This document shows positions 1 through 64,000 of a stretch of DNA of 64,000 bases, in pieces. Each line of letters begins with the position of its first letter. Positions within the stretch are counted from its first letter, which is position 1. Source of the stretch: Candidatus Latescibacterota bacterium (GTDB lineage Bacteria > Latescibacterota > UBA2968 > GCA-2709665); assembly GCA_965219455.1 (NCBI GenBank), contig OZ244744.1, positions 1,408,001-1,472,000 on the forward strand, written 5' to 3'. Below the pieces are notes generated by a model. The model saw only the letters and a list, made by a program, of their open reading frames with translations. It searched no databases and was not told the DNA's origin. The position numbers and the translations under genes are program-made.

Positions 1-189
1 AACCTGTCGGCTCGACTTGACAAGGTGGAGCACATTCACACACGCGTCGACGGCTTGCGGATCCTGACCAGCGACAACGACAATTGGAGGGTGGAGCGGA
101 CATTCCTGTCTGCTCACATACATCAATCCGAAACCTCAGAATCACGTGTCCGGGCACGCCGCCCCATCAACCGCAATCACGACCAATAA
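1..189 (+). CDS. Possible 3' end of a gene truncated by the window edge (function unknown)
   Basis: Frame 1 is open from base 1 (NLSARLDKVEHIHTRVDGLRILTSD...) to TAA at 187-189, 12 nt before the next ATG. Confidence 0.35.
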   Translation, partial: NLSARLDKVEHIHTRVDGLRILTSDNDNWRVERTFLSAHIHQSETSESRVRARRPINRNHDQ

Positions 190-201
190 CACAAAATCCC
201 A

Positions 202-483
202 ATGGAAAACTCTCAGATCCAACTCGACGGAGATCCGCGCAAGCTGGCCAGGGCGATCTACCGTGCCGCGCAGGAATCCTACCTGGAAAAACATGGTCAC
301 CTGTCCGGCTGGGACGATATGAGAGCCGACCTGGAGGCCGAAATCCCGGGGCTCGCCAAACAGATGGCCGAAGCCCTGGACCGCCGCGCGCGGGACGTCT
401 ACCTCATCAACGCCCTGGAAGTAATGGCCCTCTCGTTTGCGCGAAGCGAGTTGAGAAAGGCTTCGAATCGACCGGAGAGATAG
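202..483 (+). CDS. Hypothetical 93-aa helical protein
   Basis: ATG start, GC-rich third codon positions, and a degenerate paralogous copy of its C-terminus at 1259-1369, which supports coding status. Confidence 0.7.
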   Translation: MENSQIQLDGDPRKLARAIYRAAQESYLEKHGHLSGWDDMRADLEAEIPGLAKQMAEALDRRARDVYLINALEVMALSFARSELRKASNRPER

Positions 484-652
484 GGTCGCGAAAGGCCGCA
501 TCCTCTCTCCATCCGTGCAAGCGCGTGAGCGGCGGCGCCAGCGCCCCGACCCGGCTCCTTTCCCCTGGATGCGTGCGAATCGGAATCCAGCTCTTGACTA
601 ATCGGACGGGGAGGCGTGAACGGATCCGGAAAGGCCGTCAAAAGCGTTTGCC

Positions 653-681
653 TTGACAATGGGTTCCCATCTGTTTATTAT
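653..681 (+). promoter_or_regulatory. Sigma70-type promoter
   Basis: TTGACA (653-658), 17-nt spacer, TATTAT (676-681), upstream of ORF 786. Confidence 0.65.
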
Positions 682-785
682 GAACATGCATATTGAACAG
701 TCGGTTTGGCAAGGCGATCAGGACTTCGCGGCGGTCGACGGCCTTATTGAAATGAAGACGCCCAAACGCAGACAGGAGTCCAATA

Positions 786-1076
786 ATGGCAGAAAGGTCC
801 GAACCGCAATCGGACACGGCGGGAGCGATGGATAATACGCACTGGGGGGTTGCGTATCTGCGCGAAGACCTGCAGGACCTGCGCCTTCAGATGCGCGAAG
901 ATATCAAAGATCTGCGCGAGCAGGTCGCGGAGACCAGCCGGTCCTTGGGGCAGCGCATTGACGAGACCAATAAACGCATCGATCAGACCAATGGACGAAT
1001 TGACTCCCGTTTTGCCTGGCTCATTACAACGATGTTGGCACTGACGGGCATTCTCATCGCCGTGATCAAGCTATGA
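786..1076 (+). CDS. Small coiled-coil protein with C-terminal transmembrane helix (CCDC90/DUF1640-like)
   Basis: AGGAG RBS; heptad-like LREDLQDLR..RIDETNKRIDQTNGRIDSRF followed by hydrophobic WLITTMLALTGILIAVIKL. Confidence 0.8.
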   Translation: MAERSEPQSDTAGAMDNTHWGVAYLREDLQDLRLQMREDIKDLREQVAETSRSLGQRIDETNKRIDQTNGRIDSRFAWLITTMLALTGILIAVIKL

Positions 1077-1258
1077 GACCTGTTCATACAGGATGTGTCT
1101 GACCGTTCTGCCTGTCGGGATATGCCGGGCCTGTATCCTTCTCGACGAAGTCGGCTAACTCCCCTTGAACAACACGACGCCACCCTCCTCTTCCAGGACG
1201 TCTCCAAACGACGAGAACGGCAACCCTATCATCCTCGCCTCTCTGCCAGTGTCCGCAG

Positions 1259-1369
1259 AACCGCCACGCGCGCGACGCCTACCTCTACCTCACCAATGCC
1301 TTCGGATTCCTGGCGCTCTCCTACGCCCGACGTGATTTGAAAAAGGATTCAGATCGACTGCGGAGATAT
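1259..1369 (+). pseudogene. Remnant paralog of the C-terminus of ORF 202-483
   Basis: Translates NRHARDAYLYLTNAFGFLALSYARRDLKKDSDRLRR versus DRRARDVYLINALEVMALSFARSELRKASNRPER. Contains a TACCTC duplication, and the stop TAG has become TAT. Confidence 0.65.
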
Positions 1370-1399
1370 GCCAGCATGGGACTACCTGCGACCGGCGGG

Positions 1400-1537
1400 T
1401 CAGCCGCTGTTTTTCCTTCCCAACACGGCCTTGACCATTCGCCAGACCAGGCCGGCGCCGACCACCAGTACGAGCACGGCGGAAATCAGCAGAACCATTC
1501 GAACGAGAAGCGGAAGATCATCGAAGAAGGGGAACAT
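1400..1537 (-). CDS. Small single-pass membrane protein (start uncertain; ORF extends to 1621)
   Basis: MFPFFDDLPLLVRMVLLISAVLVLVVGAGLVWRMVKAVLGRKNSG: one TM helix with a basic tail. Confidence 0.5.
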   Translation of the reverse strand: MFPFFDDLPLLVRMVLLISAVLVLVVGAGLVWRMVKAVLGRKNSG

Positions 1538-1648
1538 ATCTAACGGGGCGACCGCGCGGTCGCGAGTGAAGCGATGGATTCGTACGACCCGATCCTCGGA
1601 CCGGTCGAACATGCGAGACAATTGCCATCGCGCGATGGAGGTAATTCA

Positions 1649-2395
1649 ATGTCCCACGCCACCGTGCTTGTTGCGGGTCGTGCGGATGACAACTGCCTGA
1701 CGCGGGTTGTCGACGCGCTTCGGGATCGGGGCGTCGCCGTAGAAGCCGGCGTCCTGAATGGCCATCCGGCCCTTGAAGACGCGCTGGCGGCGTGCGTTGA
1801 GGGCTGCGCGGACCGGATTGCGATCCTGCCCTGTATCTTTCAGGTAGACGACCAGGTCTTGCAACGCATCCGACAACGCGCGGATGGATTCCGAAAGGAC
1901 CATCCGGGTCTCGATATCCACATCGCGCCGTCCATCGGCTTCGACCCCAGGCTCGTTGATATCGCAGACGATTATATCGCCAGAACATATTCGGCAATGG
2001 ACGGCAACACGGCGGCGGCGATACTGAAAATCGAGGGATGCATCTCGAATCCAATAGACTTCACGTATGCGGATCTCGAAATGATTCCGGACCCGATCGA
2101 CGATATCGGCCGCCTTCTTCCGGGACGCCGCGGATCCGCGTTAACCGTTGCCGCGCTCTTGAAGGACGTGAACATCGACGCCAGCGCGGGCCATGCAGTT
2201 TTTCATTCGGCAGAAGACGGCTTTTTCGCACGGGTTCCACTCGAGAAGGCCCTGGTCAACGGCGTCCTCGTTTACCGGATGGACGGCCATCCGTTGCCGG
2301 AACGCATGGGCGGTCCGCTGCGGCTTTTCGTTCCTGAAACCGACGACAGGTGCGCGAACGTCAAAAACGTGGTCCGTATCGAGTTAATCAGGTAA
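1649..2395 (+). CDS. CbiX/SirB-like chelatase-fold domain fused to a molybdopterin-oxidoreductase-like (Oxidored_molyb) domain
   Basis: GGAGGT RBS before ATG 1649. N-half PALEDALAAC..RIAILPCIF..HPGLDIHIAPSIGFDPRLVDI is CbiX-like; C-half LVYRMDGHPLPERMGGPLRLFVP..NVKNVVRIEL is Oxidored_molyb-like. Confidence 0.75.
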   Translation: MSHATVLVAGRADDNCLTRVVDALRDRGVAVEAGVLNGHPALEDALAACVEGCADRIAILPCIFQVDDQVLQRIRQRADGFRKDHPGLDIHIAPSIGFDPRLVDIADDYIARTYSAMDGNTAAAILKIEGCISNPIDFTYADLEMIPDPIDDIGRLLPGRRGSALTVAALLKDVNIDASAGHAVFHSAEDGFFARVPLEKALVNGVLVYRMDGHPLPERMGGPLRLFVPETDDRCANVKNVVRIELIR

Positions 2396-2462
2396 AGCCG
2401 CTTGTGGCCGGATTGAACCCGGTTCTGGCCGTACGCCAACGAATCCTCCGGTTTCCTTAGCA

Positions 2463-2580
2463 GGGGCTTGACTCGGAATCCGAAATCGGGTAACATTCCA
2501 TGAACCAGGACGCGGGCCTCTGTCGCGCACTCCGCTTGCCAAACCCTCCCGGCCGGCGGAAATACGGATAGAGGCCCGAA
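2463..2580 (+). ncRNA. Candidate promoter + hairpin sRNA, copy 1 of a ~120-bp direct repeat
   Basis: TTGACT(2468)-17-TAACAT(2491), then stem CGGGCCTCTGTC(2513-24)/GATAGAGGCCCG(2567-78) with inner TCCGCT/GGCGGA and a CCCTCCC loop. Near-identical copy at 6781-6900; no convincing ORF follows. Confidence 0.5.
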
Positions 2581-2648
2581 TCATATTAAGTGCGCGATGT
2601 CCCCGCGGTTGCGCGCTGTCTTTAGAAGGGCGATCTGACTTCAGTGGC

Positions 2649-5600
2649 TTAACTCTTGCCGAACGCGTTGGCGAATATTACAAAATCACCGAAGCCGATG
2701 GCGCCATTCTCGTCCAGGTCGTACTTCGCGTCATATCCCGCATCGCCTTCGCGCAGGCCGAACCGTTGCGCGAACAGCACAAAGTCGGCAAAGCCGACGC
2801 TACCGTCGTCATTGAAGTCGGGACCGGTCGTCTTGGGTGGAACCGTCGGTGGAACCGCCGACGCGATATCCCACATCAGCACTGAGCCATCCCGTGATCC
2901 TGAAACCAGCGTGCCGCCATCCGGCGAGAACGCCACCGAATAGACCCATCCACTGTGGCCTTCGAGCGTGGCGACGTCGGTACCCGTGGCCACGTCCCAC
3001 AGCTTGACCGTGTTGTCGCTCGACCCGGCGGCCAGCGTGCTCCCATCCGGCGAGAACGCCACTGAGCCCACTCCGCCCGTGTGCCCGTGGCCTTCGAGCG
3101 TGGCGACGTCGGTACCCGTAGCCACGTTCCACAGCTTAACCGTGCCAAGCCTGAACCCCGAGGCCAGCGTGCTTCCATCCGGCGAGAATGCCACCGAATA
3201 GACCCGGCCACTACGCCCTTCGAGAATGTCGACCTCGGTTCGCGTGGCCACGTCCCATAACCGGACCGTGCCGTCCTGCGACCCCGACGCCAGCGTGCTC
3301 CCATCCGACGAGAACGCCACCGAATAGACCCAGCCACTATGTCCTTCGAGAGCGGAGACCTCGGTTTGCGTGGCCGCGTCCCATAACCGGACCGTGCCAT
3401 CCTGCGACCCCGTGGCCAGTACGCCGCCATCTGACGCAAACGCCATCGACGATAGAGACGTGTGCCCATAGACGGCCCCGGCATTGCCCGTCTCCATATC
3501 CCTTACGATGACCGTGCCGTCCGCTGCCCCGGTGGCAAGAAGAGAGCCATTGCGCGAGATCGTTACCGAATAGACTCCATCCGCATGCTCTTCCAGGGTG
3601 TTGATCAGTTCTCGCGTGGCCACGTCCCACAGCTTGACCGTGCGGTCGCCCGATCCGGAGGCCAGCGTGCTCCCATTCTGCGAAAACACCACCGAATTGA
3701 CCCCATCCGTATGCCCCTCAAGAGTGGCAATCTCGGTTCGCGCGGCCACGTTCCACAGTTTTACCGTTCGGTCGTTCGAACCGGAGGCCAGCGTGCTCCC
3801 GTTTTGTGAAAACACCACCGAATTGACCCCATCCGTATGCCCCTCGAGAGTTTCGACCTCGGATCGAGCGGCCACGTCCCAGAGTTTAACCGTATGGTCG
3901 CTCGATCCCGAAGCCAGCCGGCCGCCGTCCGGAGAAAATGCCACCGAAGTGACCCCAATCGTGTGCCGCCGCAATGTGGCGACTTCTGTTTGCGTGGCCA
4001 CGTCCCACAGCTTGACCGCGGCATCCTCCGCACCGGAGGCGAGCGTGGCACCGTCCGTCGAAAACACCACCGAGTTGACCCGATCCGCATGACCCTTCAG
4101 GCTGGCGACCCGTGCGCCAAACTCAACATTCCATAATTCAACGTGGCCATTGTTCAACCCCGCCGCGAGGGTGCCCTGCCCTGAAAACGCCACTGAATGG
4201 ACACGAGCGGGACTTGGCAGCAGAGCGGAGGCACGGGAGGTGCTCACTTCATACAACCAGACACCGATCCCGCTGGCCACGGCCAGCGTTCGTCCATCCG
4301 GCGAAAGGGCTACCGCACGGTCGCTCTGGCCAATGGCTCCTTTGCCCAGGCGCGCCGTCGCCCTCTCGGGCAGCCGCCATTTCCGGTAGTCCCCGTCCGA
4401 CACGACCACGGGGGTTCCCACGCCTTCTGCGGAAAAGGTCGCCAACTCACGACCGCCGATCGTTACCACCACGGTGTTTGTGCCCGCCCGGGCGCCCAGC
4501 GTCAGGGTGGTGGCTGCGAGGCCACCCGCATCCGTCCGCGTATGCTGGACCGTGAACCTCCCGCCGAGTTTGCCGTCGCCGGAGATGACCTCCACACCGA
4601 AGGGCCGGAGACCCGGCCACTCAGACAGTTCCCACAGCAGCACCGTGCCATCCTCCGACCCCGTGGCCAACGTGGCCCAATCCGGCGAAAACACAACCGA
4701 ACGGACGTCGCCGTTATGACCCTCCAGCGTCGCGACCTCGATTCGCGCGTGCACGTCCCACACCTTGATTGTGTTGTCGTGCGACCCGGAGGCCAGCCTG
4801 CTGCCGTCCTTCGAAAACGCCAGGGATCCGATGCCCCTCGAATGTCCTTTGAGGGTGGTGACCTGGGTTTGCAAGGCCAGGTCCCATATCCTTACCGTGC
4901 CATCCTCCGAACCGGAGGCCAACGTGCCTCCATCCGGTGAAAATACCACCGAAGTGACACCCCCTCTATGCCCTTCAAAGGTGGCGACCGCCCTTCGCCT
5001 GGCGACGTCCCACAGCAGCACCGTGCCATCCTCCGACGCGGTGGCCAGCGCGACCCCATCCTGTGAAAACACGACCGAAGTGACACCGCCCGCGTGACCT
5101 TCAAGGGTGGCTGCCGCCGATCGCGAAGCCACGTCCCACAGCAGCACGGTGCTATCCTCTGACGCGGTAGCCAGCGTGTCCCCTTCCGGCGAAAACACCA
5201 TCGACGTGACGCTTCCTCTATGGCCATGGAGGTTACCGACCTGTATTCGCGCGTTTACGTCCCACAGATTTACCACGCCCCCCGCAGATCCGGAGGCCAG
5301 CGTGTCACCATCCGACGAAAACACCACCGAATTGACCGCAGATTTATGACCGCCAAATGCGACGTAATATCCTGTCTCTACGTCCCAGAGCCTCGCCGTG
5401 CCATCCTTTGACGCGGTGGCCAGCGTGCCGCCGTCCTTCGAAAACACCACCGACGTGACGCTACCCGTAGGCCCTTCGAGGGTGTCGACCACCCAACGCC
5501 TGGCGACGTTCCACAGCAACACGTTGCCATCCTCCGACGCTGTGACCAGTGTGTCCGCATCCGGTGAAAACGCTACCAGAGTGAGACTGCCCGTATCACC

Positions 5601-6550
5601 CTTAACAGCCCGTTGAAAAAGTCCATCCGGGCTGCGTCCGGCTCTTGTGGCCGAATTACTGCGTTGCACTCCCTCCCCGAATCCCCCGATTCGACGCGGT
5701 CGTGCGTCTTGTCTTCGGCCACAATAACTCGGCCTCGCCTGCAGAGCGACTTTATCAACGGACTGTTAAGGGTGTCTGCCTCCGATGGGGAGGCGACGTC
5801 CTATAGCAACACCGTGCTATCCCCCGACACGGTGGCCAGAGTGCCGCCGTCTTGCGAAAACGACAGCGAAGTGACATCATCAGCAAGCCCTTCGAGCGTG
5901 CCGGCCTGCGTTCGCGTGCTCACGTCCCAAAGCAACACGGTGCCATCCTCCGATGCGGTGGCCAGCGTGCCGCCATCCGGCGAAAACACGACCGAATTGA
6001 CATTATCCGAATGACCTTCGAGGGTGGCCGTCTGTGATCTCGACGCCGCGTCCCACAACTGCACCGCGCCATCCTCCGACGCGGCCGCCAGCATGTCCCC
6101 CTCCGGCGAAAACACCACCGAAGTGACTCTACCCGCTGATACATCGAGAGTGGCTGCCTCTGATCGCGTTACCACGTCCCACAGTAATACCGTGCCGTCC
6201 TCTGAAACCGTGGCCAGCGTACCCCCATCCGGCGAAAACGACACCGAATTGACCCGGCCCGAACTCGGCAAAAGCGCCAGGGTACGGGCCGTGGCCCCGT
6301 CGTACAGCCACACGCCGATGCCGCTGGCCACGGCCAGCGTCCGCCCGTCAGACGAAAGAGCCACCGCCCGGTTTCCCGATCCGATAGCTCCCTTTCCCAG
6401 GCGCGCAGTCGCGCCGTCGGGCAGATGCCACGTCGGGGGGGCCTCTTCCAACACGCCCACGCCGGCGCCAGACACTGAAATGCCGCAAAACAGCGCGATG
6501 AGCGCCAGCATCGACACCGCCGTTTTCTTGTCGAAGATTTCGTTCGCCAT
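2649..6550 (-). pseudogene. Secreted multi-propeller WD40-repeat protein with C-terminal dockerin/EF-hand-like domain; disrupted (reconstructs to ~1245 aa)
   Basis: AAGGAG RBS, signal peptide MANEIF..ALFCGISVSGA, many GH..V.SV.FSPDG.TLASGS.D.TV.LWD repeats, and C-terminal DFNDDGSVGFADF..YDLDENGAIGFGDF. TAG replaces the Trp codon at 5801-5803 (VLL*DVAS). Removing the 164-bp MITE insertion restores the frame (TL|KGDTGS). Confidence 0.9.
5606..5765. mobile_element. 160-bp MITE (family 1) with TTAA (or TA) target duplication
   Basis: TIRs CAGCCCGTTGAAAAAGTC / GACTTTATCAACGGACTG, TTAA at 5602-5605 and 5766-5769; clean excision restores the WD40 frame; related end at 48733. Confidence 0.9.
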
Positions 6551-6780
6551 GCCGCACTCCTTTACTGTTGCCATCCTGGAAGACACCTCCACATCCATCG
6601 ACCGCTTTGGGAAATTGTAGTCAGATGGCGGTGTCATGCGCAGCGCTGAATATGTATCAAACCTGCCAGCGTCGCAATAATATACGCGAAATATCAGTAA
6701 GATTGCGGTCTTTTTTCGTAGAATACGCTGGCGTTTTGCATTTGGAATCCTGAGCGCGTGGTGTCATTTGCCGAACGATA

Positions 6781-6900
6781 GGGGCTTGACACGCAATCGG
6801 AAATCGGATAACATAAATTGAAACAGGACGCGGGCCTCTGTCGCGTACTCCGCTTGCAAAACCCTCCCGGCCGGCGGAAATACGGATAGAGGCCCGAATT
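6781..6900 (+). ncRNA. Candidate promoter + hairpin sRNA, copy 2
   Basis: TTGACA(6786)-17-TAACAT(6809), same hairpin as 2513-2578, followed by a small hairpin CGCAGG-GAA-CCTGCG (~6910-6926). Confidence 0.5.
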
Positions 6901-7230
6901 ACGTGTTAACGCAGGGAACCCTGCGCTCACATCAAGCTCTCAAATCCGCAACGCGGTCGCCCGGCTTGCGGCGGATGTTCTTCACGGTGGAGCGTAACGG
7001 ACGCCGAAACCGCCCTATACCGGGCAGGCACCTCACATCCAGGTCACTTCAAGGACAATCGGCGGGCGTATCCTTGCCCCATGATCGAACAATGCCGAGG
7101 CAGGCTTCGCGGAACACTCACCGCACTCAGCAACGGTAAAATCCATCCAGGATTGTGCCGAACTTGAAAACTTGCGCCAAGTTTGTAAATTAATCCGTAA
7201 AAAGTAGATAAATATGTAAATTTTAAATAG

Positions 7231-7259
7231 TTGAATATTGTTTGACTAATGGTTATATT
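7231..7259 (+). promoter_or_regulatory. Putative sigma70 promoter of the surface-protein cluster
   Basis: TTGAAT-17-TATATT inside a strongly AT-rich tract (7180-7262). Confidence 0.5.
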
Positions 7260-7274
7260 ATGGTTGAAGCATCT

Positions 7275-7400
7275 CGCAAGCCGAACGAAACAGTTCTGTA
7301 ACGCAGCGTTCCAGGCCTAGCCCGGCCGCATGCAAAAACCGTCGGTTTCCCTGACCTGCCAGAGTCGAAAACCGACGGTTATCCAGGAAGGCGCGCAACC
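7275..7400 (+). promoter_or_regulatory. Structured 5' leader, weakly resembling a c-di-GMP-I (GEMM) riboswitch
   Basis: GCAAGCCGAAC-GAAA-CAGTTC..ACGCAGCGTTCCAGGCCTAG followed by a perfect 12-bp stem AACCGTCGGTTT/AAACCGACGGTT. It deviates from the GEMM consensus. Confidence 0.25.
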
Positions 7401-7639
7401 CTTTTGTCCCCTGGCACTATTGCGCCGTGAGACGGAATGCGGCCCTCATTTTGAAATATAGAGAACCTGTCTCGTTTTGTCAAATGCCGCGATCCGGAAT
7501 CGAGCGCGTCGAGACGCGAACCGGATTATCGAATTCCTCGTCGCACCTGGCCGCGACGACGTCTTACCGCGGCGCCGGAACATCGTTGGCCTGTTGCGAG
7601 TTGGTCAAGACTGCCAATCGGAAGGGAAGGAAGGACATC

Positions 7640-10600
7640 ATGTCCAGGTTTTTCGTTGTACCAATCCTGCTCACGTTTGTCGTCTTGACCAACGCCGAAG
7701 CGCAGCAGACGCCCATCCTTCTGGTGTCCAACATCGATAAAACCCGGAATACCGGTCCCGGCTCCCGCCTTGTCGCAGGCGAATCGATGGTCGCAATCGG
7801 TTTTGGTACCGGCGACGACAATGGCGGCTACGCGCTTACCGGGCTCGACGTCAAATTCCATCAGGACCAGGGGACCGGGGAAGAAGTCCGGATCGAGCTC
7901 TGGTCGTCCGGTTATCCGAGGAGCAACGGGAATCGACCCTACGAAAAGCTCGTGGTCTTTGACAATCCGGACCGCATCACCGAAGGCGACAACGCGTTTA
8001 CACTGCCACAGCCTTTTTATCTGAACGACGGTTGGACCTATTTCATCGTCGGCAGAGCACCCGAATACAGACCCGGCGACGAGAGCACGCAGTGGTGGTT
8101 CGCCACCACGGACTCGGACGCACAGAGCGACCGCATCGATAACGACTGGTGGATCGGAGACAACACGTTCCGATACGCCGGTTCAGGGGCCTGGCCGGAC
8201 CGCGTTACCACGCTCAGCAGAGTCCCGATGATCGCGATCAAAGGCTACGAGCTCGACCGTCTGGTCTACAACACCGGCGAGAGCACGGACGGATACCACG
8301 TCGTGGGAGGCAACTGGCTGGCGCAGGTCTTCACCACGGGCCACGACAACGAAGGCTACGACCTGCACAGCATCGCCTTGGCGTTGGAAGAGGATTCGGG
8401 CCGGGGTCTTCCCACCGACGGCGATCACCTGACCGCGTCTCTGTACACGACCAGAACGGCCGGCTCCGAACGGCATCCGGACCGCAAGCTGTTCGACTTC
8501 GTGAGTCCCCCCGTATTCAGGGAAGGCATAGACAACGAGTTCGTCGCGCCGCAAGGATCGACGCTCGAGCGGGACACGCGATACGCCTTCGTCCTGCGCC
8601 GGAGTACCGGCGCGTGGGCCTACGTCCGGCGCACCCGCGGCGACGACGAGGACGGCCAGGACGAATGGTGGATCAGAAACGAGGTCTACAAATCCACGGA
8701 CGGCGCGGCGTGGAACCCGGATACCCGGGCGCTGAAGATGAGGCTCTACGGCAAGAGGCGCTCCGAAGAGATACCAGGGCAGGTCCTCGATATCGGCGCC
8801 GACCGCACGGAGCGCGAGGGGAGCAATTTCGACGTCCCGGTGACGTTGTCGGAAACGAGCGCGCAGGCAGTGTCCGTCTCCTTCCGGGGCACGGGAGGAA
8901 CCGCCGCCGGGAGCGACTACAGTCATCATGGACAGCCGATGGTAACGATCGAGGCCGGACAGACGACGGCATGGATCAACTTCGACGTCACCAACGACGA
9001 TGCACAGGAGGACGAGGAGTACTTTTTTCTGGAGCTCCACAGCCCGACCCATGCGGTCATCGGGCGCGCCCGGGCACGGATCACCATACCCGCGAACGAC
9101 GAACCGCCGGACGACGCCGGCGCCCCGTTCGGAACGCCGGCGAATCTGACGGCGACGTTGGGTAACGCGGCGGCAACGCTGAGCTGGCGCGCGCCGGCGG
9201 CAACGGCCGACGTCAGGCGCCACGAGTACCGCTACAGGACGGGGGGGAGCTATCCCTCAACGTGGACGCCGATTGAAGACAGTGCGCCCGGCGGCGCCAA
9301 CGCGGCGGGCGTGACGGTGACGGGGCTGCGCGCAGGCGTGGCGTATACCTTCCAGGTAAGGGCCGTGAGCACGGGGGGGGAAACGAGCGACGCGGCGACG
9401 GCGGCAACCCTGCCCGTCTGCAGCCGCACCTCCAGGGTGCGCAACGCGATTCTCGCCAGGCTGCCCGGGATCAATAACTGCGCTGACGTCACCGCCTACA
9501 ACCTCCGGAACATCGATGGCGAGATGAATCTCCACGGCAGGGGCATCACGTCCCTCAAGGCCGGGGACTTCTCCGGGTTGAACGGGCTGGAATTCCTGAC
9601 GCTGTCCGGGAACAGACTGAGCACGCTCCCGGCCGGCGTGTTCGACGGCCTTTCCGCCGTGCGCGAGCTTTCCCTGCAGACCAACGACCTGAGTTCCCTG
9701 CCCGACGGCGCCTTCAGAGGCCTCACCGGGCCGCTGTGGATCAAGCTGTCCGGGAACGAATTCACCGCGTTTCCAGGTGAGGCGCTGGACGACCTGGGCT
9801 CCAACCTTACGGGCCTGTACCTGGGGTTCAACGACCTCAGCTCACTGCCGAACGACGCCTTCGAAGATTTCAAGCGGCTGAGGACCATCGACCTGGAGAA
9901 CAACGACCTGACCTCGCTGCCCGACGGCATCTTCGACGACGTCGGCACCCTGGAATACCTGTACCTCGGCAGCAACGACCTGACGTCCCTGCCCGGCGGC
10001 GTCTTCGACGACCTCCGCGGCCTCCTGCATCTGTATCTCACGAACAACGAGCTGACCGCCGTGCTCGTTGGCGCGTTCGACCGTCTCGCCGCTCTGCAAG
10101 ACCTGGACCTGGGCGACAACGACCTTACGTCCCTGCCCGACGGCGTCTTCGACGGTACGCGGGACCTGAAGAGGTTGAACCTGAAAGGCAACAAGCTGAC
10201 CGCCCTTCCCGAGGGTGCGTTCGAGGGCCTCTCGAAGCTGACCCGGGTGCATCTGGACGGCGTCACCCTGATCCCCGGGCTGCTGCTGGAGGGCGGGGGC
10301 GTCGCGGTGAGGGTCGCGGAAGGCGCGCCCTTTCCCATGAACGTGACGCTGTCGGCGGAGGGCGCCAATCTGGCAAGTACGGCGGCAACCATCCCGGCCG
10401 GCGCCACGACCAGCGGGGCGATCGCCGTGACGCTGCGCGGCGGCAGGTCGGCGCGGGGCACGATCACCGTGGCGTCAGCCACCTTCCAACGCGACCCGGA
10501 CGACTACGAGGGCCTCGACATCCGCACCGGCGCCGGCCTGATCCTCACGCGGGGATCGGAGGGACTGCAAGGGGAGGCGGTTCCCGCGCCGGAACCCCCG

Positions 10601-11707
10601 CCGGACCCCGACGAGGAGGGGACTGCGCCGACCATCCTGTCGATCGCCTTCACCAGCGACCCGGGGCGGGACAACGCCTACGCCTCCGGCAACCTGATCG
10701 ACGTGACGGTGACCTTCAGCGAGCAGGTGCGGGTGACCGGAAGGCCGCAGCTGGAGCTGGACTTCGACGGCGTGGCCAAAGTGGCGACGTACCGCGGCGG
10801 AACGGCCACAACGGCGATCTTCAGCTACAGCGTGAGAGCGGCCGACGTGGACGTCGACGGCATCGCCATCGGCGCGAACAAGCTGAGCCTGGACCGCGCC
10901 TCCATCTGGGACATGGGCGTGCCCGGGAACAGGGCCAACGTGACCCACGACGCGGTGCCCCCCGACCCCGGCCACAAGGTGAACCCTCCGGACGTGACGG
11001 CGCCGGTCTTCGTGAGCGCCGCGACCTCCGATGACGGGACCCGGGTCGTCCTCACCTTCAGCGAAAGGATCACCGTACCGGCGCTGCTGCGCTCGATCGT
11101 CCGAATCGTCCGAGTCGGCCTCGCCCGGTTCTTCATAGCGGTGATTGGCGTGACAGTGGACGGCGATGAGGTGATCCCCTTCACCGCCGGCATTTCCCGG
11201 ACCAACCTCATCATGACCTTGCGTGAGCCCGTGACCCGGGGGCAGGAGGTCGCCGTGGCCTACGACAACATCTTCGCCCGCGACGCCGTCGGCATTTTCA
11301 TCGACGAAGCGGGCAACGCCCTGCAGAACTTCCCGTCCCGACCGGTCACGAACCGGTCCACGGTGGCCGACTCCGAGGAGGAGGACACCACCCCGGATCT
11401 GAAACTGAGCCGGACGGAACTTCCGGTCACCGAGGGGGAGAACGCCGCCTACTCCGTGGCCCTGGGTAGCCAGCCCACGGCCTCGGTGACCGTTGCGATC
11501 GCGAGCTCTTCGAGCAAACTGTCGGTCAGTCCCGGAAATCTCGCGTTCACCACGGAAAACTGGAACGACGCCCAGACGGTAACGCTCACCGCGGGCCAGG
11601 ACGACGACAACCTGAACTACTGGGTACGCGTGAGTCATACGGCCGGCGGAGGGGGCTACGACTCGGCCGCGGCGAACGTGTACGTGGTCATTCAGGATGA
11701 CGACTGA
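7640..11707 (+). CDS. Large secreted multidomain protein: 2 choice-of-anchor-R-like domains, Calx-beta, FN3, Cys-capped LRR array, Ig-like/SwmB-like domains
   Basis: AAGGA RBS, signal peptide MSRFFVVPILLTFVVLTNAEA, about 10 LxLxxNDLTSLPxGxFD repeats, and FN3 motif VTVTGLRAGVAYTFQVRAV. No FlgD-type C-terminal domain. Confidence 0.85.
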   Translation: MSRFFVVPILLTFVVLTNAEAQQTPILLVSNIDKTRNTGPGSRLVAGESMVAIGFGTGDDNGGYALTGLDVKFHQDQGTGEEVRIELWSSGYPRSNGNRPYEKLVVFDNPDRITEGDNAFTLPQPFYLNDGWTYFIVGRAPEYRPGDESTQWWFATTDSDAQSDRIDNDWWIGDNTFRYAGSGAWPDRVTTLSRVPMIAIKGYELDRLVYNTGESTDGYHVVGGNWLAQVFTTGHDNEGYDLHSIALALEEDSGRGLPTDGDHLTASLYTTRTAGSERHPDRKLFDFVSPPVFREGIDNEFVAPQGSTLERDTRYAFVLRRSTGAWAYVRRTRGDDEDGQDEWWIRNEVYKSTDGAAWNPDTRALKMRLYGKRRSEEIPGQVLDIGADRTEREGSNFDVPVTLSETSAQAVSVSFRGTGGTAAGSDYSHHGQPMVTIEAGQTTAWINFDVTNDDAQEDEEYFFLELHSPTHAVIGRARARITIPANDEPPDDAGAPFGTPANLTATLGNAAATLSWRAPAATADVRRHEYRYRTGGSYPSTWTPIEDSAPGGANAAGVTVTGLRAGVAYTFQVRAVSTGGETSDAATAATLPVCSRTSRVRNAILARLPGINNCADVTAYNLRNIDGEMNLHGRGITSLKAGDFSGLNGLEFLTLSGNRLSTLPAGVFDGLSAVRELSLQTNDLSSLPDGAFRGLTGPLWIKLSGNEFTAFPGEALDDLGSNLTGLYLGFNDLSSLPNDAFEDFKRLRTIDLENNDLTSLPDGIFDDVGTLEYLYLGSNDLTSLPGGVFDDLRGLLHLYLTNNELTAVLVGAFDRLAALQDLDLGDNDLTSLPDGVFDGTRDLKRLNLKGNKLTALPEGAFEGLSKLTRVHLDGVTLIPGLLLEGGGVAVRVAEGAPFPMNVTLSAEGANLASTAATIPAGATTSGAIAVTLRGGRSARGTITVASATFQRDPDDYEGLDIRTGAGLILTRGSEGLQGEAVPAPEPPPDPDEEGTAPTILSIAFTSDPGRDNAYASGNLIDVTVTFSEQVRVTGRPQLELDFDGVAKVATYRGGTATTAIFSYSVRAADVDVDGIAIGANKLSLDRASIWDMGVPGNRANVTHDAVPPDPGHKVNPPDVTAPVFVSAATSDDGTRVVLTFSERITVPALLRSIVRIVRVGLARFFIAVIGVTVDGDEVIPFTAGISRTNLIMTLREPVTRGQEVAVAYDNIFARDAVGIFIDEAGNALQNFPSRPVTNRSTVADSEEEDTTPDLKLSRTELPVTEGENAAYSVALGSQPTASVTVAIASSSSKLSVSPGNLAFTTENWNDAQTVTLTAGQDDDNLNYWVRVSHTAGGGGYDSAAANVYVVIQDDD

Positions 11708-11763
11708 AAGGATCGTCCGGCGTCGAGGGCGCCGGAATCTCACTTAGCGGCCCGAGGCTGCAA

Positions 11764-11979
11764 ATGAAACGATCGATATTATTTATTGCCGTAATGTTAC
11801 CCCTCTGCCTGTGTGCTGACGCCAACGCTCCCTTGCCGCTCGATACGTGGGAACTGGTAGAAGGCCTGACGTTGGCGTTCGCGCGCTCGATCTCCGGGCG
11901 TCCCGTCCACTATGCCTGGAGCGGGGTCACCGACGAGGCCAGCCGGGTGGATCTGGACATTGTCACCCTGGACTGGTAG
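11764..11979 (+). CDS. Short secreted ORF, probably a truncated fragment
   Basis: Signal peptide MKRSILFIAVMLPLCLCADA; its TAG is followed by open in-frame codons (GVTGYYRAR..) running into ORF 12022. Confidence 0.45.
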   Translation: MKRSILFIAVMLPLCLCADANAPLPLDTWELVEGLTLAFARSISGRPVHYAWSGVTDEASRVDLDIVTLDW

Positions 11980-12021
11980 GGAGTCACCGGCTACTACCGC
12001 GCCCGCAAAGGAGGAAATTCA

Positions 12022-12798
12022 ATGAACTACGTGCCGTCTTTTTGCATCGTCGCGTTCATGGGTCTGGCGTCCACCGTTGCCGCGGAACGGCAGCCGTTTG
12101 AGGGACGGGTCGTGAACGGGAAGTCCCTTCCAATCCATCGGGCGCGGGTCGTGCTTTACAGGCTCGACAATCCGCGCGCGCGGCTGACGACCATCACGGA
12201 CGAAAACGGCGCCTTCTCGCTGCCCCTGAGAGACCTCGCCCCGCCGCGACCCAACGCACTGCGGCAGAACCATCCCAATCCGTTCAATCCCTCCACCCTC
12301 ATACCCTTCGAGATCTCGGAGGGTGGACACGTTCGCCTGGACGTGTTCAACATTCTGGGCCAACGCGTGGTCACGCTGATCGACGAAGAGCGCCCGGCCG
12401 GGTTTCACAGGGTGCTGTGGGACGGCACGGACGCTGTCGGCCGGGGCGTGAGCGCGGGGGTTTACATCTACCGGCTCAGCACCGGGAACTGGCGCGACGC
12501 GCGGAAATTGATGCTGCTCGACGGCGCATCGGAGCGTTCGGGCGGTGGAGCCTCGAATTTCAGCGAAGAAAAGGCTCACGCGTTCGGCGTGAGGATCACC
12601 GGCGAGGGAATATTGCCGGAAACCTTCACCTGGACCCCCGGCATGGGGTCCCTGGTGGCGGAGGTGAGACGTATCGAAGACATCCTTCCGCCCGAGGTCG
12701 AGCACCCCGATACGGCGGCCAATCCCTTCTCGGGGACCAGCCTCGCCTCGATTATCCAGGTTGTTTCCGCGTACGGCGTCGACCCCGGCGGGGATTGA
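12022..12798 (+). CDS. Secreted protein with carboxypeptidase-regulatory-like N-domain and internal FlgD-Ig/T9SS-A-like domain
   Basis: GGAGG RBS, signal peptide, GRVVNG..ARVVLY..TDENGAFSL, then LRQNHPNPFNPSTLIPFE..WDGTDAVGRGVSAGVYIYRL. Confidence 0.75.
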   Translation: MNYVPSFCIVAFMGLASTVAAERQPFEGRVVNGKSLPIHRARVVLYRLDNPRARLTTITDENGAFSLPLRDLAPPRPNALRQNHPNPFNPSTLIPFEISEGGHVRLDVFNILGQRVVTLIDEERPAGFHRVLWDGTDAVGRGVSAGVYIYRLSTGNWRDARKLMLLDGASERSGGGASNFSEEKAHAFGVRITGEGILPETFTWTPGMGSLVAEVRRIEDILPPEVEHPDTAANPFSGTSLASIIQVVSAYGVDPGGD

Positions 12799-13033
12799 GC
12801 CGGCCAAACCCATTCATCAAAGAAGCAAGATCACATGGCACATCGGAAATCGATCAAACCGGCATCGGCGGCGCTGGCCGGCCAGGATGGGGTGGTATTC
12901 GGCGCGGTCTGGCGCCAGGACTGACCGGGCAACTGTGGGAGAGGCCACCGCTGGCCCCAGGACCGAGGGCATCCTGCCTCGACATTGGCTCCTTGAGAAC
13001 CCCCCATTGCAATCCATGAAAGGGGACGTTGCC

Positions 13034-16000
13034 ATGGATTTGAAATCGACCGACGTCGACCGGAACGGGCCATCGCCCCGGGCACGACGATGCCTCGCCC
13101 TCGCCGCGGCCCTCTGCAGCGTCCTCTTCGCGGCCTCGCTTGTCATCGCGCCGCCGGCCTCTGCGCAAGACGTGACCATCTGGTCCGCCGACCTGGAGGT
13201 GAAAACCCTCAATGCCGCCCAGGACGAATTCGGTTGTTCCCACACTACCCCCTTTAATGGGCAGTGCGCCAACTCCAATGTTCTATCCGACGACGACTTC
13301 AGCTTGCACGGCAACCCATACACAATCACGAGGATCGAAGACGACGGCAGCGAGCTGGAACTGACTCTGGATACCGCCCTTCCCTCGAACGTGCTCGAGT
13401 TCCTGACCCTGAAAGTGGGCGATACCGAGCTGGCCTTTGAGGACGCCCGCGTCAGCTCCAGCAACAAGCGTTACACCTGGTCGTCCAGCCCCTCCTGGTC
13501 TTTGGGCGACGACGTGGACCTCAGCATCACGGACGCCAGCGGGCCGTCCCTGGTAACGAACACCTCCCTGGATGATAACGAAAGGAACCTCTTTGAAAAT
13601 GGCCATCGAAGTGCGCAAGCATTCACGGCCGGGACCTGGGCGCGGGTCACATTAATCGGAATCGGGATTGGAGATGAAGTCGATGACGACGTGGAGGTCA
13701 CATTGCACAAGGGCGGGGGAAGCAATCCCGGCGACAGACTGAAGAGGCTGTCGAACCCCTCGAGCATCACGGCGGATTTGGTCAACGTATTCACCGTTCC
13801 CGACGGCGGCATCGTGCTGGAGGCATCGAAAACGTACTTCGTGCAGGTCAAAACGACCTCGAGCGACAGGGTAGCCGTTTCCGTAACCGGACCCCTTTCG
13901 GGCGGCAACGCCGAAGACGACGGGGCCGCTGAGAATTGGACCATCGACAATGGTTCGTGGACAAACAGGCCTTCGATCGGTACATGGCAAGCAAGCAATC
14001 AGTCGATGCGAATCGACGTCAAGGGTGAGGTGCTCCTGGACCCGCCGACCAATCCGAGCGCTCGTGCAGTTGCGCCGATGCGGGTCACGCTCAGATGGGA
14101 CAGGACCTTACCGTCTCCAAAAGGCACAATCGATAGGGACGACGGCTACAAGATCGAATGGTCCGCCGATGGCAACGATCCGTGGACGTCGCTCGTGAAC
14201 GTCACGAACCAGTACGTGACCGATAGCGACATCTGGTGCACGTGCTACCCTACGCGATTCAACGACAACACCATCACGCCCGGGACCACGCGCCACTACC
14301 GGATCAAGGCGGTCGACGACGACGACGAGAGCGCCTGGTCCGACGTGGTCAGCGCCACCACGCCGGGGCTGGTGGATTCCGATCAGGGCCGGTTCGAATA
14401 CGGCGCGGTGGTTTCGGAATTCAACGCGCTCACCGATCAGAAGGTGTTCCGAATCGACTTGGATCCGGGCGAGAGCTATCGGTTCACCATCGCGGGGAAG
14501 GCGACCAGGCACCGGGTGATCGTGACCGACCCGGGCGGCACGGAGACCTGGAACGACGTGCTGGAAGCGAACAACACTCTCATACCGAGATTCACGACGC
14601 AGGGGGCCGGCGACCACCAGGTCAAGATCTCGCACGGCGGGAGTCCCGGACAATACACGAGCCTGAACGCGGGATGGTTCCAGTTCGTGCTCGTGCCGGA
14701 GCGCGATGATGAGTCGGAGTTTTCTCTTACTCCCCTCGAGGGCACGTTAGAACTATTGGTACTCAACACCTACGGCGACGTTGACCGCATCGGATTGCTG
14801 GTGCAGCCGGGCAAGGCGTATGCCGTCCGGGTCCGGGGTCGCGAGACGGATGAGGGCACCGCCGCGACGCCGCGGATCAAGCGCGCCATGCCGCCGGCGA
14901 CGACCCACGTGTACAACATGGGCAAGCCGTGGGTGGAGGGCGTGACCACTACCGAGGAATCGACCGTTACCTGTAAGACGACGAAACCGGGCGACAGCGA
15001 TAGGTGCCAGGAATTTCAGGCCTTCGTGATCGACCTGCGGGGGCAGACCGGCGCGCAGCAGACGTGGCACATCATCGTCGCCCCGACGGCGCGCCCCCGC
15101 ACCTATCCGTACCGTGTGGGCATCTACTCAGTACTTCTGGACGAGCTTTCGGCCAGCCAACTGGAGGGGGTGCGGATGCCGCTGAGGGGGTGGTTCGCGT
15201 CGCAGCCGTCGCAGCACGACGGGTCGAAGGCGATCAAGGTCCGGGTGGGGTTCAGCGATGCGGTCGACGAGAGCCCGGAGAACGTGGGCCGGCATGGTGT
15301 GAGCGTGGACGGCGGCGAAGTGACGTCGGTACGCCCGGTGGGCGGACAGGAGCAGGACGACGCGGCGGAGCGCAAGGGGACCCGCTCGGCAAGCGTTCGG
15401 CAAGACGAACAGGAAGACCGGGAGGTCGTGTGGGAGTTCGAGATCGAGCCGGACTCGGACGGTGACGTGACGGTGTCGCTGGAGGCGTGGCGCCCGTGCG
15501 GCGAGCCGGGCGCGATCTGCACCGCGGACGGACGGGTGCTGTCGGAGGGGATCTCGACGACGGTGCGGGGCCCGGCGGCGGATGAGCAAGAGCCTCAGGA
15601 ACAGGAACAGAAACCGCCGGATCAGGAGGAGGAAGAACAACCCCAGGAGCCAGGGCCGCCGGCGCTGACGGCGTCGTTCGAGGGCATGCCGGCGAAGCAC
15701 AAAGGCGAGGGCGGGTTCCGCTTCCGCGTCGCCTTCAGCGAAAACATCGGGATCAGCTTCCGGGCGCTGCGCGAGGACGCGTTCACGGTCAGCGGCGGGC
15801 GCGTGACGGGCGGAAAGCGGGTGGACGGCCGCCGCGACCTGTTCGCGATGACGGTGCGGCCGGTTTCGAACGGTGACGTGACCATCACGCTGCCGGCCGG
15901 GCGCGAGTGCTCGGTGTCCGGTGCGATCTGCACGAAGGGGGAGAACCGGCGCAAGCTGACCAACGCGCCCTCGGCCACGGTGCGGGGCCCGGCGGCAGAA

Positions 16001-16732
16001 ACGCAAGAGCCTCAGGAGCAGAAGCCTCAGGAGCAGAAGCCTCAGGAGCAGGAGGCGGCGGCAGCAGAGCAAGAGCCTCAGGAGCAGAAGCCTCAGGAGC
16101 AGGAGGAGGAAGAACAACCCCAAAAGCCGCCGCCGGCGCCGCGGAACCTGACGGGTGTCGCCAACGACGACGGCTCGGTGACCCTGAGCTGGGACGCCCC
16201 CGGCGATGACTCGGTAACCGGCTACCGGATCCTGCGGCGGCACACCGTCAAGCAGGCCCCGGGCGTGTTCTCCACGCTGGCGGCCAACACGGGCACGACC
16301 GCGACGACCTATACGGACGGCGTCGCGTCGCCGGAGACCCGCTACGCCTACCGGGTGAAGGCCGTGAACGCTGCCGGCGCCGGCAAGCGGTCCAACTACG
16401 TCAAGGTGACCACGAAGAGGGCCGACCCGGCGTCCAAGCCGGCGCTCGCGGACGGGCCGCCGGGCCTGGCGCCGAATGCGCCCAACCCCTTCAACGCCAG
16501 CACCCTCATTCCCTACCGGCTGGACGCGGACGGACCCGTGCGCCTGGAGATCTACAACCTCCTCGGGCAGCGCATACGCACACTGGTGAACGAGGTGCAG
16601 GCCGCGGGGGCCTACCGGGTGTCCTGGGACGCCCGCGACGCAGCGGGGCGGCGCATGTCCTCGGGGGTGTATTTCCTGCGCCTGCACTATCCGGGCGGCG
16701 TGCAGACGCGGAGGATGCTCTACCTGAAATAG
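13034..16732 (+). CDS. Array gene A: secreted FN3/Ig-like multidomain protein with C-terminal FlgD-Ig/T9SS-A-like sorting domain
   Basis: Start MDLKST.. with RBS AAGGGGA, signal peptide ending PPASA-Q, two FN3, two C-x3-GAIC domains, QEQKP linkers, C-terminal LAPNAPNPFNAST..GVQTRRMLYLK. Confidence 0.88.
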   Translation: MDLKSTDVDRNGPSPRARRCLALAAALCSVLFAASLVIAPPASAQDVTIWSADLEVKTLNAAQDEFGCSHTTPFNGQCANSNVLSDDDFSLHGNPYTITRIEDDGSELELTLDTALPSNVLEFLTLKVGDTELAFEDARVSSSNKRYTWSSSPSWSLGDDVDLSITDASGPSLVTNTSLDDNERNLFENGHRSAQAFTAGTWARVTLIGIGIGDEVDDDVEVTLHKGGGSNPGDRLKRLSNPSSITADLVNVFTVPDGGIVLEASKTYFVQVKTTSSDRVAVSVTGPLSGGNAEDDGAAENWTIDNGSWTNRPSIGTWQASNQSMRIDVKGEVLLDPPTNPSARAVAPMRVTLRWDRTLPSPKGTIDRDDGYKIEWSADGNDPWTSLVNVTNQYVTDSDIWCTCYPTRFNDNTITPGTTRHYRIKAVDDDDESAWSDVVSATTPGLVDSDQGRFEYGAVVSEFNALTDQKVFRIDLDPGESYRFTIAGKATRHRVIVTDPGGTETWNDVLEANNTLIPRFTTQGAGDHQVKISHGGSPGQYTSLNAGWFQFVLVPERDDESEFSLTPLEGTLELLVLNTYGDVDRIGLLVQPGKAYAVRVRGRETDEGTAATPRIKRAMPPATTHVYNMGKPWVEGVTTTEESTVTCKTTKPGDSDRCQEFQAFVIDLRGQTGAQQTWHIIVAPTARPRTYPYRVGIYSVLLDELSASQLEGVRMPLRGWFASQPSQHDGSKAIKVRVGFSDAVDESPENVGRHGVSVDGGEVTSVRPVGGQEQDDAAERKGTRSASVRQDEQEDREVVWEFEIEPDSDGDVTVSLEAWRPCGEPGAICTADGRVLSEGISTTVRGPAADEQEPQEQEQKPPDQEEEEQPQEPGPPALTASFEGMPAKHKGEGGFRFRVAFSENIGISFRALREDAFTVSGGRVTGGKRVDGRRDLFAMTVRPVSNGDVTITLPAGRECSVSGAICTKGENRRKLTNAPSATVRGPAAETQEPQEQKPQEQKPQEQEAAAAEQEPQEQKPQEQEEEEQPQKPPPAPRNLTGVANDDGSVTLSWDAPGDDSVTGYRILRRHTVKQAPGVFSTLAANTGTTATTYTDGVASPETRYAYRVKAVNAAGAGKRSNYVKVTTKRADPASKPALADGPPGLAPNAPNPFNASTLIPYRLDADGPVRLEIYNLLGQRIRTLVNEVQAAGAYRVSWDARDAAGRRMSSGVYFLRLHYPGGVQTRRMLYLK
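16003..16120 (+). repeat. 15-bp tandem repeats encoding QEQKP linker
   Basis: CAGGAGCAGAAGCCT units in two blocks; related linker at 15587-15650. Confidence 0.8.
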
Positions 16733-16880
16733 GCCCGGCATGGAGATCGCCGCCGACCGCATCCTCTCGGCCGGAATCGAGGCGGCGGCGGTCCTCAACC
16801 GGCCTTCATGAAAGTAATGGAGACGTTGCCATGCATTTGAAATCGACCCACCACCGGCCGGCCGGGCAACCGCTCCCGGC
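16427..16880 (+). repeat. Junction repeat J1 (sorting-domain coding + stop + stem-loop + MHLKST leader)
   Basis: Closely matches J2-J5 by direct comparison. Confidence 0.9.
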
Positions 16881-19800
16881 ACAAATGCCCCCCCGATTTT
16901 TTCGGGGCCGCAACGGAGCCGCGGCGATGACTCGCGGCATCAGACCGGTCCGGCTGCCCCGGGTTTCTGCCCTCGTTGCGGTCGCCCGGGTGTCCGCCGC
17001 GGTGTTGTTCGTGCTCTTCGCCGCCCTTCCCGCCACGGCGCAACCTTCCGCACCGCAGGGCTTCGCGGCGTCGAACGGCAACGCGCAGGTGAAGCTCACC
17101 TGGGACGCGCCGGCGGAGGACGCGGACATCGCGCGCCACGAGTACCGGTTCAAGACCACCGGCGACTACCCCGCCGCGTGGACGGCAATCGAGGAAAGCG
17201 CGCCGGGCGGGCTCCACGAGGACTGGGTCGTGGTGACGGGCCTGACCAACGACGTGGCCTACACGTTCCAGTTGCGCACGGTGAACGCGGGCGGCGACGT
17301 CAGCACCGCGGCGGATGCGGGTCCGGCGACGCCGAGGTCCGGCGTCTGCGGCCGCACCGAGCAGGTGCGGGACGCGATCGTGGCTGCGATCGCCGGCGTG
17401 TCGGACTGCGCCGACGTGACGACGGCGGAATTGGCCGATGTGACTGTGCTGGATCTCAGGAGGACGGGCTTCAAGTCTCTGCAGCCGGGCGACTTCTCCG
17501 GCATGGCGGCGCTGACGACGCTCGATCTTGGTGGTTTCAACTATCTCAGTTCGCTTCCCGACGGCGTGTTCTCCGACCTGACGGCGCTGGAGTGGCTCGA
17601 TCTTGGTTCCAACGAGCTCACCTCGCTTCCCGCCGGCGTGTTCTCCGGCCTGACCGCGCTGGAGCAGCTCCTTATCAGCAACAACGAGCTCACCTCGCTT
17701 CCCGCCGGCGTGTTCTCCGGCCTGACGGCGCTGACGAGGCTGGAACTGCACAACAACGGTAGACCCGCTGCCGCTGACCGTGACGCTGGAGAGGAACCCG
17801 GATGCCGTCGAGATCCGCGCGGTGGTGCTGACCGCGGCGCCGTTCGCGGTGCCGCTGAGCGTGAGCGTGGAGAACGGCGGCCTCGCGGGCGGGGCGGCCA
17901 CGATCACGGTCCCGACCGGTGCACGGGAGAGCGCGTGGGTCGGCGTGACCCGCACGGCCGGCACGACCGGGGCGGTGACCGCGGACATCGACCTGACCAC
18001 CCAGCCGAGCCTGCCCACCAACAACGGCGGCTACGCCTTCGTCAAGTCCGCGAGCGACCTGCCGCTGACGGTCGAGCCCGCGACCGATCCGGTCTGGTCC
18101 ACGACCATGACGGCGGGTGACACTCCGGCGGGGCACGGCTACGACAGGACCGACCTCGACGCGCCCACGATCGGGGCGCTCGACGACGACAATTTCGATT
18201 ACGGGTCCTCTTCCTATGGGGTCCTTGCCCTCGACGTGGCGACGAATGTCGTCAGATTCGTCGTCGCCGAGTCCGGACTTCCGACGAATGAAATCCTGAC
18301 GCTGGAGCTCGGCGGGCACGCGCTCGCATTCTCGGATCGACACAACGTTATCAGCGGCCAAAGCCGATGGTATTGGACCGTTCCGGCCGCACTGGACGAT
18401 CTGGAGACCGAGTTTCCGGTCGGGAGCACGGCGACGGTGTGCCTGCGCACGGCGACGCAGGTGTGTCCGACGGGGAGCATCGTGACGCCCACGAACGCGG
18501 CGCCGGCGTTCAGCTCTTCGGCGACGTTCGACGCGGCGGAGAACCAGACGGCGGCCGGCACGGTGCTGGCGACGGACGGCGACACGGACGACGACGTCAC
18601 CGGCTACGCGATCACCGGCGGGGCGGATGAGGCGCTGTTCGAGATCGGGATGACGGACGGCGCCCTGACGTTCAAGACGGCGCCGAACTTCGAGGACGCC
18701 AAAGACCAGGGCACGAACAACACCTACGTGGTCGAGGTTACGGCGACCAGCGGCATGGGCACGCGGGAGAAGACGGCGACGCAGACGATCACGGTGACGG
18801 TCACGGACGTGAGCGGCGAGAAGCCGGCCGCGCCGGCCGCGCCGACGGTGGCGGCGGCCTCGGTGACCAGCCTGACGGTGAACTGGTCGGCGCCGTCCAA
18901 CGCGGGCCCGGCGATTACGGACTACGATTACCGCCACCGGACGACCTCGCCGCAGGGCACGTGGACGGAGGTGACCGGCACGGCGATCACGGGCACCGCG
19001 GCGACGATCGCGGGTCTGGCGGAGAACACGTCCTACGACGTGCAGGTGCGGGCGACCAACGACGAGGGCACCGGCGACTGGTCGGACGCGGGAACCGGCA
19101 CGACGGACGCCAACGCGGCGCCGGCGTTCAGCTCTTCGGCGACGTTCGACGCGGCGGAGAACCAGACCTCGGCGGGCACGGTGGTGGCGACCGACAGCGA
19201 TGCGGGCGACGACATCACGGGCTACGCGATCACCGGCGGGGCGGACCAGGCGCTGTTCGAGATCGGGATGACGGACGGCGCCCTGACGTTCAAGACGGCG
19301 CCGAACTACGAGGACGCCAAAGACCAGGGCACGAACAACACCTACGTGGTGACGGTCGAGGCGACCAGCGGCATGGGCGAGCGGGAGAAGACGGCGACGC
19401 AGACGATCACGGTGACGGTCACCGACGCGGCCGGGGAGGCGCCGGGCAAGCCGGACGCGCCGGACGTGGCGGCGGCCTCGGTGACCAGCCTGACGGTGAA
19501 CTGGTCGGCGCCGGCCAACGCCGGTCCGGCCATCACCGACTACGACGTGCAGTACCGGGAGGGCACGAGCGGCAGCTGGACGGACGGCGGCCACACCGGC
19601 ACCGCCACCACGGCGACGCTGTCGAGTCTGTCGGAGAACACGTCCTATCAGGTACAGGTGCGGGCCACCAACGACGAGGGCACCGGCTCGTGGTCGGACT
19701 CGGGCAGCGGCACGACGGACGCCAACGCGGCGCCGACGTTCACGTCTTCGGCGACGTTCGACGCGGCGGAGAACCAGACGGCAGCCGGCACGGTGAGGGC

Positions 19801-22800
19801 GACCGACGGCGACTCGGAGGACGACGTCACCGGCTACGCGATCACCGGCGGGGCGGATGAGGCGCTGTTCGAGATCGGGATGACGGACGGCGCCCTGACG
19901 TTCAAGACGGCGCCGAACTTCGAGGACGCCAAAGACCAGGGCACGAACAACACCTACGTGGTCGAGGTTACGGCGACCAGCGGCATGGGCGAGCGGGAGA
20001 AGACGGCGATGCAGACGATCACGGTGACGGTCACGGACGTGAGCGGCGAGAAGCCGGCCGCGCCGGCCGCGCCAACGGTGGCGGCCGCGTCGGTGACGAG
20101 CCTGACGGTGACGTGGACGAAGCCGGCCAACGCCGGTCCGGCCATCACCGACTACGACGTGCAGTACCGGGAGGGCACGAGCGGCAGCTGGACGGACGGC
20201 AACCACACCGGCGCCGACCTCACGGCGACGCTGTCGGGCCTGTCGGAGAACACGTCCTACCAGGTACAGGTGCGGGCGACCAACGACGAGGGTACGGGCT
20301 TGTGGTCGGCCTCGGGCACCGGCGCGACGGACGCCAACGCGGCGCCGTCGTTCAGCTCTTCGGCGACGTTCGACGCGGCGGAGAACCAGACCTCGGCGGG
20401 CACGGTGCTGGCGACGGACGGCGATTCGGATGATGACATCACGGGCTACGCGATCACCGGCGGGGCGGATGAGGCGCTGTTCGAGATCGGGATGACGGAC
20501 GGTGCCCTGACGTTCAAGACGGCGCCGAACTTCGAGGACGCCGAGGACCAGGGGACCGACAACACCTACGTCGTGACGGTGCAGGCGACGAGCGGCACGG
20601 GTGAGCGGGTGAAGACCGCCACGCAGACGATCACGGTGACGGTGACGGACGTGACCACGGAGGCGCCGGGCAAGCCGGACGCGCCGACGGTGTCGGCCGC
20701 CTCGGTGACGAGCCTGACGGTGACGTGGACGGCACCGGCCAACGCCGGTCCGGCCATCACCGACTACGACGTGCAGTACCGGGAGGGCACCACCGGCAAC
20801 TGGACGGACGGCAACCACAACGGCACCGCCACCACGGCGACGCTTTCGAGTCTGTCGGAGGGCACGTCGTACCAGGTGCAGGTGCGGGCGACCAACGACG
20901 AGGGCACGGGCGACTGGTCGGACTCGGGCAGCGGCACGACGGACGCCAACGCGTCGCCGACGTTCAGCTCGTCGGCGACGTTCGACGCGGCGGAGAACCA
21001 GACGGCGGCCGGCACAGTGCTGGCGACCGACGGCGACACGGACGACGACATCACCGGCTACGCGATCACCGGCGGGGCGGACCAGGCGTTCTTCTCGATC
21101 GTGCCGGCGACGGGCGCGCTGACCTTCAAGACGGCGCCGAACTTCGAGGACGCCAAAGACCAGGGCACGAACAACACCTACGTGGTCGAGGTGACGGCGA
21201 CCAGCGGCATGGGCGAGCGGGAGAAGACGGCGACGCAGACGATCACGGTGACGGTGACGGACGTGGCCGGCGAAGCGCCGGGCAAGCCGAATGCACCGGA
21301 CGTGGAGGCCGCGTCGGTGACGAGCCTGACGGTGACGTGGTCGGCGCCGGCCAACGCCGGCCCGGCAATCACCGACTACGACTATCGCTACCGGACGACC
21401 TCGCCGCAGGGCACGTGGACGGAGGTGACCGGCACGGCGATCACGGGGCTGTCGGCGACGATCGGGAGCCTGTCGGAGAACACGTCCTACGACGTGCAGG
21501 TGCGGGCGACCAACGCCGAGGGCACCGGCGACTGGTCGGACTCGGGAACCGGCGCGACGGACGCCAACGCGGCACCGTCGTTCACCTCGAATGCGGCGTT
21601 CGACGCGGCGGAGAACCAGACGGCGGCCGGCACGGTGGTGGCGACGGACAGCGATTCGGATGATGACATCACGGGCTACGCGATCACCGGCGGGGCGGAC
21701 CAGGCGTTCTTCTCGATCGTGCCGGCGACGGGCGCGCTGACCTTCAAGACGGCGCCGAACTTCGAGGACGCCAAAGACCAGGGCACGAACAACACCTACG
21801 TGGTCGAGGTGACGGCGACCAGCGGCGCGGGGACACGGGAGAAGACGGCGACGCAGACGATCACGGTGACGGTGACGGACGTGAACACCGAGGCGCCGGG
21901 CAAGCCGGCAGCGCCGACGGTGTCGGCGGCGGCGGCGACGAGCCTGAGCGTGAACTGGGCGGCGCCCGACAACGCGGGTCCGGCGATCACGGACTACGAC
22001 GTGCAGTACCGGGCAGGCACCAGCGGGGGCTGGAGCGATGGCAACCACAACGGCACGGCCACCACGGCGACGATCGGGAGCCTGTCGGAGAACACCTCCT
22101 ACCAGGTGCAGGTGCGGGCCAAGAACGCCGAGGGTACCGGCGACTGGTCGGCCTCGGGCAGCGGCACGACCGACGCCAACGCGGCGCCGTCGTTCAGCTC
22201 GTCGGCGACGTTCAGCGCGGCGGAGAACCAGACCACGGCGGGCACGGTGCGGGCGACGGACTCCGATGCGGATGACAGCATCACCGGCTACGCGATCACC
22301 GGCGGGGCGGACCAGGGTCGCTTCTCCATCGGGGCAACGTCGGGGGCGCTGACGTTCAACGATGCGCCCAACTTCGAGGCACCTTCGGACGCCAACACCG
22401 ACAACGACTACGTGGTGACCGTGCAGGCGACGAGCGGCACGGGGACGCGGGTAAAGACGGCGACGCAGACGATCACGGTGACGGTGACGGACGTGAACAC
22501 CGAGGCGCCGGGCAAGCCGGCAGCGCCGACGGTGGCGCCGGCGTCGGTGACGAGCCTGAGCGTGAACTGGGTGGCGCCGTCCAACGCCGGCCCGGCCATC
22601 ACCGACTACGACGTGCAGTACCGGGCGGGTACCAGCGGGGACTGGAGCGACGCGGGCCACAACGGCACCGCGGTCACGGCGACGATCGGGGGCCTGTCGG
22701 AGAACACCTCCTACCAGGTGCAGGTGCGGGCCAAGAACGCCGAGGGCACCGGCGACTGGTCGGACGCGGGCACCGGCGCGACGGGGCTAGCGCCGACCAA

Positions 22801-23440
22801 CAACCAGCCCAGCGAGATCAAGGCCTACTGGACCGATTCCGACACTAAAGGCAGCAACGTTCAGGAGGAATGCGACGGCACCGAGCCTTTCCGCGCCTTC
22901 TGGAATCCGCCGAAAAGCAACGGCAGCTTCAAGGTAGCCGACGAGTGGGAGGCTGAGATTACGCCCAAGAGCGGCGCCAGCAACGTGAGCTTCACCATAC
23001 AGAACACCGGCGGCAACCGTAGGGAACCCGAGCTGACCGGGACCGTCGAGATCGACGGCTTCAGCACGTTGAGCATGCGGGTCCGCGGGCGTTTCGGCGA
23101 CGACGGATGGGGCGCGTGGTCGCCGATAACAGGGTTGTTTTGCAGGACCTCGGCGTCCAAGAAGCCGCCGGGGCTCGCGCCGAATGCGCCCAACCCTTTC
23201 AACCCCAGCACCGTCATCTCCTATCGCCTGGACGTGGAAGGGCCGGTGCGCCTGGAGATCTACAACCTCCTCGGGCAGCGCATACGCGCACTGGTGGACG
23301 AGGTGCAGGCAGCCGGCGCCTACCAGGTGCAATGGGACGCCCGCGACGCGGCGGCGCGGCGCGTGTCATCGGGGGTGTATTTCATCCGCCTGCGCTATCC
23401 GGGCGGGGTGCAGACCCGGCGCATGCTCTACCTCGAGTAG
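16831..23440 (+). pseudogene. Array gene B: FN3 + LRR + 7x(cadherin-like/FN3) + sorting domain; frameshift at ~17758 (real lesion or assembly error)
   Basis: ORFs 16831-18120 and 17780-23440 join: B reads CAC AAC AAC G GTA GAC CCG where paralog C reads CGC GAA AAC ACC GTA GAC CCG (2 nt missing). Alternative start ATG 16927. Confidence 0.8.
18493..22780 (+). repeat. Seven ~612-618-bp tandem cadherin-like + FN3 units
   Basis: NAAP.F.S.ATFDAAENQ recurs near 18493, 19111, 19723, 20335, 20947, 21565 and 22177. Confidence 0.9.
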
Positions 23441-23590
23441 ACCCGGCATGGAGAACGCCGCCGCCCGCATCCTCTCGGCCGGAATCGAGCCGGCGGGCGG
23501 TCCTCAACCGGCCTTCATGATAGTAATGGAGAAGTTGCCATGCATTTGAAATCGACCGACCACCGGCCGGAACGGGCAATCGCCCCGGCA
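23151..23590 (+). repeat. Junction repeat J2
   Basis: Same sorting-domain/intergenic/ATGCATTTGAAATCGACC block as J1. Confidence 0.9.
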
Positions 23591-24207
23591 CAAATGTTCA
23601 CCCCCCCCCCGGATTTTTTCGGGGCCGCGCCTGAGCGGCGGCCATGACTCGTGGCATCAGACCGGTCCGGCTGCCCCGGGTTTCTGCCCTCGTTGCGGTC
23701 GCCCGGGTGGTCGCCGCCGCGGTGCTGCTCGTGCTCTCCGCCGCCCTTCCCGCCACGGCGCTGCCCCCCAGGCCGACGGGTTTCGCCGTGTCGAACGGCA
23801 ACGGGCAGGTGACGCTCACCTGGGACGCGCCGGCGGAGGACGCGGATATCTGGCACCACGAGTACCGCTTCAAGACCACGGGCGACTACAACGACTGGAA
23901 GAAGATCGACGACAGCGAGGTGGGCAAGAGCCACGAGGACTGGGTCGTGGTGACGGGCCTGACCAACGACGTGGCCTACACGTTCCAGTTGCGCATAGTG
24001 AACAGAGACGGCAACGGCAACGAGGTGACGGCCAGTCAGGCGACGCCGACGGACGGCTTCTGCGGCCGCACCGAGCAGGTGCGGCTCGAGATCATGAGGC
24101 AGATCTCCGGCGTGTCGGACTGCGCCGTCGTCACGTCGGCGCAACTGGCCGGCGTGATGTCTCTGGATTTCGCCTCTGTTGTCATCAAGTCCCTGCAGCC
24201 GGGCGAC

Positions 24208-24972
24208 TTCTCGGGCCTGACCGCGCTGACGGATCTCACTCTGAGCGGCAACGAGCTCAGTTTGCTTCCCGCCGGCGCGTTCTCCGGCCTGACCGCGCTG
24301 ACGGATCTCACTCTGAGCGACAACGAGCTCAGTTCGCTTCCCGCCGGCGCGTTCTCGGGCCTGACCGCGCTGACGGATCTCACTCTGAGCGACAACGAGC
24401 TCAGTTCGCTTCCCGTCGGCGCGTTCTCCGGCCTGACCGCGCTGAAAACGCTCAATCTGGACCGCAACGAGCTCCGTTCGCTTCCCGCCGGCGTGTTCTC
24501 CGGCCTGACCGCGCTGACGAATCTCGCTCTGGTCAGCAACGAGCTCCGTTCGCTTCCCGCTGGCGTGTTCTCCGACCTGACCGCGCTGACGGATCTCTCT
24601 CTCTTCCGCAACGAGCTCACCTCGCTTCCCGCTGGCGTGTTTTCCGACCTGACCGCGCTGACGACTCTCCGTCTGGAATCCAACGAGCTCAGTTCGCTTC
24701 CCGCCGGCGTGTTCTCCGACCTGACCGCGCTGACGTCGCTCCGTCTGCGTTACAACAAGCTCAGTTCGCTTCCCGCCGGTGTGTTCTCCCGCCTGACCGC
24801 GCTGACGACTCTCCGTCTGGGTTACAACGAGTTCACCTCGCTTCCCGCCGGTGTGTTCTCCCGCCTGACCGCGCTGACGAATCTCTCTCTGTTCGGCAAC
24901 AAGCTCAGTTCGCTTCCCGCCGGCGTGTTCTCCGACCTGACCGCGCTGACGGATCTCTATCTGCGCGAAAAC
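24208..24972 (+). repeat. Eleven 72-bp LRR repeats (24-aa typical-type LRR)
   Basis: LTALTxLxLxxNELSSLPAGVFSx recurring every 72 nt. Confidence 0.9.
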
Positions 24973-27900
24973 ACCGTAGACCCGCTGCCGCTGACCGTGA
25001 CGCTGGAGAGGAACCCGGATGCCGTCGAGATCCGCGCGGTGGTGCTGACCGCGGCGCCGTTCGCGGTTCCGCTGGTCGTGAGCGTGGCGAACGGCAGCCT
25101 CGCGGGCGGGGCGGCCACGATCACGGTTCCGACCGGTGCGCGGGAGAGCGCGTGGGTCGGCGTGACCCGCACGGACGGCACGGCCGGGGCGGTGACCGCG
25201 GACATCGACCTGACCCCCCAGCCGATCCTGCCCGACAAACACGATGGCTATGAGTTCGTCAAGTCCGCGAGCGACCTGCCGCTGACGGTGCTGGACGTGC
25301 CGGGCGCGCCGGCTGCGCCGTCGGTGTCGGCCGCGTCGTCCTCCAGCCTGACGGTCATGTGGTCGGCGCCGGACGACGGGGGCTCGGCGATCACGGACTA
25401 CGACGTGCAATACCGGGCAGGCACCAGCGGCGACTGGACGGACGGGAACCACGCCGGCACGGCCACCACGGCGACGCTCACGGGCCTTTCGGCGAGCACG
25501 TCCTATCAGGTGCAGGTGCGGGCGACCAACGCCGACGGCGCCGGCTCGTGGTCGGACTCGGGCAGCGGCAGGACGGAGGACGCCAACGCGGCCCCGACGT
25601 TCAGCTCACCGGCGACGTTTGACGCGGCGGAGAACCAGACCTCGGCGGGCGAGGTGGTGGCGACCGACAGCGATGCGGACGACGACATCACGGGCTACGC
25701 GATCACCGGCGGCGCGGACCAGAGTTTCTTCTCGATCGGGGCGACGTCCGGGGATCTGACGTTCGACGCGGCACCGAACTACGAGGACGCGCAGGACCAG
25801 GGCACCAACAACACCTACGTGGTCGAGGTGCAGGCGACCAGCGGCGCGGGCGAGCGGGAGAAGACGGCGACGCAGACGATCACGGTGACGGTGACGGACG
25901 TGAACACGGAGGCGCCGGGCAAGCCGGGCGCGCCGACGGTGACGACCGCGTCGGTGTCGAGACTGAGGGTGAACTGGTCGGCGCCGGCCAACGCGGGCCC
26001 GGCGATCACCGACTACGACTACCGCTACCGGGCGGGCAACAGCGGGGGCTGGACGGACGGCGGCCACGCCGGCACGGCGGTCACGGCGACGCTGACGGGC
26101 CTTTCGGAGGACACGTCGTACCAGGTGCAGGTGCGGGCCACGAACGCCGAGGGCACCGGCGCCTGGTCGGCCTCGGGCAGCGGCAGGACGGACGCCAACG
26201 CGGCACCGGCGTTCACATCGGATGCAGAGTTCGACGCAGCGGAGAACCAGACCACGGCGGGCACGATGCGGGCGACCGACTCCGATGCGGATGACGACGT
26301 CACGGGCTACGCGATCACGGGCGGGGCGGACCAGGGGTTCTTCTCCATCGGGGCGACGTCCGGGGCACTTACGTTCAACGATGCGCCCAACTTCGAGGAC
26401 GCGCAGGACCAGGGCAGCAACAACACCTACGTGGTGGAGGTTACGGCGACCAGCGGCGAGGGCGAGCGGGAGAAGACGGCGACGCAGACGATCACGGTGA
26501 CGGTGACGGACGTGAGCGGCGAGGCGCCGGGCAAGCCGGGCGCGCCGATGGTGGCGCCGGCGTCGGTGTCGAGCCTTTCGGTGAACTGGTCGGCGCCGTC
26601 CAACGCGGGTCCGGCGATCACCGACTACGACGTGCAGTACCGGGCGGGCACCAGCGGGGGCTGGAGCGACGGCACCCACAGCGGCACCGCGGTCACGACG
26701 ACGCTGACGGGCCTTTCGGAGAACACCTCCTACCAGGTGCAGGTGCGGGCCACCAACGCCGAGGGCACCGGCGACTGGTCGGAGTCGGGCAGCGGCGTGA
26801 CGGACGCCAACGCGGCGCCGTCGTTCAGCTCACCGGCGACGTTCGACGCGGCGGAGAACCAGACGGCGGCGGGCACGGTAGAGGCGACGGACTCCGACGC
26901 GGGCGACGACGTCACGGGCTACGCGATCACCGGCGGGGCGGACCAGGCGTTCTTCTCCATCGGGACGATGACGGACGGCGCCCTGACGTTCAACGATGCG
27001 CCCAACTTCGAGGACGCGCAGGACCAGGGCAGCAACAACACCTACGTGGTGGAGGTTACGGCGACCAGCGGCATGGGCGAGCGGGAGAAGACGGCGACGC
27101 AGACGATCACGGTGACGGTGACGGACGTGAACACCGAGGCGCCGGGCAAGCCGAATGCGCCGACGGTGTCGCCGGCGTCGGTGTCGAGCCTTTCGGTGAA
27201 CTGGTCGGCGCCGTCCAACGCGGGTCCGGCCATCACCGACTACGACGTGCAGTACCGGGCAGGCACCAGCGGGGCCTGGAGCGACGGCACCCACAACGGC
27301 ACCGCCATCACGGCGACGCTGACGGGCCTGTCGGAGAACACCTCCTACCAGGTGCAGGTGCGGGCCACGAACGACGAGGGCACGGGCTCGTGGTCGGAGT
27401 CGGGCTCGGGCCGCACGGACGCCAACGCGGCGCCGTCGTTCAGCTCCGCGGCGACGTTTAGCGCGGCGGAGAACCAGACGGCGGCCGGCACGGTGCTGGC
27501 GACGGACAGCGATGGGGATGACGACGTCACGGGCTACGCGATCACCGGCGGCGCGGACCAGGCGTTCTTCTCCATCGTGCCGGCGTCCGGGGCGCTGACG
27601 TTCAAGACGGCGCCGAACTTCGAGGACGCCAAAGACCAGGGGACCAACAACACCTACGTGGTGACGGTTCAGGCGACGAGCGGCATGGGGGAGCGGGTCA
27701 AGACGGCGACGCAGACGATCACGGTGACGGTGACGGACGTGAACACCGAGGCGCCGGGCAAGCCGGGCGCGCCGATGGTGGCGCCGGCGTCGGTGTCGAG
27801 ACTGACGGTGAACTGGTCGGTGCCGGCCAACGCGGGTCCGGCCATCACCGACTACGACGTGCAGTACCGGGAGGGCACGGGCGGCAGCTGGACGGACGGC

Positions 27901-29939
27901 AACCACACCGGCGCCGCCACCACGGCGACGATCGGGAGCCTGTCGGAGAACACGTCCTACGACGTGCAGGTGCGGGCGACCAACGCCGAGGGCACCGGCG
28001 CGTGGTCGGACGCGGGCACCGGCGCGACGGACGCCAACGCGGCCCCGTCGTTCAGCTCCGCGGCGACGTTCAGCGCGGCGGAGAACCAGACCACGGTGGG
28101 CACGGTGGTGGCGGCGGACTCCGATGCGGATGACAGCATCACCGGCTACGCGCTCAGTGGCGGGGCGGACCGGGATTTCTTCTCGATCGTGGCGGCGTCG
28201 GGGGCACTTACGTTCCAGTCGGCGCCGAACTTCGAGGACGCCAAGGACCTTGTGAGTGTCGATCCGGCCAATGCCGCCGGCAACAACCAGTACGTGGTGG
28301 AGGTTACGGCAACCAGCGGCATGGGGGAGCGGGAGAAGACGGCGACGCAGACGATCATGGTGAGAGTGACCGACTTGGACACCGAGGCCCCGGGCAAGCC
28401 GGGCGCGCCGACGGTGTCGGCGGCGTCGGTGTCGAGCCTGACGGTGACGTGGACGGCGCCGTCCAACGCGGGTCCGGCGATCACCGACTACGACTACCGC
28501 CACCGGACGACCTCGCCGGAGGGCACCTGGACGGAGGTGACCGGCACGACGATTACGGGGCTGTCGGCGACGATCGGGAGCCTGGAAGAGAACACGTCCT
28601 ACGACGTGCAGGTGCGGGCCAAGAACGACGAGGGCGCCGGCGACTGGTCGGACGCGGGCACCGGCGCGACGGACGCCAACGCGGCGCCGATGTTCAGCTC
28701 GGATGCGACGTTCATCGCGGCGGAGAACCAGACCACGGCGGGCACGGTGCTGGCGACCGACTCCGATGCGGATGACGACGTCACGGGCTACGCGATCACG
28801 GGCGGGGCGGACCAGGGGTTCTTCTCCATCGGGGCGACGTCCGGGGCGCTGACGTTCAACGATGCGCCCAACTTCGAGGACGCCAAGGACCAGGGCACCA
28901 ACAACACCTACGTGGTGGAGGTTACGGCGACCAGCGGCATGGGCGAGCGGGAGAAGACGGCGACGCAGACGATCACGGTGACGGTGACGGACGTGAGCGG
29001 CGAGGCGCCGGGCAAGCCGGGCGCGCCGATGGTGGCGCCGGCGTCGGTGTCGAGACTGACGGTGAACTGGTCGGTGCCGGCCAACGCGGGTCCGGCGATC
29101 ACCGACTACGACGTGCAGTACCGGGCGGGCACCAGCGGGGCCTGGAGCGACGGCACCCACAACGGCACCGCGGTCACGACGACGCTGACGGGCCTTTCGG
29201 AGAACACCTCCTACCAGGTGCAGGTGCGGGCCACCAACGCCGAGGGCACCGGCGACTGGTCGGAGTCGGGCAGCGGCGTGACGGACGCCAACGCGGCGCC
29301 GTCGTTCAGCTCACCGGCGACGTTCGACGCGGCGGAGAACCAGACGGCGGCCGGCACGGTGCTGGCGACGGACAGCGATGGGGATGACGACGTCACGGGC
29401 TACGCGATCACCGGCGGCGCGGACCAGGCGTTCTTCTCCATCGTGCCGGCGTCCGGGGCGCTGACGTTCAAGACGGCGCCGAACTTCGAGGACGCCAAAG
29501 ACCAGGGGACCAACAACACCTACGTGGTGACGGTTCAGGCGACGAGCGGCATGGGGGAGCGGGTCAAGACGGCGACGCAGACGATCACGGTGACGGTGAC
29601 GGACGTGAACACCGAGGCGCCGGGCAAGCCGGCAGCGCCGACGGTGTCGCCGGCGTCGGTGACGAGCCTGACGGTGACGTGGACGGCGCCGTCCAACGCG
29701 GGTCCGGCCATCACCGACTACGACGTGCAGTACCGGGCAGGCACCAGCGGGGCCTGGAGCGACGGCACCCACAACGGCACCGCCATCACGGCGACGCTGA
29801 CGGGCCTGTCGGAGAACACCTCCTACCAGGTGCAGGTGCGGGCCACGAACGACGAGGGCACGGGCTCGTGGTCGGAGTCGGGCTCGGGCCGCACGGACGC
29901 CAACGCGGCGCCGTCGTTCAGCTCCGCGGCGACGTTTAG

Positions 29940-31826
29940 CCTCTAATTAAGCGGGTTTTTTGAGATTTTTATGTACAAAAGTACCGGAAAGACTTATCTT
30001 AGTTGGAGTTAGAAGTATCAGACAGTCTGTTGATACACCAACGAAGGGGGTCTTTCCGGTGAAGAGAATATCGGTAAAAGAAAGCCGCAGGAACAGTGTT
30101 AATTGTGGGCGCAAGGTACGTACTCGGCAAAAGCTTGGCGGTCGTTTTTGTGCACAAGGCAAGCCGATGTTTGGCAGCACCTATGTGCATTACGAGGTCA
30201 GCGCGCAAGCAGCAGCGATGAGCTGCGGTGGCATTGCGGCCGTGCATCGTCTGGTGACCAAATTGGGATTGGTCGAAGAGATAGACGAGAAGTTGAAGTT
30301 GTTGAAGGTTCATCTGCCGTATCATGAGTCGGATCACGTGTTGAACCTTGCCTACAACGTGATGTGCGGTGGCACGCGTCTGGAAGACATCGAGCGTTTG
30401 CGGCACGACGAGGCCTACATGAATGCGTTGAACGCGAAGCTGATCCCGGACCCGACGACTGCGGGCGACTTTACGCGTCGCTTCACGGAAGCTGACGTGA
30501 TCGGGCTGATGGACTGCATTAACGCGGTACGGTCTAAGTTGTGGCGCACGCGGGCCGCCAGTTTGCTTTCTTCGGTAGCGTACATCGACGTGGATGGCAC
30601 AAGCGCCCCAACGTATGGGGAGAAGAAGGGCGGCATGGACATCTCCTACAAGGGCGTGTGGGGGTATGCGCCCCTGATCGTATCGTTGGCCAATACCAAA
30701 GAGGTGCTGTATATCGTCAACCGTCCGGGCAACGCGTCTTCTCACCAGGGGGCCGCCCCCTGGATCGATGCGTCCATCCGGGTGGTGAAGCCCCACGCCA
30801 AGCGCGTGTGCCTACGCGGCGACACGGACTTTTCGCTTACGGCTCACCTCGATCGCTGGGCAAAGGACGTCGATTTCATCTTCGGGATGGACTGCAATGA
30901 CGCCTTACGAACACGGGCCAAGGCCCTTGACGAAGCCAACTGGCAGCGCCTGCACCGACCTCACGCGCCCCAGAAAAGGCAGCGGCGCGACAATGAGAAG
31001 CAGCGTATCGTCAAGGCGCGGGGCTACCTCAAGCTGGCGCTGAACTTCGAAGACGTGGCCGAGTTTGACTACCAGCCCGGCAAGTGCAAACGCCCCTACC
31101 GCGTTGTGGCGCTGCGAAAAAACATCAGTAAGGCCAAAGGTGAGCAGACCCTCTTCGACGAAATCCGCTATTTCTTCTACATCACCACGCGCGACGACCT
31201 GACGCCCGCCGAGGTCGTCTTTGCTGCCAACAAACGATGCGACCAGGAAAACGTCATCGAACAGCTCAAGAACGGCGTCAATGCCCTGCGCGTGCCCTTG
31301 TATGACTTGATCAGCAACTGGGCCTACATGGTCATCGCCGCGCTGGCCTGGAACATCAAGGCGTGGTTTGCCTTGATGATGCATCGAAAAAAACACCGCC
31401 GACACTATATCCGTATGGACTTCCGGACCTTCCTCTCACACATCATCCTTTTTCCCTGTCGTGTCGTGCGACACGCCCGAAGCACCACCGTGCGCATCAT
31501 CGGCTATCAGCCGTCACTGAATAGACTCTTGAGCGCCTGGGCTACCATCGAACGCACCGGCTTCACATGACACCCGCACGAACCGTCATCACATACCACG
31601 GGATCCACGACGCCCACGGCGACGTAACGGACAAATACGCCTACACCACAACCAGACACCAACAACACACCCCTAACGCTGCGCTTTACCACACCAACTT
31701 ACACTCCACAAACCTCAAAACGACCTCCCGCGCACCTCAATAGACAACACACATACGTCATTCAACCACAACGTCGCACAAATCTGCAATTCTGTTCACC
31801 AAACACCAATACTCGCTTATTTTAGG
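29940..31826 (+). mobile_element. IS1380-family insertion sequence, 1887 bp, 5-bp TSD TTTAG
   Basis: TTTAG at 29935-29939 and 31827-31831; imperfect TIRs CCTCTAATTAAGCGGGT / ACTCGCTTATTTTAGG; lower GC than the host gene. Confidence 0.93.
29960..31570 (+). CDS. IS1380-family DDE transposase (start codon uncertain)
   Basis: YHESDHVLNLAYN, PDPTTAGDFTRRF, IDVDGT, YKGVWGYAPL, RPGN, LRGDTDF and RCDQENVIEQLKNG motifs typical of IS1380 transposases. Confidence 0.92.
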   Translation: MRFLCTKVPERLILVGVRSIRQSVDTPTKGVFPVKRISVKESRRNSVNCGRKVRTRQKLGGRFCAQGKPMFGSTYVHYEVSAQAAAMSCGGIAAVHRLVTKLGLVEEIDEKLKLLKVHLPYHESDHVLNLAYNVMCGGTRLEDIERLRHDEAYMNALNAKLIPDPTTAGDFTRRFTEADVIGLMDCINAVRSKLWRTRAASLLSSVAYIDVDGTSAPTYGEKKGGMDISYKGVWGYAPLIVSLANTKEVLYIVNRPGNASSHQGAAPWIDASIRVVKPHAKRVCLRGDTDFSLTAHLDRWAKDVDFIFGMDCNDALRTRAKALDEANWQRLHRPHAPQKRQRRDNEKQRIVKARGYLKLALNFEDVAEFDYQPGKCKRPYRVVALRKNISKAKGEQTLFDEIRYFFYITTRDDLTPAEVVFAANKRCDQENVIEQLKNGVNALRVPLYDLISNWAYMVIAALAWNIKAWFALMMHRKKHRRHYIRMDFRTFLSHIILFPCRVVRHARSTTVRIIGYQPSLNRLLSAWATIERTGFT

Positions 31827-34800
31827 TTTAGCGCGGCGGAGAACCAGACGGCGGCCGGCACGGTGCTGGCGACGGACAGCGATGGGGATGACGACGTCAC
31901 GGGCTACGCGATCACCGGCGGCGCGGACCAGGCGTTCTTCTCCATCGTGCCGGCGTCCGGGGCGCTGACGTTCAAGACGGCGCCGAACTTCGAGGACGCC
32001 AAAGACCAGGGGACCAACAACACCTACGTGGTGACGGTTCAGGCGACGAGCGGCATGGGGGAGCGGGTCAAGACGGCGACGCAGACGATCACGGTGACGG
32101 TGACGGACGTGAACACCGAGGCGCCGGGCAAGCCGGGCGCGCCGATGGTGGCGCCGGCGTCGGTGTCGAGACTGACGGTGAACTGGTCGGTGCCGGCCAA
32201 CGCGGGTCCGGCCATCACCGACTACGACGTGCAGTACCGGGAGGGCACGGGCGGCAGCTGGACGGACGGCAACCACACCGGCGCCGCCACCACGGCGACG
32301 ATCGGGAGCCTGTCGGAGAACACGTCCTACGACGTGCAGGTGCGGGCGACCAACGCCGAGGGCACCGGCGCGTGGTCGGACGCGGGCACCGGCACGACGG
32401 ACGCCAACGCGGCCCCGTCGTTCAGCTCCGCGGCGACGTTCAGCGCGGCGGAGAACCAGACCACGGTGGGCACGGTGGTGGCGGCGGACTCCGATGCGGA
32501 TGACAGCATCACCGGCTACGCGCTCAGTGGCGGGGCGGACCGGGATTTCTTCTCGATCGTGGCGGCGTCGGGGGCACTTACGTTCCAGTCGGCGCCGAAC
32601 TTCGAGGACGCCAAGGACCTTGTGAGTGTCGATCCGGCCAATGCCGCCGGCAACAACCAGTACGTGGTGGAGGTTACGGCAACCAGCGGCATGGGGGAGC
32701 GGGAGAAGACGGCGACGCAGACGATCATGGTGAGAGTGACCGACTTGGACACCGAGGCCCCGGGCAAGCCGGGCGCGCCGACGGTGTCGGCGGCGTCGGT
32801 GTCGAGCCTGACGGTGACGTGGACGGCGCCGTCCAACGCCGGCCCGGCAATCACCGACTACGACTATCGCTACCGGACGACCTCGCCGCAGGGCACGTGG
32901 ACGGAGGTGACCGGCACGGCGATCACGGGGCTGTCGGCGACGATCGGGAGCCTGTCGGAGAACACGTCCTACGACGTGCAGGTGCGGGCGACCAACGCCG
33001 AGGGCACCGGCGACTGGTCGGACTCGGGCAGCGGCGCGACGGACGCCAACGCGGCGCCGGCGTTCAGCTCTTCGGCGACGTTCGACGCGGCGGAGAACCA
33101 GACGGCGGCGGGCACGGTGGTGGCGACGGACGGCGATGCGGGCGACGACATCACGGGCTACGCGATCACCGGCGGGACGGATGAGGCGCTGTTCGAGATC
33201 GGGATGACGGACGGCGCCCTGACGTTCAAGACGGCGCCGAACTTCGAGGACGCCAAAGACCAGGGCACGAACAACACCTACGTGGTCGAGGTGACGGCGA
33301 CCAGCGGCATGGGCGAGCGGGAGAAGACGGCGACGCAGACGATCACGGTGACGGTGACGGACGTGGCCGGCGAAGCGCCGGGCAAGCCGAATGCACCGGA
33401 CGTGGCGGCCGCCTCGGTGACGAGCCTGACGGTGAACTGGTCGGCGCCGTCCAACGCGGGTCCGGCGATCACCGACTACGACTACCGGCACCGGACGACC
33501 TCGCCGCAGGGCACATGGACGGAGGTGACCGGCACGGCGATCACGGGGCTGTCGGCGACGATCGGGAGCCTGGCGGAGAACACGTCCTACGACGTGCAGG
33601 TGCGGGCGACCAACGACGAGGGGACGGGCTCGTGGTCGGACTCGGGCAGCGGCGCGACGGACGCCAACGCGGCACCGACGTTCAGCTCGTCGGCGACGTT
33701 CGACGCGGCGGAGAACCAGACGGCGGCCGGCACAGTGCTGGCGACCGACAGCGATTCGGATGATGACATCACGGCCTACGCGATCACCGGCGGGGCGGAC
33801 CAGGCGTTCTTCTCGATCGGGGCGACGGACGGCGCGCTGACCTTCAAGACGGCGCCGAACTTCGAGGACGCCAAGGACGCGGACACCGATAACGAGTACG
33901 AAGTGACGGTACAGGCGACGAGCGGCACGGGCACGCGGGTAAAGACGGCGACCCAGACGATCACGGTGACGGTCACGGACGTGAGCGGCGAAGCGCCGGG
34001 CAAGCCGGCCGCGCCGACGGTGGTGCCGGCGTCGGTGACGAGCCTGACGGTGAACTGGTCGGCGCCGGCCAACGCGGGCCCGGCGATTACGGACTACGAC
34101 GTGCAATACCGGGCGGGCACGAGCGGCAGCTGGACGGACGGCAACCACACCGGCGCCGCCCTCACGGCGACGCTGTCGAGTCTGTCGGAGAACACGTCCT
34201 ATCAGGTACAGGTGCGGGCGACCAACGACGAGGGCACCGGCGACTGGTCGGACTCGGGAACCGGCGCGACGGACGCCAACGCGGCGCCGTCGTTCAGCTC
34301 GTCGGCGACGTTCGACGCGGCGGAGAACCAGACGGCGGCCGGCACGGTGCTGGCGACGGACGGCGACACGGACGACGACGTCACCGGCTACGCGATCACC
34401 GGCGGGGCGGACCAGGCGTTCTTCTCGATCGGGGCGACGTCGGGCGTGCTGACGTTCCAGTCGGCGCCGAACTTCGAGGACGCCAAGGACGCGGACACCG
34501 ACAACGAGTACGAAGTGACGGTACAGGCGACGAGCGGCACGGACACGCGGGTAAAGACGGCGACCCAGGCGATCACGGTGACGGTCACGGACGTGAGCGG
34601 CGAGAAGCCGGCCGCGCCGGCCGCGCCAACGGTGGCGGCCGCCTCGGTGACGAGCCTGACGGTGAACTGGTCGGCACCGGCCAACGCCGGTCCGGCCATC
34701 ACCGACTACGACGTGCAGTACCGGGCGGGCACGAGCGGGAGCTGGAGCGACGGGGGCCACAGCGGCACGGCCACCACGGCGACGCTGACGGGCCTCTCGG

Positions 34801-35850
34801 AGAACACGTCCTACCAGGTGCAGGTGCGGGCCACGAACGACGAGGGAACCGGCGACTGGTCGGACGCGGGCTCTGGCGCGACGGACGCCAACGTGGCGCC
34901 CGTGTTCAGTTCACCGGCGACGTTCAGCGCGGCGGAGAACCAGACGGCGGCGGGCACGGTGGTGGCGACGGACAGCGATTCGGATGATGACATCACGGCC
35001 TACGCGATCACCGGCGGGGCGGACCGGGCGTTCTTCTCGATCGTGCCGACGACGGGCGCGCTGAACTTCAAGACGGCGCCGAACTTCGAGGACGCCAAAG
35101 ACCAGGGCGCCAACAACACGTACGTGGTGACGGTGCAGGCGACGAGCGGCACGGGGGAGCGGGTCAAGACCGCCACGCAGACGATCACGGTCACGGTGAC
35201 CGACGTGAACACGGAGGCGCCGGGCAAGCCGGCCGCACCGACGGTGTCGGCGGCGTCGGCGACCAGCCTGACGGTGAACTGGTCGGCACCGGCCAACGCC
35301 GGTCCGGCCATCACCGACTACGACGTGCAGTACCGGGAGGGCGCGAGCGGCAGCTGGAGCGACGGGGGCCACAGTGGCACGGCCACCACGGCGACGCTGA
35401 CGGGCCTCTCGGAGAACACGTCCTACCAGGTGCAGGTGCGGGCGACGAACGCCGAGGGAACCGGCGACTGGTCGGACTCGGGCTCTGGCGCGACGGACAT
35501 CAACCAGCCCAGCGAGATCAAGGCCTACTGGACCGATTCCGACACTAAAGGCAGCAACGGTCAGGAGGAATGCGACAGCACCGAGCCTTTCCGCGCCTTC
35601 TGGAATCCGCCGAAAAGCAACGGCAGCTTCAAGGTAGCCGACGAGTGGGAGGCTGAGATTACGCCCAAGAACGGCGCCCGCAACGTGAGCTTCACCATAC
35701 AGAACACCGGCAGGAACCGTAAGGAACCCGAGCTGACCGGGACCGTCGAGATCGACGGCCGCAGTACGCTGAGCATACGGGTCCGCGGGCGTTTCGGCGA
35801 CGACGGATGGGGCGCGTGGTCGCCGATAACAGAGTTGTTTTGCAGGAACT

Positions 35851-36290
35851 CGGCGTCCAAGAAGCCGCCGGGCCTGGCGCCCAACGCGCCCAACCCCTTC
35901 AACGCCACCACTCTCATCCCATATCGCCTGGACACGGACGGACCGGTGCGCCTGGTCATTTACAACCTCCTCGGGCAGTCCATTCGCACCCTGGTGGACG
36001 AGGTGCAGGCCGCCGGCGCCTACCGGGTGTCCTGGGACGCCCGCGACGCAGCGGGGCGGCGCGTGTCCACGGGAATTTATTTCACGCGCCTGTACTATCC
36101 GGGCGGCGTGCAGACCCGGCGCATGCTCTACCTCGAGTAGGCCCGGCATGGAGATCGCCGCCGACCGCATCCTCTCGGCCGGAATCGAGCCGGCGGCGGT
36201 CCTCAACCGGCCTTAATGAAAGGAAAAGGAGACGTTTCCCATGCATTTGAAATCGACCAGCCACCGACCTGACGGGCAACCGACATCGGC
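35851..36290 (+). repeat. Junction repeat J3
   Basis: Same block as J1 and J2. Confidence 0.9.
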
Positions 36291-38571
36291 ACGTGATGAA
36301 GGAGCCATGATGACTCGCACCGATAGACGACGATTCCCCATCCTGTTCGCCGCCATAGCGGCGCTGGCCCTGGCGATGGCCCTGCTGTTCTCTCCGGTCC
36401 AGGCCCAGGAGGGCTCGGCGCCCGACCAGCCCACGGGCCTCTCCGCCACGGCGACCCACGACCAGGTGGTCCTCACCTGGGACGACCCGGGCGACGCCAG
36501 CATCACCGGCTACGTCATCCTGCGGCGCGTGAACAATACCGGGGGCGAGTTCAGTGAGCTCGTGGCGGACACGGGGACGGCGGCGACCACCTACACCGAC
36601 GCTACCGTAAAGGCCAATACTACCTACACCTACCGCATCAAGGCGACCAACGAGCACGGGGTGAGCGAGCGTTCCCGCTGGTTCCACATCAACGTCCCGG
36701 CAGCCCCTGAGCCGGAGGAGGAGCAGGCCCCCGAACCGCCCGACCAGCCCACGGGCCTGGACGCCACGGCGACCCACGACCAGGTGGTCCTGACCTGGGA
36801 CGACCCTGACGACGACACCATCACCGGCTACGTCATCCTGCGGCGCGTCCGCGTGAACGATACCGGGGGCGAGTTCAGTGTGCTGGTGGCGGACACGGGG
36901 ACGGCGGCGACCACCTACACCGACGCTACCGTAAAGGCCAATACTACCTACACCTACCGCATCAAGGCCATCAACAAACACGGGGTGAGCGAGCGCTCCC
37001 GCTGGTTCCACATCGACACGCCGGCCGCGCCGGAGGCCGGCGAAGGCGACGACCAGGACGAGCAGGACGGCGGCGCGCCCGGCCATGCCACGCCGCCCGG
37101 TCCCGGCGGGCGGGCGAACGTCTCGGAGCCCGACGGCGAAGACCTGCCCGAAGGCATCACCACCACCGGTAGAGTTGAGGTCGGCGGTTCGGTCACGGGC
37201 GAAATCGCCCCAGCTCTCGACGTCGACTGGTTCGCGGTCGAGCTGAAGAAGGGCAAGCGATACCAGTTCGACGTGGAGGGGGCGGACACCGGCCGAGGCA
37301 ACTTGGCGGATCCGCATCTTTGGGGGTTGCAGGATGCGGAAGGACAGGCGATATCCGGTGCGAGGAGTAACGACGGCGGTGTGGGGAAGAACGGCCGGGT
37401 CATCAACACGCCCGACGCGGAAGGCACCTACTACATAGCTGTGTCCGGCGCAGCCAACACGACGGGCACCTACACGCTGTCGGTGATCGTGCTGGGCGCG
37501 AACGGCGTCTCGGAGGCCGACACGGACTTTCCCAGAACCACCGCCACCACAGGCCGGGTCGAGGTCGGGGCCTCGGCCACGGGCAACATCGACCCTGGCG
37601 ACGATTTGGACGGGTTCCGTGTCAATCTGGAGGCGGGCAAGCGATACCGGTTCGACCTGGAGGGCGCGGACACCGGCCGCGGCTCCCAGGCGGACCCGAT
37701 CCTGGCGCTCTACGGCGACTCCTTCAACGTCTCCCACTACATTGATGAGGACGACGACGGCGGCGAGGGACTTAACAGCCGACTGACCTACACGGCGACC
37801 GCGACCGGCGCCTACCACCTGGAAGTAGCGGGCTTGGACCCAGGCACCTACACGCTGTCGGTGCGTAGAATTTTGGTGGCAGTTGCCGTTCCGCCCGGCG
37901 GTCTGGGTCCCTCGGAGGTCCCGGGCGCGGTCCGCAATGTGCAGGTGTCCGGTACAGAACGAACGAGAGTCGTGTATTGGGACGCGCCGGACGAGACCCA
38001 AACCGGCGCGCAATGGATCACGGAGTTCCGCATCTACGCCTCAACCGGTGCGGGTTGCGATGGTTGGAAGGCGGCCGAATACGAGGTGGAGCACCCCGGA
38101 TTCACCACACCCCCAGAGCACCCCGACGGCACCCCGACGGGTTTCAGATACTTCAAGATCGTCGAGGTGGCAAGCGATGTAGCTGGTTCAGACGGTTTCT
38201 CAGTTCAATTCGGCGTGAGCGCGGTCAACGATCTCGGTGAAGGGCCATGCGTGGGTGAGCCCGCCCCGGCGTCCAAGCCGGCGCTCGCGGACGGGCCGCC
38301 GGGCCTGGCGCCCAACGCGCCCAACCCCTTCAACGCCACCACTCTCATCCCATATCGCCTGGACACGGACGGACCGGTGCGCCTGGAGATCTACAACCTC
38401 CTCGGGCAGTCCATTCGCACCCTGGTGGACGAGGTGCAGACCGCCGGCTCCTACCGGGTGTCCTGGGACGCCCGCGACGCAACGGGGCGGCGCGTGTCCA
38501 CGGGAATTTATTTCACGCGCCTGCACTATCCGGGCGGCGTGCAGACCCGGCGCATGCTTTACCTCGAGTAG
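36241..38571 (+). CDS. Array gene D: 2 FN3 + 2 PPC-like domains + FN3-like domain + sorting domain (alternative start 36307)
   Basis: Signal peptide ..LLFSPVQA-Q, GAAGGAG RBS before 36307, DVDWFAVEL..GTYYIAV PPC-like repeats, C-terminal PNPFNATT..RRMLYLE. Confidence 0.88.
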   Translation: MHLKSTSHRPDGQPTSARDEGAMMTRTDRRRFPILFAAIAALALAMALLFSPVQAQEGSAPDQPTGLSATATHDQVVLTWDDPGDASITGYVILRRVNNTGGEFSELVADTGTAATTYTDATVKANTTYTYRIKATNEHGVSERSRWFHINVPAAPEPEEEQAPEPPDQPTGLDATATHDQVVLTWDDPDDDTITGYVILRRVRVNDTGGEFSVLVADTGTAATTYTDATVKANTTYTYRIKAINKHGVSERSRWFHIDTPAAPEAGEGDDQDEQDGGAPGHATPPGPGGRANVSEPDGEDLPEGITTTGRVEVGGSVTGEIAPALDVDWFAVELKKGKRYQFDVEGADTGRGNLADPHLWGLQDAEGQAISGARSNDGGVGKNGRVINTPDAEGTYYIAVSGAANTTGTYTLSVIVLGANGVSEADTDFPRTTATTGRVEVGASATGNIDPGDDLDGFRVNLEAGKRYRFDLEGADTGRGSQADPILALYGDSFNVSHYIDEDDDGGEGLNSRLTYTATATGAYHLEVAGLDPGTYTLSVRRILVAVAVPPGGLGPSEVPGAVRNVQVSGTERTRVVYWDAPDETQTGAQWITEFRIYASTGAGCDGWKAAEYEVEHPGFTTPPEHPDGTPTGFRYFKIVEVASDVAGSDGFSVQFGVSAVNDLGEGPCVGEPAPASKPALADGPPGLAPNAPNPFNATTLIPYRLDTDGPVRLEIYNLLGQSIRTLVDEVQTAGSYRVSWDARDATGRRVSTGIYFTRLHYPGGVQTRRMLYLE

Positions 38572-38715
38572 GCCCGGCATGGAGATCGCCGCCGACCGCA
38601 TCCTCTCGGCCGGAATCGAGCCGGCGGCGGTCCTCAACCGGCCTTCATGAAAGTAATGGAGAAGTTGCCATGCATTTGAAATCGACCGACCACCGGCCGG
38701 AACGGGCAATCGCCA
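38266..38715 (+). repeat. Junction repeat J4
   Basis: Same block; sorting-domain allele nearly identical to J3. Confidence 0.9.
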
Positions 38716-38736
38716 TCGGCACGTGATGAAGGAGCC

Positions 38737-41700
38737 ATGATGATTCGCACCGGCAGACGACGATTCTCCATCCTGTTCGCGGCCATCGCGGCCCTGGCCC
38801 TGCTCTTCCCGGTCCAGGCCCAGGAGGGCTCGGCGCCGGCCAAGCCCAGGGGGCTCTCCGCCACGGCGTCCCATGACCAGGTGGTCCTCACCTGGGACGA
38901 CCCAGGTGACGACAGCATCACCGGCTACGTGATCCTGCGCCGCAACCGCCAGACCGACCGAAAGGGCGAGTTCAGAGAATTAGTGCCGGACACGGGCACC
39001 GCCGCGACCAGCTACACCGACGACAGGGTGGCGGCTGGCACTCCCTATACCTACCGCATCAAGGCCATCAACAAACACGGGGTGAGCGAGCGCTCCCGCT
39101 GGTTCCACGTCGACACGCCGGCGGCCCCCGAGCGGCCCGACAAGCCCAGGGGCCTGGACGCCACGGCGACCCACGACCAGGTGGTCCTCACCTGGGACGA
39201 CCCGGGCGACGACAGCATCACCGGCTACGTCATCCTGCGGCGCGTGCGCGTGAACAATACCGGGGGCGAGTTCAGTGAACTGGTGGAGGACACGGGGACA
39301 GCGGCGACCACCTACACCGACGCTACCGTAAAGGCCAATACTACCTACACCTACCGCATCAAGGCCATCAACAAACACGGGGTGAGCGAGCGCTCCCGCT
39401 GGTTCCACATCGACACGCCGGCCGCGCCGGAGGCCGTCGAAGGCGACGCCCCCGACGAGCAGGACGGCGGCGCGCCCGGCCATGCCACGCCGCCCGGTCC
39501 CGGCGGGCGGGCGAACGTCTCGGAGGGCAACACCGACCTGCCCGAAGGCACCACCACCACCGGCGAGGTGGACGTCGGTGGCTCGGTCACGGGGAACGTC
39601 GATAGGGACGCCGACGTCGACTGGTTCCGCGTCGAGTTGGAGGCGGACACGAGATACCAGTTCGACGTGGAGGGGGCGGATACCGGCCGCGGCAACTTGG
39701 CGGATCCGTTTCTTTGGGGGTTGTATGATGCGGGAGGACAGGCGATATCCGGTGCGAGGAGCAACGATGGCGGTGTGGGCAAAAACGGCCGTGTTATCTA
39801 CACGCCCACGGCGGACGGCACCTACTACATAGCTGTGTCCGGCACAGCCACCACGACCGGCACCTACACGCTGTCGGTGATCGTGCTGGGCGCGAACGGC
39901 GTCTCGGAGGCCGACACGGACTTTCCCGCCACCACCGCCACCACCGGCCGGGTCGACGTCGGGGCCTCGGTCACGGGCACCATCAGCAACGCAGACTACG
40001 ACTATTTCCGCGTCGATCTGGAGGCGGGCAAGACCTACCAGTTCGACCTGGAAGGGGCGGATTCCGGCCGCGGCACCTTGGTAGACCCGTTCCTGTCGCT
40101 CTATGACGGGTCCGCAACCTTCCTTCTCGCAGACGACGACAGCGGCACGAACCTCAACAGCCAGATGGTCTACAATGCGGCCTCGGCCGGCGCCCACTAC
40201 CTCAGGGCCACCACTGGTGCTGCCAACCTCACGGGCACCTACACGCTGTCGGTGGGCGGCGAGACGCCGATGCTCTCGACGGACGCGACGCTGAGCGGGC
40301 TGTCGCTGGGCACGGGGGTGACGCTGAGCCCGGCCTTCGCCTCGGGCACGGTCACCTACACGGCGTCGGTCGCCAACAGCGTCGACGAGGTGACGGTGAC
40401 GCCGACGACGAACCACGCCAGCGCGACGGTCGAGATTCTAGACACGGACGACATGGAGGACGACTTCCAGGTGGCGCTGTCGGTGGGCGACACCGTCATC
40501 AAGGTGAAGGTGACGGCCGAGGACGGCACCTCGACGCAGACCTACACGGTGACCGTGACGCGCGACGACTTTCCCAACGACAACAACACCACCGGCGAGG
40601 TCGAGGTGGGCGGCACAGTAACGGGCAACATCGGGACGGTCGGCGACTACGACCGGTTCAAAGTGGAACTGGAGGCGGGTACGCGATACCAGTTGGATCT
40701 GGAGGGCGCGGACACCGACCGGGGCACCCTGGCGGACCCGCACCTGGGCCTCTACGACGCGATCGGGAGCCACCTTCAGGGTGACAACGGCCAAAGGGGC
40801 GACGACAACAGCGGCGTGGGCGTCAACGCCCGGATGATCTACACCCCGGCCGCGTCCGGCGACTTCTACCCAGTGGTGACCGAAATCAATGACAATCGTA
40901 CCGGCACCTACACGCTGTCGGTGATCGTGCTGGGCGCGAACGGCGCCTCGGAGGCCGACACGGACTTTCCCGCCGACAACACGACCTCCGGCCGGGTCGA
41001 GGTCGGCGCATCGGCCACGGGCAACATCGGCATCGCCAATGACTATGACTGGTTCCGCGTCGATCTGGAGGCGGGCAAGACCTACCAGATCGACCTGAAG
41101 GGCATTGGTGGCGGCGGCGGCACCTTGGAAAACCCTTATCTGCTCAATATCCGCGACTCATCCGGCACCGAGATTGACGGCACCGAGAATGACGATGTCG
41201 ACCCCTCTAACGACATCTACGACAGCCAGACCGTCTACACGCCGACCGCGGCCGGCACCTACTACCTGGTAGCGGTTAGCGGGGTCACCGGGGGAACGGG
41301 CACCTACACGCTGTCGGTGCGTGACATCACGACGCCGCCATGCACGCTGAACACGGGCGACATCTGGTGCGGCGCGGTGACGGTGGCAGAGATCAAGACT
41401 GCCGACGACGCGCTTGTCGGACACGGTTTTGTTGATGGAGGTGGCCTCAGCGCGGGCAGCCTTGCCGGCTACCCTGACGAAACGGTGTTCTCGGTCGGGG
41501 ACAACGACTACACGATCCAAGGCGCTTACATCCAAGTCCCAACTGCGGAACACCTCACGGGCACCCTGTCCGTCGTGCTCACCGCCGATCTCACCGACGA
41601 TGACAAGGCGGGCCTGCTGCTCCCGGTCGACGGCACCACCACCCCATTCGAGTTCAGCGATGCCGCCAAAGGGGGCACCACCGGCCTCTACTCTTGGGGT

Positions 41701-44700
41701 CGGTCGGGCCTGAGCTGGTCTGCGGGGCAGACCGTCACGATTCGTGTGCGCCCGCGGACGCTGAGCGTCGCGGATGCCTCGGACGCCGAGAACGATGGGG
41801 AAGTGGAATTCACGGTGACGCTGTCGGAAGCGGCCGCAGAGGAGGTGACGGCGACCTGGACGGCCTCGATCAAGTTCGGCGACACGGCGGCCGCGGCGGA
41901 CCTCGGGTCGACGAAGACGGGGACGGTGACCGTCGCGATCGGCGACAGGACGCAAACGTTTACGGTGCCGGTGGTGAACGACGCCAGCGACGAGGGCGAC
42001 GAGACCTTCACGGTGACGCTGTCGAGCCCGTCGACGAACGCGAAGCTGGAGACGGACCCGACGGCGAAGGGAACCATCGAGGACGACGACCCGACGCCGA
42101 CCGTGACGGTGGCCAACGCGTCGGCGACCGAGGGTGACGCGGTGGAGTTCGTGGTGACGCTGTCGGCGGTGAGCGGCCGCGACGTGATGGTGGACTACGC
42201 GACGTCGGTGGCGACCGGAGACGACGCCACCGCGGGCGTGGACTTCACGACGAAGAGCGGCACGCTGACCATCGCGGCGGCCGACAATACCGCCACCGGG
42301 ACGATCGAGGTCCAGACGACGGACGACGACGCGAGCGAGAGCGCCGAGACCTTCACGCTGACGATTTCAAACCCGGATAACGCGACGCTGACCACGGACA
42401 CCACCGCGACGGGCACGATCAACAACCGGGCGACGGCGGCGGCGGAACTGGTCGGCAACACTACGCAAACCACTACCTTCGAGCAGACCACCGTTGGATC
42501 AATCAGCTTCGCTGTCGGTTTTCAGACTGGCGATGACACTGGCGGCTACGCGCTCACCGCGCTCGATTTGATGTTTAGCGCCAAGCCGGTCGTTCCCGTT
42601 ACGGTGTCTCTTTGGGACGGGTATCGACCAGGTGGTAATGATGCTGGAGATGATGATTGGCGACCGAATAATAAATATTTCGAGTTCGATAATCCAGCGG
42701 CATTCAAAGACGGTAACAACCAAATCAACAGCTTCACTCCGCCCGAGCCCTTTTACCTGCACGACGATCGGGTCTACTTCGTGGTCATCGAATCAGATGG
42801 CTCGGGCAGCACGGAATATTACATAACGAACACTGACGCGGACGGTCAAAGCCGCGTTGACAGCAACTGGTGGATCCTTAACTCAGCCGTGCGATACCAA
42901 GATCCAAGCAACCCCGACGACCCGTGGCCGGACTCCGTCACGCAAACCCCGACGCGGATTCCTGTCTTCACGATCCACGGCTACGATCTCGACCGGCTTA
43001 CCTACACCACCAGTGAGAGTGATCAGGACAACTTTAAGGTGGGTGAAGACAACTATAACTGGTGGGCTCAGAGTTTTAATGTCATCCAGGGGGCTGACAG
43101 CTTCATCGGCTTCAAACTGCACAGCGTTGCATTGGCCCTTGAATACATTGCATCCGCCGACTCAGGTATACCGGACAGCCCGGACGAAATCAGCGTGTCG
43201 CTTTACACCGGAAAACAAGAAGGAGGCCCATCAAGCGATCCGGTTCCCGACGAAAAATTGTTCGACTTTCGCGATCCACCGGCGTTCAGAGAAGGCCATG
43301 ACAACGCATTCACGGCGCCGGAAGGAACGACGCTCAGACCACAGGGGAGGTATGCGATCGTAATCCAACGTCACAGTGGCGGTTGGATACGACTCCGGAA
43401 CACAGCCAGCAACGACCAGGATGGGAACAGTAACATCTTTGTGGCCAATGAGTCACAGAAGTCCAGGGACGGAACAAACTGGAGTGGCGAGAATTGGGTG
43501 GTGAAGATGCTCGTTTACGGCAAACAGCGCACCGAAGCGATACCTCTCTCGACCGGCCCAACGACGCTGAGCGGGCTGTCGCTGGGCACGGGGGTGACGC
43601 TGAGCCCGGCCTTCGCCTCGGGCACGGTCACCTACACGGCGTCGGTCGCCAACAGCGTCGACGAGGTGACGGTGACGCCGACGACGAACCACGCCAGCGC
43701 GACGGTCGAGATTCTAGACACGGACGACAACGAGCTCGACGACGCGGACGACATGGAGGACGACTTCCAGGTGGCGCTGTCGGTGGGCGACACCGTCATC
43801 AAGGTGAAGGTGACGGCCGAGGGCAGCACCTCGACGCAGACCTACACGGTGACCGTGACGCGCGACGACTTTCCCAACGACAACAACACCACCGGCGAGG
43901 TCGAGGTGGGCGGCACAGTAACGGGCAACATCGGGACGGTCGGCGACTACGACCGGTTCAAAGTGGAACTGGAGGCGGGTACGCGATACCAGTTGGATCT
44001 GGAGGGCGCGGACACCGGCCGCGGCACCCTGGCGGACCCGCACCTGGGCCTCTACGACAATATCGGGAGCCACCTTCAGGGTGACAACGGCCAACAGGGC
44101 GACGACAACAGCGGCGTCGGCGCCAACGCCCGGATGATCTACACCCCGGACGCGTCCGGCGACTTCTACCCAGTGGTGACCGAAATCAATGACAATCTTA
44201 CAGGCACCTACACGCTGTCGGTGATCGTGCTGGGCGCGAACGGCGTCTCGGAGGCCGACACGGACTTTCCCGCCGGCAACACGACCTCTGGCCGCGTCGA
44301 GGTCGGCGCATCGGCCACGGGCAACATCGCCAGCACATCGGATCAAGACTGGTTCCGCGTCGATCTGGAGGCCGGCAAGGTCTACCAGATCGACCTGGAG
44401 GGTGCGGCGACCGGCCGCGGCAGCTTGTTAGACCCGTACCTGAGGCTCTTGGACGGGTCCGGAAACCTCATCGAGAACCACGACGACATCAGCACCGCGA
44501 ACCTAAACAGCCAGTTGGTCTTCACGCCGACCGCGGCCGGCACCTACTACCTGGTTGTCAAGACCTCCGGCCCCACTACTGGCACCTACACGCTGTCGGT
44601 GCGTGACACGGCGACGCCCGACGATCCCCCGGACGATTCCGGCAATGTCCCGGAGCCCGTCACCGACCTCCTGAGCAACCTCGGGCAAGCCACCAACACG

Positions 44701-45918
44701 AATTTTGCACTAGCCATTGGCACTTTTGAGAACGCCCAGGGGTTCACCACCGGCTCAGGTAGCCATGGATACTTCCTGGCCAGCATCAAATTGGATGTGA
44801 ACGCGGTCCCCAGAACCCCGGCCGACGTCACGGTCTCGCTGTGGTCCGCGACCAGCGACTCCCCACCGGAGCCCGACGCCGCGGTCGCCACGCTGACGCA
44901 TTCCACGGGTACCTGGGCCACCGGCGTCAACACGTTCAACGCCCCAGGGGGCACGGTACTGGACCCCGGCACGACGTACTTTGTGGTTGCGTCCTACAGC
45001 GGCGCTCGGGCGCATCTCGGCCTACGCCCAACGGCTTCAGGTTCCGCTGACGACAATTCGACGGGATGGAGCGTCGCCGGTGCGCGGCTAACCCGTAATC
45101 GCACCGACGTAGGCGATTGGTTGAGACGAGGCGGCGAGTATACAAAGTTCAGCGTCAGCGGCGCGGCCGTCCACGCGCAAGGGGTCGCCGAGGGCGCCAC
45201 CGACCTGCCCGCCGACACCTCCACCGGCGGCGTGGTCGAGGTGGACGGGTTCGGGGCCAGGGGCGCCATCTACAAACCGATCCATAGGCCAGATAACTAC
45301 CACGACTTCGACACCGACTGGTTCGCGGTGGAGCTGGAGGCGGGCAAGACCTACCGGATCGACATGAAGGGCGCGATTCTCGTCGCCCCCGGCACCTACG
45401 CCGACGACGAGCTCACCCTGTTCCTCCCGCAGATCAACGCGATCTACGATGCGGACGGGGGCTACCTGTTCAACACGTGGTCCCGCGACGAATCAAGCGC
45501 CCACCACCTGTTCCGTGTGACGTTTCACGCCCATGCCGGTGGCACCTATTACATCGCGGCGAGCGGCGAGTCGTTCGAGTGGGGCGGCTACGAGCTGACG
45601 GTGATACTCGCCCCGGGGTCCAAGCCGGCGCTCGCGGACGGGCCGCCGGGCCTGGCGCCGAATGCGCCCAACCCCTTCAACGCCAGCACCCTCATTCCCT
45701 ACCGCCTGGATGCGTCCGGACCGGTGCGCCTGGAGATCTACAACCTCCTCGGGCAGTCCATTCGCACCCTGGTGGACGAGGTGCAGGCCGCCGCCGCCTA
45801 CCGGGTGTCCTGGGACGCCCGCGACGCAGCGGGGCGGCGCGTGTCCTCGGGGGTGTACTTCATCCGCCTGCACTATCCGGGCGGCGTGCAGACCCGGCGC
45901 ATGCTCTACCTCGAGTAG
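38737..45918 (+). CDS. Array gene E: 2393-aa secreted protein (FN3, PPC-like, cadherin-like beta-sandwich, Calx-beta, choice-of-anchor-R-like, sorting domain)
   Basis: GAAGGAG RBS, signal peptide, N-terminus paralogous to gene D, internal duplication (~40287-41100 vs ~43563-44400), shared C-terminal domain. Confidence 0.9.
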   Translation: MMIRTGRRRFSILFAAIAALALLFPVQAQEGSAPAKPRGLSATASHDQVVLTWDDPGDDSITGYVILRRNRQTDRKGEFRELVPDTGTAATSYTDDRVAAGTPYTYRIKAINKHGVSERSRWFHVDTPAAPERPDKPRGLDATATHDQVVLTWDDPGDDSITGYVILRRVRVNNTGGEFSELVEDTGTAATTYTDATVKANTTYTYRIKAINKHGVSERSRWFHIDTPAAPEAVEGDAPDEQDGGAPGHATPPGPGGRANVSEGNTDLPEGTTTTGEVDVGGSVTGNVDRDADVDWFRVELEADTRYQFDVEGADTGRGNLADPFLWGLYDAGGQAISGARSNDGGVGKNGRVIYTPTADGTYYIAVSGTATTTGTYTLSVIVLGANGVSEADTDFPATTATTGRVDVGASVTGTISNADYDYFRVDLEAGKTYQFDLEGADSGRGTLVDPFLSLYDGSATFLLADDDSGTNLNSQMVYNAASAGAHYLRATTGAANLTGTYTLSVGGETPMLSTDATLSGLSLGTGVTLSPAFASGTVTYTASVANSVDEVTVTPTTNHASATVEILDTDDMEDDFQVALSVGDTVIKVKVTAEDGTSTQTYTVTVTRDDFPNDNNTTGEVEVGGTVTGNIGTVGDYDRFKVELEAGTRYQLDLEGADTDRGTLADPHLGLYDAIGSHLQGDNGQRGDDNSGVGVNARMIYTPAASGDFYPVVTEINDNRTGTYTLSVIVLGANGASEADTDFPADNTTSGRVEVGASATGNIGIANDYDWFRVDLEAGKTYQIDLKGIGGGGGTLENPYLLNIRDSSGTEIDGTENDDVDPSNDIYDSQTVYTPTAAGTYYLVAVSGVTGGTGTYTLSVRDITTPPCTLNTGDIWCGAVTVAEIKTADDALVGHGFVDGGGLSAGSLAGYPDETVFSVGDNDYTIQGAYIQVPTAEHLTGTLSVVLTADLTDDDKAGLLLPVDGTTTPFEFSDAAKGGTTGLYSWGRSGLSWSAGQTVTIRVRPRTLSVADASDAENDGEVEFTVTLSEAAAEEVTATWTASIKFGDTAAAADLGSTKTGTVTVAIGDRTQTFTVPVVNDASDEGDETFTVTLSSPSTNAKLETDPTAKGTIEDDDPTPTVTVANASATEGDAVEFVVTLSAVSGRDVMVDYATSVATGDDATAGVDFTTKSGTLTIAAADNTATGTIEVQTTDDDASESAETFTLTISNPDNATLTTDTTATGTINNRATAAAELVGNTTQTTTFEQTTVGSISFAVGFQTGDDTGGYALTALDLMFSAKPVVPVTVSLWDGYRPGGNDAGDDDWRPNNKYFEFDNPAAFKDGNNQINSFTPPEPFYLHDDRVYFVVIESDGSGSTEYYITNTDADGQSRVDSNWWILNSAVRYQDPSNPDDPWPDSVTQTPTRIPVFTIHGYDLDRLTYTTSESDQDNFKVGEDNYNWWAQSFNVIQGADSFIGFKLHSVALALEYIASADSGIPDSPDEISVSLYTGKQEGGPSSDPVPDEKLFDFRDPPAFREGHDNAFTAPEGTTLRPQGRYAIVIQRHSGGWIRLRNTASNDQDGNSNIFVANESQKSRDGTNWSGENWVVKMLVYGKQRTEAIPLSTGPTTLSGLSLGTGVTLSPAFASGTVTYTASVANSVDEVTVTPTTNHASATVEILDTDDNELDDADDMEDDFQVALSVGDTVIKVKVTAEGSTSTQTYTVTVTRDDFPNDNNTTGEVEVGGTVTGNIGTVGDYDRFKVELEAGTRYQLDLEGADTGRGTLADPHLGLYDNIGSHLQGDNGQQGDDNSGVGANARMIYTPDASGDFYPVVTEINDNLTGTYTLSVIVLGANGVSEADTDFPAGNTTSGRVEVGASATGNIASTSDQDWFRVDLEAGKVYQIDLEGAATGRGSLLDPYLRLLDGSGNLIENHDDISTANLNSQLVFTPTAAGTYYLVVKTSGPTTGTYTLSVRDTATPDDPPDDSGNVPEPVTDLLSNLGQATNTNFALAIGTFENAQGFTTGSGSHGYFLASIKLDVNAVPRTPADVTVSLWSATSDSPPEPDAAVATLTHSTGTWATGVNTFNAPGGTVLDPGTTYFVVASYSGARAHLGLRPTASGSADDNSTGWSVAGARLTRNRTDVGDWLRRGGEYTKFSVSGAAVHAQGVAEGATDLPADTSTGGVVEVDGFGARGAIYKPIHRPDNYHDFDTDWFAVELEAGKTYRIDMKGAILVAPGTYADDELTLFLPQINAIYDADGGYLFNTWSRDESSAHHLFRVTFHAHAGGTYYIAASGESFEWGGYELTVILAPGSKPALADGPPGLAPNAPNPFNASTLIPYRLDASGPVRLEIYNLLGQSIRTLVDEVQAAAAYRVSWDARDAAGRRVSSGVYFIRLHYPGGVQTRRMLYLE

Positions 45919-45939
45919 GCCCGGCATGGAGATCGCCGG
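45613..45939 (+). repeat. Junction repeat J5 (truncated ~20 nt after the stop; end of array)
   Basis: Matches J1-J4 through TAGGCCCGGCATGGAGATCGCCG, then diverges into a GCCGG..CACC/GGTG..CCGGC hairpin. Confidence 0.85.
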
Positions 45940-46150
45940 AGAAGCACCCGGTGTCTCCCCCGGCATCGGACGCCTTTTCATGCGCCCGTAGCGCACGGTA
46001 GGATGGGACTCGTGCGGAACAGAAAACTCGTTGCATCGCAATGATTTTTCCGGGAGCACCCATGTTTCGGGTTGTCTGACCGAGGCGTTTTGTTTTAATT
46101 CTGGCTGTTCTGAGAAATCCAATTTCACAGCCTTATCAAAGGAGCGTACA

Positions 46151-48676
46151 ATGCAACGCAAACATCGTCTTTTGTCTCTTTTACTCGGCACGGCCGCCAT
46201 GCTCGTTCCGTATGAACCCGCCGTGTCGCAGGAAACGCCGCGTTCCGAAAGCACGGATACGACGTCTGTCCTCGACCAGGTGATCGTCCTCGAAGAATTG
46301 GTGGTCATCGGCTCCCGGGCAAAACCGCGTTCCGTCATCGAATCGGCCGTTCCCGTCGACGTGGTCAGCGGCGCACAGATCGTCAAACAAGGCGAAGCCG
46401 ATCTGCAGAATCTGGTGAGAACGGTTGTGCCTTCCTTCAATGTCAACACCCAGCCCATCAGTGACGCCTCCACTCTCGTACGTCCTGCCAATCTGCGCGG
46501 CCTCGCGCCCGACCACACGCTGGTCCTCATCAACGGCAAACGCCGCCACCGCAGCTCTCTCGTCGTTTGGCACGGCAATGGCGTATCGGACGGCGCGCAA
46601 GGGGCCGACATATCGGTCATTCCGGCGATTGCCCTGAAACAGGTGGAAGTCCTGCGCGACGGCGCCTCCGCACAATACGGTTCCGACGCCATTGCCGGCG
46701 TGATGAGTTTCCAGCTCAAAGAACACTACCGGGGCGGCTCAATTGAAATCAAGCCCGGTATCTACCAGGCAGGCGATGGTCTTACGTACAGTTTCGCCGG
46801 CAATATCGGCCTGGGAAGAGAAAATGCGTGGGCAAACCTCAGCCTGGAATATGGCAACGCGGATGATACCGATCGATCTGCGCAACGCGACGACGCCAAG
46901 GCGCTCATTGCCGCCGGCAATACCGACGTGGCGGATCCCGCCCAGGTCTGGGGTTCGCCCATCATCAGGAATGACCTTAAATTCTTTGCCAACTACGGCG
47001 GAAACCTGTCGGAACACGCCAAATTCTACGGCTATGCCAACTATGCGAGCAAAGAAGTGGAAGGCGGATTCTTCTTCAGAAATCCCAATACGCGCGGGGG
47101 CGTCTTCAGTGCCGATGGCGGTGAGACATTGCTCGTGGGCAAATTGGACCCCGATGCGCCCGATCCTCCCGTAGTCGCCATAACCGACAACGTGGCGGAT
47201 CCGGACGCGCTCCAACAGGTTTTAGATAATAAAGACGACTATTTCACGTTCCGCGAACGCTTTCCCGGCGGTTTTACCCCCCGATTCGGCGGCACCGCCG
47301 CCGATCAGGCCCTTCTCGCGGGGGTTAAGGGCACCCATTTCGACCCGCTCTGGACATGGGACCTCAGTGCGTATTACGGGAGTCACGAAGCCGACTTCGT
47401 GATCAAGAACACGGTGAATGCCTCTTTGGGACGCAATACCCCCACGGAATTCGATCCCGGAGGCTATATCCAGAAAGACCTCAATTTTAACCTCGACCTT
47501 ACGTTTCCTGTAAGCGATCAGGTCTTCCTGGCTGCCGGTCTCGAATACAGAAATGAGAAATACGAAGTTGTGCGGGGACAACCCGAGTCCTATCAGATAG
47601 GCCCCCTGGCCCCTCAGGGATTCAGTGCTGCGTCCAATGGATTTTCCGGCTTCAGCGATATTGCCGCCGGCGACTGGAGCCGGTCCAATTACGCGGCTTA
47701 TGGGGATGCCGAAATTACCCCGTCGGACAATTGGCTGCTTGGTCTCGCGCTGCGCTATGAAAACTTCAGTGACTTCGGTTCGACCCTCAACTACAAGGCG
47801 GCTACCCACTTCGGCATCACGGAAGAGCTGAAATTGCGCGGCAGTTTCAGCACCTGCTTCAGAGCGCCCACGCCCGGTCAACAGAATTCTTTTAACGTAT
47901 CGACCCGATTCGATCCCGCGTTGAACGACCTGGTCAACATAGGCACCATTCCATCGACCCACGCCGCCTCGGAACTGGTGGGCGGCAAGCCTCTCGACCC
48001 TGAAAAGTCGAGCAACTTCACGGCCGGCTTCATCGTGGACAGGGCAAACTTCAGTTTGACCGTCGATTATTTTCAGATTCACCTGAAGGACCGCCTGGGT
48101 ATTTCAGCGGACTACTCTCTGACCGATGCCCAGCGCGACCCATTGATCGCTTCGGGCATTACCAGCGCCAGAAACATCCAGACCTTCCGTTTCTTCATCA
48201 ACGACTTCGAAACCAGAACCCGCGGCGTCGACGTCGTTTTTGTCGCACCCGCGGGCAATGGCGATGTCAGCCTTGTTTACAACTTCACGGACACGGAAGT
48301 AACCAGGCTCACCGAAACATTGAGCGAGACTCGCGTGCGGCAACTGGAGGAGGCACTTCCCGAAAGCCGTGCCAACGCGACCCTGACGCAGTCTTTCAAC
48401 GACATGTGGGATTCCCTGGTTCGCATGAGCTATTACGATTCCTGGTGGGACAGGGATAACGATCAGACCTATCCCGCCGTGTGGCCGTTGTTCGATATCG
48501 AAACCAGTATCGAACTGAATGCAGAAGTGCGGATCACGCTTGGCTCCCGCAATGTTCTCAATACCTTTCCCGAAGAGAACAAGAACAAAGGTTCCGTGGG
48601 TGAAAAGTACAGCGAGTACACCCCATTTGGTTTCAATGGGGCATTCTGGTACACAAAAGTCCGATACGCCTTTTGA
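46151..48676 (+). CDS. TonB-dependent receptor
   Basis: AAGGAG RBS, signal peptide, TonB-box-like EELVVIGSR, plug LRGLAPDHTLVLINGKRRH..VEVLRDGASAQYGSDAIAGV, C-terminal YTKVRYAF. Confidence 0.95.
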   Translation: MQRKHRLLSLLLGTAAMLVPYEPAVSQETPRSESTDTTSVLDQVIVLEELVVIGSRAKPRSVIESAVPVDVVSGAQIVKQGEADLQNLVRTVVPSFNVNTQPISDASTLVRPANLRGLAPDHTLVLINGKRRHRSSLVVWHGNGVSDGAQGADISVIPAIALKQVEVLRDGASAQYGSDAIAGVMSFQLKEHYRGGSIEIKPGIYQAGDGLTYSFAGNIGLGRENAWANLSLEYGNADDTDRSAQRDDAKALIAAGNTDVADPAQVWGSPIIRNDLKFFANYGGNLSEHAKFYGYANYASKEVEGGFFFRNPNTRGGVFSADGGETLLVGKLDPDAPDPPVVAITDNVADPDALQQVLDNKDDYFTFRERFPGGFTPRFGGTAADQALLAGVKGTHFDPLWTWDLSAYYGSHEADFVIKNTVNASLGRNTPTEFDPGGYIQKDLNFNLDLTFPVSDQVFLAAGLEYRNEKYEVVRGQPESYQIGPLAPQGFSAASNGFSGFSDIAAGDWSRSNYAAYGDAEITPSDNWLLGLALRYENFSDFGSTLNYKAATHFGITEELKLRGSFSTCFRAPTPGQQNSFNVSTRFDPALNDLVNIGTIPSTHAASELVGGKPLDPEKSSNFTAGFIVDRANFSLTVDYFQIHLKDRLGISADYSLTDAQRDPLIASGITSARNIQTFRFFINDFETRTRGVDVVFVAPAGNGDVSLVYNFTDTEVTRLTETLSETRVRQLEEALPESRANATLTQSFNDMWDSLVRMSYYDSWWDRDNDQTYPAVWPLFDIETSIELNAEVRITLGSRNVLNTFPEENKNKGSVGEKYSEYTPFGFNGAFWYTKVRYAF

Positions 48677-48732
48677 CTCCCTGGTATAAACCCCACGTTG
48701 GGAGACTTCAGTGACAAGGCTGTTTGCCTTAG

Positions 48733-48825
48733 CAGCCCGTTGAAAAAGTCCATCCGGTCTGCGGCCGGCTCTTGTGGCCGAATTGATATCGCCGCTGTTT
48801 CCAGACTGCTTTTTCGGACGGGTTG
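48733..48825. mobile_element. Partial/degenerate copy of MITE family 1
   Basis: TTAG|CAGCCCGTTGAAAAAGTCCATCCGG.CTGCG.CCGGCTCTTGTGGCCGAATT matches 5606-5657; possible decayed right end CTTTTTCGGACGGGTTG. Confidence 0.7.
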
Positions 48826-48931
48826 TGGTGCGGCCTGTCTGTTTCCGCCCTTGCGATGGTCATCGAACGGCTCTTCCACATCCGATCTTATCATCGGCGG
48901 CCCCGGCGACCGGCGCCATGACTGCCGTAAT

Positions 48932-49558
48932 TCACCACACGGCCGGATGGCTGCCGGACAGGATGAGCGGCCGGCTGGATTCGGAACGGTACTGCGCCGG
49001 GGTAATCAGTTTGTCTTTCTGGAGATCCAGCAGGAGGCGGTTCCGAAGTTCCAGGGCTTGTTCCGGGTCGTTTACCGGTACCGGCGCATCGGGAAAACGG
49101 GCAAGATGGAAAAGCATGATCGCTTCTCCCGTGGTCAGCCGGCCCGGAGATACGCCGAAATAGGCGCGGGCGGCACGCTTAAAACCCCGCACGAAGGTAT
49201 TTCGAGGCAGGGCGAACGGAGTCCGGTCGAAAAAGAAAGCCAGCAGGCTTTCTTTTTCGTATTTAAGGGAGAGCAGGAGGGCGAAGCCGGTCCGCCTCAA
49301 TCCACCTGAAGGATCCGAACGGCCCGGCGGAACGAGTTGCTCTGCTAGCAAACCGGCCAGTTCGGAGGTGGATAACGAGTCCGCGACGCTGGTCAGGATG
49401 GACGGCAGATCGGATTTCGCGGGGTTCTCCGGCCGGGACCCGAGGAGCTGGTCCAGTTCCCGCGAATACCCGGTGAGGACGACGCCGATGAGCACGGCCA
49501 CGGCCGCCGCCGGAATCAGGACCCGCGGAACGGATCGGACAGAGAGTCCTGCCATCAT
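48932..49558 (-). CDS. Membrane-anchored degenerate transglycosylase-like (GT51-fold) protein
   Basis: ATGA overlap with the upstream gene; N-terminal TM; LSLKYEKESLLAFFF..GFKRAARAYFGVSPGRLTTGEAIML resembles PBP transglycosylase C-motifs; no EDxxF motif. Confidence 0.6.
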   Translation of the reverse strand: MMAGLSVRSVPRVLIPAAAVAVLIGVVLTGYSRELDQLLGSRPENPAKSDLPSILTSVADSLSTSELAGLLAEQLVPPGRSDPSGGLRRTGFALLLSLKYEKESLLAFFFDRTPFALPRNTFVRGFKRAARAYFGVSPGRLTTGEAIMLFHLARFPDAPVPVNDPEQALELRNRLLLDLQKDKLITPAQYRSESSRPLILSGSHPAVW

Positions 49559-50865
49559 CCCTGCTCCAGAATCCAGTCCGCCACGGCGGCGAGATCGTCC
49601 GCGACAAAGTCCACGGTACCGCGCGATATGGACGAGAGTGCATCCCGGCCGGAACCCGTCTTCACAAGGATGTTCGCGCGGCAGCCGGCGTTGCGCCCGG
49701 CATAGACGTCGCTTGTTCGATCGCCGACCATGAAACACGCGGACAGGTCGAGGTTGAGGTCGTCGGCCGCGGCAATCAACATCGCGGGATTGGGTTTGGT
49801 CTCCGGCGTGTCGGTTCGATGTTGCGGAAGCACGGCGCCTGGGCTGCCATATCGGCAGTAGACCCCGTCCAGTTCCACGCCGGAAGATCCGAGCAGGGCG
49901 GCCATGCGGTCGTTCACGGCGCCTACGGTTTCGGTGGTGACGTAACCCTGGCCTACGGCGGTCTGATTCGAAACAACGACGAGGGCGTAACCCGCACGCA
50001 TCAATTTCGAAAGGGATTCCGCCGCGCCGGGAAGCAGGCTGAATCCCTCCGGACCGGTGCGATAAGCGGGCTCGGGGCTGATCGTTCCGTCCCGGTCCAG
50101 AAACACGGCGCTGCCTTTACCCGCAACCGGCGAACGCAGGTCGTGTTCGGTTTGGGAAATACCGGTCTCATCCAGGGTGTAGATACGAAACGGATGGGGC
50201 GGTTCCCCGAACGCGGGGGCATTGGCGAAGTGGACGTGGCCTTCGCGGAAGAGGCTGTCGCCTTTGTGATAGTGTCCGCTCAGCACGAGGCGGACGCGGC
50301 TGTCGGCCAGAAGCGCCGCCTTGAGGCTTCCGGCCTCGCGGTAAGCGTGGGGATAGCCGCCCGTACGCCCGGGCGCAACGAGGTAGTGCTGGAGGTGGAT
50401 CTGCGGGCGCGGATCGTCGTCGTTCAGCGCGGCGAGAAACCGTTCGCGCTGCGCCCCCATGCGCTGTGGAAAGTGGTCTTCCACTTCGTCGTCTAAAAAG
50501 ATCAGGACCCGATGGACCCCGACATGGAAGTCCACGGGCAGGTCGCCGAAGACGCTGTGAAAGGATCCCGGATGGTCGTGGTTGCCGTAGAGCCAGGCGA
50601 CCGGACAGGTCAGCGGCGCGAAGCATTCCCGGACAAGATGGAGGTCCCTCACGCTGAGGGCGATAAGTTCCGGATCGTGCATCCCGTAAAAGGGATGGTC
50701 CACCAGGTCGCCGGTGACCACGACGAGATCGGGAGATTCCGCGCGAATGCGTTCCACCGCCTGTGATATGAGGCCAGGCATGCGCCGGCTCAGGCGTTGG
50801 GATATCGTGGAAGTACCCGGAAGATGATGGCGGAGATGGAAGTCGGAAATGTGGGCGATTTTCAT
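49555..50865 (-). CDS. Calcineurin-like metallophosphoesterase fused to HAD-IIIA GmhB-like phosphatase
   Basis: HISDFH, TGDLVD, GNHD and SGHYH motifs, then FLDRDGTI, VVSNQ, KPNPAM and MVGDRTSD. Confidence 0.88.
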   Translation of the reverse strand: MKIAHISDFHLRHHLPGTSTISQRLSRRMPGLISQAVERIRAESPDLVVVTGDLVDHPFYGMHDPELIALSVRDLHLVRECFAPLTCPVAWLYGNHDHPGSFHSVFGDLPVDFHVGVHRVLIFLDDEVEDHFPQRMGAQRERFLAALNDDDPRPQIHLQHYLVAPGRTGGYPHAYREAGSLKAALLADSRVRLVLSGHYHKGDSLFREGHVHFANAPAFGEPPHPFRIYTLDETGISQTEHDLRSPVAGKGSAVFLDRDGTISPEPAYRTGPEGFSLLPGAAESLSKLMRAGYALVVVSNQTAVGQGYVTTETVGAVNDRMAALLGSSGVELDGVYCRYGSPGAVLPQHRTDTPETKPNPAMLIAAADDLNLDLSACFMVGDRTSDVYAGRNAGCRANILVKTGSGRDALSSISRGTVDFVADDLAAVADWILEQG

Positions 50866-50890
50866 TAAAACGTCCACGGGAAAAAAGTGA

Positions 50891-52870
50891 TCAGGCGTTC
50901 GTGAGCCACTCGTGCAACGCGGTTCGGTTGACCTGCCGACGCGAGACCGTCAGGGCTGAACCGGCCTGCGCGGCGCGGTAACACGTGCGAAATTCCTCTA
51001 CGCGGAAGTCTGTGCCCGCGTTGTGGATATATAGAGGCGCGGGCGCGATCAGCGCGGCGGCCGAGCGAAGGTCACCGGCGGCGCGGATGGCCGGGATGAA
51101 GAGGTGTTCGGCCCAATGGGCGTCGTCGCTGGCCCGGAACCGGTTACCGTTTACGACAGTGCGGCCGACACCGGGCGACAGGGCGCGCGCGAACAGGCAC
51201 CAGAGCCCTGCGGCGCCCATGCCCAGAAGTTGAACGGATGTCACGTCGGTGCGGGACCCGAGATAGGCCAGCGCTGTGAGGATGTCCTGTATTCTGCAGG
51301 ACGCATCGCCGGGGTTGTAGGTGTGGAAATGGGGCGCATCCGTGTCCCGGCGCCCCGTGTTTGAAGGAGAGGATCCAACGAGGAACGGGCTGATGGTCAG
51401 AACCCGGTGGCCCCGCCGGAGCAGGTCGGCGACCACGGGGCCGGGTGCGCCGTTATCGGGGTCGGACAGGGCGTCATTGCCGCCAGGGTGCACCAGGAGC
51501 GTGCCCGGAGACTTCTCCAGGCCGTTTCGCGACAGAAACAGCCGCGCGGGAACGCGGTCTCCGAAATCCCGCCGGCCAAGAAGCAGCCGCTGGATGATGT
51601 GCCGCCCGTTCCTGGTACGCCCCAGGTCCCTCGCGACAGGCGCCTTCGGGTACGTGGCGGCGATGGCGTGCCGGAGCGCCGGCGCCATCCGCTCCTTGAA
51701 CCGGCACAGGGAGGCCGGGTTATCCGGCAGTGCGTCTTTCAGGCGCGTCTCGGAACGGGCGATCAGGAATTGCGTGAGCCCGTCGGCATCCAGGGCGTGG
51801 GCGGGCGGCTTCCGGTTGTGGAAAACCAGCAGATCCTCGTCGGGTTCCACCGCAAAAGCCCGCTCCTTGAATGGTTCGTCCCTGCCGAGCAGCCACCTGC
51901 CGAACCATCCATATACGTATTCACGGCTCTTGCGATTGTAGTTGTGCCCGGCATCGACCTGCGCGGTGGCGACTCTGTCCGCGGCGTTGTACAGGTTGTA
52001 GATGTCCCGAATCGCAGGATATTCCAGTTCGGGCGTATTGCACGTCCAGTCGCCGGAGGCGGAGACGAGGAACAGCGGGCGCGGCGCCATTGCGGCCGCG
52101 ATCTCGACGTTGTTGACGTCCAGGCGGAGATGGGCCTGGTTTTCACAGTTGCAGCCGCCCTGCATGTGGGCCGAAATCATATTGACCGGCGCCGCAACTT
52201 TGACCCGGTCGTCCACCGCGGCAAGCATGAAGGTCTGGGTTCCTCCACCCGATGCGCCGGTGCAGCCGATCCGGTCCGGGTCCACGTCCGGAAGGGCCTG
52301 AAGGAAGTCGATAACGCGGATGCTGTTCCACAGCTGCAGCCCCATGACGCCGATGCCCCAGAGGTCTTCCACGCGTCCGCCGAATTCCCGATGCTCGATC
52401 TGGCTGCTGTCATTATACCCCGCCATGTCGTACGAAAAGACAACATGACCCTGGAGGGCCAGGTTGATACAACGACCCGGTATGGAAGCGAACGCCGTGT
52501 CGTCGTTCTCGAGCCGACCGCGACGGCAGTGGCCGTGGGGGCAGGCAACGCCGGGGTGGGGTCCACCATTCGACGGACGATACAGGTTGCCGCACACCAG
52601 AAACCCCGGTAGAGACTCTAAGAAGACTTTCTCCACGGAGTAGCCCCCGCGCTCCACGCGTCCGAACACGCGGGGTTCGAGGGGGCTCTTTTCGGGCAAT
52701 GGGTACAAACCAAGAACAACGAGGATGTGTTTCCTTATATGCGCGGCGCGGGCTTCCCATTCTTCAAGTGACGAACAGGCCGCCAGTGTCCACGGGGTGT
52801 GGACGTGACGGGACTCGGCAAGGCGGGCATCGGGCACGGCCTCGGAGATGTAATCTGCAACGGTAGCCAC
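50891..52870 (-). CDS. Two-domain alpha/beta hydrolase (acetylxylan-esterase-like)
   Basis: VACPHGH, VDPDRIGCTGASGGGTQT nucleophile elbow, APRPL and GHNY motifs; degenerate second hydrolase domain. Confidence 0.88.
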   Translation of the reverse strand: MATVADYISEAVPDARLAESRHVHTPWTLAACSSLEEWEARAAHIRKHILVVLGLYPLPEKSPLEPRVFGRVERGGYSVEKVFLESLPGFLVCGNLYRPSNGGPHPGVACPHGHCRRGRLENDDTAFASIPGRCINLALQGHVVFSYDMAGYNDSSQIEHREFGGRVEDLWGIGVMGLQLWNSIRVIDFLQALPDVDPDRIGCTGASGGGTQTFMLAAVDDRVKVAAPVNMISAHMQGGCNCENQAHLRLDVNNVEIAAAMAPRPLFLVSASGDWTCNTPELEYPAIRDIYNLYNAADRVATAQVDAGHNYNRKSREYVYGWFGRWLLGRDEPFKERAFAVEPDEDLLVFHNRKPPAHALDADGLTQFLIARSETRLKDALPDNPASLCRFKERMAPALRHAIAATYPKAPVARDLGRTRNGRHIIQRLLLGRRDFGDRVPARLFLSRNGLEKSPGTLLVHPGGNDALSDPDNGAPGPVVADLLRRGHRVLTISPFLVGSSPSNTGRRDTDAPHFHTYNPGDASCRIQDILTALAYLGSRTDVTSVQLLGMGAAGLWCLFARALSPGVGRTVVNGNRFRASDDAHWAEHLFIPAIRAAGDLRSAAALIAPAPLYIHNAGTDFRVEEFRTCYRAAQAGSALTVSRRQVNRTALHEWLTNA

Positions 52871-53175
52871 GTAGAGTTTCTCCTGAACGCCTGAAACGCG
52901 TGGCGCCTGGACCCTTCAGCGGGAAATTGAAACCGGGAACACCGCGCGTCCATCCGACCAGGCCCGCGGGTGGCGCCCGGACCGTGCGTTTCGATACCGG
53001 TTGAGGAAGACGTCCGTGCGGCGATAGATTGCGGGAAAGATAAAGCCCCGGACGGCGAAACGCAAGGTGCATCGCAGCAATGATCCGATACTCAGATCCG
53101 GCTGGATTGATACCGTGGAATTCACTATATTGACGCGTTAAAAATAGAGGAACTTTCTCCAAGGGAGGCCACACG

Positions 53176-53559
53176 ATGGACAAGCGGGAGATCAGACACC
53201 CGGATAAGCAGGTGGATACAGGGGCGTATTCGGCGGCGGTGGAAGTGGACGGCTGGGTTTACGTGAGTGGGCATGCATCGCTGGATATGGCCACTGGCGA
53301 CGTAATCGGCAACGATATCGAGACACAGACACGTACGACACTGGAGCATATCCGCAGGGTTCTGCAGGAAGCGGGCTGTTCCATGGACGACGTCGTAAAG
53401 TCGACGTGCCACCTGGCGGATATTGGCGATTTCGCGGCATTCAACGGGGCGTATTCGGAGTTCTTCACGGGTGTACGACCGGCCAGGACAACGGTGCAGT
53501 CCGTCCTGCCGGGCATCCTGGTGGAAATCGACGTGGTCGCCAGAAAACCGCAACAATAA
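53176..53559 (+). CDS. RidA/YjgF/UK114-family protein
   Basis: GGGAGG RBS; YSAAV, VYVSGH, NGAYSEFF..RPARTTV and LVEID motifs. Confidence 0.93.
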   Translation: MDKREIRHPDKQVDTGAYSAAVEVDGWVYVSGHASLDMATGDVIGNDIETQTRTTLEHIRRVLQEAGCSMDDVVKSTCHLADIGDFAAFNGAYSEFFTGVRPARTTVQSVLPGILVEIDVVARKPQQ

Positions 53560-53591
53560 CCCTGAACACCGTACCCTGAACGGCGGTGACA

Positions 53592-55556
53592 ATGGCTGTC
53601 ACGGAAAACGAGATTGTGTTTTTCAGATACCGCAACCGGTTGATGGCGGGCGTGTGCCTGTCTTCGCGCGGGGGAAAGGTGCGTTTCGCGACAGCGCGGA
53701 AGGAAACGGTGAATACGCCGGTTGAGAATGTGTTGCTCCGCACCGGCGAGAGCGCCGGAGACTGGACCGCGGCGGCCCGGTGGATGGCACGTGCTGAAGA
53801 GGAGAGCGAAGTCATAAATCTCGAGGATGCGTGGGAACTCGTGCGTGACGACGCGGATGTCTGGACCGTGGATGCATTGGCGGATCTCTATTTCGGAGGG
53901 GGCGTAACGCCGGATCAGCGCGCGGCGCTGCTGGTCCATCTCGAGCATAACTGCTATTTCGAGGCGGAGAGACGCGGGGGCGGGTACCGCGCGTTGAGCG
54001 ACGAGGAAGTTCATGATCGACAGGCCGCTGCCGGCCGTCAGGCGGCGCGCGCCGAGGAAAGGGCGCGGTTTCGGCAGTGGTTCGAGGAGAACCGGGAGGA
54101 ACCGCCGGAATATGTCTGCCGTTGGGTCGATCGGCTGAAGGATTACGTTTTGTACGGCGACAAGAGTATTCATCTTGGCTGGGTGGAACGCATGGCGGGC
54201 GCCAGGGTGGACGCGCGCATCGTCTTCAATCGACTTGTGCGCCACGGCGCCTGGGTTCCGGATGAACATCTGGACCTGATTCGATCCGAGGTGCCCGTCG
54301 AATTTCCGGCCGTTGTCAGCAAAGCGGCGGATGCGTTGCGCCTGCCTCCGCTGCTGGACGACGGCCGGCGCAGGGACCTGACGGATCTTGCGGTATACGC
54401 GGTCGACGACGCGACAACGACCGACATGGACGATGGCGTGTCGGTCCTGATACGAGCCGACAGGACCATGCAGGTGGGGGTACACATCACCGACGTGGCG
54501 GGGTTGATTCCCCTGGATTCCGAACCGGACCGGGAGGCGGCGGCGAGGATTTCCAGTCTTTACTTCCCGGACCGGAAGATTCCCATGTTTCCAGAGACGG
54601 TTTCAAGCGATCTGGGCAGTCTGCGACCGGGCGCGCCCCGGCTGGCGCTGAGTCAGCTGTTCGAGGTTTCGGCGGATGGAACGGTGGAAGGCGTTGATAT
54701 CGTTCCGTCCGTTATACGGTGCCGTGAGAAACTCTCGTATGAGGCCGTGGACGGGATTCTGGAGGATTCGTCCCATTCGCTGTACAACGACTTTTCGGCA
54801 TTGCACACCGTGGCGGAGTGGCACTGTATCGAGCGACTGCAGAACGGTGCAATCGACGTGGAACATCCGAATCGGCGAATCGGGATAACGGCAGACGGGG
54901 AAATCGAGTTTTCGATGCAGGACGGCAGATCCCCCGCCAATTTGCTCGTGAGCGAAATGATGGTGATGGCCAATGTGGCAGTAGCTCGATTTTGCAGGGA
55001 CCTGAACATTCCGGTGGTGTACCGGACCCAGACGGCGCCGGATCCGGCGGATTTCAGCGACGTGGAGAACGAAGTGTTGCGCCGGTACAACGTGTTGCGC
55101 AGAATGCGGCGGGCGTCGATGAGTGTGACGCCGGAATTGCATGGCGGGCTGGGTGTGGAGGCGTACTGCCAGACCTCTTCGCCGCTGCGCCGGTATACGG
55201 ACCTGGCGGTTCAACGTCAAGTGGCGGCGTATCTGCTGGATCAACCGCTGCCTTATGACGACGAGCGCATCCAGCGTGTGGTTTTCGAGGCCGAGGAACG
55301 GATGCGGACGTTGATCCGCATCGAGCGGCAGCGGGAGCGGTACTGGCTGTTCCGCTACCTGCAGGGTCGTATAGGCGACGTGTTCGATGCGGTGGCGCTG
55401 GAAGCGCGTGATCGGACACTGAACGTGGAAGTACTGGATTTCGCGTTCCAGACGGAAATCAGGCCGCCCGTGAACGTGCGGCCGGGAGACACCGTGTCCG
55501 TCCGATTGGGACGATGCGATCCCTGGCGGGGCGATATTTCCTTTTCTCCGGTATAG
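53592..55556 (+). CDS. RNB-domain exoribonuclease (RNase II/R family)
   Basis: RRDLT, DDATTTDMDDG catalytic motif, GVHITDV, SEMMVMAN, HGGLG..YCQTSSPLRRYTDL. Confidence 0.93.
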   Translation: MAVTENEIVFFRYRNRLMAGVCLSSRGGKVRFATARKETVNTPVENVLLRTGESAGDWTAAARWMARAEEESEVINLEDAWELVRDDADVWTVDALADLYFGGGVTPDQRAALLVHLEHNCYFEAERRGGGYRALSDEEVHDRQAAAGRQAARAEERARFRQWFEENREEPPEYVCRWVDRLKDYVLYGDKSIHLGWVERMAGARVDARIVFNRLVRHGAWVPDEHLDLIRSEVPVEFPAVVSKAADALRLPPLLDDGRRRDLTDLAVYAVDDATTTDMDDGVSVLIRADRTMQVGVHITDVAGLIPLDSEPDREAAARISSLYFPDRKIPMFPETVSSDLGSLRPGAPRLALSQLFEVSADGTVEGVDIVPSVIRCREKLSYEAVDGILEDSSHSLYNDFSALHTVAEWHCIERLQNGAIDVEHPNRRIGITADGEIEFSMQDGRSPANLLVSEMMVMANVAVARFCRDLNIPVVYRTQTAPDPADFSDVENEVLRRYNVLRRMRRASMSVTPELHGGLGVEAYCQTSSPLRRYTDLAVQRQVAAYLLDQPLPYDDERIQRVVFEAEERMRTLIRIERQRERYWLFRYLQGRIGDVFDAVALEARDRTLNVEVLDFAFQTEIRPPVNVRPGDTVSVRLGRCDPWRGDISFSPV

Positions 55557-55820
55557 TGTCCTTTCCCGGAATTACGTCCCCATGCTTCCGCCTGTCCGGC
55601 GGACGCAGGCAGGCATGCGTGAGACAGCACGCACAGGAAGGACGGATCATTCGGATTGCCTATTTGTTTCGTTGATTTCCTTCGAGATGGAAATTTCGAA
55701 TTTTTGCCGGCGGTCCGATAAATGCTCTGGAGGATTGCCCATTTGTTTCCTTTTTGTATATTACGTTCCGGGGAGGAGATGACGTCTCGATTCCCTGCCG
55801 GGCAACGGGTCTGTTGTTTG

Positions 55821-56005
55821 GAAGTTGTTTTAAAATTCCTGGTGAGTCCCGAGCGCGAGCGAAGAAGTGACGGTCAAGGCGGGAAAATCCGCCCAAGAGA
55901 GGCGAGCGAGCGCAGCCTCGACCTCTCAATACAGGTGGGTTTGACCAACGCCGACCGGCGCTTTTGCAGCCGCGCGAAGACCGCTGGGGATTTTAAGACA
56001 GCTTC
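55821..56005. mobile_element. ~185-bp MITE-like element (family 2)
   Basis: TIRs GAAGTTGTTTTAAAATTCC / GGGATTTTAAGACAGCTTC (16/19 complementary); non-coding interior; TSD unclear. Confidence 0.7.
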
Positions 56006-56021
56006 TTATGCGAGGGCATCC

Positions 56022-56726
56022 ATGAAAGACAATATTCTGGTGGTTGAAGACGAAGTCGATATTCAGGAAATCGTCTCTTACAATCTTGAGAAGGCGGGCT
56101 TTACGGTTTCCGCCGCCGAAACGGGCGAGGAGGCCCTCGATCAGATTCGGCAGGGGTGTCCGGACCTGGTCGTGCTGGACCTGATGTTGCCGGGAATAGA
56201 CGGCCTGGAAGTGTGCAGGTTGCTGAAGCAGGATGCGGCCACCCGCGATCTGCCAATTCTGATGCTGACGGCGCGCGCCGAGGAGGTGGACCGCGTCGTA
56301 GGGCTCGAACTGGGAGCGGACGACTATGTCGTAAAGCCGTTCTCGCCCCGCGAACTGGTGCTCCGTATCCAGGCCATTCTGAGGCGGCTGCCGGAGGGTC
56401 GGGACTCGGCGGCGACCGAGTCCGATCGGGACACGATAAGATTCGGGCCGCTCACGATCGATCGGACCGCCCACCGGGTAACCGTGAGCGGCGATGTGCT
56501 GACGTTGACATTCACCGAGTTCAGTTTGCTGGTTACACTGGCCGAGCGCAGGGGACGCGTGCAGTCCAGGGAGGAATTGTTGAATACGGTTTGGGGTTAC
56601 GACTACGCCGGTTATGGCCGGACCGTGGATACGCATATCCGGCGGTTGAGAGAGAAACTGGGCGGCGCGAGCGAAATGGTGGAGACGGTTCGGGGCGTTG
56701 GCTATCGATTCATGGGAGAAAGCTGA
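56022..56726 (+). CDS. phoB: OmpR/PhoB-family response regulator, PhoB-like
   Basis: ILVVEDE, LDLMLPG, GADDYVVKPF and RTVDTHIRRLREKL motifs; context with PhoR-like kinase and ppk1. Confidence 0.8.
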   Translation: MKDNILVVEDEVDIQEIVSYNLEKAGFTVSAAETGEEALDQIRQGCPDLVVLDLMLPGIDGLEVCRLLKQDAATRDLPILMLTARAEEVDRVVGLELGADDYVVKPFSPRELVLRIQAILRRLPEGRDSAATESDRDTIRFGPLTIDRTAHRVTVSGDVLTLTFTEFSLLVTLAERRGRVQSREELLNTVWGYDYAGYGRTVDTHIRRLREKLGGASEMVETVRGVGYRFMGES

Positions 56727-56733
56727 GGAAAAG

Positions 56734-58182
56734 ATGTTTACAACGGCGCCCTCACCCGAAAGCCAGGGAATTCCGTCCCGCGCGATCCTGAATTTCCTGC
56801 AGCGGATCGACTCCGAGCGAATCTGCATGCACGGGTTCCTGCTGATGCGCCGCAACAGAATCGCCGCTGAGGGATACTGGGCCCCGTGGTCGGCTGAGCG
56901 CAAGCACCGGATGTATTCAGTCAGCAAGAGCTTTGTCGCGTTGGCGGTGGGGATGATGATCGACGAAGGCAGGCTCACGCTCGACGATCGGATCGCCGAA
57001 TACTTCCCGGACAAACTCCCGGAAAAACTCCATCCGTGGCTTGCCGCCTCAACCGTCAGGGACCTCCTGACGATGGCGACCCCCCATTCGAGAAACTCCT
57101 ATACGCGCAATAATCCGGACTGGGTCCGGACCTTCTTCAACCGGATCCCCTCACATCCTCCTGGAACGATCTTTTCGTACGACACCGCGGCAACCGTCGT
57201 GCTCACGGCCACGGTCGAACGGCTTTCCGGCATGCCCTTTCTGGATTACATGCGACCGAAATTTCTGGACCGGATCGGCTTTTCGACCGACGGATGGTGC
57301 ATCCGGACGCCCGAGGGAGTGTCGTGGGGCGGATCGGGGGTCATCTGTACGCTTCGCGATCTGGCCAGAGTCGCACTCACCTGCATGAACGGGGGCGTTT
57401 GGGGCGATGAAAGGGTTCTGCCGGAGGCGTACGTGCGCGCCGCGACCTCCAGCCGGATCGACAACGCCATCCGGGGGAACTGCGGGTACGGGTATCAGAT
57501 CTGGCGCGATAAAGAGAACGGATTTTCCTTCCGCGGGATGGGCAGTCAGTACGCCATCTGTTTTCCCGACAAGGCGTTTCTGTTCACATGCATCGCCGAC
57601 ACACAGGGAGCACCGGCCGGCAGCGCCATTCCTTCCGTGATGCGGGAGGAACTCTACCCCCACCTTTCAGATGCGCCGCTTCCGGAGAACCGCGAGGCCT
57701 ACGCGGAACTCTCCGATAAAATCGAGCGGCTGGCAGTCCTGCCGATCCCCGGGGATCCCGACGCAAGGGCGGCTTCGGAAGTCAATGGAGCCTGGTATGC
57801 TTTGGAAGACAACCCGATGGGGATCACGCGGATGCGCCTGTCGTTCAAGGAGGATGAGGGCGCCTGGGAGTACACCAACGGTCAGGGCGACAATGTGCTG
57901 CGGTTCGGTATCGGACGCGTGCTGCCGGGCAAGTTCCCTCAGCGCGGCTACTTCGGCGAACAGATCGGCTCGGTCCCCGGCATCGAATACGATTGCCTGG
58001 CATCGGCCGCGTGGATCGACGCACAGACGCTCAACATGGAAGTCTACATCACGGATATTTACCTGGGAGGGCTCAGGATATCTTTCGCCTTCAAGGGGGA
58101 AGAGATCGGCGTCTTTATGACAAAGCAAGCCGAGTGGTTCCTGGATGAATTCAATGGATTCGCCGGAGGAAAGCGCCTCTAA
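56734..58182 (+). CDS. Serine hydrolase, beta-lactamase class C/PBP-like family
   Basis: SxxK (YSVSKS), TVRDLLTM, PPGTIFSYD and GYGYQIW motifs; no signal peptide. Confidence 0.88.
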   Translation: MFTTAPSPESQGIPSRAILNFLQRIDSERICMHGFLLMRRNRIAAEGYWAPWSAERKHRMYSVSKSFVALAVGMMIDEGRLTLDDRIAEYFPDKLPEKLHPWLAASTVRDLLTMATPHSRNSYTRNNPDWVRTFFNRIPSHPPGTIFSYDTAATVVLTATVERLSGMPFLDYMRPKFLDRIGFSTDGWCIRTPEGVSWGGSGVICTLRDLARVALTCMNGGVWGDERVLPEAYVRAATSSRIDNAIRGNCGYGYQIWRDKENGFSFRGMGSQYAICFPDKAFLFTCIADTQGAPAGSAIPSVMREELYPHLSDAPLPENREAYAELSDKIERLAVLPIPGDPDARAASEVNGAWYALEDNPMGITRMRLSFKEDEGAWEYTNGQGDNVLRFGIGRVLPGKFPQRGYFGEQIGSVPGIEYDCLASAAWIDAQTLNMEVYITDIYLGGLRISFAFKGEEIGVFMTKQAEWFLDEFNGFAGGKRL

Positions 58183-58324
58183 GCTTGCACTGTGTTTGCG
58201 CCCGTTAAGGCCTTCGCCCTCTCCCTTCCTGCCGATTGACGCCAAGCCTTAAAATAGTGTCATGACGACTTTGTTTTTCTTATATTTATGACGAGTCAGT
58301 ACAGACTCTATTTGGATCTCGAAG

Positions 58325-58591
58325 ATGAATTGGCCTGATTGGTGGAATTGGGAACTGGAAATCACCCCGCACGTCGAAAAACGAATGGAGCAGAGAGATT
58401 TTACAGAGATTGCTCTGAGAGAGATGTTGAACCGTGCCCGTGGCCTTCGGCCGGATGAATATCACGGCCGATTTGTCGTGGAAAGTCGGTATCATCAGGA
58501 GGGTTGGGAGGTTATTGTCGAGCCGGATTTTGAGGAAGAATTGCTGGTGATCGTCACCGCGTATCCAGTCTGCGAGAGCGAAGAGCGATGA
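58325..58591 (+). CDS. DUF4258-like small protein (putative toxin)
   Basis: ITPHVEKRMEQRDF..WEVIVE..LVIVTAYP; ATGA overlap with the next ORF. Confidence 0.72.
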   Translation: MNWPDWWNWELEITPHVEKRMEQRDFTEIALREMLNRARGLRPDEYHGRFVVESRYHQEGWEVIVEPDFEEELLVIVTAYPVCESEER

Positions 58592-58857
58592 GAGATCGAT
58601 ATTTGGAAATTACGTTTCGGAAGGGGCGGCCGCTGGCAGCGTATTTATATTTTCCCCGAAACGTCCGAGCCAGGAGTGTCAGGACTGACAAGATTCGGAA
58701 GGGTTTTCTGGTGGATTATGAGGCAGAAGGACACCCGATCGGACTGGAAATCACTGCTCCGACTCATGTGACGTCCGACCAGATCAACGAGGTGTTGAAG
58801 GAACTGAACGTTCCCCTGCTTGATCCTGAAGAGTTCGCACCATTACGGGCAGCATAG
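58588..58857 (+). CDS. DUF2283-like small protein (putative antitoxin)
   Basis: AAYLYF..LVDYEAEGHPIGLEI motif. Confidence 0.75.
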   Translation: MRDRYLEITFRKGRPLAAYLYFPRNVRARSVRTDKIRKGFLVDYEAEGHPIGLEITAPTHVTSDQINEVLKELNVPLLDPEEFAPLRAA

Positions 58858-59117
58858 GCAGGTTTTCAATGGGCGGAAGCATCTAACGACAGTCTTTCAG
58901 ATCGGGTTGAAGTCCTGCATTCTTGGCTGTTCTTTATCAATGGCCTGTGTCCCATTTTTTTCGAGATGGCACGGGTCATTTTTGTCATTGAAATTGCGGG
59001 GAAATAGATGATCCATGGGAGGTATTATTGGCCGGCATTTTCATCTCCAAGGTTACGGTTTTCCATATATTAAAGTCAACAATAGCGTATTAGGACAGTG
59101 CGGTCAGGGGGCGTTAG

Positions 59118-60989
59118 ATGCGATTTCATTGGCGGTTGATGTTGATTTGTGTGGCGGTTGTCGCAATGGCCATGGCGGCCGTACATTTGTATTTGACCCA
59201 TACGATTCGGGATATCCTGCTGGCGCAACGCCGGGATACGCTCACGCAGGAGGTCCGGACGGCCGTCGCCCAATTTGCAGGCCAATGGGCGGAAGCCGCG
59301 GCTTCCGGTACCGTGAATGAGATCGTGAACCGGATCGGGCGGCGGTTGGACGTTCGTGCGACGGTTATTGACGGCGACGGGAAGGTGCTGTGGGATTCGG
59401 AGGTTCGGGTGGAGGATCTTGCACGGCTGGCGAATCAGGCAGACCGCCCGGAGGTCCGGTCCGCGTGGGAAGGCTCGGTTGGCCGACACCTGCGTTCCGG
59501 CGAATCGACGGAACGGGAAATGCAGTTTGTGGCCAAGACCATTCCAGGGCTGCGTGACGGGCGCGTGGTGATGCGGCTGGGCGCACCGCTGAATCACGTG
59601 GGACAACTCGAGGATCGCGTCAGTCGCGCGATGTGGGCGGCATCCGCGCTGGGGTTGGCCCTGGCTCTGCTGCTGTCCTACAACGTCTCGCAATATATCT
59701 CGCGTCCCATAGAAAAACTGACGCGCGTTGCGCGTTCGGTGGCCGCGGGTAACTTCGATGAGGAGGTGCCGTCCGTTGCTTCTTCCCGGGAATTTAGGGA
59801 TCTGGCAAGGGCTCTGGATTCAACGCGGCAGCAGGTCCGGGACCGGATTTCGGATATTGTCGGGGAAAAGTCCAGGCTGGAGACGATCCTGTCGGACATT
59901 ACCGTGGGCATCCTTGTCACGGGGCGCGACGGCCGCGTTCTGCTTACCAATCACACCTTCGAGCAGTTCTTCGGCGTGATGCCGCCCACGGAAGGCCGGC
60001 CGCCGGTGGAAATGATCCGTGACGTGCAGGTCCAGGAGGCAATCGAACACACCCTGAGAACCGGCGAAGCCCGAACGCAGGCAATGACAACGTCCGGTCT
60101 GCCCGAGCGCCATTTCGACGTGCACGTGGGACCCATTCGCCGGAAGGGCGCGGGAATGGGTGTGGTGGCGGTCTTCTACGATACGACCGAATTGCACCGG
60201 CTGGAGCGCGCGCGCAAGGATTTTGTGGCCAATGTATCCCACGAAATACGAACGCCGCTCACGGCCATCAAGGGGTGCGCGGATACGCTGGCCGAGGGCG
60301 CGCTTGACGACCGTGCAACCGCCGAGCGGTTCGTGCAAACCATACTCGCGCATTCAGACCGGCTCCAACTGCTGCTGGAAGATCTGCTCGATCTTTCGCG
60401 GCTGCAGTCCGACAGGCTGGCGATTGAAAAGGAAGACTTCTCAATCCGAAGGGTGGTGGACCGGGCGTACGATTCAATCCGGCAGCAGGCCGAAGACAAA
60501 GGTATTGCGGTTGCGGTTACGGTTCAGGATGAACTGACGGTCCGGGGCGACCCGAAGTTGATTGAGCAGGCCGTGGTCAACCTGCTCGACAATGCCGTGA
60601 AATATACACCGCAAAGCGGGCAGGTGCGGGTGGCTGCCAGACGGCTGGGTACGGATGAGGTATTCGCGGGAGAGGATGCGGAGAACACGCCGCGGTTTGT
60701 ACTGGCGGCGGATGCGGGCTATCCGGATGAGGATTCAAGACCGGTCGCGTCGGGCGAAAGCGTGGCCCTGGAAGTCGTGGATACCGGTATCGGGATCGCT
60801 TCGGATTCGCTGCCGCGGGTGTTCGAACGGTTTTACAGGGTGGACAAGGGACGCTCCAGGAGCCTGGGCGGAACCGGTCTGGGGCTTTCGATTGTCCGGC
60901 ACATCATCGAGGCCCACGGAGAACGGGTATACGTAAAGAGCGTACTCGGCGCCGGGGCGACGTTCGGCTTCACCCTACCGATCGCATAG
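59118..60989 (+). CDS. phoR: PhoR-like sensor histidine kinase (HAMP-PAS-HisKA-HATPase)
   Basis: Two TMs, ADRPEV periplasmic motif, DFVANVSHEIRTPLT H-box, NLLDNAVKYT, DTGIGI and FERFYRVDKGRSRSLGGTGLGLSIV. Confidence 0.85.
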   Translation: MRFHWRLMLICVAVVAMAMAAVHLYLTHTIRDILLAQRRDTLTQEVRTAVAQFAGQWAEAAASGTVNEIVNRIGRRLDVRATVIDGDGKVLWDSEVRVEDLARLANQADRPEVRSAWEGSVGRHLRSGESTEREMQFVAKTIPGLRDGRVVMRLGAPLNHVGQLEDRVSRAMWAASALGLALALLLSYNVSQYISRPIEKLTRVARSVAAGNFDEEVPSVASSREFRDLARALDSTRQQVRDRISDIVGEKSRLETILSDITVGILVTGRDGRVLLTNHTFEQFFGVMPPTEGRPPVEMIRDVQVQEAIEHTLRTGEARTQAMTTSGLPERHFDVHVGPIRRKGAGMGVVAVFYDTTELHRLERARKDFVANVSHEIRTPLTAIKGCADTLAEGALDDRATAERFVQTILAHSDRLQLLLEDLLDLSRLQSDRLAIEKEDFSIRRVVDRAYDSIRQQAEDKGIAVAVTVQDELTVRGDPKLIEQAVVNLLDNAVKYTPQSGQVRVAARRLGTDEVFAGEDAENTPRFVLAADAGYPDEDSRPVASGESVALEVVDTGIGIASDSLPRVFERFYRVDKGRSRSLGGTGLGLSIVRHIIEAHGERVYVKSVLGAGATFGFTLPIA

Positions 60990-61018
60990 TCGTACGCCCT
61001 GGTTTCACGAAAGAATGG

Positions 61019-61057
61019 AAGACGGAGGATCGAAAGACTGCCCTCCGTCTTTTTTTT
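61019..61057 (+). terminator. Intrinsic terminator between convergent phoR and ppk1
   Basis: AAGACGGAGG..CCTCCGTCTT stem followed by a T8 run. Confidence 0.75.
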
Positions 61058-61064
61058 CGGGGAT

Positions 61065-63206
61065 TCAATCGGGTGGAGGGAACGGGCCGTTGGCCGCGAA
61101 AAAATCCGGAACGTCGAATTGCTCTCCCCTGGCCAGCCCCATCAGGATCTCCTGTGACGAAATGGCAGTCCGTCCGTTCGAAGCCTCTACACCGCGATGG
61201 TCGCCGTCCGGAAGAAGCTCACGTGCCTTGATATTGTCCGCCATGCACGGAGAGAGAATCCGGGACTGGATTCTTCGGATAAGCACCGGGTCTTCAATGG
61301 GACAGAGGATTTCCACGCGTCGGCGGAGATTGCGGGGCATCCAGTCCGCGCTGCCGGTGTAAATCTCTGGCTTGGATCCGTTTTCGAACATGTAGATGCG
61401 GCTGTGCTCAAGGTAACGCCCGACGATGCTTCTCACGCGGATGCGATCGCTGACTCCGGGAATGCCCGGACGGATAGAGCAGATCCCGCGGACGATCAGG
61501 TCGACCTCCACGCCGCTTTGAGACGCTCTGTAGAGCGCTTTCACGACCTTTACATCCTGAAGCGAGTTCATTTTGCAGACAATACGGGCAGGTCGCCCGG
61601 CCCTGGCGTGTTCAATCTCCCGATCGATTTTCGCCAGAATGGAGTCCATCATATTGAAGGGCGCAACCAGCAGCTTCTTGACCTCGGGATGGTCGGACTG
61701 GGTGGTGAGCAGGTTGAACACCTCGGCCACGTCGCTGGTAATGTCTTCCCGGGCGGTCATCAGACCCAGGTCCGTATACACCCGCGCCGTCGTTGCATTG
61801 TAGTTTCCGGTACCAATGTGGGCGTAGCGGCGGAGGCCGCCGGCTTCGCGCCGGACCAGCATGGAGAGCTTGCAATGGGTCTTTAAGCCAACGACGCCAT
61901 AGGCGACGTACACGCCCGCATCCTGGAGTTGCCGCGCCCATCGGATGTTGGAGGCCTCGTCGAATCGGGCTTTGAGTTCCACAATCACGGTAACCTCTTT
62001 GCCCGCCTCCGCGGCTTTCAGCAGAGCATCCATGATGGGAGAGTCTTCGGTTGTGCGATACAGCGTCTGTTTAATGGCCAGTACGTCAGGGTCCCGCGCG
62101 GCTGACTGGACAAACTGGATGACCGGCTGGAAAGAGTCGTATGGATGATGCAACAGGATGTCCCGCTGGCGGATTTCGGCGAATAGCTGGTCGAGGTCTT
62201 CGGTGAAGGGGTACTCGGCCGGATGGTACGGCGCGTCCTTCAGGTCCGGACGCCGCGTCGCCCCGTAGAGCATCATCAGGCGATTGAGATTGACCGGACC
62301 GTTCACCCGGTAAACCTGTTTCTCACTCAGATGATAAATCGCCCGAAGCCGCCGTTCGATCTGCTTCGGCGCCGCCGCGTCGATTTCCAGCCGGACGGTA
62401 TCGCCCTTGCGCCTGCGTTTGAGTTCGTCCTCAATAGCCAGTAGCAGGTCGTCGGCTTCTTCTTCATCGAGGTAGAGGTCGCTGTTACGCGTGATACGAA
62501 AAGCGGCGGTACCCAGGATCTCGTACCCCCTGTACAGCTCCGGGATGTGCGCCCGCACAAGGTCGGCCAGAAATACGTAATCGACGCGCCGGCCCTCGTC
62601 TTCCCTGGGCAAGCGGATGAGACGCGGCAACAGGCGCGGAACCGTAACCACGCCGAATAAGGTGTCACCCCTACTGTCCTTGAGCAAAACGGCCAGGCAA
62701 AGCGACTTGTTAACCACGCGCGGAATGGGATGGGCCGGGTTGACGGTAAGGGGCGTCAGAACCGGATGGAGTTCCCGCAGCCAGTAGTCCCGGATAAATT
62801 CCTGTTCGGCGGGTTCGAGGTCTTGCGACGAACGGATATGCACCTCGGCCTTTTTCAGTGCGGGCAATAGCTCTTCGTTCCAGCAGGCATATTGTTCGTG
62901 GACCATGCGGTGGGTTTCAACGGAAACGGCTTCGAACACTTCTTCGGGCAACAGCCCGTCGGGGCCGGCATCGTGTACGCCGGCTTCCATCTGCTGAAGC
63001 AATCCTGCGACGCGGATTTCGAAGAACTCGTCCAGGTTGTTGGCGACGATCGCCAGGAATTTCACGCGCTCCAGCAGAGGATTATTCGGGTCCCGGGCTT
63101 CTTCGAGGACGCGTTCGTTAAAGCGAAGCCAGGAGATTTCCCTGTTGGTATAGAGCTTTGGATCGTCCAGGTTCATGCCGGGTTTCTCGTGGGTGACCGG
63201 AGCCAT
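61065..63206 (-). CDS. ppk1: Polyphosphate kinase 1 (start 63206 or 63176)
   Basis: NREISWLRFNERVL, NLDEFFEIRVAG, LHHPYDSF, ELKARFDE, KTHCK, GTGNYN and GSADWMPRNL motifs. Confidence 0.97.
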   Translation of the reverse strand: MAPVTHEKPGMNLDDPKLYTNREISWLRFNERVLEEARDPNNPLLERVKFLAIVANNLDEFFEIRVAGLLQQMEAGVHDAGPDGLLPEEVFEAVSVETHRMVHEQYACWNEELLPALKKAEVHIRSSQDLEPAEQEFIRDYWLRELHPVLTPLTVNPAHPIPRVVNKSLCLAVLLKDSRGDTLFGVVTVPRLLPRLIRLPREDEGRRVDYVFLADLVRAHIPELYRGYEILGTAAFRITRNSDLYLDEEEADDLLLAIEDELKRRRKGDTVRLEIDAAAPKQIERRLRAIYHLSEKQVYRVNGPVNLNRLMMLYGATRRPDLKDAPYHPAEYPFTEDLDQLFAEIRQRDILLHHPYDSFQPVIQFVQSAARDPDVLAIKQTLYRTTEDSPIMDALLKAAEAGKEVTVIVELKARFDEASNIRWARQLQDAGVYVAYGVVGLKTHCKLSMLVRREAGGLRRYAHIGTGNYNATTARVYTDLGLMTAREDITSDVAEVFNLLTTQSDHPEVKKLLVAPFNMMDSILAKIDREIEHARAGRPARIVCKMNSLQDVKVVKALYRASQSGVEVDLIVRGICSIRPGIPGVSDRIRVRSIVGRYLEHSRIYMFENGSKPEIYTGSADWMPRNLRRRVEILCPIEDPVLIRRIQSRILSPCMADNIKARELLPDGDHRGVEASNGRTAISSQEILMGLARGEQFDVPDFFAANGPFPPPD

Positions 63207-63314
63207 TGGTAATTGCATTTGGCTCAAGATAAACCGACACAAAGCATGAGTCAATCGGAATCGCGCTTGCAAGTCTTTATGGCGCGGGGGTTTGATGGAC
63301 TGCGTCATCGCCTG

Positions 63315-64000
63315 TCAACGTCTCGAAGCCATGGCCCTCAGTTCCTCCCAAAGATCCTGATACGCGTTTGCCGCAGGCGAACCCGGCGCGAAGCATGGCA
63401 CCGGCTTTCGGTGGATACCCATTTTTTCGACTTCCGACGCGTATGGAATCTGCGTCTCCAGAAACCGGTCTTCCCGATCTCTGCCGGTTGCCAGGTATTC
63501 GCTGTGCATGCGTTTCCGTTGCTCGACCATCGTGAAAAACGGGTGGATCCGGGAGACATCCAGGCGTCTGGAATGACAGAACCGCAGCAACTGATCGTAG
63601 GCACGCATGGACAACGTGGTCGGGATACACGGTACCAGGACGATGTCAGAGGCGAAAAGCATATTTTCAGACACCTGGCCGATGCCGGGCGGACAGTCGA
63701 TAAAAATGAAGTCGTACGTCTTGCTATACGGCGCCAGAATGCGATGGAGCCGCTTCGAGGAGCCTTTCAGTTTGCTCAGAATCGTGTCCAGGTTTCTGAA
63801 CGACAGGTTTGACGGCAGCAGATCCAGGTTTTCGTAGTCGGTACCTCTGATGCGCTTCTCTAGTCTTCGGCCACCGCGGAGGAACTTTCGACCCGGGAGT
63901 TTCCTGGAGGGATTGATGCGAAAATAGAACGCGGCCGATCCCTGAGGGTCCAGATCGAACAGAATGGTCCGCGCGCCCGCGCGCGCGGCGAGGTAGGCCA
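63315..64000 (-). CDS. ParA/Soj-family ATPase, 5' end outside the window
   Basis: AYLAARAGARTILFDLDPQGSAAFYF, NLDLLPS, YDFIFIDCPP and VLVPCIPT motifs in one open frame. Confidence 0.9.
   Translation of the reverse strand, partial: AYLAARAGARTILFDLDPQGSAAFYFRINPSRKLPGRKFLRGGRRLEKRIRGTDYENLDLLPSNLSFRNLDTILSKLKGSSKRLHRILAPYSKTYDFIFIDCPPGIGQVSENMLFASDIVLVPCIPTTLSMRAYDQLLRFCHSRRLDVSRIHPFFTMVEQRKRMHSEYLATGRDREDRFLETQIPYASEVEKMGIHRKPVPCFAPGSPAANAYQDLWEELRAMASRR

Follow-up and report, generated by a model that had tools for sequence, protein, structure and literature searches.

A tandem array of adhesin-like genes with a common T9SS-type tail in a Candidatus Latescibacterota bacterium

Described arrays of surface-protein genes

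Clustered genes whose different passengers end in near-identical T9SS tails have already been described, namely those of the KLIKK proteases of Tannerella forsythia (PMC4404884). These cargo proteins have in common a C-terminal domain of about 86 aa that is virtually identical among them (PMC4404884, PMC7014623). An upstream tract is also common in the KLIKK clusters, and one member was reported missing from a strain (PMC4404884, PMC7014623). The main text of PMC4404884 leaves the origin of the virtually identical tails unexplained, and neither this main text nor that of PMC7014623 uses the term recombination, whereas exchange was tested for the array described here. The array further differs from the KLIKK clusters in that its passengers are made of repeat-rich adhesin-like modules and are not proteases, its tails are 79–94% identical at the amino acid level, and it belongs to another phylum.

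In Listeria, recombination between the neighbouring LRR surface genes inlC2 and inlD, which lie in tandem, drops one gene and leaves a hybrid, inlH, with a sorting signal (PMC3977354). As described there, and unlike in the array, this signal is of the Gram-positive type with no T9SS involved, and homology extends along the genes. For the vompD-A-B-C genes and the badA island of Bartonella, a review reports tandem adhesin genes with conserved ends and deletions between isolates, reshuffled by repeats and lost by frameshifts as in the array (PMC10936683). The Vomp proteins differ in being trimeric autotransporters, and their variation was observed during infection, whereas the array is known from sequence comparison (PMC10936683). 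The array is best regarded as a further case of the kind known from Tannerella (KLIKK cluster), Listeria (inlC2/inlD) and Bartonella (vomp). Like other tandem surface-protein arrays, it consists of head-to-tail paralogues with common termini, and related genomes differ in its content and carry chimeric genes. It offers a worked comparative case in which a T9SS sorting tail provides the site for crossovers between cargo genes whose passengers are unrelated.

Array layout, junctions and predicted export

Five genes or gene remnants (A–E) with a common 84-aa C-terminal tail follow one another head to tail on the + strand (Table 1). The initial annotation had described five genes ending in a near-identical domain of about 90 aa. 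Order, strand and common tail hold, as do the three architectures A, B~C and D~E in a domain comparison; however, B and C are broken, leaving A, D and E intact, and the likeness of the tails was overstated (85.9–96.9% identity for DNA). Gene B is frameshifted by one extra base near 17755–17759, resulting in a 429-aa ORF without tail and a 1886-aa ORF. Gene C, in which a stretch of about 2.5 kb has recently been duplicated, is split by an IS1380-family element and reaches about 3.5k aa only when this insertion is discounted. The genome contains six identical copies of the element, including the one in the array (over 1884 nt). A basic-hydrophobic-AxA N-terminal pattern was recognized by eye in A–E. 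A search with a module of gene A (Atlas) gave one match at 0.91 (Ig-like/SWM), which is a lead only.

Table 1 Features of the array and its surroundings in the window (the whole stretch of DNA analysed, 64,000 nt)
Feature	Coordinates	Strand	Description	Basis or detail
Upstream island gene	7640..11707	+	choice-of-anchor R, Calx-beta, FN3, LRR; no sorting tail; modules in common with A–E	domains, relatives
Remnant of tail-bearing gene X	11856..12011	+		about 70–80% matches just ahead of X tails
Small gene	12022..12798	+	internal divergent TIGR04183/FlgD-Ig domain	profile matches
Gene A	13034..16732	+	1232 aa, intact; signal-peptide-like start MDLKST, choice-of-anchor R, FN3, Ig-like repeats, T9SS tail	tail 16478-16732
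J1	16478..16875	+	tail, stop, 98-nt spacer, upstream ATG 16831 in frame with B
Gene B	16831..23440	+	FN3, LRR, about 7 FN3+cadherin units of 612 nt, tail	second ATG 16927; tail 23186-23440
J2	23186..23584	+	upstream ATG 23540 opens a 35-codon frame, its stop overlapping the ATG of C
Gene C	23644..36140	+	FN3, longer LRR, FN3+cadherin units, tail; IS1380-interrupted	tail 35886-36140
IS1380-family element	29940..31826	+	transposase ORF 29960-31570; 5-bp TTTAG target duplication	inside gene C
J3	35886..36285	+	upstream ATG 36241, in frame with D
Gene D	36241..38571	+	776 aa, intact; 2 FN3, PPC domains, tail	second ATG 36307; tail 38317-38571
J4	38317..38714	+	upstream ATG 38670 opens an 18-codon frame, out of frame with E
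Gene E	38737..45918	+	2393 aa, intact; FN3, PPC, cadherin-like, Calx-beta, choice-of-anchor R, tail	tail 45664-45918
J5	45664..45938	+	tail and about 20 nt of spacer, then divergence
TonB-dependent receptor	46031..48676	+	island's right end	Pfam, relatives

Beyond the tail, similarity continues at J1–J4 through the stop codon, a spacer of 98–100 nt and ATGCATTTGAAATCGACC (16831, 23540, 36241 and 38670), as first described; J5 was likewise correctly seen as truncated. Whole junctions are 86.7–95.4% identical (all six pairs of J1–J4), with longest exact matches of 33–92 nt when J5 is included, and the non-coding spacer is more conserved (90.8–98.0%) than the tail. The suspected intergenic stem-loop exists insofar as the spacer folds into a hairpin, but this fold is no better than those of shuffled sequences (z −0.7 to −1.7, J1–J4), and with no U-tract present a special RNA structure or terminator was rejected. 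Of the common translation start that had been postulated, half remains: at two of the four junctions (J1, J3) the ATGCATTTG start and the passenger share a frame, whereas at J2 and J4 they do not. The upstream SD+ATG mini-frame is fused to the gene in B and D, its stop overlaps the start in C, and it stops just before the SD in E. In all four genes a second ATG lies 66–104 nt downstream of the upstream ATG, directly before a signal-peptide-like stretch (by eye). Other junction copies had been suggested as a search target, but the spacer occurs only four times in the 5.84-Mb genome, always in the array; the junction pattern gave two overlapping loci on one contig in genome contigs and no match in metagenome contigs.

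All five array tails score above the TIGR04183 cut-off of 23 (25.6–37 bits) and end at the stop codon, which supports the proposed likeness to a T9SS type-A sorting domain. Part of the T9SS machinery was recovered in a profile search of the genome: SprA reached 631 bits (cut-off 200), and 10 of 12 matches to the PorV family exceeded the cut-off. A PorU-like protein of 1953 aa remained below it (best stretch 213 bits, cut-off 420), as did partial GldK matches (best 87, cut-off 350), two of which were checked and adjoin a TonB-type gene cluster. GldM and GldN had no match in the genome, nor in any control genome. The array proteins may be secreted through SprA/PorV, although the results for GldM, GldN, GldK and PorU count against this, and they would function in adhesion. 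Sponge symbionts including sponge Latescibacterota possess FN3, cadherin and LRR proteins that were reported as laterally transferred (PMC8163846, PMC12993501), and a sponge-type host appears plausible for the present bacterium. PMC8163846 states that few lineages encode secretion systems and the text of PMC12993501 has no match for the word secretion, whereas the array proteins carry T9SS tails and their genome encodes SprA and PorV. Together, tail, SprA and PorV point to a predicted export route for Latescibacterota FN3, cadherin and LRR proteins. No literature combining Latescibacterota with T9SS was found in a search that left most subscription journals outside its coverage.

The island in related genomes

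The block from 7 to 49 kb is an island that is absent at the syntenic site in six of seven congeners inspected (G002, G008, G009, G011, G012 and G014) and present at 88–93% identity, with different gene content, in two other genera (G015, G016). Flanking genes are 68–72% identical in G015 and unmatched in G016. The upstream island gene has copies of 88% identity in G016 and 92–93% in G015, and the site of gene X has a sorting tail in G015 and G016 but none in the source genome. The TonB-dependent receptor gene is 96% identical in G013, 90% in G015 and G016, and at paralog level (64–73%) elsewhere. The window contains no tRNA, and no direct repeat between the island borders and therefore no att site was found. 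Horizontal acquisition is the best explanation for this island in a Candidatus Latescibacterota-family bacterium, and a probable one as part of the reading preferred below.

As anticipated in the initial annotation, array content varies between related genomes: those of G013, G015 and G016, which are different species and not strains, differ from the source genome (G000) and mutually. In the congener G013, about 58 nt of the 3' end of A are followed by a tail and then by E's downstream flank with the TonB gene. G016 contains a 654-nt exact repeat reaching from mid-tail into a PPC module, the junction being the longest exact repeat there. Genes of G015 and G016 have D/E-type FN3 joined to B/C-type FN3-LRR, joined in turn to the last PPC of E, with all joints internal. 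Several array-type gene copies in both genomes are also broken. The first 1.2 kb of gene A at the 5' end are 90–99% identical to the counterpart in G015, and the tails of the two are 82% identical.

Sites of exchange and rival explanations

We consider the array probably a RecA-accessible birth-and-death array of adhesin-like genes that is subject to ordinary homologous recombination, with no dedicated device for swapping cassettes. Its members, arranged in tandem, would form one family of surface proteins assembled from FN3, cadherin, LRR, PPC, Calx-beta and choice-of-anchor R modules, and every protein would start with a Sec-type leader and end in a T9SS type-A tail. General homologous recombination, presumably dependent on RecA, would act on any common stretch; recA is present in the genome (540 bits). 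Unequal crossover or conversion in the tail would duplicate, delete or re-pair whole genes, the spacer and leader travelling as part of the unit, and passengers would be resized and remixed by crossover in modules such as the 612-nt repeats. Frameshifts and IS insertion would kill copies. The tail would be the most widely common homology because every array member needs it; it would thus be a frequent place of crossover, though not the only one, and no dedicated arm.

Silent-donor gene conversion (e.g. pilE/pilS, vlsE) combines one expression site with dispersed or truncated donor cassettes; here, spacer copies are confined to the array, and passenger matches elsewhere in the source genome are about 70% identical. 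With regard to site-specific cassette systems (integron, shufflon), a Pfam scan covering 28 of the 154 ORFs showed no linked tyrosine or serine recombinase. This agrees with the earlier statement that the window lacks an integrase or invertase, although a DDE transposase lies inside the array. The inferred breakpoints are scattered, with no short fixed crossover site, and the spacer is no strong imperfect palindrome.

The claim that the junction is a standardised, privileged homology arm found no support: in the paralogous pairs, contrary to what the initial annotation had required of such an arm, junctions are not more alike than the passengers, which are 86.6, 87.6, 88.6 and 89.1% identical (four alignments, three including a junction). 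Exact tracts of 568, 445, 305, 305 and 257 nt inside C are the longest recent exchange tracts in the genome. Four-fold-site divergence of the tails (0.02–0.27, 10 pairs) overlaps that of the FN3/cadherin units (mean 0.20, 136 pairs). Recombination in the tails is supported: a home-made test of the PHI type found them to be mosaic, both for 13 tails from four genomes (p = 0.0005) and for the six tails of G000 and G013 (p = 0.0015), and tail crossovers are apparent in two comparative cases, G013 and G016. Other exchanges lie inside passengers, and the inferred breakpoints are at differing places in both. Four observations fit ordinary recombination less well, namely the conservation of the spacer above that of the tail, the junction being the only long stretch of high identity between the non-paralogous neighbours A|B and C|D, its rank among the exact repeats of G016, and the homogenisation of tails in other arrays. 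In five of nine other tandem tail-bearing sets, the tail exceeded the preceding 500 nt by >5 points (maximum 99.2 vs 77.3%), indicating that 3' ends are homogenised more than average; this comparison left out row G000_other1, used 5 of at least 7 G014 genes and took approximate starts for the second genes of G009 and G012.

Alternatively, the junction might be a hub of recombination under selection, in which tail, spacer and leader are kept alike for swapping genes within the array and importing them from other symbionts. The J1/J5-type hybrid of G013, the identical 654-nt junction of G016, the occurrence of the junction type in three genera, the conserved (91–98%) non-coding spacer and the contrast between the 5' part of gene A and its tail relative to G015 are in line with this. 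We nevertheless regard it as unlikely, because most junction pairs diverge by 10–13% and share only short exact runs, internal chimeras are equally common, no spacer copy exists elsewhere in the genome as donor, and regulation would also predict a conserved spacer. Moreover, products do not always regenerate the start as had been supposed: in two copies of G016 a partial domain, out of frame and without signal peptide, comes after the junction. An extended version, which we likewise doubt when all its parts are taken jointly, holds that tail, spacer and leader are a community-wide exchange standard. Symbionts from several Latescibacterota genera would pass the island around, inserting new adhesin genes at its T9SS tails, the register of the mini-frame, set by a variable poly-C run, would couple or uncouple the translation of each cassette, and export would use a T9SS without recognisable Gld motor.

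Old duplications under purifying selection alone, with export and expression constraining tail and leader and no continuing exchange, appear less likely still. Tails are nearly as alike between genomes (mean 85.6%, 59 pairs) as within (89.1%, 19 pairs), and their tree is mostly unresolved, as this would predict. It does not account for the significant mosaic signal, the long exact tracts and the near-zero synonymous divergence of the C and D tails (1 of 52 four-fold sites differs), whose passengers are unrelated. Concerted evolution strictly by genome was not borne out either, with 8 of 10 inner branches of the tail tree open, though labels cluster (4 changes vs 6.9 shuffled).

Contigs from 4 of 21 runs, fragmented mixtures of many organisms, were compared with positions 6500–18450; the 15 joints listed out of 143 and the 24 loose ends listed out of 1920 include none at J1, and the frameshift of gene B was absent from the 12 of 45 indels listed. 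One RNA run labelled sponge metagenome had a word share of 0.06, which is evidence of neither habitat nor expression. That an assembly artefact explains part of the structure, such as the duplication in C or the frameshift in B, is very improbable despite the metagenome-type assembly with 8.5% estimated contamination and a best read set sharing only 0.47 of words with the source DNA (4.7-kb queries), given that the array lies on a single contig, the identical IS copies indicate an accurate consensus, all junctions differ from each other by 5–13%, the duplicated block of C has 110 differences in 2563 columns, clustered at the block ends, and similar arrays occur in independent single-contig assemblies.

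Architecture, translation starts and predicted export of the array

The five tandem genes or gene remnants A-E lie in a 5.84-Mb genome assembled as a single contig. All five end in the shared T9SS type-A sorting domain (the tail), and in four of them the tail is followed by the shared spacer and ATGCATTTGAAATCGACC. The array with a common tail and junction described in the initial annotation was thus recovered, but B is frameshifted and C is split by an IS1380 element. This element, of which the genome has six identical copies and a further partial one (97.9% identity), has been recently active. Its identical copies suggest an accurate assembly, and the frameshift in B is therefore probably real and not an assembly error. 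The passengers, which are the protein regions preceding the tail, contain FN3, LRR, cadherin, PPC, Calx-beta, and choice-of-anchor R modules, with about 21 units of 612 nt in B and C together. The summed contig depth over a repeated Ig-like module of A was far above that of the unique flanks in three of four community runs, suggesting a module common to many organisms.

Of the four junctions with the shared ATG (out of J1-J5, behind A-E), J1 and J3 have it in frame; it lies out of frame in J2, J4, the junction of G015 and both junctions of G016 (relatives from other genera). As both G016 junctions continue into a partial PPC domain lacking a signal peptide, recombination does not, contrary to the proposal, always regenerate a translation start. 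B, C, D, and E possess a second, in-frame ATG immediately before a signal-peptide-like stretch; A starts only at the homologous upstream ATG (MDLKST). The mini-frame of C ends within the ATGA at the main start codon, as apparently does that of the A counterpart in G015. The mini-frame register varies among copies, and the B/C-type leader of this genome, G015 and G016 contains a poly-C run of variable length. The mini-frame may mediate translational coupling or phase variation, or may simply be a decayed ancestral start.

The assignment of the tail as a T9SS sorting signal was upheld, with all five tails passing TIGR04183 (22 matches in the genome), and secretion of A-E is likely based on sequence. 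The proposed search for T9SS components was partly successful: SprA and ten PorV-family genes scored over the cut-off, but a PorU-like protein remained below it, GldK gave only partial matches, and GldM and GldN had no match in this genome or, with the same searches, in control genomes. Latescibacterota may possibly possess a reduced or divergent T9SS. Several FCB phyla outside Bacteroidota are regarded as possible carriers of this system, and the relevant passages do not name Latescibacterota among them (PMC11285876, PMC11205867).

Coordinates of features in the window and in loci of related genomes (L numbers)
Feature	Position	Remark
WD40 repeat gene	window 2649-6637 (-)	two ORFs
Repeated Ig-like module of A	window 15278-16075	
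Conserved SD and ATG mini-frame before the signal-peptide ATG	window 16831-16927, 23540-23644, 36241-36307, 38670-38737	
Frameshift in B	near 17755-17759	one extra base relative to C
IS1380 splitting C	window 29940-31826	TTTAG target duplication
Repeat of ~58 nt	window 48725-48785	right border of island
Dispersed palindromic repeat	window 55820-56000	~180 nt
G013 Calx-beta/cadherin/FN3 gene without T9SS tail, 2706 aa	L032 3259-11379 (-)	beside IS256-type transposase
Second tandem array, T9SS-tailed, unrelated passengers	L038 2169-12769, L039 7260-20000, L055 9716-15910, L034 13271-17332	

Junction and passenger identity

Pairwise identities among J1-J4 were 85.9-96.9% for the tail, for which "near-identical" was too strong a description, 90.8-98.0% for the spacer, and 86.7-95.4% for the whole junction. 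Paralogous alignments reached 86.6-89.1% overall and 95-100% in some windows. The longest exact match between junctions measured 33-92 nt (all 10 pairs of J1-J5), and the five longest exact repeats (568, 445, 305, 305, and 257 nt) all stem from a recent internal duplication in C. Divergence at four-fold sites was 0.02-0.27 for the tails and averaged 0.20 for the 612-nt units. Judged by these figures, the junction is no better recombination substrate than the passenger for B/C and D/E, which gives no support to its proposed role as a standardised homology arm. Between A and B and between C and D, the junction is the sole long high-identity homology. The spacer hairpin did not fold better than shuffled sequences.

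Thirteen tails showed mosaic structure (permutation p = 0.0005 over 58 informative sites in a home-made PHI-type test) and sorted only weakly by genome (89.1% identity within vs 85.6% between genomes). The family commonly has other tail-bearing genes in tandem sets, and in five of nine valid sets, not in the other four, the tail exceeded the preceding 500 nt by >5 points. In several congeners, the second array comprises two to at least seven genes, each encoding about 620-720 aa, and in one of them (G009) tails are at 99% vs passengers at 77%; no counterpart was seen at the matching site of the present genome.

Array content in related genomes and recombination

Some match to the junction occurred in 25 of 40 relatives, with close copies (tails 86-89%) only in the congener G013 and in G015 and G016. 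The same three of 21 family genomes contain the TonB-dependent receptor gene from the right end of the island at 90-96%. The whole 7-49 kb block is absent from the syntenic site in six of the seven congeners inspected (of 14). The seventh, G013, has there an IS256-type transposase and then a different modular surface-protein gene, which identifies this site as a hot spot for such large genes; further on follow ~58 nt of the A 3' end, a tail, the flank normally behind E, and the TonB gene. This arrangement would fit a J1 x J5 crossover product or an unexpanded ancestor. The repeat at the right island border has about 60 matches in the genome.

The first gene of the island is 92-93% identical in G015 and 88% in G016, whereas the genes flanking the island are 68-72% alike or unmatched in these other genera, which indicates horizontal transfer of the island. 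Lateral transfer of cadherin and FN3 genes is described for sponge symbionts (PMC8163846). Lineage and domain content suggest a possible sponge habitat of the present genome.

Gene order and content, compared here between species, differ among the arrays of the present genome, G013, G015, and G016. In G015, X (a tail-bearing gene) and A' are followed by one gene combining PPC, D/E-type FN3, B/C-type FN3-LRR, the last PPC of E, and the tail. G016 carries X, a D/E-like gene, a G015-like chimera lacking a signal peptide, and a stub; both of its junctions are identical over 654 bases, starting in the middle of the tail and reaching into a PPC module. The two chimeras represent a common architecture and not independent events.

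Tests for an integron, a shufflon, and a silent-donor system were all negative for the array, with 28 of the 154 ORFs scanned for a recombinase. The suggested shuffling of genes is real, given the differing content in the three relatives and the mosaic tails, but it probably proceeds by an ordinary mechanism and not by a cassette system. General recombination (recA is present) would act on a gene family sharing leader, tail, and module pool. Crossover in tails would alter gene number and the pairing of tails with passengers, crossover in modules would alter architecture, and broken copies would build up in the array. The genome comparison demonstrates such events; their enzymology and rates we infer. 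The array thereby resembles the KLIKK proteases, whose two clusters combine differing passengers with virtually identical T9SS tails (PMC4404884), inlC2/inlD, which recombined to inlH (PMC3977354), and the vomp and badA arrays with gene loss and reshuffling (PMC10936683).

Elsewhere in the window, the palindromic repeat is MITE- or REP-like, with 31 matches in the genome and, at 85-93%, numerous others throughout the genus. The WD40 repeat gene consists of two ORFs (278 and 1006 aa), whereas the corresponding site in congeners holds a single ORF of about 1440-1580 aa.

Follow-up and report, generated by a model that had tools for sequence, protein, structure and literature searches.

In Listeria, wall anchoring is by way of LPXTG. 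Tandem genes for LRR surface proteins with a sorting signal are represented in Listeria monocytogenes by inlG-inlC2-inlD-inlE, and inlH, a fusion in which the 5' end comes from inlC2 and the 3' end from inlD, likely arose by recombination (PMC3977354, available portion). Tannerella forsythia encodes clusters of KLIKK proteases with a small lipoprotein gene before each (PMC4404884, PMC7014623, available portions); the word "recombination" is absent from the available text of PMC4404884. In Porphyromonas gingivalis, T9SS cargo owes its diversity to rearranged domains, gene conversion and inter-lineage exchange, and the resulting cargo mosaic is unrelated to core phylogeny (PMC5266723, available portion).

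The 64,000-nucleotide stretch of a Candidatus Latescibacterota genome analysed here (the window) holds five tandem genes, A to E, all on one strand and predicted to encode large secreted surface proteins, each ending in a T9SS type-A sorting domain, with a near-identical export tail and leader common to all five neighbours (Table 1). The likeness to the KLIKK clusters is one of gene-family evolution of the same kind, but the passengers here are built of LRR, FN3, cadherin and PPC modules rather than proteases, the spacer and leader also lie within the shared block, and the host is not a member of the Bacteroidota (PMC4404884, PMC7014623, as far as their available text extends). Similarly, the cargo genes of P. 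gingivalis are mostly dispersed and exchanged within one species, whereas the present locus is a tandem array in an island apparently shared across genera (PMC5266723, available portion). LRR and FN3 domains, as in the window, have been reported together with WD40 in eukaryotic-like repeat proteins from sponge-associated Latescibacterota; that report gives domain counts, the terms "secretion", "cadherin" and "FlgD" are absent from its main text as available, and the likeness is one of domains (PMC12993501). A literature search, mostly of titles and abstract openings, returned no description of the present locus. The IS1380-family element in C is flanked by a 5-bp target duplication and has 6 copies in the genome at 100%.

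Table 1. Features of the array and its flanks, in window positions; the start of gene A is set at the MDLKST leader.
Feature	Position	Strand	Content
Gene O	7427..11707	+	Choice-of-anchor R, Calx-beta, FN3, LRR; without sorting domain; upstream part of island
Small gene	12022..12798	+	Distant, internal sorting-domain-like segment; TIGR04183 31.7 bits; 47% amino-acid identity to array tail
Gene A	13033..16732	+	Leader, passenger with terminal FN3, PASKPALADG linker, sorting domain
Gene B	16831..23440	+	FN3, LRR, cadherin/FN3 stalk, end domain, SKK linker, sorting domain
Junction B-C	23165..23643	+	B sorting domain (divergent allele), spacer, C leader
Gene C	23644..36140	+	Paralogue of B with longer stalk; interrupted by insertion sequence
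IS1380-family element	29940..31826	+	1887 bp, in stalk of C; NF033539 308 bits
Junction C-D	35864..36309	+	Sorting domain and spacer close to D-E copy, then divergent 5' leader of D
Gene D	36241..38571	+	Two FN3, two PPC, own end domain, PASKPALADG linker, sorting domain
Junction D-E	38295..38739	+	Includes E leader, matching C to about 38714 and D from 38715
Gene E	38737..45918	+	FN3, PPC, cadherin-like, Calx-beta and choice-of-anchor R modules, sorting domain
TonB-dependent receptor	46031..48676	+	Downstream end of array

An earlier note on this DNA quoted four motifs as signs of exchange, and all four occur exactly twice in the window at the places described: two in the sorting domains of C and D (35907/38338 and 36066/38497), one in the leaders of C and E (23558/38688) and one in those of D and E (36285/38715). 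Its contention that B and C are alike up to the linker and unlike in the sorting domain holds as well, given that 14 of 363 nt differ across the final passenger domain with its SKK linker against 40 of 276 in the sorting domain (Fisher p 2.3e-6), with pS at 0.032 in the end domain versus 0.244 in the tail. The sorting-domain allele of C is, as claimed, common to D, the two copies differing at 8 of 350 nt across sorting domain and spacer (35864-36213 versus 38295-38644) and having a tail pS of 0.033, and linkers track passengers (B matching C, and A matching D and E). That divergence changes in steps at module edges would support recombination among repeats. The predicted conflict between trees also emerged: a tree of 20 sorting domains contains a C+D clade (99/95) and the AU test rejects B+C (p 0.0033); on the same 20 domains D+E (0.078), A+B (0.168) and a single group of all five (0.069) were not rejected, and the D+E and A+B clades receive no support in that tree either.

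When the four internal junctions are aligned, 65 informative sites fall into 2 runs where 27.9 would be expected (p 5e-6). Nineteen linker sites form one split. The region that extends from the sorting domain into the signal peptide contributes the other 46, all of which form another split, in which junctions A-B and B-C pair, as do C-D and D-E. The 19 linker columns align non-homologous linkers and thus mark a homology edge, and it is at this linker/sorting-domain edge that the one clean breakpoint lies. Within the tail itself, PHI is not significant on the five window sorting domains alone (p 0.11, 0.23 and 0.79 at three window sizes), and the case for within-tail recombination from these five copies alone was consequently dropped. 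With the tail of G013, a relative of the same genus, added, the corresponding values are 0.001, 0.0012 and 0.074, and on 20 tails they are 1e-4, 1e-4 and 0.039; permutation tests presuppose even constraint, so that conserved stretches inflate their results.

The leader of E, described earlier as chimeric, does carry the two resemblances given in Table 1, but any of these leaders may be the recombinant one: the 5' state of E also occurs in the relative G016 and the leader states of D in L027 and L031, so there is no polarity by which E would be the chimera. The C and E leaders share an exact match of 63 nt (23522-23584 versus a start at 38652), and their tract spans a run of 15 polymorphic columns, with p 5e-5 uncorrected and all 6 pairs below 0.014 there; the mosaic of these leaders involves about 3 informative positions by eye, which the MAFFT alignment did not align in that way. 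As to the placement of exchange inside the junction, the clean breakpoint lies at the linker/tail edge, and exchange is not limited to junctions. Of the 25 identical tracts ranked highest in an analysis of 16 cut stalk units, against 20-21 copies otherwise counted, the remainder being omitted, 9 link B and C (global p <0.03); exact matches between B and C measure 196 and 181 nt. Since stalk repeats and passenger modules are equally mosaic, the junction is, on these sequence comparisons, not special.

Tails number five in the window, one in G013, three in G015 and four in G016. In G013 the array has collapsed to the end of A and one hybrid tail, whose 5' half resembles A and whose 3' half resembles C and D; beyond it comes the downstream flank of E, and the TonB-dependent receptor follows the last tail in both G013 and G016. 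This remnant provides independent support for recombination among array repeats. It represents the same kind of collapse as Listeria inlH, although the latter concerns Gram-positive wall anchoring and a single fusion event, with no shared junction block in the available account (PMC3977354). The same modules recur in other orders in G015, G016, L027 and L031, one gene there combining, in this order, a D/E-type FN3, a B/C-type LRR and an E-type end PPC; the module map of relatives covers modules other than the middle ones of A, and the homology of A in G015 comes from a separate comparison. Tails show 30.4 nt differences within a locus (23 pairs) versus 42.5 between loci (167 pairs), a comparison in which kin are not independent, L030 is dropped as a duplicate of a G016 stretch, and L028 and L029, on one contig, count as two loci. 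Further, the 5' part of gene O, present in 2 of 40 relatives, has 89-91% identity in G015 and G016 versus 73% for ppk, and the island looks to have been shared horizontally. The analysis found no other assembly of this species.

A history of only two tandem duplications (A-BC-DE to A-B-C-D-E), each copying a unit that starts with one sorting domain and takes in the next passenger, and of no later exchange, would fit the phase of all 46 sites, the travel of linkers with passengers, and the same phase in G016, where the two closest tails (8 differences) precede the same deleted leader. Such a history nevertheless predicts even divergence, whereas pS along the C-D/D-E unit is 0.033 and then, in four successive D/E blocks, 0.31, 0.06, 0.22 and 0.28, and the A/B tails stand at 0.26 while the B/C end domain stands at 0.032; it also leaves the 63-nt C/E tract and the stalk mosaic unexplained. 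As sole cause, duplication is largely refuted by this unevenness and is improbable, and tandem duplications probably describe an older layer of array history. Somewhat less probable still is an assembly artefact, in which repeat copies were swapped or strains merged. The window genome is a single contig of 5.84 Mb, the longest exact match between junction copies is 92 nt, and contigs from runs X10 and X7 bridge 38201-38455 (D tail) and 38669-38838 (E leader) with no mismatch, all of which makes the assembler swap named earlier as the refuting case unlikely; the two runs come from different studies, at most one of them being the source, and relatives independently show the same kind of mosaic. 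These points outweigh a contamination rating of 8.49%, the many related alleles carried at high depth by public runs, a 1-kb near-exact internal repeat in C (where exact internal repeats of 568 and 445 nt occur) and a frame of B broken near 17757 (ORFs 16831-18120 and 17780-23440), which is either a real break or a sequence error. The passenger-to-tail join of C has no bridging contig among the 32 pieces listed, a further 15745 pieces lying beyond that listing, and the B-C junction and stalk lie outside the stretch searched for bridges. Runs X1, X7 and X10 contain other alleles of the B/C end domain ending at 35804-35843, and the X1 and X10 records, which run past 35843 with non-fitting letters, are therefore uninformative on C's own join.

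Least credible of all is a dedicated shuffling system, integron-like, shufflon-like or driven by a reverse transcriptase, with the junction as its site. The nearest of 5 tyrosine recombinase matches lies about 0.96 Mb off, no serine resolvase was found in the genome (the control matched in 12 of 14), 0 of 16 reverse-transcriptase (RVT_1) matches fall within about 270 kb of the array, and 11700-46200 contains no Rfam family. The layout is admittedly cassette-like, with a conserved GC-rich spacer of modest folding (z -1.7 to -2.4 in four spacers, -0.7 in the terminal one), and B/C and D/E have their cleanest breakpoint in the same place, the edge between linker and tail, but all genes point in one direction, switch points lie scattered, and homology simply begins at the linker edge. 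With no dedicated recombinase, resolvase or reverse transcriptase found close to the array, an integron or shufflon was rejected for want of a linked site-specific recombinase and a diversity-generating retroelement, as regards linked elements, for want of a nearby RVT_1 match; a structured RNA in the spacers was rejected given the weak folding and the lack of an Rfam match.

The mosaic very probably represents generic homologous crossover and conversion in a tandem adhesin-like array, and recombination among repeats is supported as the only reading that appears to fit, although exchange is here deduced from sequence patterns rather than given by the "direct evidence" announced earlier. Each member follows a plan of leader, modular adhesin-like passenger and T9SS type-A sorting domain, in which the ~470-bp sorting domain-spacer-leader block and the FN3, PPC, LRR and cadherin modules constitute repeats 80-97% identical, which would act as substrates of ordinary homologous recombination. 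Unequal crossover would grow or collapse the array and re-pair passengers with tails, and conversion tracts would patch repeats, some of them from donors that may be island copies in other cells. The C/D match would be a recent event extending from the sorting-domain start through the spacer, and could have been left either by conversion or by a duplication of the unit described above. We infer RecA, encoded in the genome as is MutS, to be the agent, and likewise the direction and order of events. Switch points sit at the beginning of the tail in the window, in the middle of the tail in G013 and in the leader in E, a variation to be expected if no fixed site exists. It is conceivable, if rather unlikely, that the array is a cross-genus surface-protein assembly hub, its tail-spacer-leader block being a universal homology arm by which whole passengers and single modules of other genera are brought in to supply a T9SS-like exporter lacking a motor, with variable poly-C in B/C-type leaders perhaps switching members on or off and rearrangement rapid enough for variation within a single host population. 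The mosaic is real, but it is familiar gene-family evolution by a textbook mechanism, and comparable mosaics of T9SS cargo have been published. It offers a well-resolved case in which repeat-rich surface proteins of an uncultured phylum would be built by recombination among tails, leaders and modules, on an island that appears to pass between genera and at a locus testable by population long reads.

With respect to secretion, the TIGR04183 sorting domain is present in all five proteins (A 39.2, B 38.8, C 33.4, D 35.0 and E 36.9 bits; cut-off 23 bits), and the N-termini, read by eye for a Sec signal peptide, are basic, then hydrophobic, with AQA/ATA-like ends. Searches of the host for the T9SS motor genes gldM and gldN found neither, with controls that matched nowhere. 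As regards expression, no RNA data set was listed as containing the array. A literature search excluding most subscription journals found no paper joining T9SS and Latescibacter. A to E may be exported by a T9SS-like route, and their passengers may function in adhesion. The host encodes SprA (SprA_N 106.8 bits in a 2121-aa frame), 4 of 5 PorV-family matches above the cut-off, and a PorU-like match of 213 bits versus a cut-off of 420; for a genome of the Latescibacterota, this set of SprA, PorV and PorU-like genes may be of interest to specialists in secretion.

The five plus-strand genes of the array, A to E, run head to tail from 13033 to 45918 of the window, which sits within one contig of 5,844,228 bases, and all five end in a 91-residue C-terminal T9SS type-A sorting domain (the tail) that exceeds the TIGR04183 cut-off in a profile search. 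The genome holds 23 matches to this domain; against E's copy those of A-E show 87-100% identity, and none of the remaining 18 exceeds 56%. The best-matching named records are all from Ca. Latescibacterota, so the genome probably belongs to that phylum. A frameshift near 17757 splits gene B; gene C is stop-free once its IS1380 element is set aside, and the six genomic copies of that element are 100% identical, marking a recent expansion.

Features of the array, its surroundings and related loci (window positions unless a genome contig is named)
Feature	Position	Remarks
WD40-repeat gene	2649-6637	minus strand; two ORFs
Gene O	7427..11707	upstream of array
Apparent gene remnant	11763-12010	between gene O and 12022 gene
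12022 gene	12022..12798	sorting-domain-like segment
Gene A	13033-16732	
Gene B	16831..23440	FN3, LRR, stalk of ~612-bp cadherin/FN3 units
Gene C	23644..36140	modules as B
IS1380 element	29940-31826	1887 bp; interrupts gene C
Gene D	36241-38571	FN3, PPC
Gene E	38737-45918	FN3, PPC, cadherin-like, Calx-beta, choice-of-anchor R
Upstream ATGs (MHLKST)	16831, 23540, 36241, 38670	one per leader; RBS-like motif present
TonB receptor	46031-48676	
SprA	G000:C1 5712966-5714327	this genome
PorV-family	G000:C1 3843254-3843853	this genome
PorU-like	G000:C1 3763606-3768597	this genome
L023, second 12022-type start	G015:C1 3213469-3213701	truncated; after last tail
L025, members sharing a deletion	G016:C1 923008-926845	
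L025, extra gene	G016:C1 930458-931277	within array

The mosaic reported in the earlier note is real, its reading right in the main, and the mechanism ordinary. All four motifs it quoted occur twice each, where it had placed them, and its contention that B and C share N-terminus, stalk and linker yet carry unlike sorting domains is borne out by 14/363 differing nucleotides across the last passenger domain and linker vs 40/276 in the tail (p 2.3e-6), while C differs from D at only 8/350 across tail and spacer. The expected tree conflict is likewise present: in a 20-tail tree C and D form a clade and a B+C grouping is rejected (AU p 0.0033), with D+E, A+B and all five window tails together each escaping rejection. 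PHI, a recombination test on aligned tails, gives no signal on the five window tails alone (p 0.11-0.79), p 0.001, 0.0012 and 0.074 once the tail of G013, a relative of the same genus, is added, and 1e-4, 1e-4 and 0.039 on all 20. Assembler swapping of repeat copies could in principle mimic such a pattern, and C's passenger-tail join is bridged by no contig among the 32 pieces listed; but junction copies have at most 92 exact bases in common, and contigs from two separate studies, either of which may be the source, span 38201-38455 (run X10, piece depth 2.5) and 38669-38838 (run X7) with 0 mismatches, connecting D's passenger to its tail and the two halves of E's leader.

Informative sites in the alignment of the four internal junctions fall into two sets: 19 in the linker support one grouping and 46/46 from tail to signal peptide another (2 runs vs 27.9 expected, p 5e-6), so that a tail mostly moves as a block with its spacer and the beginning of the following gene, with the break at the start of homology. 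A duplication arising from unequal crossover where the tail begins would be expected to leave this phase as its footprint. As the entire history, duplication is ruled out by the uneven synonymous divergence (pS) along the C-D/D-E unit (0.033, 0.31, 0.06, 0.22, 0.28), which requires events of differing age, of which the simplest recent one would be a conversion involving the tails of C and D. Events inside the junction, as the earlier note had it, fit the mosaic and tree conflict there, but exchange also crosses stalk units and is array-wide: among 16 units cut from 20-21 copies, B-C pairs supply 9/25 top-listed identical tracts (a test inflated by conserved stretches), unit C7 resembles B2 first and then B4, and the longest exact B-C matches reach 196 nt, although part of this identity may come from the B/C duplication itself. 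The chimeric leader of E stands as a pattern, 63 bases being identical to C's leader and the remainder matching D, but the patch is supported by about three informative positions, and since E's 5' state recurs in G016 and D's states in the related loci L027 and L031, the altered leader may be either one. In B and D the upstream ATG shares the reading frame of the signal peptide, and in C and E it does not; B/C-type leaders also contain a poly-C tract (near 23602-23611), varying in length among B, C, G015 and L027, where slipped-strand switching is possible.

Close junction copies occur in 3/40 relatives. G013 retains zero intact members: A's last codons lead into a hybrid tail, A-like first and C/D-like second, followed by E's flank and 8 kb colinear with the window at 90.6%, a remnant such as crossover within a tail would be expected to produce. 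In G015, G016, L027 and L031, two to four tails accompany the same modules reordered, and tails differ less within loci (30.4, 23 pairs) than between them (42.5, 167 pairs), kin being non-independent. Gene O and D's N-terminal region are each found in 2/40 relatives, both outside the genus (0/14 within it), and O is 89-91% identical in its two carriers vs 73% for ppk, which suggests that the island is shared horizontally and that some donors may therefore be external. Close copies of the TonB receptor are confined to 4/40 relatives (96, 90, 90, 87%), remaining full-length matches being at most 61% and G015's copy lying distant from the array.

RecA-type crossover and conversion probably account for the mosaic blocks, the tree conflict, and the collapse and reordering in relatives; the genome encodes recA and mutS. 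Genome searches found no tyrosine recombinase within about 0.96 Mb of the array, no resolvase, and no reverse transcriptase within about 270 kb (16 matches genome-wide), and the junction spacers fold weakly and matched no Rfam family. Nine of the reverse-transcriptase matches sit in 463-aa frames with near-equal scores and are probably an expanded group II intron.

The tail, together with SprA, PorV-family and PorU-like genes (the last scoring below its family cut-off), suggests export by a T9SS-like route, and domain content suggests adhesion. GldM and GldN were not found in the genome by a search that had no working control, and literature coverage short of most subscription journals yielded no paper on T9SS in Latescibacter and no description of the locus. 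Among published analogues, Tannerella KLIKK clusters, like A-E, join unlike passengers to a nearly identical tail (PMC4404884, PMC7014623), two genes adjacent in a tandem cluster are fused in Listeria inlH (PMC3977354), and the surface proteins of P. gingivalis vary through domain rearrangement and allelic exchange (PMC5266723). Island sharing across genera and a possibly motor-less exporter are the aspects of most further interest.

Several smaller observations concern the surroundings and the related arrays. The WD40-repeat gene, with what we take to be an EF-hand/dockerin-like tail, is a single 1419-aa ORF in G013. The remnant beside the 12022 gene, read by eye as deleted, has intact counterparts in G015 and G016 that carry their own sorting domain. 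The truncated 12022-type start in L023, also identified by eye, is closer to G016's copy than to G015's own and would be left over from an exchange that involved the first tail. The extra gene in L025 may encode a Cache-type domain. In the same locus one deletion, common to two members, joins the leader straight to the middle of one PPC module, leaving both without a signal peptide, the unit having been duplicated once the deletion had arisen.
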